From the NCBI GenBank assembly GCA_030264375.1, contig JASCQW010000190.1, positions 34,620,745-34,684,744 on the forward strand: DNA of 64,000 bases, in the 5' to 3' direction. The DNA is from Carcharhinus longimanus. Its lineage: Eukaryota. The notes beneath the pieces were generated by a model that saw nothing but the letters and a program-made list of their open reading frames with translations, was not told where the DNA came from and ran no database searches. Shown here piece by piece: positions 1-64,000 of this stretch; position 1 is the stretch's first letter, and each line of letters begins with the position of its first letter. A program made the translations under genes and the position numbers.

Positions 1-852
1 TCTAGGATTGCAATGGAATCTTGATCAATTGGGCCAGTGGGTTGATGGAGTTTAATTTAGATAAATGCAAAGTGGTGCATTTTGGTAGATCAAACCAGGG
101 CAGGACTTACTCAATTAATGGTAAGGCATTGGGGAGAGTTATAGAACTAAGAGATCTAAGAGTACAGGTTCATAGCTCCTTGAAAGTGGAGTCACAGATG
201 GGCAGGGTGCTGAAGAAGGCATCTGGCATGCTTGGTTTCGTTGGTCAGAACTCTGAATACAGGAGTTGGGACATCTTGTTGAAGTTGTAAAAGACGTTGG
301 TAAGGCCACATTTGGAACACTGTGTACAATTCTGGTCACCCTATTATAGAAATGATGTTATTAAACTAGAAAGAGTGCCAGAAGGATTTACTAGGATGCT
401 ACTGGGACTTGATGGTTTGAGTTATAACAAGAGGCTGGATAGACTGGGACTCTTTTCCTGGAGCATAGGAGACTTAGGGTTGATCTTATAGAGGTCTACA
501 AAATAATGAGGGGCATAAATAAGGTCAATATTTTTTCCCAACAGTAGGGGAGTCTAAAACTAGAGGGCATAGCTTTAAGGTGAGAGGGGAGAGATACAAA
601 AGGGTCTAGAAGGGCAATTTTTTCACACAGAAGATTGTGAGTGTTTGGAACCAGATGTCAGAGGTAGTAGTAGTGGCAGGTACAATTTTGACTTTTAAAA
701 AGCATTTAGATAGTTACATGGGTAAGAATTGTACAGAGGGATAGGGGCCAAATGTGGCTAATTGGGATCAGCTTAATGGTAAAAACTGGATGGATTGGAC
801 AAGTTGGGCTGAAGGGCTTGTTTCCATGCTGTAAATCTCAATTACTCTATGA
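1..852 (+). mobile_element. CR1-clade LINE 3' fragment (RT C-terminus and 3' UTR), degenerate
   Basis: ORFs 21-290 and 297-491 give FNLDKCKVVHFGRSNQ and LVRPHLEHCVQFWSPYY..DVIKLERV, typical of the CR1 ORF2 C-terminus; ends in gggctgaagggcttgtttccatgctgtaa...ctctatgac. Confidence 0.9.
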
Positions 853-859
853 CATTATA

Positions 860-1165
860 AGTCACTAAGGCTCCTTAGGCAGCAATATCCATGCCCACAG
901 CACCTACTATCTAGAAGAACAAGGGCAGCAGACACATGGGAACACCACCACTTGGAGGTTCTCCTTCAAGTCATTTACCATCCTGACTTGGAAATACATT
1001 ACCGTTCCTGCACTGTCACTGGGTCAACATCCCAGAACTCTCTCCCCAACAGCACAGTGGATTTACCTGAACCAAAGGGACAGCAGTTTACCACCACCAT
1101 CTCAGGGGACAGTTAGGGATGGGTAATGAATGCTGGCCAGGTCCACATCTCAAGAAAAAAATAAA
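860..1165 (+). mobile_element. 3' end of a second CR1/L2-like LINE family
   Basis: Tail gggacagttagggatgggtaatgaatgctggcc...cacatc recurs at about 58410-58465 (+) and about 6060-6400 (-). Confidence 0.6.
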
Positions 1166-1239
1166 AACTAATTCATGTAGTTTACCATCAAATGTTATTG
1201 CCTCCTAAAACATTGCAGATTGTGTTAATTTGGATAACA

Positions 1240-1497
1240 TAGCAGGGACTCGGGTTCGATTCCCAGCTTGGATCACTGTTCATGTGGAGTCTGCACATTC
1301 TCCCTGTGTCTGCGTGGGTTTACTCCTGGAGATCTGATTTCTTCCCATAGTCTGAAGGACGTGCTGGTTATGTGCATTGGCCATGCTAAATTCTCCCTCA
1401 ATGTACCCAGACAGGCATCGGAGCCTGGCGCCCAGATTTTCACAGTAGCTTCATTGCAGTGTTAATGTGAGCCTACTTGTGGCAATAATAAATAAAG
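1240..1497 (+). mobile_element. tRNA-derived shark SINE (HE1/V-SINE-like), 5'-truncated
   Basis: B-box gggttcgattccc, conserved body ggatcactgt..gtggagtctgcacattctcc, tail cacagtagcttcattgcagtgttaatgtgagcctacttgtg..aataaa. Confidence 0.9.
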
Positions 1498-1874
1498 CAT
1501 AATTGTGTTGCTTTTCTTACCGATTTCTGTGTTTGTATTTAGGTTCCTGTAATTCTGCCAGTGGTATTTGACTGAGCTTCTTTTCGATGGTAAATTTAAA
1601 CCAGACATTGGACCAGAGTTCAACTCAGCTGGCTGGCCCCACCAGGATGGAACAGCAAATTAACAATTGGAAGTGCGAGACTCTGGGAGCCTTCCATCAT
1701 TTAGGGAGCACAGCCAAAGGAGCCACAGACCGCGCCCCCCCCCCCCCACCCCCAAAGTTTTATCATGACAACATCGCAGAGCTGTTGGTGACAGAGTGGG
1801 GAGGGGGGGGGGGCGCGTCACAATGATCATACTGGGTGGAGGAAAGCGATCACTTTTCAGAAGAGAAATGACTT

Positions 1875-1961
1875 ATGGAAATGGGAGGCACTTGCCCAGA
1901 CTGGATTGACGGCAAGAGCGCGCGAGTTCTTAAAGTCAGCAACGAGAGGGAGAAGTGCCGG
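1875..1961 (+). CDS. Candidate first coding exon of C16orf78/DUF4638-like gene (MEMGGTCPDWIDGKSARVLKVSNEREKCR)
   Basis: ATG at 1875; donor CGG|gtaggt at 1961/1962 is phase 0 and matches the phase-0 acceptor at 14778. The spliced junction EKCRLLKTTRALEHL resembles recalled human C16orf78 EDRRMSDLTCVLEWL. Locally GC/CpG-richer, non-repeat sequence. Confidence 0.45.
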
Positions 1962-2134
1962 GTAGGTATGACTCTGGGAGGGAAAAAGAGGTGCGTTACT
2001 GTGGACACAGGCATGGACCTGCCCCTGCACCTTCTGCTATTATTATTCATGATAACTGCAAGAACACCCCTCTGGGGAAAATCCCAATGTATTTTCTTAT
2101 TAAGGGGCTGTGTTGAAAGAACTAACTCTGTTGT

Positions 2135-2325
2135 AGTAAGTCCTGGAAATACTCAGGAGGTCTGGCAGCATCTGTGGGCAGATACATCAGGGGTGGAGTG
2201 TCATATTGGGAAGAAATTAGATTGGACTCAAGATGTTAACTCGTTTTCTCTGTCCACAGATGCTGCCGGATCCGCTGAGTATTTCCAGCAACCTTTGTTT
2301 CGATTTCAGATTTCCAGCGTTTTGA
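2135..2325. mobile_element. Penelope-associated palindromic terminal-repeat element, degenerate
   Basis: ctggaaatactcagga..ggcagcatctgtgg is inverted relative to ccacagatgctgccggatccgctgagtatttccag; same family as 48275-48490. Confidence 0.65.
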
Positions 2326-2451
2326 TTTTATTTAAAAATAGCGTGGTCTAAGATAGAAAAAAAATCAACTGAGGAACCATGAACTGCCAACTGTCTGTGT
2401 GGCAGATATCCTTTGTTACATCACAGTAGGTATGGCAACAAATAAACATTT

Positions 2452-2735
2452 CAGCATGGTGGCACAGTGGTTAGCACTGCTGCCTTACAGCGCCAGGGAC
2501 CTGGGTTCAATTCCTGGTTTGGGTCACTGCCAGTGTGGAGTCTGCATGTTCTCCCCATGTCTGTGTGGGTTTCCTTTGCTTGCTCTGGTTTCCTTCCACA
2601 GTCTGAAAAATATGGTGGTTAGGTACAGTGACCTGAACAGGTGCTGGAGTGTGGCAACCAGGGGAATTTCACAGTAACTTCACTGCAGTGTATTAGTCAC
2701 AAGTGTAAGCCTACTTGTGACTAATAAATTAACTT
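2452..2735 (+). mobile_element. tRNA-derived shark SINE, full length
   Basis: A-box ggtggcacagtggttagcactgctgcc, B-box gggttcaattcc, tail cagtaacttcactgcagtg...tacttgtgactaataaa. Confidence 0.92.
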
Positions 2736-3065
2736 TGTTTTAACTTCTTCCATTACAGAGTCAGAGAATAGTTACAGTGCAAAGAAAGGCCATTCAGCCC
2801 ATTATGTATCTGCTAACTCTATTTGACATCCCACTCTTTTCTCCTTATCCCTGCAAAACTTTTCCTTTCAGATGCTTATCCAATTTCCTTTTGAAACCCA
2901 CACTCCCAGGCCAGGTATTCTATGTCTGATGTCCAGCAAGGATTTTCATTTCTCCTCTGATTCCCTTGGCTAATTATCTTGTATGTGCCATCTGGTACTC
3001 CACCCTTCCGCAAAACAGCCTACATTTCCACATGCTTTTTTTCTAACCTGCCAATAGACTCAAAG

Positions 3066-3180
3066 GATGGGATTTTCCATCCACAGTTGCTCGAAGGCCA
3101 GAAAATCCCACGGACCTTTGTATGGTCCGTGTCCCGCCCGCTACAGTTCCCATGGTGGGCAGGATGGGAAATTCTGCCCA
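3066..3180. mobile_element. Short MITE (Harbinger-like terminal inverted repeats)
   Basis: ggatgggattttcc ... gggaaattctgccc; related copies at about 14020, 15137, 15780, 37940 and 57955. Confidence 0.55.
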
Positions 3181-6100
3181 AAGTGTTTTCACCTGCAAAA
3201 ATAAGAATACCTTTCAAATAATCACTATTATTAGCAATCATGCAGGCAGATGTCCATATGCCATCTGCTTTGTTTTAGGTTATGTATTTTCATTTCAGTA
3301 GCACCACATTGAAAAACTCCCCACATATAGCTGAGCTGGCCTCTGCTTCCACCTGAGCCATAATACATATACTTATACTATGAAGACTTTATTGCATGCT
3401 AAACAATCTCATTTTACAAATCTATCTCGTTATTACATGATCTTTGTAGAGATTGTTAACATTTTTTAAAAATTCCAATACCTAGTGGTAAAGAAAAAAA
3501 CACACCACACGATTTCACGTTTTTAATTAAAAACAAATTTGGCTGTATTCAACAAAAATTAAGTAAAGTGCGCACTACTAACAACACTATAGTTTGTTAA
3601 GGCTTTGAATATAATCACTTCTCCTTTTGGAATTCACCAAATATGCCACAGCTCTCTGGATTTCACCTTAATTTTTTCTCAGTATACCAGTTATTCTCCA
3701 AGATTTGAGATTTCCAGGGGATCCTTCCAATCATTTTAATAAGCAATCTTCCAACTCCTTCCCAAAATCTCATGACTTTGGACCTCCCAGCTCAAGCAAG
3801 ATGCTTTTTATCATTATGAGGATTACTCTTGATGTCTTAGTCATGTTCCAAGTTGGGAAATCTTCTAACCTCTTTCCCCACACAAACTGTGGCTCCAGAT
3901 GGAACTCAAGCTCCCATCCAAATTATGTGTGATGAGCAATTAATTTTGTATTTTCTGTGATTAAGATGCATATCCTGCCAACATTTATCTATTTTGCTCT
4001 CTTGACTCAGAAAGTTGCAACTATTTCTGCCTGCTCCTAAACTGAACTGTTGACTGCCTATTTCTGTAATAAACGCACACACAGATGAATGAAACCAATA
4101 CAACATTCCTGACCCCCACAGTCCATCTCCAAGGCAATGTGGTATACTTGGGATGTCTCAAAGAGAAATATTAACAGAAATGTAAATTAAAAAGGGTTTC
4201 CTCATTGTGCTTCTAAATGCCCTAGGTCTATTTGTTGTGCTGGCTACATCATGAATAACTTAGGCTACAGATCACCTGCTCAGTCACTTTTCCCTGTGCC
4301 TGTATAGGAGAGATGGGCAAGGACCTAGAGACAATAATCATTCAAAAGTCTTCAGGAAGCAAAATAGATTGAAAATGTAATTTTTTGTTGAATGAGTTTT
4401 TGAAGGGTGTGTTATTGCCACTTCTGAAAATGAGGGGTTAGTGCCTGGGAAACAGGAATCTCCCCAGTATGAGCCACCAGAAGGCTATAATGGGAAATTG
4501 GGTAGTCAGCTGTTTAGCAGAAGGGGTTGAGGGAACAGTTGGTGGATCTCATTGATCAGATGAGCTCAGAGAGGGCATAGGAGTTTCATTTATTAATGTA
4601 TCGCTACATTAACACTGCAATGAAGTGAATATCTCTTAGTCACCACACTCTGGCATTTGTTCAGGTACACTGAGGGAGAATTTAGCATGGTCATTGCATC
4701 TAGGGGCACAAAGGGTTTGGTGGGATGGGAAGGTTTGACATTGTGAGGAAAGAAGGTGGGAAGCAAGAAGAAGCACCTGCAGAGATGTACTCCATCTTGA
4801 GAGTCAAAGAAATTTTTGTAATTGATCCTAGAGGTGATAGGTGCAGAAGAACAAAGTTGGACATATACCAATGGTGAAATAAAGCTTGAGATTATCTTTG
4901 CCCTCAGGATGATTGTAGACCAGTACAAAGCTTAGGCAGAGGAGTTCTTAAAAGGTTTCCAGCCATTTCTGTTGGTGGATGGTTGGAATTGAATGGGTGA
5001 AAATGGGGATCAGAGAAGTGTCATAGAGCATGTTCTTCCTCCTCAATCATCTGGTCCACATTGCTGGATGATTCTGCAGGAAGATAAAAATGAGTGAGCA
5101 CAGCCCTCTTGGATTAAAGCGACAAAGAAGGATGTGGTGGTTTCTGGCTCTCTACTGCTTAAAAGGTGCATCCAATCCATGACCTGCATGTTGCCACCAA
5201 TCTCTCCATCTCCCATGGATAGAAGGGAGTTCCAACCCAGTGACTCTGTTGCTTGATTTTCAGAGAAGCTTCAATTTTCTGATGTTGGAGCTACTCAATC
5301 GCGTTTTCACACACATTGCGCACACTTGTCCCTGTAAGATTAAGTGAATTTGGTTAGCAGCTGAGGGATGTCTTCCAGATGGCATCAGGTTGCTGTAATG
5401 GATCTGTTGTTAATACGCTGTTTGAATGGAGAAAGGAGTATCAACCTTCTATACATATATAATTGCTGTTGGAGAAAATTTTGATAGATATATTGTCACA
5501 TACAGAGTTAGCAAACCCCATATTTACATTGCCATATAAATAGTTACTTGTTCAGCTTCTAATTCTAGAAGGTGTTGTAGATGCCCAAGATACCAAGTGG
5601 TGTTGGTATTTATTCTCCACATGAGTATTTTTCCTCTACAGTGTTCTGGGGCTGAGAATGGGGGCACTTAATGCCGAGAACACCTCCCTTTGTGCCGGAT
5701 TGCAGAGATTTCTGTCGTTGCCTCCCATGGAAACTCAGCAATCTTTGTCTTCTTTCTACATTTCATCCAGGAGGGTCAACCTTATGTTGTTCTGTTCTGC
5801 CTCTTCTTTCACTGCCCACCTCCCTTTCTATTGATGTTTCAGTTAGATTCTCCAATGAAAGGTATGCTTTAAAAGTGTCACAGATATTCACATCTGCACT
5901 GCATACTTGACAGTTACTTCAGCTTTTCAAAATGTTCACTAGATTCTTCCACTTACCTCTCTCCGCTCCCACCTCAGTGCTGAATTAACAAACCTTCTAG
6001 ATTTCTTAAAGCTCAACTGTTAACACTTCTGTTCCCTTCCAGCGGAAATTCTGCCATTTTAATTCATCCATGGGATATAAGCATCACTGCAGTGTCAATA

Positions 6101-6899
6101 TATATTGTCCATCCGTAACTACCCTTGAGAAGGTGGTGATGAGCTGCTGCCTTGAAGAACTGCAGTCTTGTGGCAGCTCTACAGGAGATGGGGTAGAAAA
6201 CTGCACGAATTTGACCCATTGATGATGAAGGAACAGTTGATACATTTCCAAGGCAGGATGGCCTCTGAGCTGGAGGGGAACTTAAAGGCGGTGGTGTTTC
6301 CATGCACCTGCTAGTTGTTGTTCTTTGGTTTGTAGAGGTTGTGGTTTTGGGAGGTGCTAATGAAGGAGCCTTAACAAGTCACTGCAGTGCATCTTGTAGA
6401 TGTGTCTTTAAAAAGTACCTTTCACTGATATATAGCTTTGTCAGTAACCCATGAATGTACATTATTTTTATAACATACCAACAACATTGTTAAACATAAA
6501 TATCCAGTTGCATTTTCTGTGCTTGTATCTTGTCTAAAAGTATTCCCCATCCACTCCCCTGGAGGTCTGTCCCACTTTAGGCTCCTGGGACCTGAATTTT
6601 GCTATCGCCTCCATCAGCCATCAGCCAACATAGGCCTTCCTAAATGAATAAACTCAATCAGGTAATAGACCGCACATTGGAGCAGAGGGGGTGGATATAG
6701 TTCCCCAGGGCTTCCTTTCTGACTTGGAACAGAGCCATTCATTCATAGAACATGCTCGAATTGTTATTTGCAACTCCTTTCTCCAGTCTAACGACAGAAA
6801 ATGATTTCCAACACTGAAGTTCAGAGATATTTTGAAGGCAGCTGCGACTTCTTTGGCAAAACATTAGAAAATTTAATAGGGCATAGAATTTATAGTTAA

Positions 6900-7350
6900 A
6901 CTTCAGATGGATAGGCTTGGGTTGTTTTCTTTGGAGCAGAGAAGACTGAGAGGTGATCTGACCCTGGTGTACAAGATTATGAGACACATGTACAGAATGG
7001 ATAAAGACCAGCTGTTTCCCCTTAGTTAAAGGGTCAGGCACAAAGGGACATAGGTTCAAGGTGAGGGGCAGGAGGTTTATAGGGAATATGAGGAAAAATG
7101 TTTTTACCCAGAGGGTGGTGACGGTCTGGAATGCGTTGCCTGAGAGGGTAGAAGAGGTGAGTTGTCACATATTCTTTAAAAAGTATCTGGATGAGTACTT
7201 GGCACATGCCATAAAATTCAAGTCTATGGGCCAAATGCTGGCAGATGGGATTAGTTGGGAGTTCTGGTCTTTCTAATGTGTCAGTGAAGACTCAATGGGC
7301 TGAAAGGCCACTTCTGCACTGTATGATTCTGTGATTCTATGATTCTATGA
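6900..7350 (+). mobile_element. CR1 LINE 3' fragment
   Basis: ORF 7061-7276 (MRKNVFTQRVVTVWNALPERV..FKKYLDEYL) and a (gattctat)n tail. Confidence 0.9.
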
Positions 7351-7768
7351 AATGTTAGTGGAAGTTAATTTCAGGTAACTTTTTCACGGGTAAAAATATT
7401 GATTAAGGGCAAATAATAATTGACAATATAATAAAATTGTAAATACATTGTGCAGAACCTGTTGTGCTACACCTTTAAGAGATGTGGTTATGTTTCTCAT
7501 GTACAGGGATGTGATGTAACATGCCATGTAATCTCTGCATGTTTGCAATATGAAGAACGTTCTTGTAACAATGATGATTTATATATACATGCAGAACCAT
7601 CCTTGAATAAAGAATCCACCTTACTGACCATCTTGAATGGTCTGTGTCATGTCCACGGTAGCAGCTATCTCAGAGGTTAAGAAAACACAACATGATGGCA
7701 GCATATAAGAATTTTTCAACACCTCACCTTTTTAAGTACTCTTCTATGCACTTTTGCAGAAATGCTAG

Positions 7769-8490
7769 TGTGATGGTACAGTGCTTTTTGATATATTTTA
7801 TATTTAAGGGGAGACTGAATTAAATTGCAGTGTTTTTCTGCAGAGAATCAGCTTTTTGGGGAGGAATGCAGCAGATGCAGGGTATTTACTCAATTTAGCC
7901 ATGTAACTGTTTATTTAGCAGAAGGCTGAAAGTTTTTTTTAATCAAAGTAATAAGGTGAGTTAGGCATACAGGAATAGAGTCATGTGATATTAGAAATGG
8001 GAGGAGCTGTGCTTGTAGCAGATAAGAAGTTTAATTTGCATTTCAAGAAGGGCAGTTGCTGACTGTAGCTGGTTAAAGGCTGAAGCCTGGAGGCTGTCTC
8101 TCTGGAAAAGACCTCTTTGAAAGCTCCAAGTCTGTGAAAGCAAATCAAAGCAAATATGCCTGGACTTACTACCATTCTTAAAGAGGGTTTAAGTCTATAA
8201 GATAAATCTTGCTTAGTTGGAACTAAAAATTAAAAAGTTAGAAGCTAAGAGTTTGTTTCAATTCATGTTTAAAGATTCAATGGTTAACAGTTAAACTGTT
8301 TCATTTTGTTAGAGGTATATTTAAACTGTGTTAGCAATAAAGCTTGCNNNNNNNNNNNNNNNNNTTCTTAATTTGTCAGTGGAATCACTCCTTAGGTGAA
8401 GTATTCTTCCCTCACATTTATACTAAAATAGAAAAATTATTGGGGTCCAGTCTGGCTCCACAATGTACCTTGGGGTCTCTGATCTTAACA
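7769..8490 (+). mobile_element. Solo LTR inserted in element A
   Basis: Begins TGTGATGG, ends TAACA, flanked by an exact 4-bp TSD ctag (7765-7768 and 8491-8494); internal aataaa at about 8336. Confidence 0.7.
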
Positions 8491-8875
8491 CTAGCCACAA
8501 AGATTGCCAATTCCAAGAGGGTTTTAAGACTCTGAATATTAGTTCCATTGCTTCATACAACAGCAGCAGCATATGCAACTGCGTAAGCTCATGTACACCT
8601 GAATTCAAGGTTGAGCAGTTAACATACTACAATTAGCCTCATATTCACCGAGATTCTAAGAGTCAGACTTCTCACTTTGGCATCAATTAGGGAAGATTGG
8701 AACATGCAGGGAAAAGAGCAGAGTAATTCCATGATCAAACAGATCACCCTGTGTGTTGAGAGAATCCGTGCCTTCTCAAGATAGTGGGCTACCAGATCAA
8801 TGGCAAAAACTGGCAAACCATAGGGCAGGATTTTATGGCCGCTCCTGCCTGCTGGGATAATACAGTTCCTATGTT

Positions 8876-9110
8876 AGAACATAAGAACATAAGAACATAA
8901 GAAATAGGAGCAGGAGTAGGCCATCTAGCCCTTCNNNNNNNNNNNNNNNNNNNNNNNNNNNNNNNNNNNNNNNNNNNNNNNNNNNNNNNNNNNNNNNNNN
9001 NNNNNNNNNNNNNNNNNNNNNNNNNNNNNNNNNNTTTATTCAGCCTCTCCTCATAGCTCAACCCCCTCAACTCCGGTATCAGCCTAGTAAACCTCCTCTG
9101 CACTCCCTCC
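8876..9110 (-). mobile_element. Young CR1 LINE 3' end spanning an assembly gap
   Basis: EGVQRRFTRLIPELRGLSYEERL on -; tail seen as (aagaacat)n on +. Confidence 0.85.
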
Positions 9111-11451
9111 ATGGGTGTTTTGAATACGGATTCCCAGTCCAGGATACGGTATAAAAGGTGGGGGCTTGTACATATGTTTCAGAGCTGCCAAGCATCTAAG
9201 GACATCAGAAGAGCATGTGGTGTCAAGGGTCACTGGAAACACCAGTATCAGAAAGCCAAACCAGGCTCCACGGATAAGAATTATGATGATTGTCAGCAGA
9301 TTGTAAGAAGACTTCACTCCCTGGCAAGCTTAGCAGTGATCTTCCACATTGTAACAGATACAAACTCAAGATTGCAAATGAAACCAATCCCAAGTCCCAG
9401 TAGGCAAGTGGAACAGTCATCTCATGTTGTCAGTTTCAATGAACACATTGAATTGATTACTCCACCAAAGCCAATTTGTGTTCTATGGCCAAAAAAGGAA
9501 GGTATAGAGGAGTTCTGGGTACAGGTGGACTTGGGTGCCAGTGAAAATATTTTTCTGCCCTGCATACTAAAGGATATGTATCCGAGTAAATGACGAGCCA
9601 TGCTAACACTGACAGATACCCAAATGATTACATACAATGGTGCATTAATTCTGTATTTAGGGCCCATCAAGATTAATTGCAAATATAAACAATTGTAATG
9701 CCCAAGGCTTTTACATTGTTCAAATGCCTGGAGCTGTTATTGCAAGATTACAGGCATTGCAGGGATTTGAACCTGGTAACAATACATGACATTGATCATC
9801 ACCATGGGAGAGAGACAAGAAAAGAGGAACAGCAGGCGATCAACTGCCTCAAGGCAGATAAGGAGAAGTACAGGAAGAGATTAGAAAATTGAATTCAACA
9901 AAGGAAGGAGTCAGAGGAAAAATATGAAGAATTAAAGCAGAAAAGTGATGAAATCAATGTTGCGGAAGGTAAACTTCAAAGTAACCTTAAGTTTATGGAA
10001 ATGCAACTCTAACAATTAGAAGATTTACATGATTAACAGTGCATTTACTGACAGAAGAAGGTGAGCCACGTACAGTATCCTGTAACTGGTACATGGAGTA
10101 GTACACAAATTTCCAGGGTTCAACTCGAACCAAGTTCATTTGAAGTTATTACTTCTACTGGTACTATGTTGCATCGGAATAGATGTCAGATCACAACAGC
10201 CCATAATCCCAGACTGATGAAAGACTATTGCAAACCAAAAATGATTGAAGGTGAAATCTCAGGCAGAGTCTACACATTTTACTGCCACAGAAAAGAGTCC
10301 AAAAATGTGTGGGCTGAGTGGATTGGCTATGTTAAAATGCCTTTAGTGTCTCAATATGTGTAGGTTCGGGGATATGCCATGCAAATATGTGGGGTTAAGG
10401 AAAAGGGTGTGGGAGAGGGCCTGGATAAGATACCCTGTGAGGAAGTCAGTGTAGACTTGATGGGCTGAATGGTCTTTTCTGCACTACAGGGATTCTATGA
10501 TCCTTGCCAAACTATTCTAGATTCTGAGGACTTTTCTTATGACTGATGAGTCTACGTGTTCCTGTTACTGTTTTGTACCATGTATATTCACCACCTATAA
10601 CTGTTGTTGAATTGTACATAGTTAACTTTTATCTATTTAAGAGAGTATTTTTTATTTTGAGAAAGGGGAATGTTCTGCTACATCTTGTTGTAAGTCTGCT
10701 AATTACAGCTCAGTAGGTCTCAAAAAGTGTTCATAGGCATATGTAGGTTAACTTTAAGTCCTTACTGAAACTATTCACAAATATACATTAAAGGGTATAA
10801 GCTAAGAAATGTTTCTGTGCTTGCTGGTACACACAGCTCTGTCCAACACCAGAGTGGCTCTGGATGTGGATAATGTGCTTTTTTACATCACTATGTAAGC
10901 AGTATTGTTCTCAATCCCACATTAAGCCAATATGCGCTAAATCTTTATCATACAACTACCCCAAGTTTTTATTCAATGTATTTTAAGTGAGTATAGTTTG
11001 CCTTATGGATTATATTATTATTACTGTCATTCATTTATATTGTTATTACTACATTATCGGAACCCCATTTTTCCACTTCACATCTTTAAATTCAAAGGTT
11101 CAGACAGCCTGGAGGCTTTATAACCCTTCCATATTTCATTGCAATATTGTCAGAGGAGGGGTAGGCTCTGTCGCTGCTGCTGGTTCTTCCTGTAGGTTTG
11201 GAGGTTGTTCAGATACCTGATTTTGTTTTCATCCTTTTCTTCCATTCCTTCATGTTGAACTGCACTTGTTGGGTTCAGCTATTGACTGGTCAGTAGTTGA
11301 TACCCTAGTTCATTTTTTTGCAGGTGGACAAACATTATGCTCATTCAACCCCTTGGCATTTCTTTCACTTCCTCCAACATCATGTAGGTCATTGCAACGT
11401 ATGTGGGAGCTTACATTTCAAAAATGGAAACCTTCATTCCCACTTGTTTCA

Positions 11452-11762
11452 CAGCATGGTGGCACAGTGGATAGCAGTGCTGCCTCACAGTGCCAGGGAC
11501 CCGGGTTCGATTCCCAGCTTGGATCACTGTCTGTGAAGTTTGTACATTCTCCCTCTGTCTACGTGGGTTTCCTCCAGGTGCTCCAGTTCCCTCCCATAGT
11601 CCAAAGATGTGCGGGTTAGGTTGAACAGACATGCTAAATTGACCCTAGTGTTAGGGGATTAACAGGTAAATATGTGGGGTTGCAGAAATAGGGTCTGGGT
11701 GAGACTGTGGTCAGTGCAGACTCAATGAGCCAAATGGCCTTCTTCTGCACTGTGGGAATTCT
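11452..11762 (+). mobile_element. HE1-type SINE with CR1-like tail, inside element B
   Basis: A and B boxes plus tail atgagccaaatggccttcttctgcactgtgggaattct. Confidence 0.9.
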
Positions 11763-14019
11763 AATCCTCCCTAATTTTATTCATACATTCTTCTTTTTGC
11801 ATTGTTTTTCAAGCTTATAAACCTTTTCACTCACTTAGCGAGGTGGTCCACTTTGGTAGGAATAATGGTAGGAAGGATTATTACTTACGTGGAGAAAAAC
11901 TGCAGCAGGCGACGNNNNNNNNNNNNNNNNNNNNNNNNNNNNNNNNNNNNNNNNNNNNNNNNNNNNNNNNNNNNNNNNNNNNNNNNNNNNNNNNNNNNNN
12001 NNNNNNNNNNNNNNCTTATTGAATGGCGGGGCAGGCTTGAAGGGCTAGTTGGCCTACTCCTGCTCCTATTTCTTATGTTCTTATGTTCTTAGGTAAGTTG
12101 TGATGTAGTTGTTTCAGAGCTATCTCTTACATAACTTTGATAACTTGATCTGGGTGTTCAGTCCTATTCAGAATCTTTCTTCCAGGGTCACTGACTACTC
12201 CCTGGATTCTTTCAATTCACTTATTAGATTCAGTTGTTTTGTACAATTTATCTTTTCAGCTTCGGCAAGTTTAGATTTGCCCCTTCATATTGCACATCTC
12301 AACCTTTAGGTTCAGATTGGACCCAAGTTCATCAGTTTTAGTTGTTCATTCTGCTTTTAAGCAATTCTCTGTCCTATTCCATGCATTTTGCATGATGCTT
12401 ACCAGAAAGTTCTGATACCAGAAGTTTATCGAGTTTTAATTGAAGATCTATCTTTGTTGAATGTTGAGTGTTTCAAAGTCCTTTTTCAAGTGTTCTACTT
12501 CCTGTGAGTGACATTCCAGTGTTCTTATCTGTTCTTGTTTGTCCTTTACAAACTCATCCTTTATATATGAAAGTTGGTTCTCTCCGCTGATCAGTTTTGC
12601 CTTAGCAGAGCACAATTCCTCTGCATTATCATTCAAGCTCAGATCCTAAATTGTCTTTGTGCCAATTGTTTCTGAGATTGTTCACTTCCTTTTGTGAGAG
12701 GTTCTACTTGCTCTTACTTTTCAGTTATACCTTTGGAAGTGAATTTTTTTTCCCAAGTTTTCTTCTAATTCAGCTTTGAGTACAATATTTTCTAACCTTA
12801 TTTCATTTTCCCTTTCCAGGATTTGTATATTTCATCAGGTAGTTTTCATTCTTTCACAATCTGATGCTTGCTCTGCACTTCCAACTGCTGTTGCAGTTTA
12901 GCTAATCTATTGGGGTTTCCAAAAATATGTATTTTTGGAACTTGTGAAAAGCTCTTTGCCTATCTAGCATCCTCATGTAGTTTTCTAAGTTATATCTTTC
13001 ACCATTTCTTAGTTTTGCTGCATTTTATTTCACCCTCTGTTTAAGCTTTTGCGCTTTAGAATTTGAAAATTAAAACAAATGCCAGAGGCTTTCATTAAGT
13101 CATCGAAGCTGGTTGAGGATTTATCAACACACTTCATTAGGATTATTTCATCCACAAATTCACCAAACCAATATAAAATGGTATTAATCTGGATTTGTTT
13201 CTGACTTTCTGCCTGAAACAGATATATTGCAGTAGATTAAAAATTCTCCTCTCCAGGATGTTGCAAATTCTCCTCTGATCAACGGCTAAAATGGTTTAAA
13301 GTGTTGGTTCTGCTTTAAGAGCTTGCTGAACTTCAAGATGGTATCAGCATTCATGTGAAGACAAAATGATTTTCTATGCTCGATAGTACTGGGGAGCTCT
13401 GCTACAATGGCGATTACACTCAGATTGTAAAGAGATTTCAAAAATGGCTGCCTGGATCAATCGCCTGCAAAGTTCTCTTGCTCAGCGTTTTACTTAAAAG
13501 TTGCAAATTTGTTGAATCCTGACTTTTGTTTTCTATTAGCTGAGCTTAGATGTGACGATTCCCCTGGATTATTTAATTATTTATTTTTCCAATTTGGCAT
13601 GAGCTCCGGAATCGTTTTTTTCTCAAACCTGTAACTCTGAATTATTGAAAGATTTTGCGGGACTTGCTGTAGCCTAGGGTTATTAAAGATGACTCTGTAC
13701 ACTGGGATTAGGAACTTGATTCGAAAAGAGATTCAATAGAGTCCCTAAATCTCTGTCCTCAGCTTCCAAGCCTTTCATTGGAACTTTTCACTGGCAAATG
13801 TTTCCTCTGCAGCTCAGTTTCCGGGTCTTCTTTTCAGGTTGGGCTGCTTTGTTAAATTTCTCTGTCTTTTAGATTTTTAGCTTTACTCTGCATTTGCTGC
13901 AAAGTTTTGCGTTGTTCCATTAGCTGCCACCATGTTGTATGCTGTTACAGTTCAGTAGGCCTGAAGAAGTCTTCATGGTTATACTTAGGTTATCTGTAAG
14001 GCAGGCATTTTCCAGCCCT

Positions 14020-14173
14020 TCCTGCTGAGGGGATTTTCAGGTCACTGAATGCAACCCACCCCATGGCGGATTCCCTGGCAGAACGGCTGGTGACCAATAT
14101 AATTGGCCATTGGCTTTGGCCACCACCATTGGGAAAACTACCATGAGGCGGGGAGGGGGCAGGAAATCTCGGC
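14020..14173. mobile_element. MITE inserted in the right-hand LTR of element B
   Basis: Segment absent from the partner LTR (about 10750); ends ggcaggcattttcc ... ggaaatctcggc, flanked by taa/ttaa. Confidence 0.6.
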
Positions 14174-14777
14174 TTAAGTCTTTATTGATTCTCAGAACTA
14201 TTTACAAATAAACAATAAAGGTACAAACTAGGAGCTGTCTCCATGCTTGCTGGTACACGCAGCTCTGTCCAACCTAAGACTAACCCTGAGAGAGGGTCAT
14301 GTGCTCTCTTACTTCACTGTGTGGACTCAATCCCATATTAAACCTATAGCTCTTGTACTATACACATTTTTAAGAAATCTGGTTATGCTTCTAATGTATA
14401 GCAGTATAAGGAATATGATGTAACACACTATGTGATTCCTCTACATTAATCTAAACAAGGTTCCTGTACAGAATGCACATACAGAACCCCCATACTTGAA
14501 TAAAGAATCTACAATATTGTGTTACTGATTCTTGAGAGGTCGTTGCTTTGTGCACAGTGGTAGCTATTACAGAGATCAGGAAAACACAACAGAACTAATC
14601 CTGTACCTCTGGACATATTTTGCTCAAGCCTGCCAAGTACTCTGTTCCTTTCATAATGTTATTATCCACAAGTGACTGCTTCATTTATAGTATCATCTGT
14701 GAACACTTTCACAGGAGATCCACTAATGGGGATAATATTATAAAGCACTTCCTGCTTTCCCTTCACCCTCACTTTAG

Positions 14778-14918
14778 TTATTGAAAACAACACGGGCCTT
14801 GGAACATTTGAATATCCGGAATGAACAGTCAAGGAGACTAGAGAGAGAAAAAATTGAAAGAAATCTGGAAAAATTAAAGGCCATTTCAACTCAGAAGATC
14901 TTGACTAATGTACGAAAG
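14778..14918 (+). CDS. C16orf78/DUF4638-like internal exon (LLKTTRALEHLNIRNEQ...LTNVRK)
   Basis: Pyrimidine tract plus tttag| acceptor; open 141 nt; donor AAG|gtgggc; phase 0/0 links to the next exon. Confidence 0.7.
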
Positions 14919-15136
14919 GTGGGCATAATCATTTTTGTTTGTATTAAGTACATATACCAAAACAGATGGAGTTTGTAATGTCCATGGAGCAATCATTGGA
15001 TAGAACCGTAGAACCAAAATGTGCTTTTAATATCTTTAATATTGATAAATAACAGAGAAAATATCCTTAGCCAATTGCACTACATGTTAATCTCCCTTCG
15101 TAATAAATGGGAGAGAGAATATGATTACACTCATTG

Positions 15137-15246
15137 GCTGGAATTTTCCAGCCCGGTCACAGATTCGGCAGGCTAGCCAAAAGTCCATTGATTTTCAGCA
15201 GGACTGGATAACCCCAGCAGCAGGTGGGTCTGGAAAATCCCATCCC
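15137..15246. mobile_element. Short MITE
   Basis: ggctggaattttccag ... ctggaaaatccatccc terminal inverted repeat. Confidence 0.55.
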
Positions 15247-18008
15247 TGTCTTTGTATTGCCATTTCTCTCTACCTCTCTTCTGTCTCTCTTTTTTTCTAC
15301 TTGTCCCCTTTTAACTTTTCTATGTGTGCTCTTCTGATTGTCTCATTGACCTGTAATTTATTCAATGCTGCCCCCATCACTGCAGGAATTCAATGCCTGT
15401 TTCCTGGATCGACTCATTGGTGTACAACAGGAATAGGCAGCAGGAGCTCCAGGGTTCATCCATACCATCTTTAAAACACCTTGCACCCTGGTAGAGAAGC
15501 AGATAAAATAGGACAAACAACTCTCCCTTTCATTTTTCTCCTTCAAATCATTTCTTTGCACTTCCCATTTTGATAACATTTGGGCAGAATATTGATCACA
15601 CAAGTGCCATTGATACCCCGGGGGGCAGCACTGTAGGGCTCCATCCAGGAAAATATTAAACTTGTACTGAACAACACAGAATGTATAGTGTAGCAAAGGC
15701 CATCTGTCCCAATTATTTATGTCAGTGTTTATGCTCCATCCAAGCTTTTTCCAAGTTAACACTATGGAATTTTCCACCAGCTGGATTTTCCACTCCCGCT
15801 GAAGTCAATGGACCTTGGAATGGCTCACCACGTTTTCCAGCCCCACCCCCTCTGTGATAGGGCCACAAAATTCAGCCCTATGATTATAGCCTATTCTTTT
15901 CTCCCCTGTGTGTATTTAGCTGTCCCTTAAACGTATCTGTGCTTTTTACCTCGACTAATCCTTGTGAGCAGAAGTTCCTAATCACAATGATAACTTCAGT
16001 GATATTGATAGCCAGGCTGTATTGAAGGAGATTGAAATCAGGAGGCACAGACTCCTGGATAGATGGACCATCAAGCCTGCCATGGCTTTCACTTTTACTT
16101 TTTGAACAGAAGAAGATGATACGGGTACTGTCTGGTTATGGTTCCTTAAATCTGGTTATGGTTCCTTTATTGTGGAGTCCAATAGGCATAGACAAAGGTC
16201 ATAGGTAGAAGAGGGCACTCACAATGTTAAAATGGNNNNNNNNNNNNNNNNNNNNNNNNNNNNNNNNNNNNNNNNNNNNNNNNNNNNNNNNNNNNNNNNN
16301 NNNNNNNNNNNNNNNNNNNNNNNNNNNNNNNNNNNTTCCTTTATTGTGGAGTCCAATAGGCATAGACAAAGGTCATAGGTAGAAGAGGGCACTCACAATG
16401 TTAAAATGGCAGTGCAGGCTTGTTGGGCCGAAGGGCCTGTTTCCTGTGCTTTGTTGTTCTTTGTTCTTTGTTTTTGTTCTTTGTCTGCTATCCCCAGCAT
16501 GCTCAGGAGTGCTCTTCTGATCCCCATTAGGGGATTTTTACAATAACTTCATTGTAGTGTTAATGTAAGCCTACTTCTGACAAATAAACTTTAACTGTGC
16601 TTCCTGAAGTTAAAACAACCGGAGCAATGCTGTTGAGTAAACACACAATTTTCTTCCTCCCTTTCTCTCTCTGGGAGCCACACATCCTTCAGTCACTTAA
16701 AAAAATACTTACACACCTAACTGTCTAGCATTGTCAATATAGTTAACATTGTGAGGCAATTCACCCTTCCTCTTCCTAGTGGGTGGGATGGTGTGATGTG
16801 GCAGGGAAAGCAGTCATTAATGACGACAGAGTTGATTTGTGGCAGGGACTGTTAAAGAAAAGGTGGATGTTAGCGCCTCCCTTTCCATTCCTTGCCCCAA
16901 TCACTCAGGCTCCCCCTGCAACTCTTCAATCTCATTACATCCCAAGACTATTCCTACAACATCTTGAAGTCACTACTGCACTTTCCCCTTTGAACTACCA
17001 ACTCAACCTGTGTATTCACTTTCTCCCCCTACTTCATTACCCTTTACCTCACTTATGATCTTCATTTCACTGCCCCTGCCCCCCACTCACTCCCCAAGGG
17101 TGATACCAAGATGACAGAAGCCCCTTTATTCTCCCCTGATTTCCATTCTCCCCTCCGATTCCCCCCATCCCTAATGCTTCCTTCAAAGAGGTGTTGGTTG
17201 CTTTCAAAAGTTAATCTTTTCTTAAAGCAATTCAGAACGACCCAAGTGCCTTTGTATTAGAAATAGAATCTCCATCTCACAGGTATATACAATTAGCAAT
17301 GTTCTGTTATGCCAATAAAACAAAGCTGAGGCAATTATCAAGCATCAATAATCAACCGGTATTTGTTTTTCTGGAAATTGAGGTAAAATGAATGGGGATA
17401 TAATCTGGCCCCACGATTCTCGAGAGTGTGAAACTGGGCATGATTCATGCAGCGCCATCTCAACATACACCAAAACACAACGACCCAGGGAGCCTTCTCA
17501 ATTGGCTCTCTGGCCTCTGACATGATGCAGCTCCCCACTCAAAGCCTGACTAGTTTTGTGCTTATAAGCTTAAAGAGCAGGCAGGAGAAGTTTAATTGTG
17601 GGCTTCGTCCATGGCTTGCAATGATCCTTTTAGAGACGGCCGGCTCGGTTGCTGTAGAGCCTGTGAAAATAGTCAGAGCTCTTACAGCTAAGTTTGAACA
17701 GACTTTGCAAATTAATCGAGAAATGGGCCCAGGAGCCTCATTTTAATATTGAAGTGAGGCCGCTGCCTATTTCAAAATGTCACCATGGCAACCAAGTCAT
17801 GCTAAATCTTGTAGCCACTCCAATGCAAACTCAAATTGGGCACAAGCCTTCCCACTGCGAGTTTAGTTATTGTTGTACCTGTTTTGGGTCAAATAGGTAT
17901 TTGTAACAGTATTAACTGACCCCACAACCTCCCTCAGACCTTTGGTCATAAAGAGGATAACATTATTATAAAATCATGTAAAAACGCAGTAACATTTTCT
18001 TTTCAAAG

Positions 18009-18153
18009 TTGCCAGACAAAGTTTCTAAGATAATCCCATCAGACGACCAGCGGCAAGTATCAGTAAAGCCATCTTCTGACACTTTAAGAAGTCAGTTTGG
18101 AGATCATCTACCAAAGTTTGCGAGCTACCTTCAGAACTCTCCAAAAAAGACTG
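18009..18153 (+). CDS. C16orf78/DUF4638-like internal exon (LPDKVSKIIPSDDQRQ...QNSPKKT-G)
   Basis: Acceptor ttttcttttcaaag|; open 145 nt; donor ACTG|gtagga phase 1, matching the phase of exon 23369. Not present in the ORF track. Confidence 0.75.
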
Positions 18154-19869
18154 GTAGGAATAACAGAAAGAAATAATCTTTTCATTTGCATTGCGACATC
18201 ATATAAATATTGTGCACATATTTAAATTAGTTGATAATTCTATCTGTGCAGTTTATAAAGCAATTCAACCACTTCTTAATTATACCTGAAAAGCATCCTG
18301 ATGGCACATTAAGTAAATGCACCAGGGCTACACTCAATCATGAGGCTCCTGGTTTGTCTGCCCTACTGGGCGAGTTGACCTCAACTGGCGCAATGGTTGT
18401 GGTAATACATTTGATCTAATTGGATTAAGAAGTTGAAGTGTCAACAAAAATACACATTCCTGATCACAGCCCAGTGACTAAAACTGTGCATCAGTGGTTG
18501 TCTCGTGAAGACAGGATGGTACTTTACCCCCAATAATCTGCCAGCGCTCACTCTCTAAGCTTGCCAAGGATGAATGGCCATTTGGGTGAAGGATGATAAA
18601 GCTGCTGACAGAATTATATACCAGAGGGATCACAGCCTTCAAGAACACAGATAAGGTGTGGGACCAATTTAAAAAGGGAAAAGGAAAAGGGGAAAGAAAA
18701 AAACTCAAAGAAAACAATGGAAAATATTTAATAAATCTTGCTGCTCAGAAGTTTCCTGTTAGTTTGAATATTGTGTTACAGCTAATATGATCTTTGAGTT
18801 GCAAGATAACACAAAATGCTTAAGGATGGGAAGGGGATTTGACCCATCTTCATCCATCCAAAACAGCCCAATTATTATAAGTTTGTTTATTAGCCACAGG
18901 TAAGGCTTACATTATTAACACTGCAGTGAAGTTACTGTAAAATTCCCCTAGTTGCCACACTCCGGCACCTACACTCCCCTTCATTCTTGATTCATGTCTG
19001 TTTTTGAAACCTGAAATCCATTTCACATGTTGTTCAACCTCTGCGCAAAAAATCTTTAATATCAGTTCCAAAGATACCTTTTGTGAATTGGAACCAGATT
19101 CCTCTTGTTTCACTCTCCCTATTTAAAGTATTCCGTTAATCTTTTCCAGATCATTTCCTATCTTGCATATTGCCTCTCAGATGCCTCCTTTCCAGATTGA
19201 AAAGACCAAGTCTCTCTGTTTTCTCTTCATTCCTCAGACATTGATGTTATTATCAACTCAATGGCAGTTCTCTGCACTGCCTTCAATGTCTGCCTGTTTC
19301 CTTTCCTTCACAGCAGTCAGAAACAGACACTGTACACAAGATATGGCGTGACCAAAGAACACTATCATTCTCGGGCACTTTCTGTTTCTATCTTTCCCTC
19401 AGGTTTAATCATTACTGCCTGTCTTTATAGCACAGAAGGCTGAGGGGCAACATACAAATCTCACTTTGTCAATGGTGTGAGGCCAGAGGTGATACTGAAC
19501 AGGAAGTTCAAATCCACTTCTCTGTGAACTCTGATTGTCAAGTTCAGCAGTGAGGGGACTTAGGGAATCGTTTGAAAAGTTAATTTCATACCTCACGGGA
19601 TTCATCCGTATCGTGTTAATGTTAATGTTGTTGCCAGAGTGACTAACTGACAATCCTTGGAGGAGACCAGCATGCCAGTTTAATATCCAGAGCTAGATCT
19701 AGTTGCACAGTCTGTGAGAGAAAGGTTAACCTTTTGGAACACCAAGTCCTAAGAATATAAAAGCATCATTCAATTCAAGCCTTAGCAGTACACAGCTCAT
19801 GCTGTGAAGAAACCCCAGGCAGGGTAGAATGGTGACAGCAGACACCACTCACCCTGTTAAATATCATAA

Positions 19870-22635
19870 CCTGCACTGTTTTTGACATCAGGATACAGAC
19901 TTTGTTGTCATGCATTCTTTCTCATGCACTTCAGCGCTGTGCCAGGTCGGGACTTATGTTTTTGGCAAGGGGGCGATGCAGAATATGCAGGTCAGTTGGC
20001 ACAAGACAATGAAGGCTCAACAGTGTTCATTCAGCTGGAGTACAGAGGAGGCTATGTGGGGATGTGACTGTAGTGCTGAGGAGTGGTGTGAGGAAGAGCA
20101 GAAATTCACACGGGTAATGGGAAGCACTGGGGTGGAAGTCACATGGAGTGACGAGAGTCAGGGCTTTGTTAGGACTCCTTAATGCTCATCGTGGTGTTCT
20201 CACTCTTTCAAAGCATGCTTCTTTTGGCCACGTCTTGGAGTCCATCATAGCTGGAATGATAGTCCAGGGCACTGCAGGCCCTTTCAAGTATTTGATTCCA
20301 GGTTTTCATCTTGAGGTGGGCAGGCAATCAGTAACCTCGACAGCCCCTTGGCCTCTTCCGCTCAGGTGAAAAGAGATGCAAAATTTAACTGCTATAGTCC
20401 TGGTGGTGGGGGTGGGGGTGTGTTTGCTCCTTCCATGAGCAGGGTCACTGGAAGGATGGCCACTGGATGATCCTCATCCCTTTGGGTGCCCAGTGGCCTG
20501 GTGGTCCTCCTTGGGATAGAGGGGCAGCAAGAGTGAGGTCCAGAAGCCTCACCATCCTCTGGTGCAGACGCCATGGATTCCCACTAGTGCCTGCATTTGA
20601 AGCCCAACGCTGTGAGGTTCCCGCCCTCAGACATAGAGGTCATGAGGTGAATCATGTGTGGACATCTCCTGCCATGGAGTGTATGTCCTGCACCACCATC
20701 ACAGTGCTGACCTCATTGTGCAGAGTGACGACACCAGCTCCTTGGATAGGTCATGGGATTCCTCCAGTCAGCTTTGCAGCCCAAGGAGAGATGCTGTCTT
20801 CTTTTCCTGATGTTGCGTCTCTACTTTTGCAGTTCCAAGAACTCTAGAATGACTTTATCCAGGGGCACATCATCAGTCAAGGGCCCAGTAGAGTCCTGAC
20901 CTCTGCTATCCTTCTGAATGCCCTGGGACATCCCTGCCTCCACTCACTGTGGATCTTCAGCTGTGAATGCTCACCAGTGAGTGACCCAGAAACCTGTGTA
21001 CTTAGTGAAGCCACCGAGGTGCGAGTATCTGTGCTGGAGCGGGATGTGGTTGACAGTCCAGTGGTATCCAACCCCTGCCTCTTCCAGGACAGGGTTGGAG
21101 AAGTCTCCCTTGGAGCTGCTGGAATCTGGTGGGTCAAGGGGGTCCGAGGATGGTGCGGCCTGCTCGGTGCATTGCCTGCAAGAGAAGGGAGATGGCATTA
21201 GTGCATCACAGAAAATAAAGAAGGGAACACTGATTATTCACGCGAGACTTGAGGAATGCTCATGTCTTTCGGATTCCCAATATTTTCTGTTCCCCCACTT
21301 CACCATCAGTACAGGTACACTCTTCCTCCTCCCCATCCAGATCAAGGGCTCTCTCCTCGAATGGCGTGAGTGTTCTCACGCCATTCGAGAGTGCTTTGGC
21401 ATTACTCTGGCTTGGTGTGTTAGCTCATGCCTGTTGTGGTTTATTTTATCCTGCAATGACACAGATGGGGAGAATGTAAGCAGGAGTTGTTAACATTTAA
21501 GATGGTGATTAGGTATGGCAGGGGTGGGCCTCGAGTGGGAGCTGGAGTATGAGGAGCATGGCAGAGAGTAGGGGGGATCATGGTGATTGGAGGAGGAGGG
21601 AGGAGGGCCTCCTTACAGGTGTTGGCAAAGCCCAGAGTGGCACAGTTGTTGTCAGACTTTTTACAGTGGTCAGCGCCAAGGACCCAGGTTCAATTCCTGG
21701 CTTGGATCACTGTCAGTGTGGAGTCTGCACATTTTCCCCATGTCTGCATGGGTTTCCTCCAGGTGCTCCAATTTCCTCCCACAGTCCGAAAGACATGCTG
21801 GTTAGGTGCATTGGCCATGCTAAATTCTCCCTCAATATATCAGAACAGGCGCCGGAGTGTGGCGACTGGGGGATTTTCACAGTAACTTCATTGCAGTGTT
21901 AATGTAAGCCAACTTGTGACACTGTAAGAAGGCCCTCCTCCCTCCTCCTCCTCCAGTCACCATGATCCCCTCTACTCGCTGCCATGCCCCTCACACTCCA
22001 GCATGTAGGCCAACTTGTGACACTAATAAATAAACTTTAAAGCCTGAAGTGTCTGGCTGAGAGATGAAGGTGGAGATGGGAATGGGTGTGTGAGGGGGGT
22101 CCAGGAAAAGACTGCATGAGGCTCACTTACCCTGGCTGAACACAGAAGATCGTTTATCTTTTTCAGGCACTGCTGCCCTGTCCTCTTTTGCAGTGAGCTG
22201 GCACTCACCAGGGCTGCCACTGCATCCTAAGTGGGGATGGTAACATTGGTGGGAGGCCATCTCCTGGAGTGGCGTTAGAATGTATCCTGCGTCTGTTGCA
22301 TTCCGTCAAGCAGTCTGGTGAGGGCTTTGTCTCAGAATCAAGGTGCAAGCTTCCTGCCTGCCATCCCCTGCAATCGCTGTGGAACAAGTTCTGGAGAGGC
22401 ATTAATGTGGATCTGCCCATTGAATGCTGCGATTGAGTTGAGCCTGGACAGGCGAATCAGAGGGAGACTACCATGGGCACAGTGCGACTCTCATGGCCAT
22501 AAAAGCTTTTGTTTTTGAGGCTCATGATACAATCACAAATTATGGGATTTATGACTGGGATTGGTCAGTGGGACTGACTCCATTTTTCTCGCCAGAACTG
22601 ACACATTGCCAAATCTTGGTGAGGTTGCCCTCAGT
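19870..22635 (-). mobile_element. PIF/Harbinger-like element remnant encoding a pseudogenised Myb/SANT-like DNA-binding protein
   Basis: Exon-like 22364-22131: MAGRKLAP*F*DKALTRLLD...VAALVSASSLQKRTGQQCLKKINDLLCSAR|gtaagt; second exon starts at 21450 (ttgcag|DKINHNRHE...LTPFEERALDL); multiple stops; outer boundaries approximate. Confidence 0.7.
21630..22040 (+). mobile_element. Shark tRNA SINE with a templated insertion in its tail
   Basis: B-box ggttcaattcc, canonical body; tail interrupted at about 21923-22002. Confidence 0.85.
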
Positions 22636-22789
22636 GTCTGTTGTTGCTGCCTGTAAATGTTGATGTTCACTTTAACATTATTCATCGTGCAAAGTATCAC
22701 AGCTACCACTGGTCTGTTTGAAACTGAACCCAAGACACGTAAGTGGAGAAAGAGGATAAAGAAAACGAATAGAAAGAAAAGAATATTGT

Positions 22790-23130
22790 ACATAGAATCC
22801 TAACAGTGCAGAAGGAGGCCATTCGGCCCATCGAGTCTGCACTGATGACAATCCCACCTAAGATCCAACCCCACAACTCCACTTATTTATCCAGCTAATC
22901 CCACTAACCTACCCATCCCAGGGTACTAAGGGGCAATCTAGCTTGGCCAATCTAGCTAACCAGCACATCCTTTAGACTGTGGGGGGAAACTGGAGCACCT
23001 GGAGGAAACCCATACAGACACAGGGAGAACATGCAGACTCCATACAGACAGCGACCCAAGCCGGGAATCAAACCCAAGTCCCTGAAGCTGTGAGACAGCA
23101 GTGCTAACCACTGTGCCACCGTGCCACCCT
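22790..23130 (-). mobile_element. HE1-type SINE
   Basis: Reverse complement of head (gtgctaaccactgtgccaccgtgcc) and of CR1-like tail (agaatcctaacagtgcagaaggaggccattcggcccatc). Confidence 0.92.
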
Positions 23131-23368
23131 TTCTACTCTTTATATTACAATCAAACTTTATGGGTAACCAAAGGTTATGTTCCTGAGAAAGTATTTGTTG
23201 AATTTTGGTCCCAGTATGATTCCATGGTGTCTCTACATTTTTTTAAATGTGCAAAATCTTATCACAAATGAAGACAGCAACATTTGCTTTCAGTAGAATA
23301 TTACAACTTATTGGATTTAGTGTTCAATTTAAAGGAATAGTTAATGATGCAATCTTTTTTCCTTGCAG

Positions 23369-23771
23369 GGCAGACAACTTTAAAATCGGCATTACCATTT
23401 AGTGGATTAAGTTTGCCGATTAACGTGTCAGCCTCTAGGAACATAGACCCTCCAAACAAGAATACGAGTAACAGTATACCAGGAAGTGTCAACCTGAATA
23501 AACTGAATAAATATAACACTTCTTATTCACGCTCTAGCCAGATACCGAGCAGTATGGGCAGTCGTGGGACAATCACGAGGATGCCCTCTTTGTCAAAGGT
23601 TCTCTCTTCAGCTGGAAGCAAGCCTCTTACTGAGTCACGCGAAACCATATTTGGATTCCTCTCCTTTGATAAAAAGCTAAACGAGATGCTTGCAAAGTTC
23701 TCTAACGAGGATACGAAAAATCCATCAATAGGTTCGGAAATGTTCAAACCCGCGGAGGTTCTAAGGTGCAG
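23369..23771 (+). CDS. C16orf78/DUF4638-like penultimate exon
   Basis: Acceptor ttttttccttgcag|GG; open 403 nt; ESRETIF..LSFDKKLNEMLAK..FKPAEVLRCR resembles recalled human SQRATFI..MAYERKLKSLMEK..LKPEEVLSCR; donor TGCAG|gtaata phase 2. Confidence 0.85.
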
Positions 23772-24554
23772 GTAATAAAATTGATGATAGCGACCAATGT
23801 AAAAGAGAAAACAAAGCAAGCCAATCAGATAATCTTGGTACACCCTAATTCACCCCGTGGCATACACAGCTTCATCCTCAGGCCATAATTGTCAGAACTA
23901 TTGCAATTTTCATACAAACATCTTTTTGCAAAATCTCCTTCCCAATTCCCCCAGTCACTGCAATGACAACTCCCCGATGTCGGGGTTTCTGTGTACGAAA
24001 TACAAGCACCTTTTGCTTTGGTTTTTATGTTTGCAATGGGAACCACCACCTTTTATAAGAGAGTACATTGTTTTTTTAATTCTCCAGATGCCATTGCTCT
24101 GATGTTTGCCACAAGTAATCAGATTTATTTGAAATGTTTCACAACTTGCCATGTTGAGATTTGAATTCATAACGTCTTCATATATTAATCCCGTACATCA
24201 ACTACTCCACAAGAACTATTCAATGTTAAGATAATATATAGCATTTTATTTAACATATACATATAAAATACATAGTTACTTTTTCAACATGTATTTAGCC
24301 TATGTATAAAGAACAAAGAAACGTAGTGTAATATTACTCAGTTCCACTAAAAATTCATGTACAAATTTTATTCAGATGAGTCTTCTATACGATTTCAAAA
24401 ATAGTGAGACAATTTATGAATGATAAAAGACACAAGTGTAAATGTGTCTTTGTACTCCTTTTGAGCCAGTATATAAGGGTTAGCACAGCTTAACTGTGAG
24501 TACTCTAGCCCATAACAGATCAGTCATGTTGTATATAATTGTAATTCACCAGCT

Positions 24555-24850
24555 TTTTCCCAGCGTGGAAGAGCTAATTACTAGGAGGCATAGGTTTAAG
24601 GTGTGAAGGGCAAGGAGATAAATGAGGCAAGTATTTAACACAGGGTGGTGGGTGCTTGGAACTCGCTGCCAGAGCAGGTAGTGAAAGCAGATGTGGCAGT
24701 GACTTTTAAGCAGTGTCTTGACAAAGACATGAATAGGGTGAGAATAGAGGTCCCTGGAAAGGTAGGGGGTTTTAGTTTAGTCAGACAGCATGGCCAGTGC
24801 AAGAGGGCCAAAGGGCCTGTTCCTATAATTTTCTTTGTTCTTTGTTCATT
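24555..24850 (+). mobile_element. CR1 LINE 3' fragment
   Basis: VVGAWNSLPEQVVKAD..TFKQCLDKDM; tail aagggcctgttcct...(tttgttc)n. Confidence 0.85.
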
Positions 24851-25514
24851 CAACTATCCAACTCTTTGCTTTTCATGTTTCTCTTCATATTTGTGGTTCG
24901 TTGTATCAGGGTTATTTGACTGTGGGGAAAAGAGATGAGTAACAATTTGTCATGCATTAAAGCTACCTCAGCACAATGGATGCCCAAAATTAAATGTAAT
25001 ATTAAATCTATACGCTCATTCATATGAATCTCCTAATTGCCAGGGTATCAGTTTCAGGCAGCAGAAGGTGACAAAACAGCATACAGACAGGGATAATTTG
25101 AATCAGTCTTCAGAAATTAACTCATTTTTCAGAAGATAGATATCCTGTGGAACAGTTGCCATTACCAAACACCAGGTGGTGAATCTTGTGGGGCCAACAA
25201 ATCGCCCACTCCCATACATCCACCTCTCACTCACACCCCATCCTGGCCCCAAAGCTTAAGTTTGCTCAGCACCTTGCCAGCTTCAAGTTTGGCTGCCTTG
25301 CAGTGATAATATGCTGGCAGTGGCCTTAATAGAATGAAAATGGGACTTGCAACCCTCAGAGGTATTGAGTCCCGTCCTAGGGAGCTGCTGGTCATTCTGA
25401 TTGAGTGGCTTCTCTCCAGCCCCAGCAGCTCCAAAAGATAGTAGTGACCCCTGGCTAGGTCAGCAAGCAGACCCCAGCAAGGAAGGAGATCGCGCCTGGA
25501 CTTGAATATTTTTA

Positions 25515-25820
25515 AGGTTTATCTATTAGTGTCACAAGTAGGCTTACATTAACACTGCAATGATGTTACTGTGAAAATCCCCAAGTTGCCAAACTCCAAT
25601 GCCTGTTCGGGTACACTAAGGGAGGATTTAGCAGGGTCGATGTACCTAACCATCATGTCTTTCGGACTGTGGAAAGAAATTGGAGCATCCGGAGGAAATT
25701 CATGCAGACACGGGGAGAACATGCAGACTCCACACAGATAGTGACCCAAGCTGGGAATTGAACCCGGGTCCCTGGTGCTGTGAGGCAGCAGCGCTAACCA
25801 CTGTGCCACCATGCCACCCA
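25515..25820 (-). mobile_element. Shark tRNA SINE
   Basis: Full head and body on - (pseudo-ORF MVAQWLALLPHS..). Confidence 0.92.
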
Positions 25821-26434
25821 GTCCAAGCATCTTAATTGGGCATTGATTGAGGACCCCAGCAAGGGGGCATGTATTAGGGGGTGAGGGCTGGAGTTAGGTT
25901 TCAGAAGACGAAGGGGTTACAAAAATGGGAACTCCTTCTTGTGGGAGGGGGGGGAGGGGCAGGGGGGAGGGAGAGGGGGTGGTGGGCAGGGTGCCCACAA
26001 TGGGCAGACAGGGAATCAATTCTCCAAACGAGGCAAGGCCTCCTTTCTTCTGGGCAGTGGGTTGCACTGTCACAGCTGTTCAGTTGCCTGTCTTCCTCCA
26101 CAGGCTAGAAAACTGCAGCTAAATGAATCCCTTAAGTACCAGTTAATCATCCACTAAAGGCCTCGTTAGGCCCAAGGGCAGGAGGACTGCCTGATGCCAT
26201 ACCTGCAACCCATAATATAGGGCGCAGGTCAGGGAGGGGCAGGAAGGCATTGGGCTGGCTATCCGCTTTATTTTACCTTTGCCCCCTCCTCAACCCCCTT
26301 GCCCACCCCACCTTCAAATATACAAGCTGAGATCTGGAAAATTCAGCCCCAGGAATTTGATGTGTAGAACATGTTATCTGCTGTCAGCTATCATTGCACA
26401 CTGTTAACAATATGTTCCCCGCTCATCCCCACAG

Positions 26435-26585
26435 ATATCTGCGACTATCCCAAAATAACATTTCAACTTTACTGAAACAATGTGAAGAATCTGGGCTACA
26501 AGTCGATATCCACCCACATATGCAAGAGTCTGAAGTCAATGTCGATGGGGTTTTCTCACGCTCCTACAGTTCTGATATACTGTAA
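26435..26585 (+). CDS. C16orf78: C16orf78/DUF4638-like terminal exon (R-YLRLSQNNISTLLKQCEESGLQVDIHPHMQESEVNVDGVFSRSYSSDIL*)
   Basis: Acceptor ccccacag|A completes the Arg codon in phase 2; strong match to recalled human C16orf78 C-terminus RYLRLSKENIRTLLKLCKDAGMNVDIHPHMVEEDIDAKKVF; stop TAA 26583-26585. Confidence 0.88.
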
Positions 26586-26834
26586 AGCAAAGGGGTCATC
26601 CTTTTTAATCTTCCCTACTTATTTTCATTTATCAGTGGCACAAAGGTCCATCCGTAATCTGAGGCAGATGTAGTGTCCACAGAAGTTAACTGGGATGAGA
26701 TGTCAATGTCCAGTTTGAAAATTTCTATTTTACTGCTCTTTCTCTGCTAATGTTCGTACAATCCCTCAGTTGCTGTGTAACCTGCATGTAGGAAACACAT
26801 GAAGACAGATACTCTGCTGATTAACTATGACTCA

Positions 26835-26840
26835 AATAAA
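26835..26840 (+). terminator. Candidate polyadenylation signal of the C16orf78-like gene
   Basis: First AATAAA I found after the stop, about 250 nt downstream. Confidence 0.45.
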
Positions 26841-27811
26841 ATTTTCTAGAATTCACCTTTAGATAATCAGTTTCTTGCTATAAATATTCAGCAACTGTTT
26901 ATTCAAAAGAAGAAAAGACGCTTCTATATTCGGTAAATATTTAAGATGTGACAGTCAATGATTCATTAATATTTTGATCCATTTATTAAATAATTCCTCA
27001 AAGCCAAGATAATTGGGAATATTACATTTGTTTACTCCATATGCTTGTTCTCATTGTCTCTTTTTTTAAATAAGCAATTGTTCATGTTGCTCTAAATCAC
27101 AAGCAAATTGTCATTACCTGCTTCAAGGATGGCATCTGCTCAGGGTCACGAGTTCCTGACAAGGATCGTCATGTGACTGAACTTACTGAGTAGGATGTCC
27201 CATGAGATCATGGGATGCAGTATAAGCAAATAGGGAACACCGACTGCAATATCTAAAGCATTATCCATTTCAAAGCAGACACAACGTTAATTGTGACAGG
27301 GCAAAATCCAGTGACAATTTAAGTTGAACTTTTGAGGCAAGAAATGGGAGGGGAACCTGGCTCACGATTACAATAAAGATCGGAGCAATTAGCATTTCAA
27401 GCTGGTGTTTAAAATGTGCCATCTTCCGTGCCAGAATTCTCCTGTTTTATGGCAATCTCAATTTGAGGAGATTGATGGGTTTCACAAACAAAAAGTAAAG
27501 CAAATGCTGGAGATTGTACAATACAAAACCCGGCAAACTCAGCAGCACAAGTAGATGAGTTGGCATTTCAGGCCTTTCAACAGAACTTGAAAAGTTAACT
27601 CATTTGTTCTCTTCATAGATGATCATCCACAGATTCAGTTGCACTGTGTTACTTTTTAGGGCACTAAATTGTCTACTAAGCCTCTATGATTGTGGACTGG
27701 AATTCCATGCTCACTTGGAGCCATAACCTTGTCACCCACCATGCAGCATAGGCAAAAACAACAGGTACCCAGGCCCATGTTTGCCACAGGCATTATGTCA
27801 TTAACATATTA

Positions 27812-28310
27812 GGGTGGCATGGTGACACAATAGTTAGCTGTCTCACAGCACCAGGAACCTGGGTTCAATTCTGACATCAGCTCACTGTCTATGTACAGTT
27901 TGCACATTCTCCCCATGTCTGCGTGGGTTTCCTCCAAGTGCTCTGGTTTCTTCCCACAGTCCAAAAATGTGCAGGTTGGGTGGATTGGCCATGATCAATG
28001 CCCAGGGTTGCAGGATTGATCAGATATTCATGGAACGTAGAACATATTCAATACTGTATTGATCCAAACCTTGCAATCAGCAATAACGCAAGGAAGCTAT
28101 CAGGCCTCAAATAACGCTGCCCAGAAAGTTATAGCGATTTAGCTTCAGAAACCCTGGTTCAATTCTAGTCTTGGGTCACTGTCTGTGTGGAATTTGCACG
28201 TTCTCCCCATGTCTGCATGGGTTTCCTCCAAATGCTCTGGTTTCCTCCCACAGTCCAAAGATGTGCAGGTTAGGTGGATTGGCTGTTCTAAATTGCTTCT
28301 CAGTATCCCA
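27812..28310 (+). mobile_element. Two partial shark tRNA SINE copies (about 27812-28010 and 28150-28310)
   Basis: B-box and body motifs ctccccatgtctgc.tgggtttcctcca..tgctctggtttc. Confidence 0.85.
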
Positions 28311-28844
28311 ACATGTGTAGGTAAGGAGAAATTGGTGCTGTAAGTATGTGTGTGGAATTTTCCAGACACCACATCAAAAAAATGGAAAATGCAAGAAATT
28401 CTCAAGAGATTAATTAGGTTCTAAGAGAGGTTTACATTTCAGGTTTGACTCTTTATTAGGACTGATATTCTTTCTAAAGTCAACATATATTGTGATCACA
28501 TTTTTATTTGAAAGCATAACTAAAACAAAAGAAGATTTAAAGAAGGCCAGGGCAAATTAGATATGAAATGGAGCATTTGTGTTTGAGAATACGGGAGTGC
28601 TAGGAGTGCTTATTTTGTATCAGCGCTTCTGGTCGGTGAGAATAAAGCAGTCTCACAGTACAGGATAAGGATATGGAAAATGTTATGGTAATTTACAAAA
28701 CTGAAGACACATTGTGACATAAGAATATTGGAAAAAGGAGCAACAGTAGGCCACTTGGTCCATCAAATCTGCTCCGCCACTCAATAAGATCATGGCTGAC
28801 CTGATTGTGTACACAATAGCTGTGTAATTTCACTTGATAAGTGA

Positions 28845-29245
28845 ATCACAATCCATTACGCAGAACCGCCTCCCATCCATTGACTCTGTCTACACTTCCC
28901 GATGCCTTGGCAACACAGCCAGCATAATTAAGGACCCCATGCAACCCGGACATTCTCTCTTCCACCTTCTTTCGTTGGGAAAAAGATCCAAAAGTCTGAG
29001 GACACGTACCAACTGACTCAAGACCAAATTTTTCCTGCTGCCATCAGACTTTTGAATGGACCTACCATATATTAAGTGAATCTTACTCTACTGCCTTTCT
29101 GTAACTGTAACACTATATTCTACACTCTCTCCTTTCCTTCTCTCCCATGTATTCTATGCTTTGTCTATACAGCACACAAGGAACATTACTTTTCATTGCA
29201 TACCAATACATGTGACAATAATAAAACAAATCAAATCAAATCAAA
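28845..29245 (+). mobile_element. LINE 3' end (L2/Rex-like) with (caaat)n tail
   Basis: LPSIDSVYTSRCL..ASIIKDP..PGHSLFHLL RT C-terminal-like peptide; same 3' UTR at about 46370-46530. Confidence 0.7.
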
Positions 29246-29744
29246 CTGTTGTTCTGGATCCACAATCCATCTGTTGCCGTTTTGATTAACTGAGAAAGTC
29301 ATAATCCCCACCTGAAGCTTCACTAAAGTATGCAACTTAGGGTTTTCTCATACCAATAGGACCCCATTGCTATTTTTATTAAAATTTGAGAGGTCACAGC
29401 TCAGTGCTGGGTCATGCCAGACAGAAAAGGCCAGTGCTACTAGGAGAGTTATCCCCATGGTCATTCTCAGATCACGAGTGTTCATCTAGAGAATTGAAGT
29501 GGCATTTTTAAAGGAAACTGAATCTCTGCATTTTTTTGCACGGAGAACTTTTGGGTTTACTGAATTCAAACATGACTTTGGTCATTGGTTAGCAGCCACA
29601 GGTAGGGAAGGAATAGGAGCATCAGCAACAAGAGGCAGGGCTTTAGGGAGCGTCATGTAGCCATGTAGGGAGCATCGAGGATCACCAGACTCAGCTATTT
29701 AAACTTCAGCTTTGTAAAAGGGGGTTTGTGCTTTGCACAGAATG

Positions 29745-30062
29745 ATCATGGGATCCCTACAGTACAGAAGGAGTTCATTCAGCCCATCAAGCCTGCACTG
29801 ACAACAATACTATCCAGGCTTTAACCCCGCAGCCCAATGTATTTACCCTGCTAATCCCCAACATTAAGAGCCAATTTATCATGGCCAATCAACTAACCCG
29901 CACATCTTTGGACTGTGGGAGGAAACCGAAGCACCCAGAGGAAACCCACGCAGACACGGAAAAAATGTGCAGACTCCACACAGATAGTGACCCAAGTCAG
30001 AATTGAACCCAGATCCCTGGCGCTGTGAGGCAGCAGTGCTACCCACTGTGCCACCGTGTCTC
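29745..30062 (-). mobile_element. HE1-type SINE
   Basis: Head and CR1-like tail on -. Confidence 0.9.
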
Positions 30063-30477
30063 CCTGATATAGAATGTTCTAGCAAAAGCTGAAGCTCACT
30101 AAAACAGTCAGTGCTGCATTGCACTTAATGTGATTATAATCACCAATATTGCATCTTGGCCATTTCTGTTTGCAACTGGAGATAGATGAACCTCAGGCTG
30201 CAGTACATTCTGCGAGTAATAGACACATTACTTATCAGAGGGTTGCGAATGAAAGTCCCATTCCAGAGACTTGAATACAAAACAGATGCTCAAGTGTAGT
30301 ACCAAGAGGACAGCAGTGTATCTTTCAGATGGGACATTAAAGTAAAGACACATCTGTTCATTAAGGTGGATATGATTGTGAAAACTGGCTTCACATCAAA
30401 TTTGCTTGCAGCAAAGTTGGCTACACAACCTGCATCACTATACCTTCCGCATTGCAATCCATTGAGATGGAGGCCCT

Positions 30478-30915
30478 GGCCTGAATTTCCCATTCTAGGG
30501 CTAAATCCCACAGTGGGGGCAGGAGGCAGGAATATTTCTCCCCACAAAGCCTAACTGGAAATCGTGCTGGGCTCAGTAATTACGCACTTGGGGTTTCCCA
30601 ACCTTGTTAGCATCAGGACGGACACGGCCATATTTAAAAGGCATCTGGACAGCTGCTATTTGGTCACCTTCTGAACTGTGGTCCAAGAAATGACTTGGCG
30701 ATCCCAGGCAGCACCAACTTCCAGATTCAGTGATCCATACTGGAAGGACTGATGAATGAAGTGGAGGACAAGATGGAAAGAGGAAGCCCACCCAACTCAC
30801 CAACACTGCATGGAAGGTAGTTGCCCAGGTGGTGAGTGGTAACAGAGTACACCAGAGGATCATCCTGTGGTGCAGGGAAAGAACAAATGACCTAATCCAA
30901 GCCACCAGGGTAAGT
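30478..30915 (+). mobile_element. Second Harbinger-like remnant with degenerate Myb/SANT exon
   Basis: TIR-like ggcctgaatttccc at 30478; ..TNTAWKVVAQVVSGNRVHQRIILWCRERTNDLIQATR|gtaagt ends at 30909, the same splice position as the 22131 copy. Confidence 0.6.
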
Positions 30916-31686
30916 AAATTCTCGAATGCTCAAACTCACCCCATAGAGTGGGAACTGGGACATGGGTCTCAGTGACCAGGCCACCATTTGCGCTGCCCAT
31001 GTATATAGGACTTCTCAATGCGATGTATTGGTTCTTTATAGCCATACTGCTGCCCATGTAGTCCGCAGGCAGACAGGTAACAGTGGGCCATTGACCCTGC
31101 CACACAAGCTCGTGTGTGGAAAGGGGTAGAGGGCACAAGAAGGCACAGCTGCACCATTACTTCTTGTGCCTTATCCTTATATCTGCATTGGCTCCCAGCT
31201 CTAGAGGGTGCTACCAAAGAACTCCAGTGGACCAGGTGCATCATTCACCTGGTATACAGTAGCCAAATTCACCAAGTCAACAGGACAAAATGGTCACCAG
31301 GCAGAGTCCCACCCCCCCCCACCCCCCCCCCCCCCCCCCGCAACCACCATCGCCCCCGCTGGCTTCCTGGGGCCCCGTGTTCGCCACATCTACCAGCAAG
31401 TGGGATTGGGGAGGGGAGGGGGTAGAAGGGGAGTGGGTTTAGAGAGCAAAAACATCACCCCCCCCCTCCCCACCCCCACAACCCAGAGACAATTGTACCC
31501 TCTACCTGCCACCACCCACCCCACACACACACACACATACACACACCCCTCCTAACAACTGAGGTGCGAGACTGACCTGCGCTACTGTCCATGAAATGCT
31601 TACTAAACATTGAGTATCAGATTAATTTTGCCATAATGGGTGCTAACTATAGACACATGATCCTAGCTATCTAAAATATATACTGC

Positions 31687-31709
31687 ATGTGTGTGTGTGT
31701 GTGTGTGTG
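31687..31709. repeat. (TG)n microsatellite
   Basis: Direct observation; (CA)n also at about 31522-31545. Confidence 0.9.
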
Positions 31710-32329
31710 TTAGTATAGGTGACTGATCTATCGTTTGTTNNNNNNNNNNNNNNNNNNNNNNNNNNNNNNNNNNNNNNNNNNNNNNNNNNNNNNNNNNNNN
31801 NNNNNNNNNNNNNNNNNNNNNNNNNNNNNNNNNNNNNNNAAAAGGAAACTCCCAATTTCCATTCCTTACTCTCTATAATCAACATGCTTTTTCAGAAAGG
31901 TGGGTCTGTGTCTTGCTTAGCCTCCATTAGGATGTGATCAATTCAAAGAACCAGCACAAGACTTCCATGAGTTCAAACGTAAAGCAGATTATTTACTGAC
32001 ACATTCAGCCCAAATCTAAATGTTATGTCAAAATTGAAAACTGAAGGCACAGATACCTAATGATTCAATGTTTGGAATAAACATCAAACAATAGCAGATG
32101 TGAGTTCCACAAAGGGGTGCTGCCCAGGCATGTCCACTCAAGTGGACTCTCTCACCCAGATTGATTCAATTAGGATCTTTCTGAAAGCTCGAGGTAGTCT
32201 GTGTTGAAGCTGCAAAGGTCACCTGATCCTTTGATAGCCATCTTAGCCACCTCGTGAAAAATCATAAAAAACATTCTAGAGGTTTCCATGGGAACACAGT
32301 CTATGTTTGAAGTTATGAATAGAATGTGC

Positions 32330-32765
32330 CTTCATTCAGCATAACAGTCAGAAAGTTGTAGGTTCAAGTCCCACTCCAGGACGCGAGCCCAAAAATCAAG
32401 GTTGACACTCCAGTACTGAGGAGATATTACACCCTCAAAGATGCCATCTTTCAGACAAGACTCCAAACTGAACCTATCTGACCTCTCATACTAAAGTAAA
32501 AAAATTTATGGCAATTTCATGAGGAGAACTGGGGAGTTATCTCCAGTGTCATGGCCAATATTTATACCTCAATAAACATCACAAAAAAGCAATGATCTGG
32601 TCTTGATCACATTTTGGTTTGTGGGAGCTTGCTGTGCACAAATTGGCTGCTGCATTTCTAATAACAGTGACTACATTTTGAAATTGCTTATTTGACTACA
32701 AAGTGCTTCATGACACTCTGCAGTTGTGAAAAGCACTACTTCAATGCAAGTCTTTTCCTTTCTTC
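32330..32765 (+). mobile_element. DeuSINE (SacSINE1-like)
   Basis: tRNA-like head ggttcaagtcccactccag; Deu-domain-like ggggagttatctccagtgtcatggccaatatttat ... gtgggagcttgctgtgcacaaattggctgctgcattt; L2-like tail. More decayed copy at about 30250-30470. Confidence 0.7.
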
Positions 32766-34102
32766 CTACAAGACCAAATGAGAAACAAGTCAAAACATTT
32801 TGTGATTGCTGCACAAAACAATGGAATCAAGAGCGAAAACTTGCACCAGCTAGTACTTTTAAAAACAGTAGAATATCCCACAGAAGCTTAATTAGACCCT
32901 GGTTTCATCAAAACACTTTTTCAGAAAGTTGGGCTTTTGTATCAACATATTGCCAAGGCTTTAGCACCAGCTAGTGGAGGAAAATTTTAGTTCAAACGTT
33001 TGTGGGGATGCAATTTGCCTTAAAACCCTACATTTTACTAACAATTACAAAGTGCAGTTTATAAAGTTTGAATTGAGCCCCTATTGCATTAATTTATTTA
33101 CAGCAGTAGGTGTCAGCAAAAGGCTGCAGGCCAACATAGATCTAACTTCAGGTTTGTACATGTTTTCACACATATTGTTTCCTGTCAGATTTTGCTGTCA
33201 TCACTTTCCCACCAAAGGACAAAGTTCTTCCTTGCAGCATTGAAAATATGGCAGATGCAAAGACTCAGACGTTGCTCTGCCTGGAATAATCATTGGAACA
33301 TTGTGAAAATGCAGATTGTTATGGTAAATACATGAAAGTTATGCACGAGACACGGAACAAGGGCAACAATCACTAGCAATGTAATAAGATAGCACAGAGT
33401 GAAATCACCATATCTCTTTTACCCCACTTTTATCTACTGTATAAACTGGAGAGTGGAGAATTTAGATAAATAGCCTGCAAGAATCATTCTCCCTCGCCTT
33501 TTCCTCAATTGAAATCCTGAATTCCCAGAAGAATGTGAGAGAAAGCATAAACATTCACACATCTTTTAGTTGTGCCCAAAAATCCAACCCTATAGAGAAT
33601 TAAACAAAGTTGTCAAAGTCAGCATGGAGTTCGATGTCTGGGCTGCCAGCAACCCACTGCTGCATGAATCACGTAGGATAAACTGGTAAGGTAGATCCAT
33701 CAAATCCTCAAGATATGGGCCAAACTTTCATCTGGTTGGGATGGGATGCATGCTCAACCTGGAAGAGTGTAAAATCGGGCGAGAAGGCATTGGGCACATG
33801 CCCCAAAGTCATCATGCCCACGCATGCACACAGAGGGCATGATATTTTGGTCAGTGCACAAAGTTGGAAGCTCGCCTGCCAACAATCAAGAAGCCAACTT
33901 AAATTAATTAAACACAAATTGAGTGGAATTTTATGTTGCACGTCTGCCTTTATGGTTGGCGGGGGGGTGGCGGGGGGGAAGGCGGTGTGGGCTGGTTGGC
34001 CAGACAGCCTTTAGTTTTTATCTGCAACCTCAATCCAGGGCAGGATGAAATGTCAGGGCTGAAGTAAAATTGACAAATGTGACTGAGGTCTGTGTATGAT
34101 TG

Positions 34103-34540
34103 CCATGATGTGGAGATGCCAATGTTGGATTGGGGTGGGCACAGTAAGAAGTCTCACAACAGCAGGTTAAAGTCCAACAGGCTTATTTGGAATCGTGAGC
34201 TTTTGGAGTGCTGCTCTTTCATCAGGTGGCAGGTTTCACAAACACGGCATATATAGACGCAGACACAATTGCAAGATAATGGTTGGATTGCGAGTCTTTA
34301 CAGGTAATCAAGTCTTTACAGCTTCAGACAGTGTGAGTGGAGAGAGGGATAATCACAGGTTAAAGTGTGGAATTGTCTCAAGCCAGACAATTAGTAGGAT
34401 TTTGCAAGTCCAGGCCAAACGTTGAGATAGTGTGACATGAACCCAAGATCCCAGTTGAGACCGTCCTCATATGTGCGGAACTTGGCTATCAGTTTCTGCT
34501 CGGTGATTCTGCACTGTCGTGTGTAGTGAAGGCCGCCCTA
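34103..34540 (-). mobile_element. Penelope-like element 3' end (GIY-YIG C-terminus plus terminal repeat)
   Basis: - strand reads GGLHYTRQCRITEQKLIAKFRTYEDGLNWDLGFMSHY; terminal repeat contains CTGATGA..(G>A)AAA hammerhead-like core at about 34200-34226. Confidence 0.75.
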
Positions 34541-37500
34541 GAGAACATTGTACCAAGATGCTCATTGTATAGTTATATCATCGATATTTATTTTTCACCA
34601 TCCCCTCGGTTCTCTGTGCCCTCCCCTTCTAACTTCCCTGGTAGTGTTCAGCCTTTCGCAGAGCTTGTTTCATGCTGGCTACCGGTCAGTTGGCCAGCCA
34701 GGGTGAAATTGTGCTCCGGGGTCGTAGCCAGGAATGTATTTCAGTCCTGCCAAAAAAATTCTAAGCCCCCAATTCGCATGAAAATGTAAGTAACTCCTGC
34801 TAATTTTTTAATGGGATTTTCAGAATGTACCTCTGACACTCTGTGCAGCACAGAATGCCCCAGAGAGATTCACACTGAAAATCAGGGGGCTGGGCCTATT
34901 CCCGCTGGTCAGGCCGGCAGTTTAGCGCTGAACGGTACACTGCGCGTGCGTCAATTTGTCAGAGCGGAGATCAGAGTATGTGCAGTGGCCTTGCATTGCA
35001 GGCCTCCCAATTGATGGCCAGCCCCACAATCCCCCATTGCAGTCATTACTGACTCATTCCCCCACTCCCTGGTTGCTGGCCTCCCAGACTTCCCCAATTA
35101 ACCACTTCCCCAATCACTATGTCCCACTCTCTAGCCAGCTTGATCTCCCCGGATTCCACTAGTCAATTGCGAACTTCTGATCTCCCCCGACAGTCCTGAT
35201 CCTCCACCCCCGCCCCCACAAGCTTCCAGAGGCCCTAACCCCCCAACAGCCCGGACCCGCACCCTCCCATCTGATGGCCAGCTCTGATTGCCGTGTTCCC
35301 TCCCTCTGCCACTGATCCCAAATGCGGAGTGGCAGCGGGACCTTCCCATCCTCAACAATCATGCCCCCATAGGCCCTGCCCCCCCGATGGGCCCACCCTC
35401 TCTGGCCACACACCCTTAGCAGCACCAAGGTGCCCCTTGGGCAATGCCATTTTGCCCCTTGGGCAGTGCCGGAGACTAGGCCTGCACTGCCAGGCTGGCA
35501 CTAACCAGTGGGCACCAAGCCATTTTACCCTAACCTCCTGGGAGGTGGGAGGTGGGGAGGCCTCCATGACCTCTCTCCACTCCAGCAGGGTCGGGCTGCC
35601 TGCTCCCAGTCAGTGGAGAGAACCACTCCCAGCGAAGGGGGAGCACTTTGGATCCAGAGACTTCAGTCGTGGGCCCACTAATAAGTTGGATTAGCAGATT
35701 CTGCACTGATTTCTGGTACGGAGATAATTACTCTGAAAACCTTTGCCACAGAGGCCATGGTGCCCAGCCCATGAAACGACCTCCGGTGATGTTTTCTGAC
35801 CTCTTGCGCTGTTAGAGCAGTGCAGTGGGCTGGGAGAATCACTCCCACAATTTTTTTTAATTGATGTGAAGAACCATCTCTGCCTCTTTTACAATGGGGC
35901 ATGAATATAGCTCACTTGAGGCAAATTACACCCCTGTTCCCATGGAGTTATTTAGCACTTTGGTCTACTGGCTCTTACCTTCTTGTGTATATGGACGTGG
36001 ATAATTATTTATCTGTTCCTTATGTTGCCATTAGATGTTACATACCCTGAAATTGTTTAACACTGTGAGCGCCCCTTAAAATCAGTTAAATTATCCATCC
36101 ATCAGAATTTATTTTCAATGATCAGTCTAGGTTAAATTAAAATCCATCAGTTGTTACATGCTATTGAAGGCCCAGAGGACAATTGTGGTTATAAAAATAA
36201 AGTGAATAAGTTGTCCACATTTTGCAGTGAGATCACAACTCTAACTTTGCATATTTTTAGTGCAACAAAAAGTGAGACCGCCCATTTGACTTTTCTAAGT
36301 CCTCCTCTTGAATAATTGTCTTGGTTGGAGTTTCAGCCAGAAAGGGGCCTTCTTTCAAAGCTGAGTTGGCTCACAAGGTCCAATCTCCAGACAACTGCAC
36401 TTCCCAAGATTCACTGATGGACTCCTTGGAATTACCCATACACTGACTACACAGAAATAGTCCAGGAAGTTTGGACTTCCCACGGGTAATTCCCCTGCAG
36501 CTGAAACCCCCTGAAACTCTGAGCTAAAGTCAGAGACTCACTTACCAGAAGAAATTACCCAGGAAATGTTAACAGGATTAAAAACAATTCTAACTCCTGG
36601 GTCACTATATCACTGACCCCACCCCCAATATCAACTCCCCACTGGACCCAACCTCGTCCTCCCGATGACTTGACAATTCCCTTTCTCCCAACGAACCCCC
36701 AACCCAACTAACTCCTAACCCGACTAACTGCCGACCTGACCACATTCCTGACCCCCCTAAAACTACTCCCCCAACCCAGCTAGCCCCTTGCTCTCCTGTC
36801 CCTTGCCTGACCTGACCATACTTGAAACCCCAACACAACCTATCCCATCACCCATCCACCTCGCCCAGCCATTCACCTGCCACAAGACACCTCACCTACT
36901 TACCTACCACCCTACGCCTCAGCCAATTGACTACCACCCAACCCCCTCACTCACCCAACTGCCATGCAATACCTCACCCATTTACCTGTTAGCATACATC
37001 TCAGTCACTTACCCACCTCCTTACCCTCTCACTCACCTACCTGTCACCCTAACCCTCACACCTAATTCCACACACTTAGCATCTCTCTGTAGCTCCTCAG
37101 GGTGGTTTTGGGATATTTAAACTGACCAGAATAAAGCGCAGGTGCTGTAAAAAAGGCACATGGCTTTGCTTTCCCACCACAGTGCTCCACTGACAGGGAG
37201 GGCTCTGAGAAAAGGTAAATTCTGCATTTCTGAAGAGGTTCAGTTTGGAAGTCCACATGTGAAAGGTGGAGTTCCAGCGCTTAACCTTTTAACTGATCAA
37301 GTCAAAGAAATTGGTCTGGTGAGCTTTCTTGAGTTTAAAATGAAAAGGAGTTAGTTTTTATAAACGCCATATATTGCGGATGCTGGAATCTGAAACAAAA
37401 CAGAAAAATGCTTGAAAATTTCAGCAAGTCTGACAGCATCTGTGGGGAGAGAGTAGAGCAAACATTTTGAGTCTAGATAACCCTTTGTCAGAGCTGAGTT

Positions 37501-37694
37501 AGTTTTTGTTGAGTAAAAAGCCTACCCACATGAAGATCTAAAAACATTTCTAAAGGTATATCCACATCTCAATCTTCACAATACACACACATGCACCCAC
37601 AATTGCAAGTTGTGGAGTAGAAAGTTTCTTAGCCAAATTAAAGTTCCATGCAAAAGAGAAAAAAAAGTAGAGTCCTTTGCTGATATTAGTGGGC

Positions 37695-37920
37695 ATGATG
37701 TGGAGATGCCGACATTGGACTGGGGTAAGCACAGTATGAAGTCTCACAACACCAGTTTAAAGTCCAACAGGTTTATTTGGTATCACAAGCNNNNNNNNNN
37801 NNCGGAGCTCTGCTCCTTCATCAAGTGAGTGCATCACCTCATGAAGGAGCAGCACTCCAAAAGCTCGTGATACCAAACAAACCTGTTGGACTTTAAACTG
37901 GTGTTGTGAGACTTCTTACG
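37695..37920. mobile_element. Inverted pair of Penelope terminal repeats (palindrome)
   Basis: gaagtctcacaacaccagtttaaagtccaacaggttt is inverted relative to aaacctgttggactttaaactggtgttgtgagacttc; same repeat as 34103-34226 and 55528-55625. Confidence 0.8.
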
Positions 37921-38654
37921 ATATCAGAGGGTGCAACAATGGGTGGGATTCTCTGGCCGCGCTTGCCAGAGATTCCTTGTTGACTTTAATGGACCGAGAC
38001 GTGATCTGCCCCCCGCCCGCTAGAATTCCAGTGGCAGGTGGGATAGGAGAATTCCAGCAAATGTTTCTCTCTGGTGGTTTTGAAATTCCAGGAGTTGAAG
38101 ATTATGTAAACTATAATTTCTGGGGATAGTCTCTTTGTGAAAACATAGTCTGTCTTTCCCAATATTCTATGAGTTTAGCACTTGAGGCTCCTTTCAGTGG
38201 AAATTCTCTGTCTTTGTGCTGGATTTCAAACTTTAGTAGACATAGGATCTTGAACTTAAGAGAGAAGGAGAGAGGGAGAGTATTACAACCCCATTGACAG
38301 ATATCTGCCAGTTACTGTTCAGCAGCTTGCGTGTTGTGAGGAGAGATTTCAAAAATGATGATTCCAGTCACATGACCTCTCTCGCCATAATGCTTTCAGA
38401 AGGTATTTGCTTGGTTCATGTCTGGACAGACAGTAGCTATTGTTTTATGGCTGAGGTGATTAAATTCTGTAATGCGCAAGCCATTAACTTCAGAATGAAT
38501 CTGTTTCCAATTTGATGAGATATGTAAAACACCTTTCCATGCAGCTGTTGTCCTTCTAGACTTTCTGTCTCTGCTTGACAGGTGGCCTTATAGAAATGCA
38601 AATGTGAAGTCACTCTCACTTCATCGCTTGAGTTCAACTCATTTTCTCATAATA

Positions 38655-40490
38655 AGATCAAGACTGTAATGAGGTCAGGAGGTGAGTGTCTCTGTCAGAA
38701 CTCTGAGCGCCAGTGAGCAGGGTTGTTGCTGTGTAAGTGCTACTTGATAGTGCTGTCGGTGGCTCCTTCCATCACTTTATTGATGATTGAGTAGCCGGAT
38801 GGGGCAGTAATTGGCCAGGTTGCATTTGTCTGGCTCTTTGCGTATCTCAGCAGATATGCTATTGTAGATGTATTGAATAGTTTGGCTGCGGGCACGGCTT
38901 GTTCTGCAGTCTTTAGTACTAATTCCAGAATATTGTCAGGGCCCATTGCCTTTGCAGTATCCAGTGCCTTCAGCTGTTTCTTGCTATCACACGGAGTGAA
39001 TCGAATTGGCTGAAAAATGACATCTGTGATCCTCAGGGCCTCAAGAAAAGGCTGAAATTGATCATCCACTCAGCACTTCTGGCTGAAGATGGTTTGAAAT
39101 GTTTCAGCCCTGTCTTTTGTGCTGATGTGCTGGTCTTTGCCAACTTTAAGGATGGAGATATATGTGGATCTGCCTCCTCCTGTTAGTTGTTTAATTGTCC
39201 ACCACCATTCGTGGCTGGATGTGGCAGGACTGCAGAGCTCTGATCTGTTCTGTTGGCTGTGGGATGACTAAGTTCTGTCTATCACATGCTGCTTTCAGTG
39301 TTTACCATGCTAAGTACCGTACAACACAGTATTCTGTTGTAACTTCACCAGGTTGACATCTCATTGTACGTATGCCTGGTGCAGCTGCTGGCTTGCGCTC
39401 TTCATTGAAGCAGGGTTGATTCCCCAATTTTTTAATAATGTGCCAGGTCCATACAGTGGCACAGTGGTTAGCACTGCTGCCTCACAGTGCCAGGCGCCCA
39501 GGTTCAATTCCCAGCTTGGGCCACTGCCTGTGTGGAGTTTGCACCTTTTCCCAGTGTTTGCATGGGTTTCCTCCGAGTGTTTAGGTTTCTTCCCACAATC
39601 TGAAAAATGTGATGGTTTGGTGGATCGGTAGTGCTAAATTCTCCCTCAGTGTACCCGAACAGGCGCCAGACTGTGGCGATTAGGGGATTTACACAGTCAC
39701 TTCATTGCAGTGTTAATGTAAGCCTACTTGTGACTAATAAATAAACTTAATGATTGAGTTGGTTGTACAGGGCCATGAGGTTACGGATTGTGGTTATGTG
39801 CAATTCTGCTACAGCTCACTGTGCCTCATGGATGCCCAGGCTTGAGTTGCTAGGTTTGTTCAAAATCTATCCCATTTAGCACATTGGTAGTGCCATGCAA
39901 CACAATGGAGGGTATCCTCAGTATGAAGATGAGACTTTGTCTCCACAAGGACCATGCAGTGGTCACTCTTATCAATTTCTGCTATGGATAGAGGCATCTG
40001 TGACAGGTGAGGACAAGGTTGTGTTTTTTTTCCCCTTTTTAGTGTCCTACACACCTGCTGCAGACCCAGTCTTGCAGTTTTATCCTTATATCCAGCTCAG
40101 TCAGTGGTGGTGCTACCAAGTCACTCTTGGTAATGGACTTTGAAGTCCTCCAACCAGGATACATTCTGTGGCCTTGACACTCTACCAACTGGTGTTCAAT
40201 CTAGAGGACTGCCAACGAATCAACTGAGAGAGAATTTATGATAAGTTTCCTTGTCCATGTTTAATCTGATGCCCTGTGACTCATGCAGTCCAAAGTCAGT
40301 ACTGAAGACTACCAGGCTGTATACCACTGTGTTCCTGGTGTCTGGAACACAGTTTGCAAGATTTAACAAGTCAGAGTCAACTTTGGCTCAAGTCTCCAAA
40401 TACTATATGGAAGACCTTGCAGGATCAACACAGCCAGGTTTTCAGTTGCTATTTCCAGTGCCTAGGGGTGGTGTCCAGTTTTATTCCTTT
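38655..40490 (-). mobile_element. CR1-like LINE ORF2 remnant, interrupted by a SINE
   Basis: LKALDTAKAMGPDNI..VLKT (ORF 38740-39069) and endonuclease-side SDHCMVLVETKS..LHCVAWHY..KWDRF (39860-40054). Confidence 0.8.
39455..39750 (+). mobile_element. Shark tRNA SINE inside the LINE
   Basis: Head gtggcacagtggttagcactgctgcctcacag; tail gtaagcctacttgtgactaataaataaac. Confidence 0.92.
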
Positions 40491-40764
40491 TAAGTTTCAC
40501 ACAATCAAACATTTCAAAAGCCTTTAAAGCACCATCCACTTTGTTGTGTGCTTGAGTCAAGTGTAAGGCAGAATAGGTAAGGATGGCAGACGTCCTTCAC
40601 TAAATGATATTAATGACAATGAACAATAGTTTCATCATCTAGATTTATTAATTAAACTTGAATTCCACGAGTTGCCGTGGTGATGCTTGAAGCCATGTCA
40701 CCAGACCATTAGCCTGGGTCTCTGGATTACTAGTCCATTACCACTATGCTGTTGGCTCCTGAGG

Positions 40765-41175
40765 ACAAAAAATAAAAATCAAAGAACAGTACAACACAGG
40801 AACAGGCTCTTCTGCCCTCCAAGCCTGTGCCAATCATTATGTCTGCCTAAACTAACACTGTATGCACTTATGGAGTCCATATCCTTCCATTCCTATCTTA
40901 TTCATGTATTCGTTCAGAAGCCCCTTAAATGCCGCTATCGTACCTGTTCCCACCACCTGCCCAGACAGCGCACTGTGTAAAAAAACTTGCCTCATACATC
41001 TCCATTAAACTTTTCCCCACACACCTGAAACCTATGTCCCCTAGTACTTGACTTTTCTACCCTGGGAAAGAGCATCTGACTATCCACTCTGTCCATGCCA
41101 CTCATAACCTGTAAACCTCTATCAGGTCGCCCCTCAAACTCCGTCATTCCAGTGAGAACAAATTGAGCTTATCCT
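40765..41175 (-). mobile_element. CR1 LINE 3' fragment
   Basis: Reverse complement of CR1 3' end (acaggaacaggctcttctgccc...gtaaacctctatcaggtcgccc). Confidence 0.8.
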
Positions 41176-43731
41176 GTGGTATCACTTCAGTTCACGTTTA
41201 CCTTTCCTTCTGTTATGTTTTTTCCCATTTCAGAGCAATCGTTCCATGTGCTGATTTTTATTATTTTTTACTGGTTTACATCTAATGAACTTCAAGTACA
41301 TCCTCACCTTATTTCCAACGTATTTGCTTCTTCTTCCCCACCCACAGTAACGGTGATACAGGCAGAGGTCACACTTTCCAACATAACAGGGCTAAAGGTC
41401 ATTTTCAATTCTGCAGTTTAATCATCATCTACCATTACATCCTTTGAAAAATAAGCGTAAGGATGCACACATGTACAGATAATTTCAAGATAGCGATTCA
41501 TTCAAATAATTTACCTTACTAATTGCAAGTAGTTAATTGAAAAAAATGGAATACAATTTTTGTCTGCTTTAGTAATGCAACACTGGAGGGAAAGACGAGC
41601 TTTCTCACAAATCTCTGGGATGAACAAGAACGCAGTAGTGACACCAATTTTGTCTTTTAAAAAGCATTTAGATAGTTGCATGGGGTGCGATGGCTATAGA
41701 GGGATATGGGCCAAATGTGGGCAATTGGGATTAACAGGGGTTTTAAAAAAGAAATGGCGGCATGGACAAGTTGGGCCGAAGGGCCTGTTTCCATGCTATA
41801 AATCTCCAATACTCCTCTTTGACTCAATGTAAGAAATGAGCATACTGGGGCAGGCTCATCAGAATTGAGATCACAGTAGCAAGTCCTTGAGAGATATCAA
41901 GCATTCCTATGTATGTGTGTATTCTGGTAATCAGTAAAAAAAAGAGCAGTGTATGTGTGAGCACTTAACCAAGATATTCACTAAGCTCTGACAAAGGGTC
42001 ATTCAGATTCAAAACGTTGGCTCTATTCCCTCTCCACAGATGCTGATTTTCACAGATTTTCCAGCATTTTGTGTTTTGGTTTCAGATTCCAGCATCTGCA
42101 ATATTCTCCTTTAAGCCAAGATAAACAAGCATCGCAAAGATACAATGCAAGAAGCACAAGCAGCTGCCCCAATAGCCTGGTGGGTAGATGTCATAGTACT
42201 GAGTGAGAAAAACATACTGAATCTTGATCCGTTGTGTATTAGTTATTTCAGTGACATTAGGGTGCTATTATTGTCCCTAGTAGCTTTGGCTCCTTGCTAG
42301 GATAGGAGGAGAAAACCATCTCTGGTTCCCATTTCTGAGTGTTATTCTGAGACTCCAGCTGGCGAATGTGCATATGTAGATGTCAGGTACCAATTGCACT
42401 GGATTCAGCTCTATAATCTTCTACAGTTAAATAGCCTGCTGTCAATCATAGTCCAGGCTCACACATGAAGATAAGATGCTTTGTCAAGGTGGCAGGTGAA
42501 ATCACAACCCAGGAAACTGCAAGAGTTTCAGTAAAAGGGAAGAGGAGAAGGGACAAAACATATGCAAGGCTGTGCCAAAGCTTCATCAGAAACCTAGTGA
42601 TTGAAAGACGTAAGAATTGCACAGGTGGGCACTGTGAAGTAAAGCACTATATCTGAAGGAAAGATTGCAGGAAATGAGAGTACCCCTGTGAGAAAGAACA
42701 GCATTGTAGCAAAGCCCATGGGAGATAAAAGTGCTGTAGCTCAGCAGTGCAGAATGTGAATAGCACGGCACTATAGGAAATGAGAGCATTGCAATTAGTT
42801 GCTACAGGAAGCAAGCACAGTAAATCACCTCGGTAATTAGAGCATTGCACAGCCTTGTATCTACATTAGCCATGTGCCATCTTACCTTCTCATCTCTTCT
42901 CATAAGTTTGTGGAGCTTGCAGGCTTTTCTGCCCCACAAATTACAGCTCATTCAAAAACTTGGCTACTTACAGGAATGTCTACACCCCCATTCTCCACAA
43001 GGTCCCTGCATCAAAGCTAATTGATTTAATGACCATATACTGAAATACCTCCAAGGCCTTGCCCCACATTATCTCCACGATCACCAACCATACAGACTCT
43101 TCCCTCTGATATCAGCTTCCTTCTTACTCCCTCCATTCCACCACTCTTTCATTTAGCTTTACATTGAACTCGCAATTGCTATCAATTGACTGGGGGTTAA
43201 CAAAACAGTAAACCCAACAAGAGAGTGACCTGTTGGCAGTGTTTCTTATTGCAGCAACCATTTGATGGAATTTGATGAATTGGGATTATTGGACAAATTA
43301 ACCCTAAAAATCTACGAAACTATTGAGATCAATGTTGTGCTCTGGAGGTCAGCCATCTCCATCGCTGTAAATTACAGGGGCAGCTCTTTTACATATCCTT
43401 CTGTTCACTGTCTCAGCACAAGTATAGCACAGCAGTGCTGCACCATGGCTGAGGGGAGCCGTGGGGCTGGGGGAGGGTGTGGGATGNNNNNNNNNNNNNN
43501 NNNNNNNNNNNNNNNNNNNNNNNNNNNNNNNNNNNNNNNNNNAGGGGACTGCTGGCTTCAAAACTTCAGGATTGACTGAGATTGCAGCAATAGGATGCAA
43601 GACCAGTAGGCAAGTCAGTAAACACAGATAGCCCATTAGATTTAATGAAGGGTTTGTCTATAATTTTGTACCTCTTTTAGAGCATTTGTTGAAATAAATA
43701 CATTTCAGACAGACCAATGTTCAAACACTTT

Positions 43732-44030
43732 ATAGAATCCCTACAGTACAGAATGAGACCATTCAGCCCATTAAACATGCACTTGGACTCTATCCAAATA
43801 ACTCCACGTATTTACATCGCCAATCCCCCGACATTAAGGGGTAATTTAGCATGACCAATCAACCTTACCTGCGCATCTTTGGACTACGGGAGGAAACCGA
43901 ATCATCCGGGGGAAACCCACGCAGACACAGGGAGAACATGCAGACTCTGCACAGACAATGGCCCAAGCCAGGAATCGAACCCAGGGCCTTGGAGCTATGA
44001 GGCAGTAGTGCTAACCATTATGCCGCTTTC
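43732..44030 (-). mobile_element. HE1-type SINE
   Basis: Head, body and CR1-like tail on -. Confidence 0.9.
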
Positions 44031-44095
44031 TGGAGGAGATAGTTTATGTTCATTGAGGCGCACTCCATTCCTTCACTTCCACCTCCAGGAGTAGG

Positions 44096-45133
44096 CGTTA
44101 TGATCTCAATAGGTGAGTCACTGTAATTTGAACTCCCAGTTTTTAAATGAAAGAATTATGCTATATGGTTTATACAAAAACATTTATAATACAACAATTA
44201 AACAAAGCAAGTACTGCTAACCTAAAACTATATGTCATAAACACCTATTCTTTTAAATCCAAAAGTCTCAACAGAACACTTTATGCTGTTTTCATTTCCA
44301 CACAAGAGAACCCCGATACTTTATAGGATTTTGAGGGTTCTTTCAGTTCTCCTAGGACCAAGCCAAGGTGTGCCATAGCTCTCCAAAATTCACTTTAATT
44401 CTCCTCTGTGTTCCTGCTTTTCTCCACGGGGCATAATTCCTTGGGATTCTTCCACTAACATCCGGGTATCCAGCCTTCCAACTCTCCTCCAACTTCCTTT
44501 CAGGACTTCACGAATGTGGTCACTGCAGCCCAAGGGTGGGTTTCATTGCTTTCTTTCTTAGTGACTCCACAACAGAAAACACCCTTGGGTTCAGATAGCC
44601 TCTGTCATGAGTCTTCTGCTCTTGGGAGAATTTCTAGAAGCTGATTCCTGCTCCAACTGATTGTTTCTGTGCAGCTAAATACAAAATCAAAAAATATCTC
44701 CCTGCAATCTATTTCTGTGAAAATGTGGCACACCTGGAATGTGTCAGATAGGGACTTAAACTAATTATCTCCAATTCCAAAACACATCCTTTGACCTGAA
44801 AAGTATATAGATACTTTAAGACCCTCCCTTGTTTTCCAACCTCCCTTTGATTGGGGGAAATTACATGTTTAATTTATATTACTAAAGTGGACAACTTCAA
44901 TTTTACAGGAGTCATTGGTTGCATTACAAAGTTAAGAGAGAACCACATGTTTTCCCACATCCAACTCTGTCCTTAATGAATAGACTAGGCTACCCTTTGA
45001 TTTGTAATTTTTAGGTGTGCTTACCAGCTTCTCACAAGTTGTTTTAATTTACCTTGCATTTAAAAATTTCATTCCCCAAACCAAAAGTTATATCTCTAAC
45101 GCACAGGAACAATGAAATTACATATTCATAACA
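44096..45133. mobile_element. Solo LTR of about 1 kb
   Basis: Ends (c)GTTATGA ... TCATAACA are inverted; flanks tagg/cagg look like a 4-bp TSD with one mismatch. Confidence 0.6.
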
Positions 45134-46673
45134 CAGGAAATATAGAGCTGATTGGGAGGCTCACTTAAAACCAAAGAAAATGGTGAAATCAGTAAGGCAC
45201 AAGGTTACTCAAACTCAAGATCAAGAGGTGAAGCCAGCAGATGGCAATCTGTGGACTCCAATGTTGCCCCTCTGTNNNNNNNNNNNNNNNNNNNNNNNNN
45301 NNNNNNNNNNNNNNNNNNNNNNNNNNNNNNNNNNNNNNNNNNNNNNNNNNNNNNNNNNNNNNNNNNNNNNNNNNNNNNNNNNNNNNNNNNNNNNNNNNNN
45401 NNNNNNNNNNNNNNNNNNNNNNNNNNNNNNNNNNNNNNNNNNNNNNNNNNNNNNNNNNNNNNNNNNNNNNNNNNNNNNNNNNNNNNNNNNNNNNNNNNNN
45501 NNNNNNNNNNNNNNNNNNNNNNNNNNNNNNNNNNNNNNNNNNNNNNNNNNNNNNNNNNNNNNNNNNNNNNNNNNNNNNNNNNNNNNNNNNNNNNNNNNNN
45601 NNNNNNNNNNNNNNNNNNNNNNNNNNNNNNNNNNNNNNNNNNNNNNNNNNNNNNNNNNNNNNNNNNNNNNNNNNNNNNNNNNNNNNNNNNNNNNNNNNNN
45701 NNNNNNNNNNNNNNNNNNNNNNNNNNNNNNNNNNNNNNNNNNNNNNNNNNNNNNNNNNNNNNNNNNNNNNNNNNNNNNNNNNNNNNNNNNNNNNNNNNNN
45801 NNNNNNNNNNNNNNNNNNNNNNNNNNNNNNNNNNNNNNNNNNNNNNNNNNNNNNNNNNNNNNNNNNNNNNNNNNNNNNNNNNNNNNNNNNNNNNNNNNNN
45901 NNNNNNNNNNNNNNNNNNNNNNNNNNNNNNNNNNNNNNNNNNNNNNNNNNNNNNNNNNNNNNNNNNNNNNNNNNNNNNNNNNNNNNNNNNNNNNNNNNNN
46001 NNNNNNNNNNNNNNNNNNNNNNNNNNNNNNNNNNNNNNNNNNNNNNNNNNNNNNNNNNNNAATAACATCCAAGAGGCTCTAGTTCACAAATGAAAACTAC
46101 AGTGCAACTAATTGTGGAGCAGAACCAAGCCTTGCCCCAGGACTCACATTTAAAAAGCCTTACATGCTTAGTTTACATCATAAGCCCACTCAAAATGACA
46201 GGTAATTCAGGACCATTACTTTTTTTAAAAAGTTTATTTATTAATCACAAGTAAGGTTTACATTAACACTGCAACAAAGTTACTGTGAAAGTTCCCTTGG
46301 CGACTTCTTGCGAGCTGTCCTCAGCATACCCTCTAGTCCTGTCATTTACTCTTGTTCTATGCTTTTAAAACTTAACTCTAACTCTTGTCTTTGACTGTAA
46401 CACTATATTCTGTACCCTCTCCCTTCCTTCTCCCTCTATGAATGGTATGCTTTGTCAGTATAGTGCAAGAAACAATAAGTTTCACTGTACCCCAGTACAT
46501 GTGACAATAATAAATCAGATCAAAATCAAAATAAATGTCCCAAATTGTTAAAATCATATGAATCGTTCATACACACTAAAATACATCACTGAATGTAAAA
46601 TCTTTCTAAAACTTTTAATAGAGAGAAACAAAACAAGCTCAACATTTCAAAATCAGAATAAGGCAAAGAAATG

Positions 46674-46679
46674 TTTATT
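46674..46679 (-). terminator. Candidate distal poly(A) signal of PEDS1
   Basis: AATAAA on -, followed by a U/GU-rich downstream element (reverse complement of 46620-46655); more proximal AATAAA at 49455-49460 and 49054-49059. Confidence 0.5.
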
Positions 46680-48274
46680 AATAAACTCGACTTAAGATAG
46701 TTGATACATATTTAAAGTGTAATCCCCTCTGGCTCCAAGCAGTTCATTTTCAAGCATTCTTGGTTCTAAAATGTAAACAGGAAAGCACAGCTGTGGCTGA
46801 CATCGCAATGAAACACAAAGTACGATCAGGACTCCCACTCAATACAGACAATCTCGTGCTCCTGGTCAGCCTGGGATAAAGTACATAACTCATCAGGTTG
46901 CATCATTTTAATTTGGAAAATGAATGAACCCAATGTACTAAACCAAAAACATGTTTCCTGATCCCTTAGAAGGCGCAAAAACAAATTGTTTCTTAAAAAA
47001 AGTGAACGAACATATGGATTGAGAAGCACCATAATGAGAAGCAGTGGAAATTATATCCATATAAATGGGCTGACTTGATAGCTCAACAGGAGCTAAGCAG
47101 AAATATAATTCACATCTTACCCCATTCATACAATACCTGATATCCATAGAATACTACATTTCATTCATAATTACATTTAATGTGCACAGTACGTGAAGAC
47201 CAAAGTGACAGAAAGAGTAAAGAAGGTTATATTCTCCCAAATAAATTCAGTGTTGAGAGAAATTGACAGATTAAGGGATTAAGCTAGATAGTGGTTATTA
47301 AACGTAAAGCTAAGAAGCAGGCGACAGGTGCAGATCTACACACGTGAGAGCGAGGACCCACGCAACAATTAAACTAACATACAAAACACAGCACAGGGAT
47401 GAGTGTTTGATCCAGAGAGGAGAGAGGCCTAACTGCAGCTGCCAGAGTGGGATCATGACACTTCAGGATCTGCATCGGTCGAGTGATGTTATATTTCTAT
47501 TTCAGTACCATCGCCAAGGTCATCTCTAACTTTAGTAGCAGCACTGCACTATAAATGAGACAGAACTAGTGCTTCTGGCAGCACCCATCACACAATGCTT
47601 CTCTGCACTGTCAGAAGCAAATATAAAAGGTTTCTGCCACTGGATATGCATGTGATATTGGCATATTTACGACTGCAATTTTATTAGCACACTCAGATCT
47701 TCACAAAGTCTGTGGCCTGAAAACAAAACTGCAATTAGGGTTTTGCAAGAATGGCGTATATGCAACTGCTTATGTTGGCACTAGTGCCCCGAGCTCTACC
47801 CCACATTATAAATGGGACAGACTGTCCGACTCAGAAGGGCTACTCTGCAGGGTAAGTTTAAGTGGTAGCTCTACAAAATAGACATCTGTGGTTTCTGTAA
47901 CAAGTGAGAGCAGGGTCTAGAATTTGCCGTCGGAATAATGGTAAGGTTGTCAGCACTCATTGTTGTTGCTGTATAAAACTGACAGCAAACTCTGGCACCC
48001 CACATGCGCAGTTAAATGCGGAATTTTGTGACTTGTTGTCAGGGTTATGCAGCTCCCACAAAGGCTGTGCTATTGCAGTCTTCATTGATACACTCATTAG
48101 AAATCACTGATTTGTCACGAACTTCAACGGGTTATAGATCATTCCTGCTGCTAAAAAGTAATGAAAACATTAATAACTCCAGATGGAGCAAGACTTGAGT
48201 TTTTAACGACATGTTAAGTCACAATTGTTGCAGAACGAGTGCACTGGTCTGAGAAACTAATTTTACAAATACAT

Positions 48275-48490
48275 AAAATGTTGGAAAATCCCAGCAGGTC
48301 TGACAGCATCTGTGGCGACAGAATAGAGCCAACATTTCGAGACAGGATGACCCTTCGTCAGAGCACCTGATGAAGCTCTGACGAAAGATCATCCTGATTC
48401 AAAACGTTCTCTTGCCACAGATTCTGTCAGATCTGCTGAGATTTTCCAGCATTTTCTGTTTTTGTTTCAGATTCCAGCATCTGCAGTACA
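48275..48490. mobile_element. Penelope-associated palindromic repeat with hammerhead-like cores
   Basis: Arms aaaatgttggaaaatcccagcaggtctgacagcatctgtggc and gccacagattctgtcagatctgctgagattttccagcatttt; CTGACGA..GAAA-type motifs on both strands; half-copies at 37370-37495 and 41983-42105. Confidence 0.75.
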
Positions 48491-49665
48491 TAGCTTTTAA
48501 ACTAAGTTTCTTTGAATTTCTGTTTATATATTTCTTTCCCACTTAGCCTCATCTACCTGTCACAATCTACACTTAGCTTTCTGAACAATGGTTTAAACGT
48601 GCTTTATCCCTTTACTTCCTGCCTTGCTGTGTCAGAATTCTTCAATCAGATCAGTGAATCAGCCTGCCAGCGGTCTGCCCTGTTGCCAGAGGCACTGATC
48701 CTCTGTAGATGGCACAAATTGAAACTGAGGTCCGAGAAGAGGAAATCTACACTGTGATTGAAGAATCTCTTTGGGGGATTTCTTAAAAGTCAGAGACTGT
48801 TCCTGTTCCTTTGCCATCTACCATAAAACATGGACCATGCAGATCCTTGCCACAGAATCATTGGATATATATTCCCTTGTCTTCAAAATCAAGTAAGTAT
48901 TTCTCATTCTGTAGTTGTGGGTATAACATACATTTCCACAGAAGCTAAGAAACAAAACCACTGCCAGATGGACCTATTAACTCATCGCTGTAGCTCCTCA
49001 CCAGAGCTGTCTCACAACCAAAGTAAACAGTAAAATATTCTATGATCCTCTTGTTTATTCATGATGTAACTGTGAGGCTACATTAGGCGTGTGAAGGCTT
49101 CTCTGACTTGGTTCTATATTATGATGTGTTACCTCACATGAAGCAATCATCAATGTCAATGCTGAAAAACAATGAAAATACTTTGCATCGTTACAAAACT
49201 CAATCAACTTTGTATGAAGTGCGTATATGAGCTGGTTCAATTTACTAGGGTTACAATCATGTTAACAGTGCTTAAGGCTGATCAGTCTGCAATTATTCTT
49301 GCCACAATCTTTCAAAGGTCACCATTAAAATGGGACCCAGATCTTTTCATTTGCTTAAAATGTCGCTGGTGCTATTTTTGTTTATATTATTAGTACAAAA
49401 TAACATATACATGGTCGGCATTTTATGCATTAAAATAAAGTGGTAAGCAAACAATTTATTTCTACACCTTTATAAGCAGCTCATCTGAATGGCAGCAATG
49501 ACTTTGCAAATAAAGTGTCTTTCGAACGTACATCACATCATGTAGTGATGCAAGTTTCTAGATGCTGGTCAAGATTTAGGAAAGGTATTCAGAAGCTTCT
49601 TCTCTAGGTAAGCATGGTCCAGCCTCATCAGTTGCCCAATGTGCCATTAGTCGGCTAACAGTCTG

Positions 49666-49787
49666 CTATTCTGTCTTGTGGGCCCACTTCATATCGTCAG
49701 TCCTGGGCTCGTGTCCAGTTAGATTTGTTACCAGATACTCAAAGTTCCGCCAAAATCCAATCTTCTCCAGGAGATAATTCAGCCACC
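49666..49787 (-). CDS. PEDS1: Plasmanylethanolamine desaturase 1 (TMEM189) terminal coding exon
   Basis: Acceptor ttgttgtactcag|GG; GWLNYLLEKIGFWRNFEYLVTNLTGHEPRTDDMKWAHKTE* matches the recalled TMEM189 C-terminus WLNYPLEKIGFWRRLEDLIQGLTGEKPRADDMKWAQKIK. Confidence 0.95.
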
Positions 49788-51429
49788 CTGAGTACAACAA
49801 AGAAGATTTATATACATTAGATTGTGCAGTCTCATAAACATCACAAATGTTTAGACCTTCTATGCAACGACACTTCAATGCCCTGGACAAGTGAGGTGCA
49901 TTCTCCTCATACAAGCCTATTCTGATTCTTCTATGCCATTCGACAATAATATATCTCACCTAGAATCATAAACAAATAAGCAATATGAGCTCTTGAATTT
50001 AGACTCTGGTAATCACCCATCCTTTGAATATTACAATCGTATTTTAAATCGTATTTCAATGTGTTGCAGCTGAACAAAAGATTTGTGTAAAATATGTTTT
50101 TTTTAAGAATGGTCATTCAAAAATGCGGCAACTAAAAACAGTATTTCAAGATTACCTCAAATCCCTGATTGATCCCTGTGCAGCCAATTTTTCTTGTTTT
50201 CTGCTGGTTCTGTTTTATTCAGGTCTATTTGTTACTACTGACAGTAGGTTATTAATAATTCGATGTGGAGAGTGTTGCTTACTGAGAATTGAGAACATAT
50301 CATTCCTGAGAGGGAAGAGGGCTGTTAGGCCACATTCTCCCTTGAAACAGATGCTCTCCCCTGTGGGCTGTTTGTAAATACACTCATCGTTGGTGTCCTA
50401 CAAAACAACTCATCATTTTTTCCAATGGCTGAGAGTGAACCTGGTTTCCTCAACAAAGGAGGATGCGTGGATACTTCTGAACGTAAAACAAGGGACTGGC
50501 TTTCTCATGGCAACTTGAAATAAATACTACAACTAAGAGGTAAGGGGATTCTGATGTTTGACAACTCCATCCTGAATGAGATGATTGGCTACAACCTGTT
50601 TTGTACTCTTGATGGGTTGCACAGTGCTGTTGTGCAGAACACATACACAGAACCTCAGCTTTGCCATTGATCAGGTTAGACCAAAAATAGCCTTATCTTT
50701 CAAATCTAATGCTGTAAATGTTGTCTAGATTGAGGCCTGTGGGTAACCCAGGTTGCTATACTGCATCACTCACACTGAACCAGTTCTATTCCCAAGCAGA
50801 ACAGAATTCTGCAATGCTCCATCAAGCCTGGATAATGAAAGATTATGTCACATAGGAAGGTGACAAGCCATTTGATCCTCTTATGGAGCATTTTACCTTA
50901 GGTGGGAACACTGTTATTCACTTTCAGGACAAAAGCAGCCCCTTTCTATTTGACTGTAGGCCTTGGGGCTGGTAACTACTTTTGGTTGTGAACTTCCACA
51001 AACAAATAATAAAGATATCGCCCACACCTACATTTGCCCGCTAATATTTCACAGCCGGATATAAATACAAAAAAATATATAAAGCAGGCAGCTATTTATA
51101 TCTCTCCGGAGTGGGATGGGGTTGCTTTCTCTTTTATAGCCACCAACACAAATAAAGAGCCTTCAATGAATTTTCTAATTTGTCTTACTGGTCTTGTATC
51201 ATCAACATCAGTTTTCAGCAGAGTAAGCATTTATATTAGCAAGAGATTTTTGGGCGACATTACATTTATAGATTAAGTGCTCTGCTATCAAAGTGATCAT
51301 AAGCAAATTACTGAACAATAAACAGGCTTGCTATTTTAATTAAATCGCTTCCAGTTCAAGAAAAAGGTAGTTGGTTGACAATTTTCTGCCACTCCTCTTG
51401 GGTTCTGCAGCAGCATTTGCAACTCTGAC

Positions 51430-51642
51430 CTGTGGTAATGCAGAAGTAGGTTTCATGAGGGGCAACATGGTGGATTCGGTGATGCTTTCTGGGCAAGATG
51501 ATGTGGCAGTCCTGCAAGATGGTGACCCAGCGAGGCAGACCAAAGTACGTGTGGGACCATTTGTGAATCTGATTGGTCATCGTCACAAATACGCCTAAGC
51601 AGAACACGTAACAATCCCAGGCGTAAGCTTCGTAGACAGCTT
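51430..51642 (-). CDS. PEDS1: Plasmanylethanolamine desaturase 1 (TMEM189) penultimate exon
   Basis: Acceptor ttttccttttgcag|AA, donor ACAG|gtcaga, 213 nt phase 1/1; [47 protein letters not shown] retains the His motifs. Confidence 0.97.
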
Positions 51643-53014
51643 CTGCAAAAGGAAAAGAAAGAATCAAATGAAGGGCCATCTTCCAGCAGTCAAACTAGCC
51701 ACTCAATTACTTGCCAATGTTAAAAAGTTAAATAACTTGGAAAAACAAATTAAATGCTTTCTCTTTCATGAGTTATGCATGAGCTACAAATCAAGCTTCA
51801 ACGTTTTATGATGGTCAATGGGATTACATTGAGATGGGAAATGGACAGAATCACATGGTCCAGTAAAGCCTTGTTAAACCAAGCTAACAAAATCCTAAGG
51901 GCAAATTCTAACCTCTACAGGATTTCACACTTCAGCTCATGGAATACAAGAAGAAAATCCAATTTTATAGAATTGTTCAGCATGTCTAACAGGAGATTTG
52001 CTTGAATCAAATAAAACTCCTGATGGATACAGTTAATATGGACTGGCCTCCATGTTACACCATGGCAGCAATGTTCAACAGTAACACCTTTCAATTTCTA
52101 AGCATGCTTTTTCCTTTTCTGATTGCGCTGTTATTGCCCTCAGAGATCTGAAGTAGTCTTTTTCTCCTCCTTTGTGTTCTCAAATCATACCTCAGATATG
52201 ACTGCTTCACAATGAAAAATGCATAATGGTGATTCCTTTTCAAACATTACCATTGTAATAAAAAAAAGCAAGAACTCCTGAAAAATCCACACCATTCTCA
52301 GAGTTCAGATTGTAAATTTAATTTCCAATGTTACATGCCACACTCCCTGTTCGGGTCAGTGATACTGAATCTAATAATTCAAAAATCTGCACTTCAGCCC
52401 AGAGAGTGAAGATTTCAGGTCACAAATTGGAATTATAGGCTTGAATCAACCATTCACCAGTGTTGTAGGAATAAATATTCAGTGCATTTGATGTTCAATC
52501 CATCCAATGGCCAGACCTGGTCGCACAATGGTGTGCTTCATTATTACCAGAAGTGATGAATTCCTTTCTCAGCAACAGCACTTTCCCTGTCAGGAGAGGC
52601 TGCATGAAGAGAAGAAAGAGGTTGCTGACCTGCACAGTGTTTTGGGATGAAAGCACGGTTTGGTTTCAAAGGCCTACTTCATCAACTCTTTATATGGTTA
52701 ACCTACTGAGTACTGCACGTCCTTTGCAGCCTTCAAAATTCCCTAATGTTTTTTTGGCCAGGCAACAGCTGTGAATGGAAGTTGCTGTAATTTTCTAACA
52801 TTTGATACTAAAGCACTGAGCTGTAAAAAAAATCTGCAGAAACAGGGTATTGTTAGAATCTACTTTAGGTTGTGGCTGGAGAGCCTTCAAACTGCTAGTT
52901 TGGCATTGAATGAGCTCAAATATCAACAAACATGGTTCCTATTCTTGCTGGAAGCTGGAATTGAATGCTTTAGGTCATTTGTTCATCACTGAAACCTCCA
53001 GCAGTTGCCACGGT

Positions 53015-53195
53015 TGGGAAGTCAGTTAGCTCAGTTGACTGGATGGCTAGTTTGTGTTGCACAGTGACGCTAAAAGCGCAGGTTCAATTCCTATACCGGC
53101 TGAGGTTATTCACGAAGGCCCTGCCTTCTCAACCTTGCCCCATGCCTGAGGTGTGGTGACCCTCAGGTTAAATCACCACCAGTCAGCCTATCTTA
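53015..53195 (+). mobile_element. Older tRNA-headed SINE of a different family
   Basis: A-box tagctcagttg, B-box ggttcaattcc, core gccttctcaaccttgcccc..cctgaggtgtggtgaccctcagg; partial - copy at about 60365-60450. Confidence 0.6.
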
Positions 53196-54771
53196 ATCTG
53201 GTGACATTACTTTATGTGGTTAAAACACAGCGATGTTACAATATTTGAAGTCTTCAGGGACAGGAAATTCTGCACTGGGATGTAACATCCCTTAAAACAG
53301 TGAGATAAGAAGGAATGCATTGAGAGAACTATCCTAAAGCATGCTATTCAGTAGACTAGTGTGGCTGAATGGAGTTTTAACTTAAAATATTTTGGTTAAC
53401 ATTGTTTTTTCCACTATGCTGGGATTTCTTGTGTCTGGTGGCCTGAAATTTGTCAAAGGACAGAAGATGCCAGAGTTAACAGCTTGTACTTGGCAGGGAG
53501 GAGTTCTGTAAGCCTCTTGGAGCCAGTGCTCCTTCTCTGGGCACTGGAATGTAAACAATATGCACTTAAGAGGTTGAGTTATGATGAGGTCTTAAGGGAT
53601 CACTGCCACTGTTCTGCCGGCACTTGATTGGCCTAATGGAATGATTCAATTGGGGGTTTCTGATCAATTCATTGGCTGGATGGCAAAGAATCATCCGGAA
53701 GTGAGTGGAGAATTGTGGATAAAAAGACATGCGAGTCCTTTGTTTGGCAGTGATCAACCGTTGCAAGAAGACATGTGCCCGAATGATGCTTCAGAGAAGG
53801 AGTAGATAGATATTTCTTGGTGATGGTTTTCCTAAACTTGGTAGTATCTATTTTCAGTTAAAGTTAAGGTGCAGTTTAAGAGTTAAAGTCCAGTTGAAAG
53901 TTGATGTTCATTTAAAGTTCAGTAAAGAGTTAATGAGTTGCAAATATTTGTTTGAGTTGGTACTAGAAGTGTTAAATAAAGAAATAATTGAATTACTGTC
54001 CTTGTTATTCTCATTAAGCTGGAATGCTTAGAAGGTGTTTAAATTAAAGGTGTATAACACTGGACTGATAGAAACTTCAACAACTGAAAACATACTTGAC
54101 CCTATAATAAAGTTATGCGTGATGAGCAGAGTGAGCAGAGATGAAAGAGGGGATTAGACCCATCTCATTGTTGAGGAATAAGGTGGTGCTTCTGTCAAAA
54201 GTTGTAATTATGTGCTTATAATGCATTATTTAGCAATACTTTTTTTGACATCAACATTTCTCCAATTCTACTTTAGAACACGCAGTACTCAAACATTTGT
54301 AGAAACAGAAATTGCATTTCCATTATAACAGCTGCAAAGAACATTGAGTATTAAAGGATTATTAATTCAAGGCCATTAAGTGAAGTCGACTGTAACATTA
54401 CTTTTAAAATTGCACTTTGCTGCAGAATATCTGAATATGAAACTAGCAACAAGCTGGGAACATATAAAATGCTTAATAAAATAACAGTAACTTCCTAAAA
54501 GTAATCAGAATCTGTAAAGGGCTTAGATTTTAACATATAGTTTGGAATATTTAACCAAATAGCTCAGTCTTCACAAGTTAGTCATCTTCTCTCAATATCT
54601 TCTTGAACAAGTGTCTTACCAACTATCTATATTCATGAGATGAACATTGATGGCTGGCGGCAGTAGGAGTAAATTATCAATTTATAATACGCATGTGATA
54701 GATCCGATCCAATTCCATAAAAAGTCCATCTTTAAAGATGAGTTACTTTCACTTTAACACTGTTCTTGTCA

Positions 54772-54905
54772 GGGCGGCATGCTGGCACTGTGGTTGGCAC
54801 TGCTGCCTCACAGCGCCACAGGCCCATGTTCAATTCCGGCCTTGGGTCACTTGAGCCAGTGCAGGCTCAATGGGCCAAATGGCCTCCTTCTGCATTGTAG
54901 GGCTT
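54772..54905 (+). mobile_element. HE1-type SINE with internal deletion (head joined to tail)
   Basis: Head to cttgggtcac continues directly into gtgcaggctcaatgggccaaatggcctccttctgc. Confidence 0.8.
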
Positions 54906-55095
54906 CCGTGAAATGTCGCCTCTTCAAAAATCTTAGGAATCATTTTTTGGTTTAATAAATGGTTGGTAAAGACACCATGCTGAGTAAAAATTAGTCCCTT
55001 ACAAAGATGAGCAATCATGACAGTAAAAATAACAATCAATTGAATTTAGTGCGAGTGGCAGCTTTCTGGGGGATTTAATTGAAAATATGTTACAG

Positions 55096-55112
55096 TGCCA
55101 CTAGATGGTGCT
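55096..55112 (+). promoter_or_regulatory. Candidate CTCF-binding site in a PEDS1 intron
   Basis: TGCCACTAGATGGTGCT closely fits the CTCF core CCACYAGRKGGCRC; lies in non-repeat sequence. Confidence 0.5.
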
Positions 55113-55466
55113 ATAAAAGAACAATTTGAACCTTCTTGCAATTTTCTCTTGTGAGAAAGTCAACTAAATACATAAATAACAAAGAGATAAAATAAATGAT
55201 ACCCGTTTAATTGTCTGTTTATAGTGGAATTCAAAATAACAAGACAAGCTTGCAACTACTTTCACCTCTATTGGCACATTGTGCGTTGAGGCACATTTGC
55301 ATGGATCAAATAAAAGGGGTAACATCTAATTTAAATATTTAAGCTCAAGTGTTTTACTCACAGCTGGAGTTCACTTCACGGCCATGATGTCTTGAACAAG
55401 TATTGGGCAGTACACAAGGTGAACAACTCTTACACACTTCCAGGAGGAAAGCTAACATTAAAATCC

Positions 55467-56270
55467 ATAGAATCCCTACAGTGCAGAATGAGGCCATTCG
55501 GCTCATCGAGTCTGCACCTTCTCTCCGATGTGCAGATGCCGATGTTGGACTGGGGTAAGCACAGTAAGAAGTCTCACAACACCAGGACTTGTTGGACTTT
55601 AATCTCGTGTTGTGAGGCTTCTTCCTGTCCTTCTCTCCAAAACAGCATCTTTGCAAGGCCCACCTTCCCACTCCATCCCTGTAATTCCCTGTATTTGCCG
55701 TGGCGAATCCATCAAACCTACAAATTCATTTTTTAAATTTGTTCATGGTGTGTGGGCATCGCTAGCTAGCATTTGTTGCCCATCTCTGAGGGCATTTAAG
55801 AGTCAACCACATTGCTGTAGATCTGGAGACACGTGTAGGCCAGACCAGGTAAGGATGACAGATTTCCTTCCCTAAAAGATATTAGTGAATCAAATGGGTT
55901 TTTACAACAATCGACAATGGTCATCATTAGACTTTTAATTTCAGATTTTTACTGAATTCACATTTCACCAGCTGTCATGGTGGGATTCAAACCCAGGTCC
56001 CGAAAGCGTTACCCTGGGTCTCTGAATTACTAGTCCAGTGACAAAACCACTGCGCCAATGCCTTCTCCCAAATCTCTGGACAATTTTAAGGGACAATTTA
56101 GCATGGCCAATCCACTTATCCTGCACATCTTTGGACTGCAGGAGGAAACTGGAGTAGCCAGAGGAAACCCACGCAGACATGAGGAGAATGCACAGTCACA
56201 CAAGACTGGAATTGAACCCCCACATCCCTGGCGCTATGAGGCAATAGTGACAACCACTGTGCCGCTGAGT
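55467..56270 (-). mobile_element. HE1-type SINE split by a Penelope repeat (about 55528-55625) and another SINE/LINE tail (about 55730-56055)
   Basis: Tail at 55467-55520, body and head at 56060-56270, different repeats between them. Confidence 0.7.
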
Positions 56271-56484
56271 CAAATAAGAGGCAAACAATTTACAAGCTTT
56301 TCCCAATACAACGGCTAGATTGTCTCAATGGGTGTTATTGCACTGTATCAGCACCTAATGAATGTAACATTTCAATTAGCTTTCATTGCCCATTTATACA
56401 GAATGCATCGGTCAGTATTCCTACTGCTGCAATATTTTACTGAATTTGTCCCTTTTGCATTTTGAATGTCAACGCAAAAACAAA

Positions 56485-56762
56485 GTTTATTTATTAGTCA
56501 CAAGTAAGGCTTACATTAACACTGCAATGAAGTTACCATGAAATTCCCCTAGCCTCCACATTCTGGCATCTGTTGGGGTCAATGCACAGAACCAGCATGT
56601 CTTTCAGGCTGTGGGAAGAAACTGGAGCACCCGGAGGAAACCCACACAGACATGGGGAGAATGTGCAAATTCCACACAGATAGTGGCCCAGGTCGGGAAT
56701 CGAACCCAGGTTCCTGGCACTGTGAGGCAGCATTGCTAACCACTGTGCCACCATGCCACCCA
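56485..56762 (-). mobile_element. Shark tRNA SINE
   Basis: Full head, body and tail on -. Confidence 0.92.
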
Positions 56763-57204
56763 CTGAAAGATAACTCAAAAGGTATTACTCACTTTTGGTG
56801 ATTGCATCCGTAATGTGGCTCAGAAACGATAAGTACTTTCATAAAGTCACACCTCCTCATTGGTCTCATTAAAGTGCAACATTCTTTTATCACAATTCCT
56901 TAACTTAATTTATTCTCTCAGACTTTAGATTATTCCATGTCACATGTTAGTCAATGGCAATCTGATCCAATACTTCCAGTAATGTCCCAAAGCAGTCCAA
57001 GATAATTCCTCTGCCTGGAGTTTCATCTCACCTTCCTGGTTTTGCCATAACTCTGAACTCAGTTTATGTAGAATCACAACACAAGCACATGCTACTCCAA
57101 TTGTGTACATCACATTACCACATTCACCTGCAGTACAGCTGTGCTTATCATAATTATTACTTTCTCCGTTTTAAAAACTTACTTCAAAATTTCCTACTAT
57201 TTAT

Positions 57205-58150
57205 GACAACAACCTGCATTTGTCTAGTACCTTTGGTGCAGCAATTTTCCCCAAAGTGCTTCACAGGAGTGTTAATCGGGAAAGAAAATGACAGCAAGGT
57301 AATGGAGGAAGTGATGGGACAGGAGACGTGAAGCTTGATTAAAGAGGAAGGTTTTTTGGAGTATGTTAAATGTGGAGAGGTAAAAAGGCAGAAAGGTTTA
57401 CAGAGGGAACAGCAGAACTTAGGACCCAGATGGTTTAATGCACAGCTACATGGAGGCAAGAATGGTGAGGGGCACACAGAAGTCTAGCTTTGGAAGAACA
57501 CATAGCTATGAACTGGAGAAGGTTACAGACATAGAAAGGGCCGAGACCATGGAGGGATTTAAATGCGAGGGTGAGAATTTTAAAATCCAGATATTTTTAG
57601 ACTGGGGGGCCATTCCAGTCTGTGACCACAGGGATGATGGGGGAGGAAAACTTGGTACAAATTAAGATAAGGACAAGACAATTTTGGCTACTTATGAAAG
57701 AGGGGAAGAGCATTGGAATAGTTGAGTCTGCAGATAACAAACAAGGGTTGATGGTTTCAGTAGCAGATAGGCTGGGTAGGGGTGAAAACAGATTTTAGGT
57801 CCATAGAAGGCAGCAGTCTTTGTGGTAGAACAGATTAGGAATGAGAAACTTGCCTTGGAGTCAAATAGACATCCTGATTCACCATGAGAACCAGCCACGG
57901 AAAGAATAGACTGGTGGCTAAGGAACGCAGCTTGTGGCTGGAACTGAAGGCAGCGGGTGCAATTTTCCGGCACCCACCCCGACCCCCACAAACAGTGGGG
58001 CCAGCCATTGAAATCTCCATTCACAATGGCGGGACCAGAATCCCACCAGTATGAAGGGATGGAACATTTCAGCCAATGGCTTTGGATTTCCCAATGTTTA
58101 ACTGAAGGGAATTTTGGCTCATATAGGTCTGGAGGTCAGATAAGCAGTCT
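57205..58150 (-). mobile_element. Old L2-like LINE 3' remnant with a MITE at about 57955-58073
   Basis: acaacaacctgcattt...aaagtgcttcacagg is a typical L2 tail reverse complement; purine-rich decayed body. Confidence 0.55.
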
Positions 58151-61100
58151 AATTGGCAGCGACGATGGTGTAGTTGTATTGTCACTGGACTAGTCATCCA
58201 GAGAGCCAGGGTAATGCACTGATTCGAATCCCACCGTGGCAGATGGTGAAATTTGAATTGAATTTTTTAAAATGTGGAATTTAAAATGTCCAATGTCATT
58301 GTTGATTGTAATAAAAGCCTATCCATTTTGGGAAGGAAATCATTACTTGGTGTTACACGTGTCTCCAGATCCACAGCAATGACTGAAAATGGTTTAGTAA
58401 GTCACTCACTGCAGGGCAATTAGGGATGGGCAATAAATACTGGCCCAACCAGCGATGCCCACATCTGCTGAATACATTCTTTAAAAATGGCACTGAAACA
58501 GTGGAAAGATTGAGAGAGGTTGTGAGGTAGAGCTATGTGCAATCCAGCATATTTTTGGATGCAGTAATTTGAGATTAGAACAAAATAGGAGGGATTAAAG
58601 ATAAATCCTTGGGGGATTCTCAGCCTGAGGACAGAATGAAAGGCCTTTGGAGGAAATTGTCTGGCAATGACTGTGTAGTTAAGAACAGAAGCAGATGAGG
58701 GCAGGGTCACTCAGCTGGACAACAGAAAGGGAAACTATGAGAGTTGGTGTGGTCATATGTGCTGAAGGCGGATCATGCTGGACACAACTAATTGAAGACC
58801 ATTCTATAGGAAAACATCTCCACAACTGGAAAAGTTGCATCATGATATTCAGCAAAACTTTGCACTAGTCAGCCCAAGTTGAGGCAAAGTGTCCCACACA
58901 ATCTGCCAAACAAAAAGCACACTGCTGTTTCAATGGAGAATGCTGTCCTGCACTGTAGCAGTGCTGCCTGAGAGGATAGATCATCGCAGCAACATATAAT
59001 TCAAACAGGGTATGTCGGCATATTTTTTCACTTCCCCATGGCAAAAATCAGACTTGTAATACATCCTATCTTGCAGCTCACCTGAGGAGAATGAAGATTC
59101 ACCCTCCAAGGCAAACACATTTGAGTGACAGGCATCCCTCGGAATCAGACTTGCATCATTGTAGTTTGCAGCTGAGCGCTAAACCACTGGAGCTATCATC
59201 TTGTTTCTGAGTTACTGCGTGTCCTAATGAGCACCAGAGGATGCCATATCCTAGTCAGGAAAGACTGTAGAAGATTCTTCTTCATCTCTTCATTCTCTTC
59301 CTGGCTGCCAGCTTGTGCCTCATCCTACGCCACGTCCCACTGACAGTTCATGTCACGTCTGACTGTGTTAACCCTACCTAAATCCACCAATCAATATCAA
59401 GTATGTCAAAACTGATCAGCGATTTCATTGGAGTAGTAGATGATGCTTGACACACATTCACATCAGATGGTGAACCTACGTTATATTTTCATACATCCTT
59501 ATCAACAGTCCAGAGTTATATCTTTCTCACAGACAATTCCTCGGAGCCGTTGCTTGTTCACAATGACACACACGGACAAAATCAGGGGCTGATGCGACCC
59601 AGGTCGGTTCGGATGTTTATAGTTATTTTTGAGCACGACACAGTACCACTTCTCCAAACTTGCTGTGTTAATTACATTCTTGCCCTTTCTCACAATACGT
59701 TCTACTGTCAGGGTTTGGTCGTCAACTGTGATGGTGCGAGACTGCAGCGGACTACAAATTATAAATACATCCTGCAACTCATTACTTTATGGGGCGGGGG
59801 GGGGGGGGGGTGGGGGGGAAGGAGGGTGTGTGTGTGCGCGCGCCCACNNNNNNNNNNNNNNNNNNNNNNNNNNNNNNNNNNNNNNNNNNNNNNNNNNNNN
59901 NNNNNNNNNNNNNNNNNNNNNNNNNNNNNNNNNNNNNNNNNNNNNNNAGGGTGTGTGTGTGCGCGCGCACACGTGAGAGAGAGATGAAAAATGTGCCCGT
60001 TATACACACATTTGTTTCACCCTGTGCTGAAACACACTGCGCTCAAATGTACAATTTACAAGTCAAACAGAATCAATTTGGAAATATGGTGTTCAGAATT
60101 GAAAGGAGAACCCAAGTGTCCTTTGTTAGTTTGTGGGGATTGAAAGAAACATAAAAGTAGATTGAACATCTGTACAACCCAAGTGTCCTCGGCTCTTAAA
60201 TAATCTGATCCAAATGTCTGGATCTTGATCAGCTACGAACTAATGTAACGGAAGAACTGTTAGGGTGGCGAAATCATCCATTCCGAGGTGTCACTTCTGA
60301 ATTGCAATTATCTGCAAGTTCTTTCATAAACTGTTACATAACTTCATCACGTTACCTGATCATAAATAACCTCAGCCGCTATGGGAATTGAACCCACACT
60401 GTAGGCATCACTTTGATTCACAAATCAGCTATCCAGCCAACTCAGCTAAACTGGGGACTGGCTAGGAGGTGCAGGAGGACTGGGGAAGGCATCCAGAGGG
60501 CAGCCTGACCTCTTCCTGCTGCCATTCCACACTACCAGTAGGAAGGTGAGCGGTTTGGACACCCAATGTGAGGTCAACTGACCAGTGACAGCTGGCAGCC
60601 TCCAAGCTGGTTTCAGGCATGGGGCCTTCCTATATGAGCACACCATGCCCCACGTTGGGTGCTCCACCACTTAAGTGTGCTCTCCTGTGAGTTGTAGTCT
60701 CCACCGCAAGCAGTGGCTCTTATTAACTGGGGGCCCCCAACCAGCTGCTGCCAGCAATATACCGCCTTGGGTGCAGCACTGGCTGAAGTGGGGTTCGCCT
60801 CCATCTTCTGACCCAGCAGTGAGACTTCAACGTTACCAGCTACGTTCAGCCACATGTGTACTGAATCTACAATCAGTAAGGTGTAATTGGTTTTTAAACA
60901 GTGTTCTAACTTCAGAATACCGAGAAACACTCTCTCTGACCCCAAAAAACTAATTTTATATCTACGGAATGTCAAATTTTTCCATAAATGATTTTAAAAA
61001 TTCACAACTCTCTTTTGTAAAATGTTAGTTTATCTTTAGCTTTTATCATAATCCAATCATAATGATATACCCTCATGCTTGAAAATTTAAATTCTATTAT

Positions 61101-61227
61101 ATTAACTGCTTTTAACTTCCTCATTTGCTGTCTGCAAATAGTTCAACATGTTTGGCTACTTGCCAGTTCAGTGGCATCACTGGGGCTGCATGTCAAGATA
61201 TCCCCTTAAAACCACGCCACACAGATC

Positions 61228-61482
61228 TAGAATCATAGTGCAGAAAGAAGCCATTCGGCCCATTGAGTCAGCACTGATTCTCCTATCCCCATAACCCCAT
61301 GTATTTAACCCTGCTAATCCCCCTAAACTACACATCTTGGGAAACTAAGGGGCAATTTAGCATTGCCAATTGATCTAACCTGCACATCTGTGTGGGGGAG
61401 AAACTATGGACACAGAGACAATGTGCAGACTCCACACTGATAGTCACCCAAGGCTGGAATCGAACCCGGGTTACTGGCACTA
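61228..61482 (-). mobile_element. HE1-type SINE
   Basis: Tail agtgcagaaagaagccattcggcccattgag and B-box ggaatcgaacccggg on -. Confidence 0.85.
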
Positions 61483-64000
61483 GATAGCTAGATCTTTCTG
61501 GGCAGCTTTATTTGAGGTCAGATAGCNNNNNNNNNNTTCGGGTCAATACTTGTCTGAACATCTGGTAAATTGCTGAACTTTCCCACTCCTGAACATGTAG
61601 TGATTTTCTCTGAGGTCCATGTCTGTGTCTCCTGGCCTATTGGGAATGTTTATAAGATCAGGCTGGGGTGTTCTATTTCCCCACCAAGTGTAGAGAGGGG
61701 GAAACAAGCATTGCCTTAATTTATTGCTGGCTGAACTGAACCCTCCCTCTTAATCAAGCTCTTTCTACCTAGACGCTAGTTAAGGCACATGCCATTTCTA
61801 CTCAGGAACTTATTCATCTAATGATAAAGTGCTTTCCCCAAAGACTTCTCCACTGTTTAAAGTAGTAAATGGCTTAGCCAAAAGATAACAGGACTCCCAG
61901 ATTTGATCACGAGGCAGTTATAAAGTAGCTGTAAGTAAAGTGTGCATTTGTGGGAGAAAACCAAAGGCCAAGCACAAATGTAAGTATCACATGCCATAGA
62001 TGTCAAATATTGTACATAGCAATGGTGGTGTCATTTGTGCCGAGGTAGTGTTCCTATAGTTTTAAGACATGAGTCAAGAGATGATAAAGCACTGGAATGT
62101 AAGGATCAGTAAAAACCACTGGGATGATGTTTAGAGTTGAAGGGGCAATAGGTGAGTTTCGACGCATTGAGAAAATCCTGGGTTGTGAAAGCACTAGATG
62201 AGGAGGACATGGGAATGGCAGCAGAAGAGTAATGGCAATGGGTTACATGGGAGGGTAGAGGATTGGTGTTGAGTGGAGGAGCAAGAGGGGAGGAAGTCAC
62301 AGATGGTCAGTGAGGGAAAGTAAGGGGTAGCACTGAGAGATGCCAGTGGTTAGCTGGGAAGTAGAAATACCCTGGTGCTCAGGGTGACAGGATCCACTCA
62401 CAGCAGGCGAAAACTACTCCCAGGGGTTTGCCCAGCAGTGACTTGTGGGATGCAATAAATTCACCCTCTAATACTGCATCCCTGGAACCAGACCGCTGCC
62501 AAAAAGCCATTTCCACAACAATCGCCAGGAACCAGCGTTTAAGTATTTTCAAAATCAGCGCAGCTAATTTTCACCTTCAACACTTTGGCAGTAAACTTAG
62601 CAAGCTGACTGCCCAATTTTAATTTCCACTGACAAAAGGTCAGACAATATCTTCCCCAGGTGAAAGTGAAAATTATCTCAATGTCCAGATTTAAATGGGG
62701 CTGATGTTCTGAGTTTGCATTCAAAATTAAAATGGGGCAGTATAAGATTTTAAAACAAACTGAAGTGCTTACAAAAAGTCAGAGATGTTTTAAGTGCCAG
62801 GAGTTAACGCAATACAGCACTCATAACTGTGCCATCTTTGTGAACAGTTACCAAAGTAGAAATATGTTCTGAGTTGTAGTGTGTAAAAAAAAATTCATCT
62901 TAACACACACAGGCCAGCTAAACTCAGACTTAAAGTTTAATGAATGCACAAGATTTGTGCATCAGAAAAATGCAGACGTGTTTAATCCCAATTTGGGGGA
63001 AAAAGATTCTACTAAACTCTTGCCCTCCAAGGTTTAAAGAATCCTGATCAGAATATCACCAGGCAACTGTGGCTTTTACTTTGTACAACCTGCTGACCCC
63101 TCTTCCCTTTTCAGGAACAAGTAGATTTTCTTAGCAGGAGCCCCCATAGATTATTTGAATGCTTTGGAATGACCAAACAGGAGATATTTGGAAGGTTTGA
63201 AGCCTCTGTGGTTATCCACCCCATCCAGAATTTCAAATACTTCGCCGAGGCTGGAAGAGGAGTCTGATGCCTGCTGAGTTGCTGGCCCTCGATTGAAAAA
63301 GCATCAAATCATTCCGTGCAAAAGAACATACTCTGTGTAATTCAAAGCTCCCCCTTGGTAGTCAGCTAGTTTGTAGATTACTGAAGATGGTGTTGCTCTT
63401 AATTTTTAAAAGTAGGCCTGGTTCTGAAAGCAAAGTTTATCCTCTGGGAGGATGTAGCTGTAAAAATTCAGTGGAAGTCTGCAAGCCGTCTCAATTCTGT
63501 AATTTCAGCACCGAAAGATGAAGGAACAGGACCACCAATATTATATCCACTTTCCCATCTGGGAGCAAGATAAAAGAATTCCATAACTCTGCGGGCAGAA
63601 CAGTGCCGACTTTTTTTTTAACATAGGCTTTGCCTACTGGGGGGTCCTGATAATGTTTCCTGCAAAGAGCAGTGGGAGACAGAAGGGGGTCAGATCAAAA
63701 GTCCATTTAAAACTGGAGAGGAGGAAGAACATGTGGTGAATCAGTTTTCCAAGCACATACGGGATTATCCCTGGGGAACGGAATTCAAACAACACCATCT
63801 GGATGCTTGTCTCCTGGGAAAAAGGCCTTAGCAGCTGGACATCTGATTGAAAACGCATCCCCTGTTGGTTGTTAATGGGCCAATGGATATGACCCCGTGC
63901 TCTGTGCAGGAAATGGCATCAGGACTCACCCCAATTTTCCTGTGTGACCTGGACTGCATTATTTCTGCACGGCCTCACTCTCAGCCGCAAGGAAGAACGT

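Follow-up and report, generated by a model that had tools for sequence, protein, structure and literature searches.

It is very probable that the window, a stretch of 64,000 nucleotides from Carcharhinus longimanus contig JASCQW010000190.1 (C190), contains the 3' portion of a second PEDS1 gene (copy B), which is intact and spliced. This gene likely goes back to a whole-genome duplication early in vertebrate history, most likely the first (1R), and its product is likely still a working plasmanylethanolamine desaturase.

Gene structure and transcript evidence

Two of the six exons of PEDS1-B fall within the window (Table 1), the whole gene extending over approximately 128 kb. As originally predicted, this minus-strand gene converges on a plus-strand gene of the C16orf78 (DUF4638) family; the two match PF10520 and PF15472 respectively and do not overlap, 23,080 bases lying between their facing stop codons. 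Position 14778, originally taken to be the start of the C16orf78-like gene, corresponds instead to exon 2 of five, the gene beginning at 1881. Its open frame of 306 aa is completed by exon 5, and the PF15472 match is confined to the C-terminal 80 residues of the protein. The tail-to-tail arrangement most likely reflects an old linkage without functional coupling.

Table 1. Positions of the PEDS1-B and C16orf78-like features. Positions are those of the window unless given on C190.
Feature	Position	Strand	Evidence
C16orf78-like (DUF4638) exon 1, coding from ATG	1881..1961	+	tblastn with P0121, 81%; GT donor
C16orf78-like exon 2	14778..14918	+	85% to P0121; AG/GT
C16orf78-like exon 3	18009..18153	+	82% to P0121; AG/GT
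C16orf78-like exon 4	23369..23771	+	79% to P0121; AG/GT
C16orf78-like exon 5 to stop codon	26435..26585	+	PF15472 E 8.5e-18; splice model
PEDS1-B 3' UTR, ~3 kb, end approximate	46640..49665	-	contig coverage in 4/4 runs
AATAAA, candidate PEDS1-B poly(A) signal	46674..46679	-	sequence scan; use inferred from contig ends
PEDS1-B exon 6, coding part to stop	49666..49787	-	PF10520 E 6e-08; AG acceptor; exon 5 joint in 4/4 runs
PEDS1-B exon 5, with HxxxH and HxxHH histidine boxes	51430..51642	-	PF10520 E 4e-28; AG/GT, exon map
PEDS1-B exons 1-4, outside window	C190 34798351-34798519, 34767720-34767839, 34716839-34716930, 34703298-34703442		exon map

The splice joint between exons 5 and 6 of PEDS1-B is present in all four sequencing runs, which come from four studies; these runs are guessed to be RNA, none being on record as such, and with their scattered letter differences may be from related species. 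Contig pieces covering the 3' UTR end at 46502-46728, where it should be borne in mind that contigs cannot fix an RNA end.

Searching the genome with the PF10520 profile matched eight exons at exactly two loci. The second of these, copy A on contig C119, is followed 37 kb downstream by a UBE2V gene in the same orientation, giving two shark PEDS1 loci of which one lies beside UBE2V, the count that had been proposed as support for an ohnolog. Both loci have six coding exons, those from 2 to 6 being of the same lengths in each (120, 92, 145, 213 and 122 nt), and all introns are GT-AG. The encoded proteins, of 282 aa (A) and 286 aa (B), are identical at 194 of 282 aligned pairs.

Chromosomal context of the two copies

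The gene order on C190, CBLN1 - C16orf78 - PEDS1-B - ZNF423, is that of human 16q12 with one extra gene; human C16orf78 also lies between CBLN1 and ZNF423 (gene list, PMC4184880). The C190 cerebellin scores 98 bits against CBLN1 and 77 against CBLN4, and the zinc-finger gene is 70% identical to mudskipper ZNF423, compared with 61% over the same stretch for the copy on contig C61. A mudskipper ZNF423 record (P0216), which falls in a clade-B PEDS1 cluster and was considered as a possible ZNF423-PEDS1 fusion, contains no PEDS1 sequence, and is hence not evidence that the two genes are adjacent.

By contrast, the PEDS1-A neighbourhood on C119 comprises the human 20q13 set. Alongside UBE2V there is a C/EBP gene upstream of PEDS1-A, seen by its N-terminal half, a SPATA2-family gene at 35.19 Mb, and, 6.4 Mb from PEDS1-A, a cerebellin with a better score against CBLN4 (96.5 bits) than against CBLN1 (80.7 bits). 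Searches for the C/EBP bZIP (bZIP_2), NFAT genes (PF00554) and RNF114-type genes (PF18574) found none on either C119 or C190.

The original report that no UBE2V1 exon lies downstream of the PEDS1 gene in the window is borne out, and extends to 664 kb of C190, against which the best match of this genome's three UBE2V exons was at only E 0.68 (N letters account for 1,270 of 49,665 bases in the downstream part of the window and for 60,598 of 664,000 in the wider region). With the last 140 aa of 14 Kua-UEV proteins as queries, there were 41 matches at the C119 locus and one at E ≤ 0.05 in the copy B region, the latter involving the PEDS1 part of one query. Genome-wide, the UBE2V exon is found in two places, on C119 and C61, and not on C190. 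The Kua-UEV arrangement, in which UBE2V1 lies directly downstream on the same strand, is therefore present at A and absent from B, and without a UBE2V neighbour there would be no Kua-UEV read-through from the latter. Following duplication, the B-side chromosome would have kept PEDS1 with no such neighbour.

The window's own appearance is also what would be produced by a single PEDS1 gene having moved from UBE2V1 through a simple rearrangement, or by the DUF4638 gene being a 20q-side paralog beside the true PEDS1, yet the probability of either is close to negligible. Against the former stand the second PEDS1 beside UBE2V on C119 and the rejection by an approximately unbiased (AU) test of a grouping of shark B with mammals (p = 0.001). 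Against the latter, the DUF4638 family search of this genome gave one match and the protein search one five-exon locus, which sits between CBLN1 and ZNF423, its neighbours in human as well, such that a retained C16orf78 paralog, as had been suggested, is refuted unless a very divergent copy escaped both searches. With the DUF4638 domain, a single copy and a position between CBLN1 and ZNF423, the shark gene has the characteristics of a C16orf78 ortholog, from which it exhibits no difference beyond ordinary divergence; relatives of it named 'C16orf78 homolog' occur in coelacanth, gar, amphibians, a snake and a rodent.

The two contigs resemble sister chromosomes, having CBLN1 on one and CBLN4 on the other, SPATA2-family genes on both, and a correspondence to cells 10B and 10C of a published paralogon map. 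In the Lamb 2021 supplement (PMC8040251), CBLN1 is assigned to cell 10B and CBLN4, CEBPB, SNAI1 and RNF114 to cell 10C, with a topology, ((A,B),(C,D)), that separates 10B from 10C at 1R. This map would trace the separation of the blocks containing PEDS1-A and PEDS1-B to the first genome duplication. The immediate neighbours of the two copies are not paralogs of each other: neither UBE2V nor C/EBP is found beside B, and there is no C16orf78 match within 300 kb around A. Shared neighbours are described as supportive, yet not required, for two-member ohnolog families in section 7 of PMC13450315.

This absence of paralogous neighbours, and the dating of the split by the trees described below, which goes no further than placing it ahead of the jawed-vertebrate radiation, would also fit B being an ancient small-scale duplicate, segmental or transposed, that arose on the jawed-vertebrate stem and landed on the CBLN1 chromosome by chance. 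Such an origin is unlikely, as the landing site is on one of the sister chromosomes within paralogon 10, just 0.2 Mb from CBLN1; by a rough reckoning, a random landing would reach such a chromosome only about one time in ten. Furthermore, a retrocopy is excluded by the retention of all five introns, and B rather than A retains an ancestral N-terminal motif.

Phylogeny of PEDS1

Shark B groups with sequences from rays, gar, bowfin, sturgeon, teleosts (including zebrafish peds1a), coelacanth, lungfish and turtles. Support for this clade is 98 in a FastTree analysis of 156 rows, and 84/89, 91/73 (mixture model) and 93/89 in the other trees. Clade A has support of 96 in FastTree, and is unresolved in the more careful trees. 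The region of the N-terminal motif was trimmed from these alignments, and an untrimmed quick first tree was left out of the evidence.

AU tests (LG+G4, using 36 or 38 rows hand-chosen after earlier trees had been seen) reject the union of copies A and B into a single clade for chondrichthyans (p = 0.026, which is not extreme), teleosts (p = 3e-7, or 4e-7 with both zebrafish proteins), turtles (p = 1e-4) and coelacanth (p = 0.002). The split between A and B consequently predates the jawed-vertebrate radiation, and shark-specific, teleost-3R and one-to-one-with-mammal origins are rejected. Separate duplications in cartilaginous fish, at the teleost 3R and in other lineages could mimic a single B clade, and the poor resolution of clade A and the chondrichthyan p value leave some room for this; it is nevertheless very improbable given that four such groupings are rejected and that the N-terminal 35 residues are nearly alike in shark, ray, coelacanth, turtle, gar and teleost B, a likeness that is partly ancestral.

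The lamprey sequence falls with A in one tree (support 83/88) and takes no firm position in two others. The alternative in which all jawed-vertebrate copies group together, apart from lamprey, is not rejected (AU p = 0.43), and hence the PEDS1 tree alone cannot separate 1R from 2R.

No mammal, bird, squamate or amphibian contributes a clade B sequence among the best 120 of 757 and best 120 of 752 matches. Mammals appear to have lost copy B, and so, probably, have birds, squamates and amphibians. The trees, in conjunction with the synteny of the CBLN1 and CBLN4 blocks, thereby support the original suggestion of a second PEDS1 ohnolog missing from mammals; the loss of B from these would leave C16orf78 adjoining ZNF423, as in human.

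Predicted activity of the PEDS1-B protein

PEDS1-B contains the PF10520 lipid desaturase domain, and retains nine histidines (rodent 96, 121, 122, 131, 187, 191, 215, 218 and 219) along with D100 and F118, found as D115 and F133 in the shark. H96, H121, H131 and H187 have been named as essential, and H207, H214 and H223 as dispensable (PMC8960569); the rest of the essential set was taken to be the remaining invariant histidines. The ninth histidine (mouse H131) separates PEDS1 from plant FAD4. An AlphaFold2 model of the Mustelus ortholog (P0266), which is 96.5% identical to shark B, has long helices at 56-82, 86-117, 148-172 and 175-196 (mean pLDDT 71), such that the four membrane helices are predicted in this ortholog rather than in the window's own protein.

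Only four columns of the catalytic core are clade-diagnostic at a level of at least 80% in both clades; most are conservative, and they give no sign of an altered active site. As all nine catalytic histidines, D100 and F118 are kept, shark B is, judging by its sequence, likely to be an active plasmanylethanolamine desaturase. It would then be a four-helix di-iron enzyme of the ER, introducing the vinyl-ether double bond into plasmanyl-PE.

Shark B has leucine at two otherwise conserved columns (rodent 133 and 237), one of these changes being absent from four other chondrichthyan B rows. These substitutions might indicate a genuine old duplicate that no longer works as a plasmalogen desaturase in the shark, through decay or a change of substrate. 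This seems highly unlikely in view of the open 286-aa frame, the complement of essential residues, the spliced contigs, the identity to the Mustelus ortholog with its four predicted membrane helices, and a pN (0.16) far below a saturated pS (0.79) over 230 codons.

Relationship to known PEDS1 genes

The ortholog of shark B in zebrafish, unnoticed in the original prediction, is peds1a (si:ch211-212o1.2, ENSDARG00000011498). The protein XP_005159144.1, to which this name was tied via the si:ch211-212o1.2 label on other clade-B rows (UniRef), groups with teleost B, is 74% identical to shark B and carries the N-terminal motif too. PMC11362147 reports in its introduction that each of the two zebrafish paralogs encodes an active PEDS1. 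The literature treats peds1a as one of two paralogs or as an exception to single-copy status, with no origin given; here, an origin as the 3R twin of peds1b within teleosts is rejected. Neither an ancient origin of the zebrafish gene nor the N-terminal motif was found in the literature, although the gene itself has already been studied. For the zebrafish plasmalogen model, this means that it is peds1b that is orthologous to human PEDS1; the peds1a lineage, which mammals seem to lack, is older than the divergence of sharks and bony fish. PMC9131029 states that a single PEDS1 copy is the rule in most species, with zebrafish as an exception, which would not hold for sharks, rays, non-teleost fish, coelacanth and turtles. 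Retention of an ohnolog in sharks with loss from mammals is a common pattern, and a pre-teleost origin is already implied by names in the databases.

Human and mouse PEDS1 (TMEM189, Kua) share the domain and essential residues, and the rodent and bat proteins are 67-69% identical to shark B; they are nonetheless paralogs of it, corresponding to shark copy A. Relative to mammalian PEDS1, shark B lacks a downstream UBE2V and possesses the N-terminal motif. The pairs CTCF/CTCFL, CBLN1/CBLN4 and SALL1/SALL4 belong to the human 16/20 paralogon, which is attributed to early vertebrate genome duplication (PMC7471279; PMC8040251), and hence share their two chromosome blocks and inferred origin with PEDS1 A and B. 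They differ in that human still has both members of each, whereas it is without the chromosome-16-side PEDS1, which keeps the PEDS1 pair out of any ohnolog list built around human.

Conservation of an N-terminal motif

The motif SMxE[DE]DxN is present in 32 of 38 B rows, none of 62 A (human-type) rows and 5 of 5 outgroup rows, being common to B, lamprey and invertebrates and missing in A. Within the disordered N-terminal tail of B, it may add regulation that A has lost. One speculative possibility is that there have been two vertebrate PEDS1 enzymes since the first genome duplication, differing in their regulation: this bilaterian motif might control the turnover, location or partners of B, with the human-type copy having lost it and kept the UBE2V1 read-through. 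If so, human PEDS1 would be derived, the ancestral state would be modelled by invertebrate PEDS1 and zebrafish peds1a, and the two zebrafish genes, peds1a and peds1b, could not be treated as equivalent twins. As a lead on the regulation of plasmalogen synthesis, the conserved motif can be tested directly. SMxE[DE]DxN includes an S-x-x-E of the acidic-kinase-like type.

Two PEDS1 genes in the shark genome

A profile search of the 2.68 Gb Carcharhinus longimanus genome with PF10520, the lipid desaturase domain of PEDS1, matched eight exons in two places, on contigs C190 and C119 (all 14 candidates were scored); an intronless copy was not seen. The gene partly within the window, PEDS1-B, splices to a complete protein of 286 aa over approximately 128 kb (G000:C190:34670410-34798519), and the second, PEDS1-A, to a complete protein of 282 aa over 24 kb (C119:34682326-34706202). 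The two have the same exon plan, with exons 2-6 equal in length, and are identical at 194 of 282 aligned pairs. Over 230 codons, a saturated pS of 0.79 with a pN of 0.16 implies that the pair is both old and constrained.

The original prediction, that PEDS1 (-) converges on a gene (+) resembling C16orf78 and carrying DUF4638, stands: the exons lie on opposite strands and 23,080 bases separate the stop codons. The five exons of the DUF4638 gene form an open frame of 306 aa. Among named proteins, the closest to this locus come from sharks. The predicted lack of UBE2V1 near this PEDS1 is likewise upheld across 664 kb of C190, about 9% of which is N. Queries with three UBE2V exons of the same genome identified no such exon there (best E 0.68), and 14 Kua-UEV tails gave one match, which falls in the PEDS1 portion of its query, compared with 41 at the control locus. 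Without a UBE2V gene downstream, Kua-UEV cannot form at copy B.

Features of the PEDS1-B and DUF4638 genes; positions are those of the window (G000:C190:34620745-34684744) unless a contig is named
Feature	Position	Strand	Evidence or remark
PEDS1-B exon 1 (encodes N-terminal motif)	G000:C190:34798351-34798519		outside window
PEDS1-B exon 5	51430-51642	-	PF10520 E 4e-28
PEDS1-B exon 6, coding part	49666-49787	-	PF10520 E 6e-08
DUF4638 (C16orf78-like) gene, five coding exons	1881-1961, 14778-14918, 18009-18153, 23369-23771, 26435-26585	+	GT-AG introns

Genomic neighbourhoods

The order on C190 is CBLN1 (-, 34.457-34.461 Mb), the C16orf78-like gene (+), PEDS1-B (-) and ZNF423 (-, exons at 34.895-35.039 Mb). 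The cerebellin is closer to solved CBLN1 (98 bits) than to CBLN4 (77 bits), and the zinc-finger gene shares 70% identity with mudskipper ZNF423 over a stretch in which the other copy in the genome, on contig C61, reaches 61%. A human gene list in PMC4184880 has CBLN1, C16orf78 and ZNF423 in that order. DUF4638 was matched at one place in the genome by family, and at one five-exon locus by protein (next match E 0.3). This single locus, flanked as in human, indicates that the window carries the ordinary C16orf78, with PEDS1 as the extra gene; the alternative first considered, a C16orf78 paralog retained beside PEDS1, is therefore set aside. The 10 of 51 C16orf78 matches looked up include named homologs in coelacanth, gar, amphibians, a snake and a rodent, together with uncharacterised amphioxus and sea urchin proteins. 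The C-terminal DUF4638 block is conserved in the latter two (P0322, P0333), so that C16orf78 is older than vertebrates. A clade-B protein, i.e. one grouping with copy B, and a C16orf78-like protein have the same longest-contig size on record in Narcine (108,750,091) and in Scyliorhinus torazame (266,286,206), as do ZNF423 and a clade-B fragment in mudskipper, which hints at shared chromosomes, not adjacency.

When PEDS1 loci were counted, as originally proposed, copy A proved to be the one beside a UBE2V gene, which lies 37 kb downstream on the same strand of C119. Genome-wide, the UBE2V exon matches only C119 and C61, and by position these genes would be UBE2V1 and UBE2V2. The C119 cerebellin at 28.25 Mb is CBLN4 (96.5 bits, versus 80.7 for CBLN1), a SPATA2-family gene is found at 35.19 Mb, and the N-terminal half of a C/EBP gene, by position presumably CEBPB, lies upstream of PEDS1-A at 34.62 Mb. 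The rest of this gene, its C-terminal half, may be represented by a C/EBP bZIP found on a contig of 1.2 kb (G000:C25731:759-917). C119 also carries a long low-complexity tandem array, open in several reading frames (L028, G000:C119:34855900-34858640). ZNF423/521-type, SPATA2-family, C/EBP, UBE2V and cerebellin genes on C61 (3.88, 6.58, 54.38, 54.68 and 101.63 Mb) make this contig a third paralogon member, in which the PF10520 search gave no PEDS1 match.

Age and origin of the pair

Exon 5 of B and exon 5 of A, used as queries (best 120 of 757 and best 120 of 752 matches), gave 202 distinct proteins. Once 48 rows shorter than 150 aa had been dropped, a FastTree phylogeny of 156 rows, from a trimmed alignment, resolved clade B (51 rows, support 98) and clade A, the human-type PEDS1 (99 rows, support 96, including three unnamed rows on a very long branch). 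Clade B contains sharks, rays, sturgeon, paddlefish, gar, bowfin, teleosts, coelacanth, lungfish and turtles; clade A takes every mammal, bird, squamate and amphibian row in this tree, as well as every Kua-UEV fusion record. Database models of Kua-UEV include a read-through isoform from copy A in the ray Narcine (P0126), with further records in gar, teleosts, frog, snake and birds. Some sea-turtle clade-B records (P0247, P0251, P0253, P0254) are short, at 149-160 aa, and may represent incomplete models or decay of B; those of pond turtles are full length.

IQ-TREE analyses of 36 rows chosen by the authors supported clade B at 84/89 (LG+G4), 91/73 (mixture model) and 93/89 (third tree, with both zebrafish proteins added). 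Clade A appeared only as a group that includes lamprey (83/88, LG+G4), and the other two trees left it open. With LG+G4, AU tests of groups that are standard alternatives but were named after earlier trees had been seen, rejected uniting A and B within chondrichthyans (p = 0.026), teleosts (p = 3e-7), turtles (p = 1e-4) or coelacanth (p = 0.002), and also rejected shark B grouped with mammals (p = 0.001). A clade of all jawed-vertebrate copies without lamprey was not rejected (p = 0.43). These rejections imply that the A/B split predates the jawed-vertebrate radiation, and that the zebrafish pair does not derive from the teleost duplication (3R).

Copy B is a real, intact and old PEDS1 paralog, the ortholog of zebrafish peds1a. 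Human chromosomes 16 and 20 (chicken 11, 20 and 2) are treated as one early vertebrate paralogon by Kadota 2020 (PMC7471279). Lamb 2021 (PMC8040251), whose table comprises trios and quartets only, places CBLN1 in cell 10B and CBLN4, CEBPB, SNAI1 and RNF114 in 10C, with the (A,B) and (C,D) chromosomes split at the first early vertebrate genome duplication (1R). The PEDS1 genes would then be a 1R pair, if both sit where they arose. Whole genome duplication is very probably the source of the pair, despite the immediate neighbours of A and B not being paralogous; given such an origin, 1R is the likely event, with the gene tree silent between it and the second duplication. The predicted second plasmalogen-desaturase ohnolog lost in mammals is accordingly supported, as most likely a 1R ohnolog, with an apparent loss judged from the best 120 of 757 and best 120 of 752 matches.

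No paper was found that deals with the N-terminal motif described below or with how the vertebrate pair arose. Zebrafish has been called an exception to single copy (PMC9131029); the words 'paralog' and 'vertebrate' are absent from the main text of a 2026 PNAS paper about how the pathway originated and of its preprint, and a search of the supplement of an ohnolog database paper (PMC13450315) gave no match; the database itself may list the pair. The UniRef label si:ch211-212o1.2 is already attached to a coelacanth protein, making a pre-teleost origin implicit in public annotation.

Function and the N-terminal motif

Shark B has histidines at rodent positions 96, 121, 122, 131, 187, 191, 215, 218 and 219, as well as D100 and F118. 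Among 28 mutants, only those of the latter two fell below 20% activity (PMC8960569). Leucine occupies two conserved columns of shark B, rodent 133 and 237, which may or may not be among the residues mutated. Exons 5 and 6 are joined over a 1,642-base GT-AG intron, and a 3' UTR of approximately 3 kb is covered, by contigs of 4/4 runs from four studies, these runs being guessed to be RNA and possibly from related species. Two fragments of high-copy repeats, one at the terminus of this UTR and one internal to it (window 46200-46620 and 48276-48490), draw thousands-fold depth from other loci. Both zebrafish paralogs, peds1a (si:ch211-212o1.2) and peds1b (tmem189; PMC11362147 Supplementary Table 1), are reported to encode PEDS1 (PMC11362147, PMC9131029). 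Copy B most likely works as an ER di-iron plasmanylethanolamine desaturase.

The N-terminus, trimmed out of the trees, provides a testable twist on this paralog pair. The pattern SMxE[DE]DxN, defined after the sequences had been seen, is present in 32 of the 38 clade-B rows with a usable N-terminus (group of 50) and in none of 62 such clade-A rows (group of 98), coelacanth A and frog A retaining only an MAE remnant. All five outgroup rows have it: lamprey (two isoforms of one gene), pearl oyster, ladybird and one unnamed protein. This distribution implies an ancestral motif that B has retained and the human-type copy has lost. The predicted model of an ortholog 96.5% identical to shark B has four long helices, with pLDDT below 50 for residues 1-42; conservation within such a predicted disordered tail suggests a linear motif. 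Going by general consensus patterns, one might guess that it serves as a site for an acidic kinase, or as a signal for docking or turnover.
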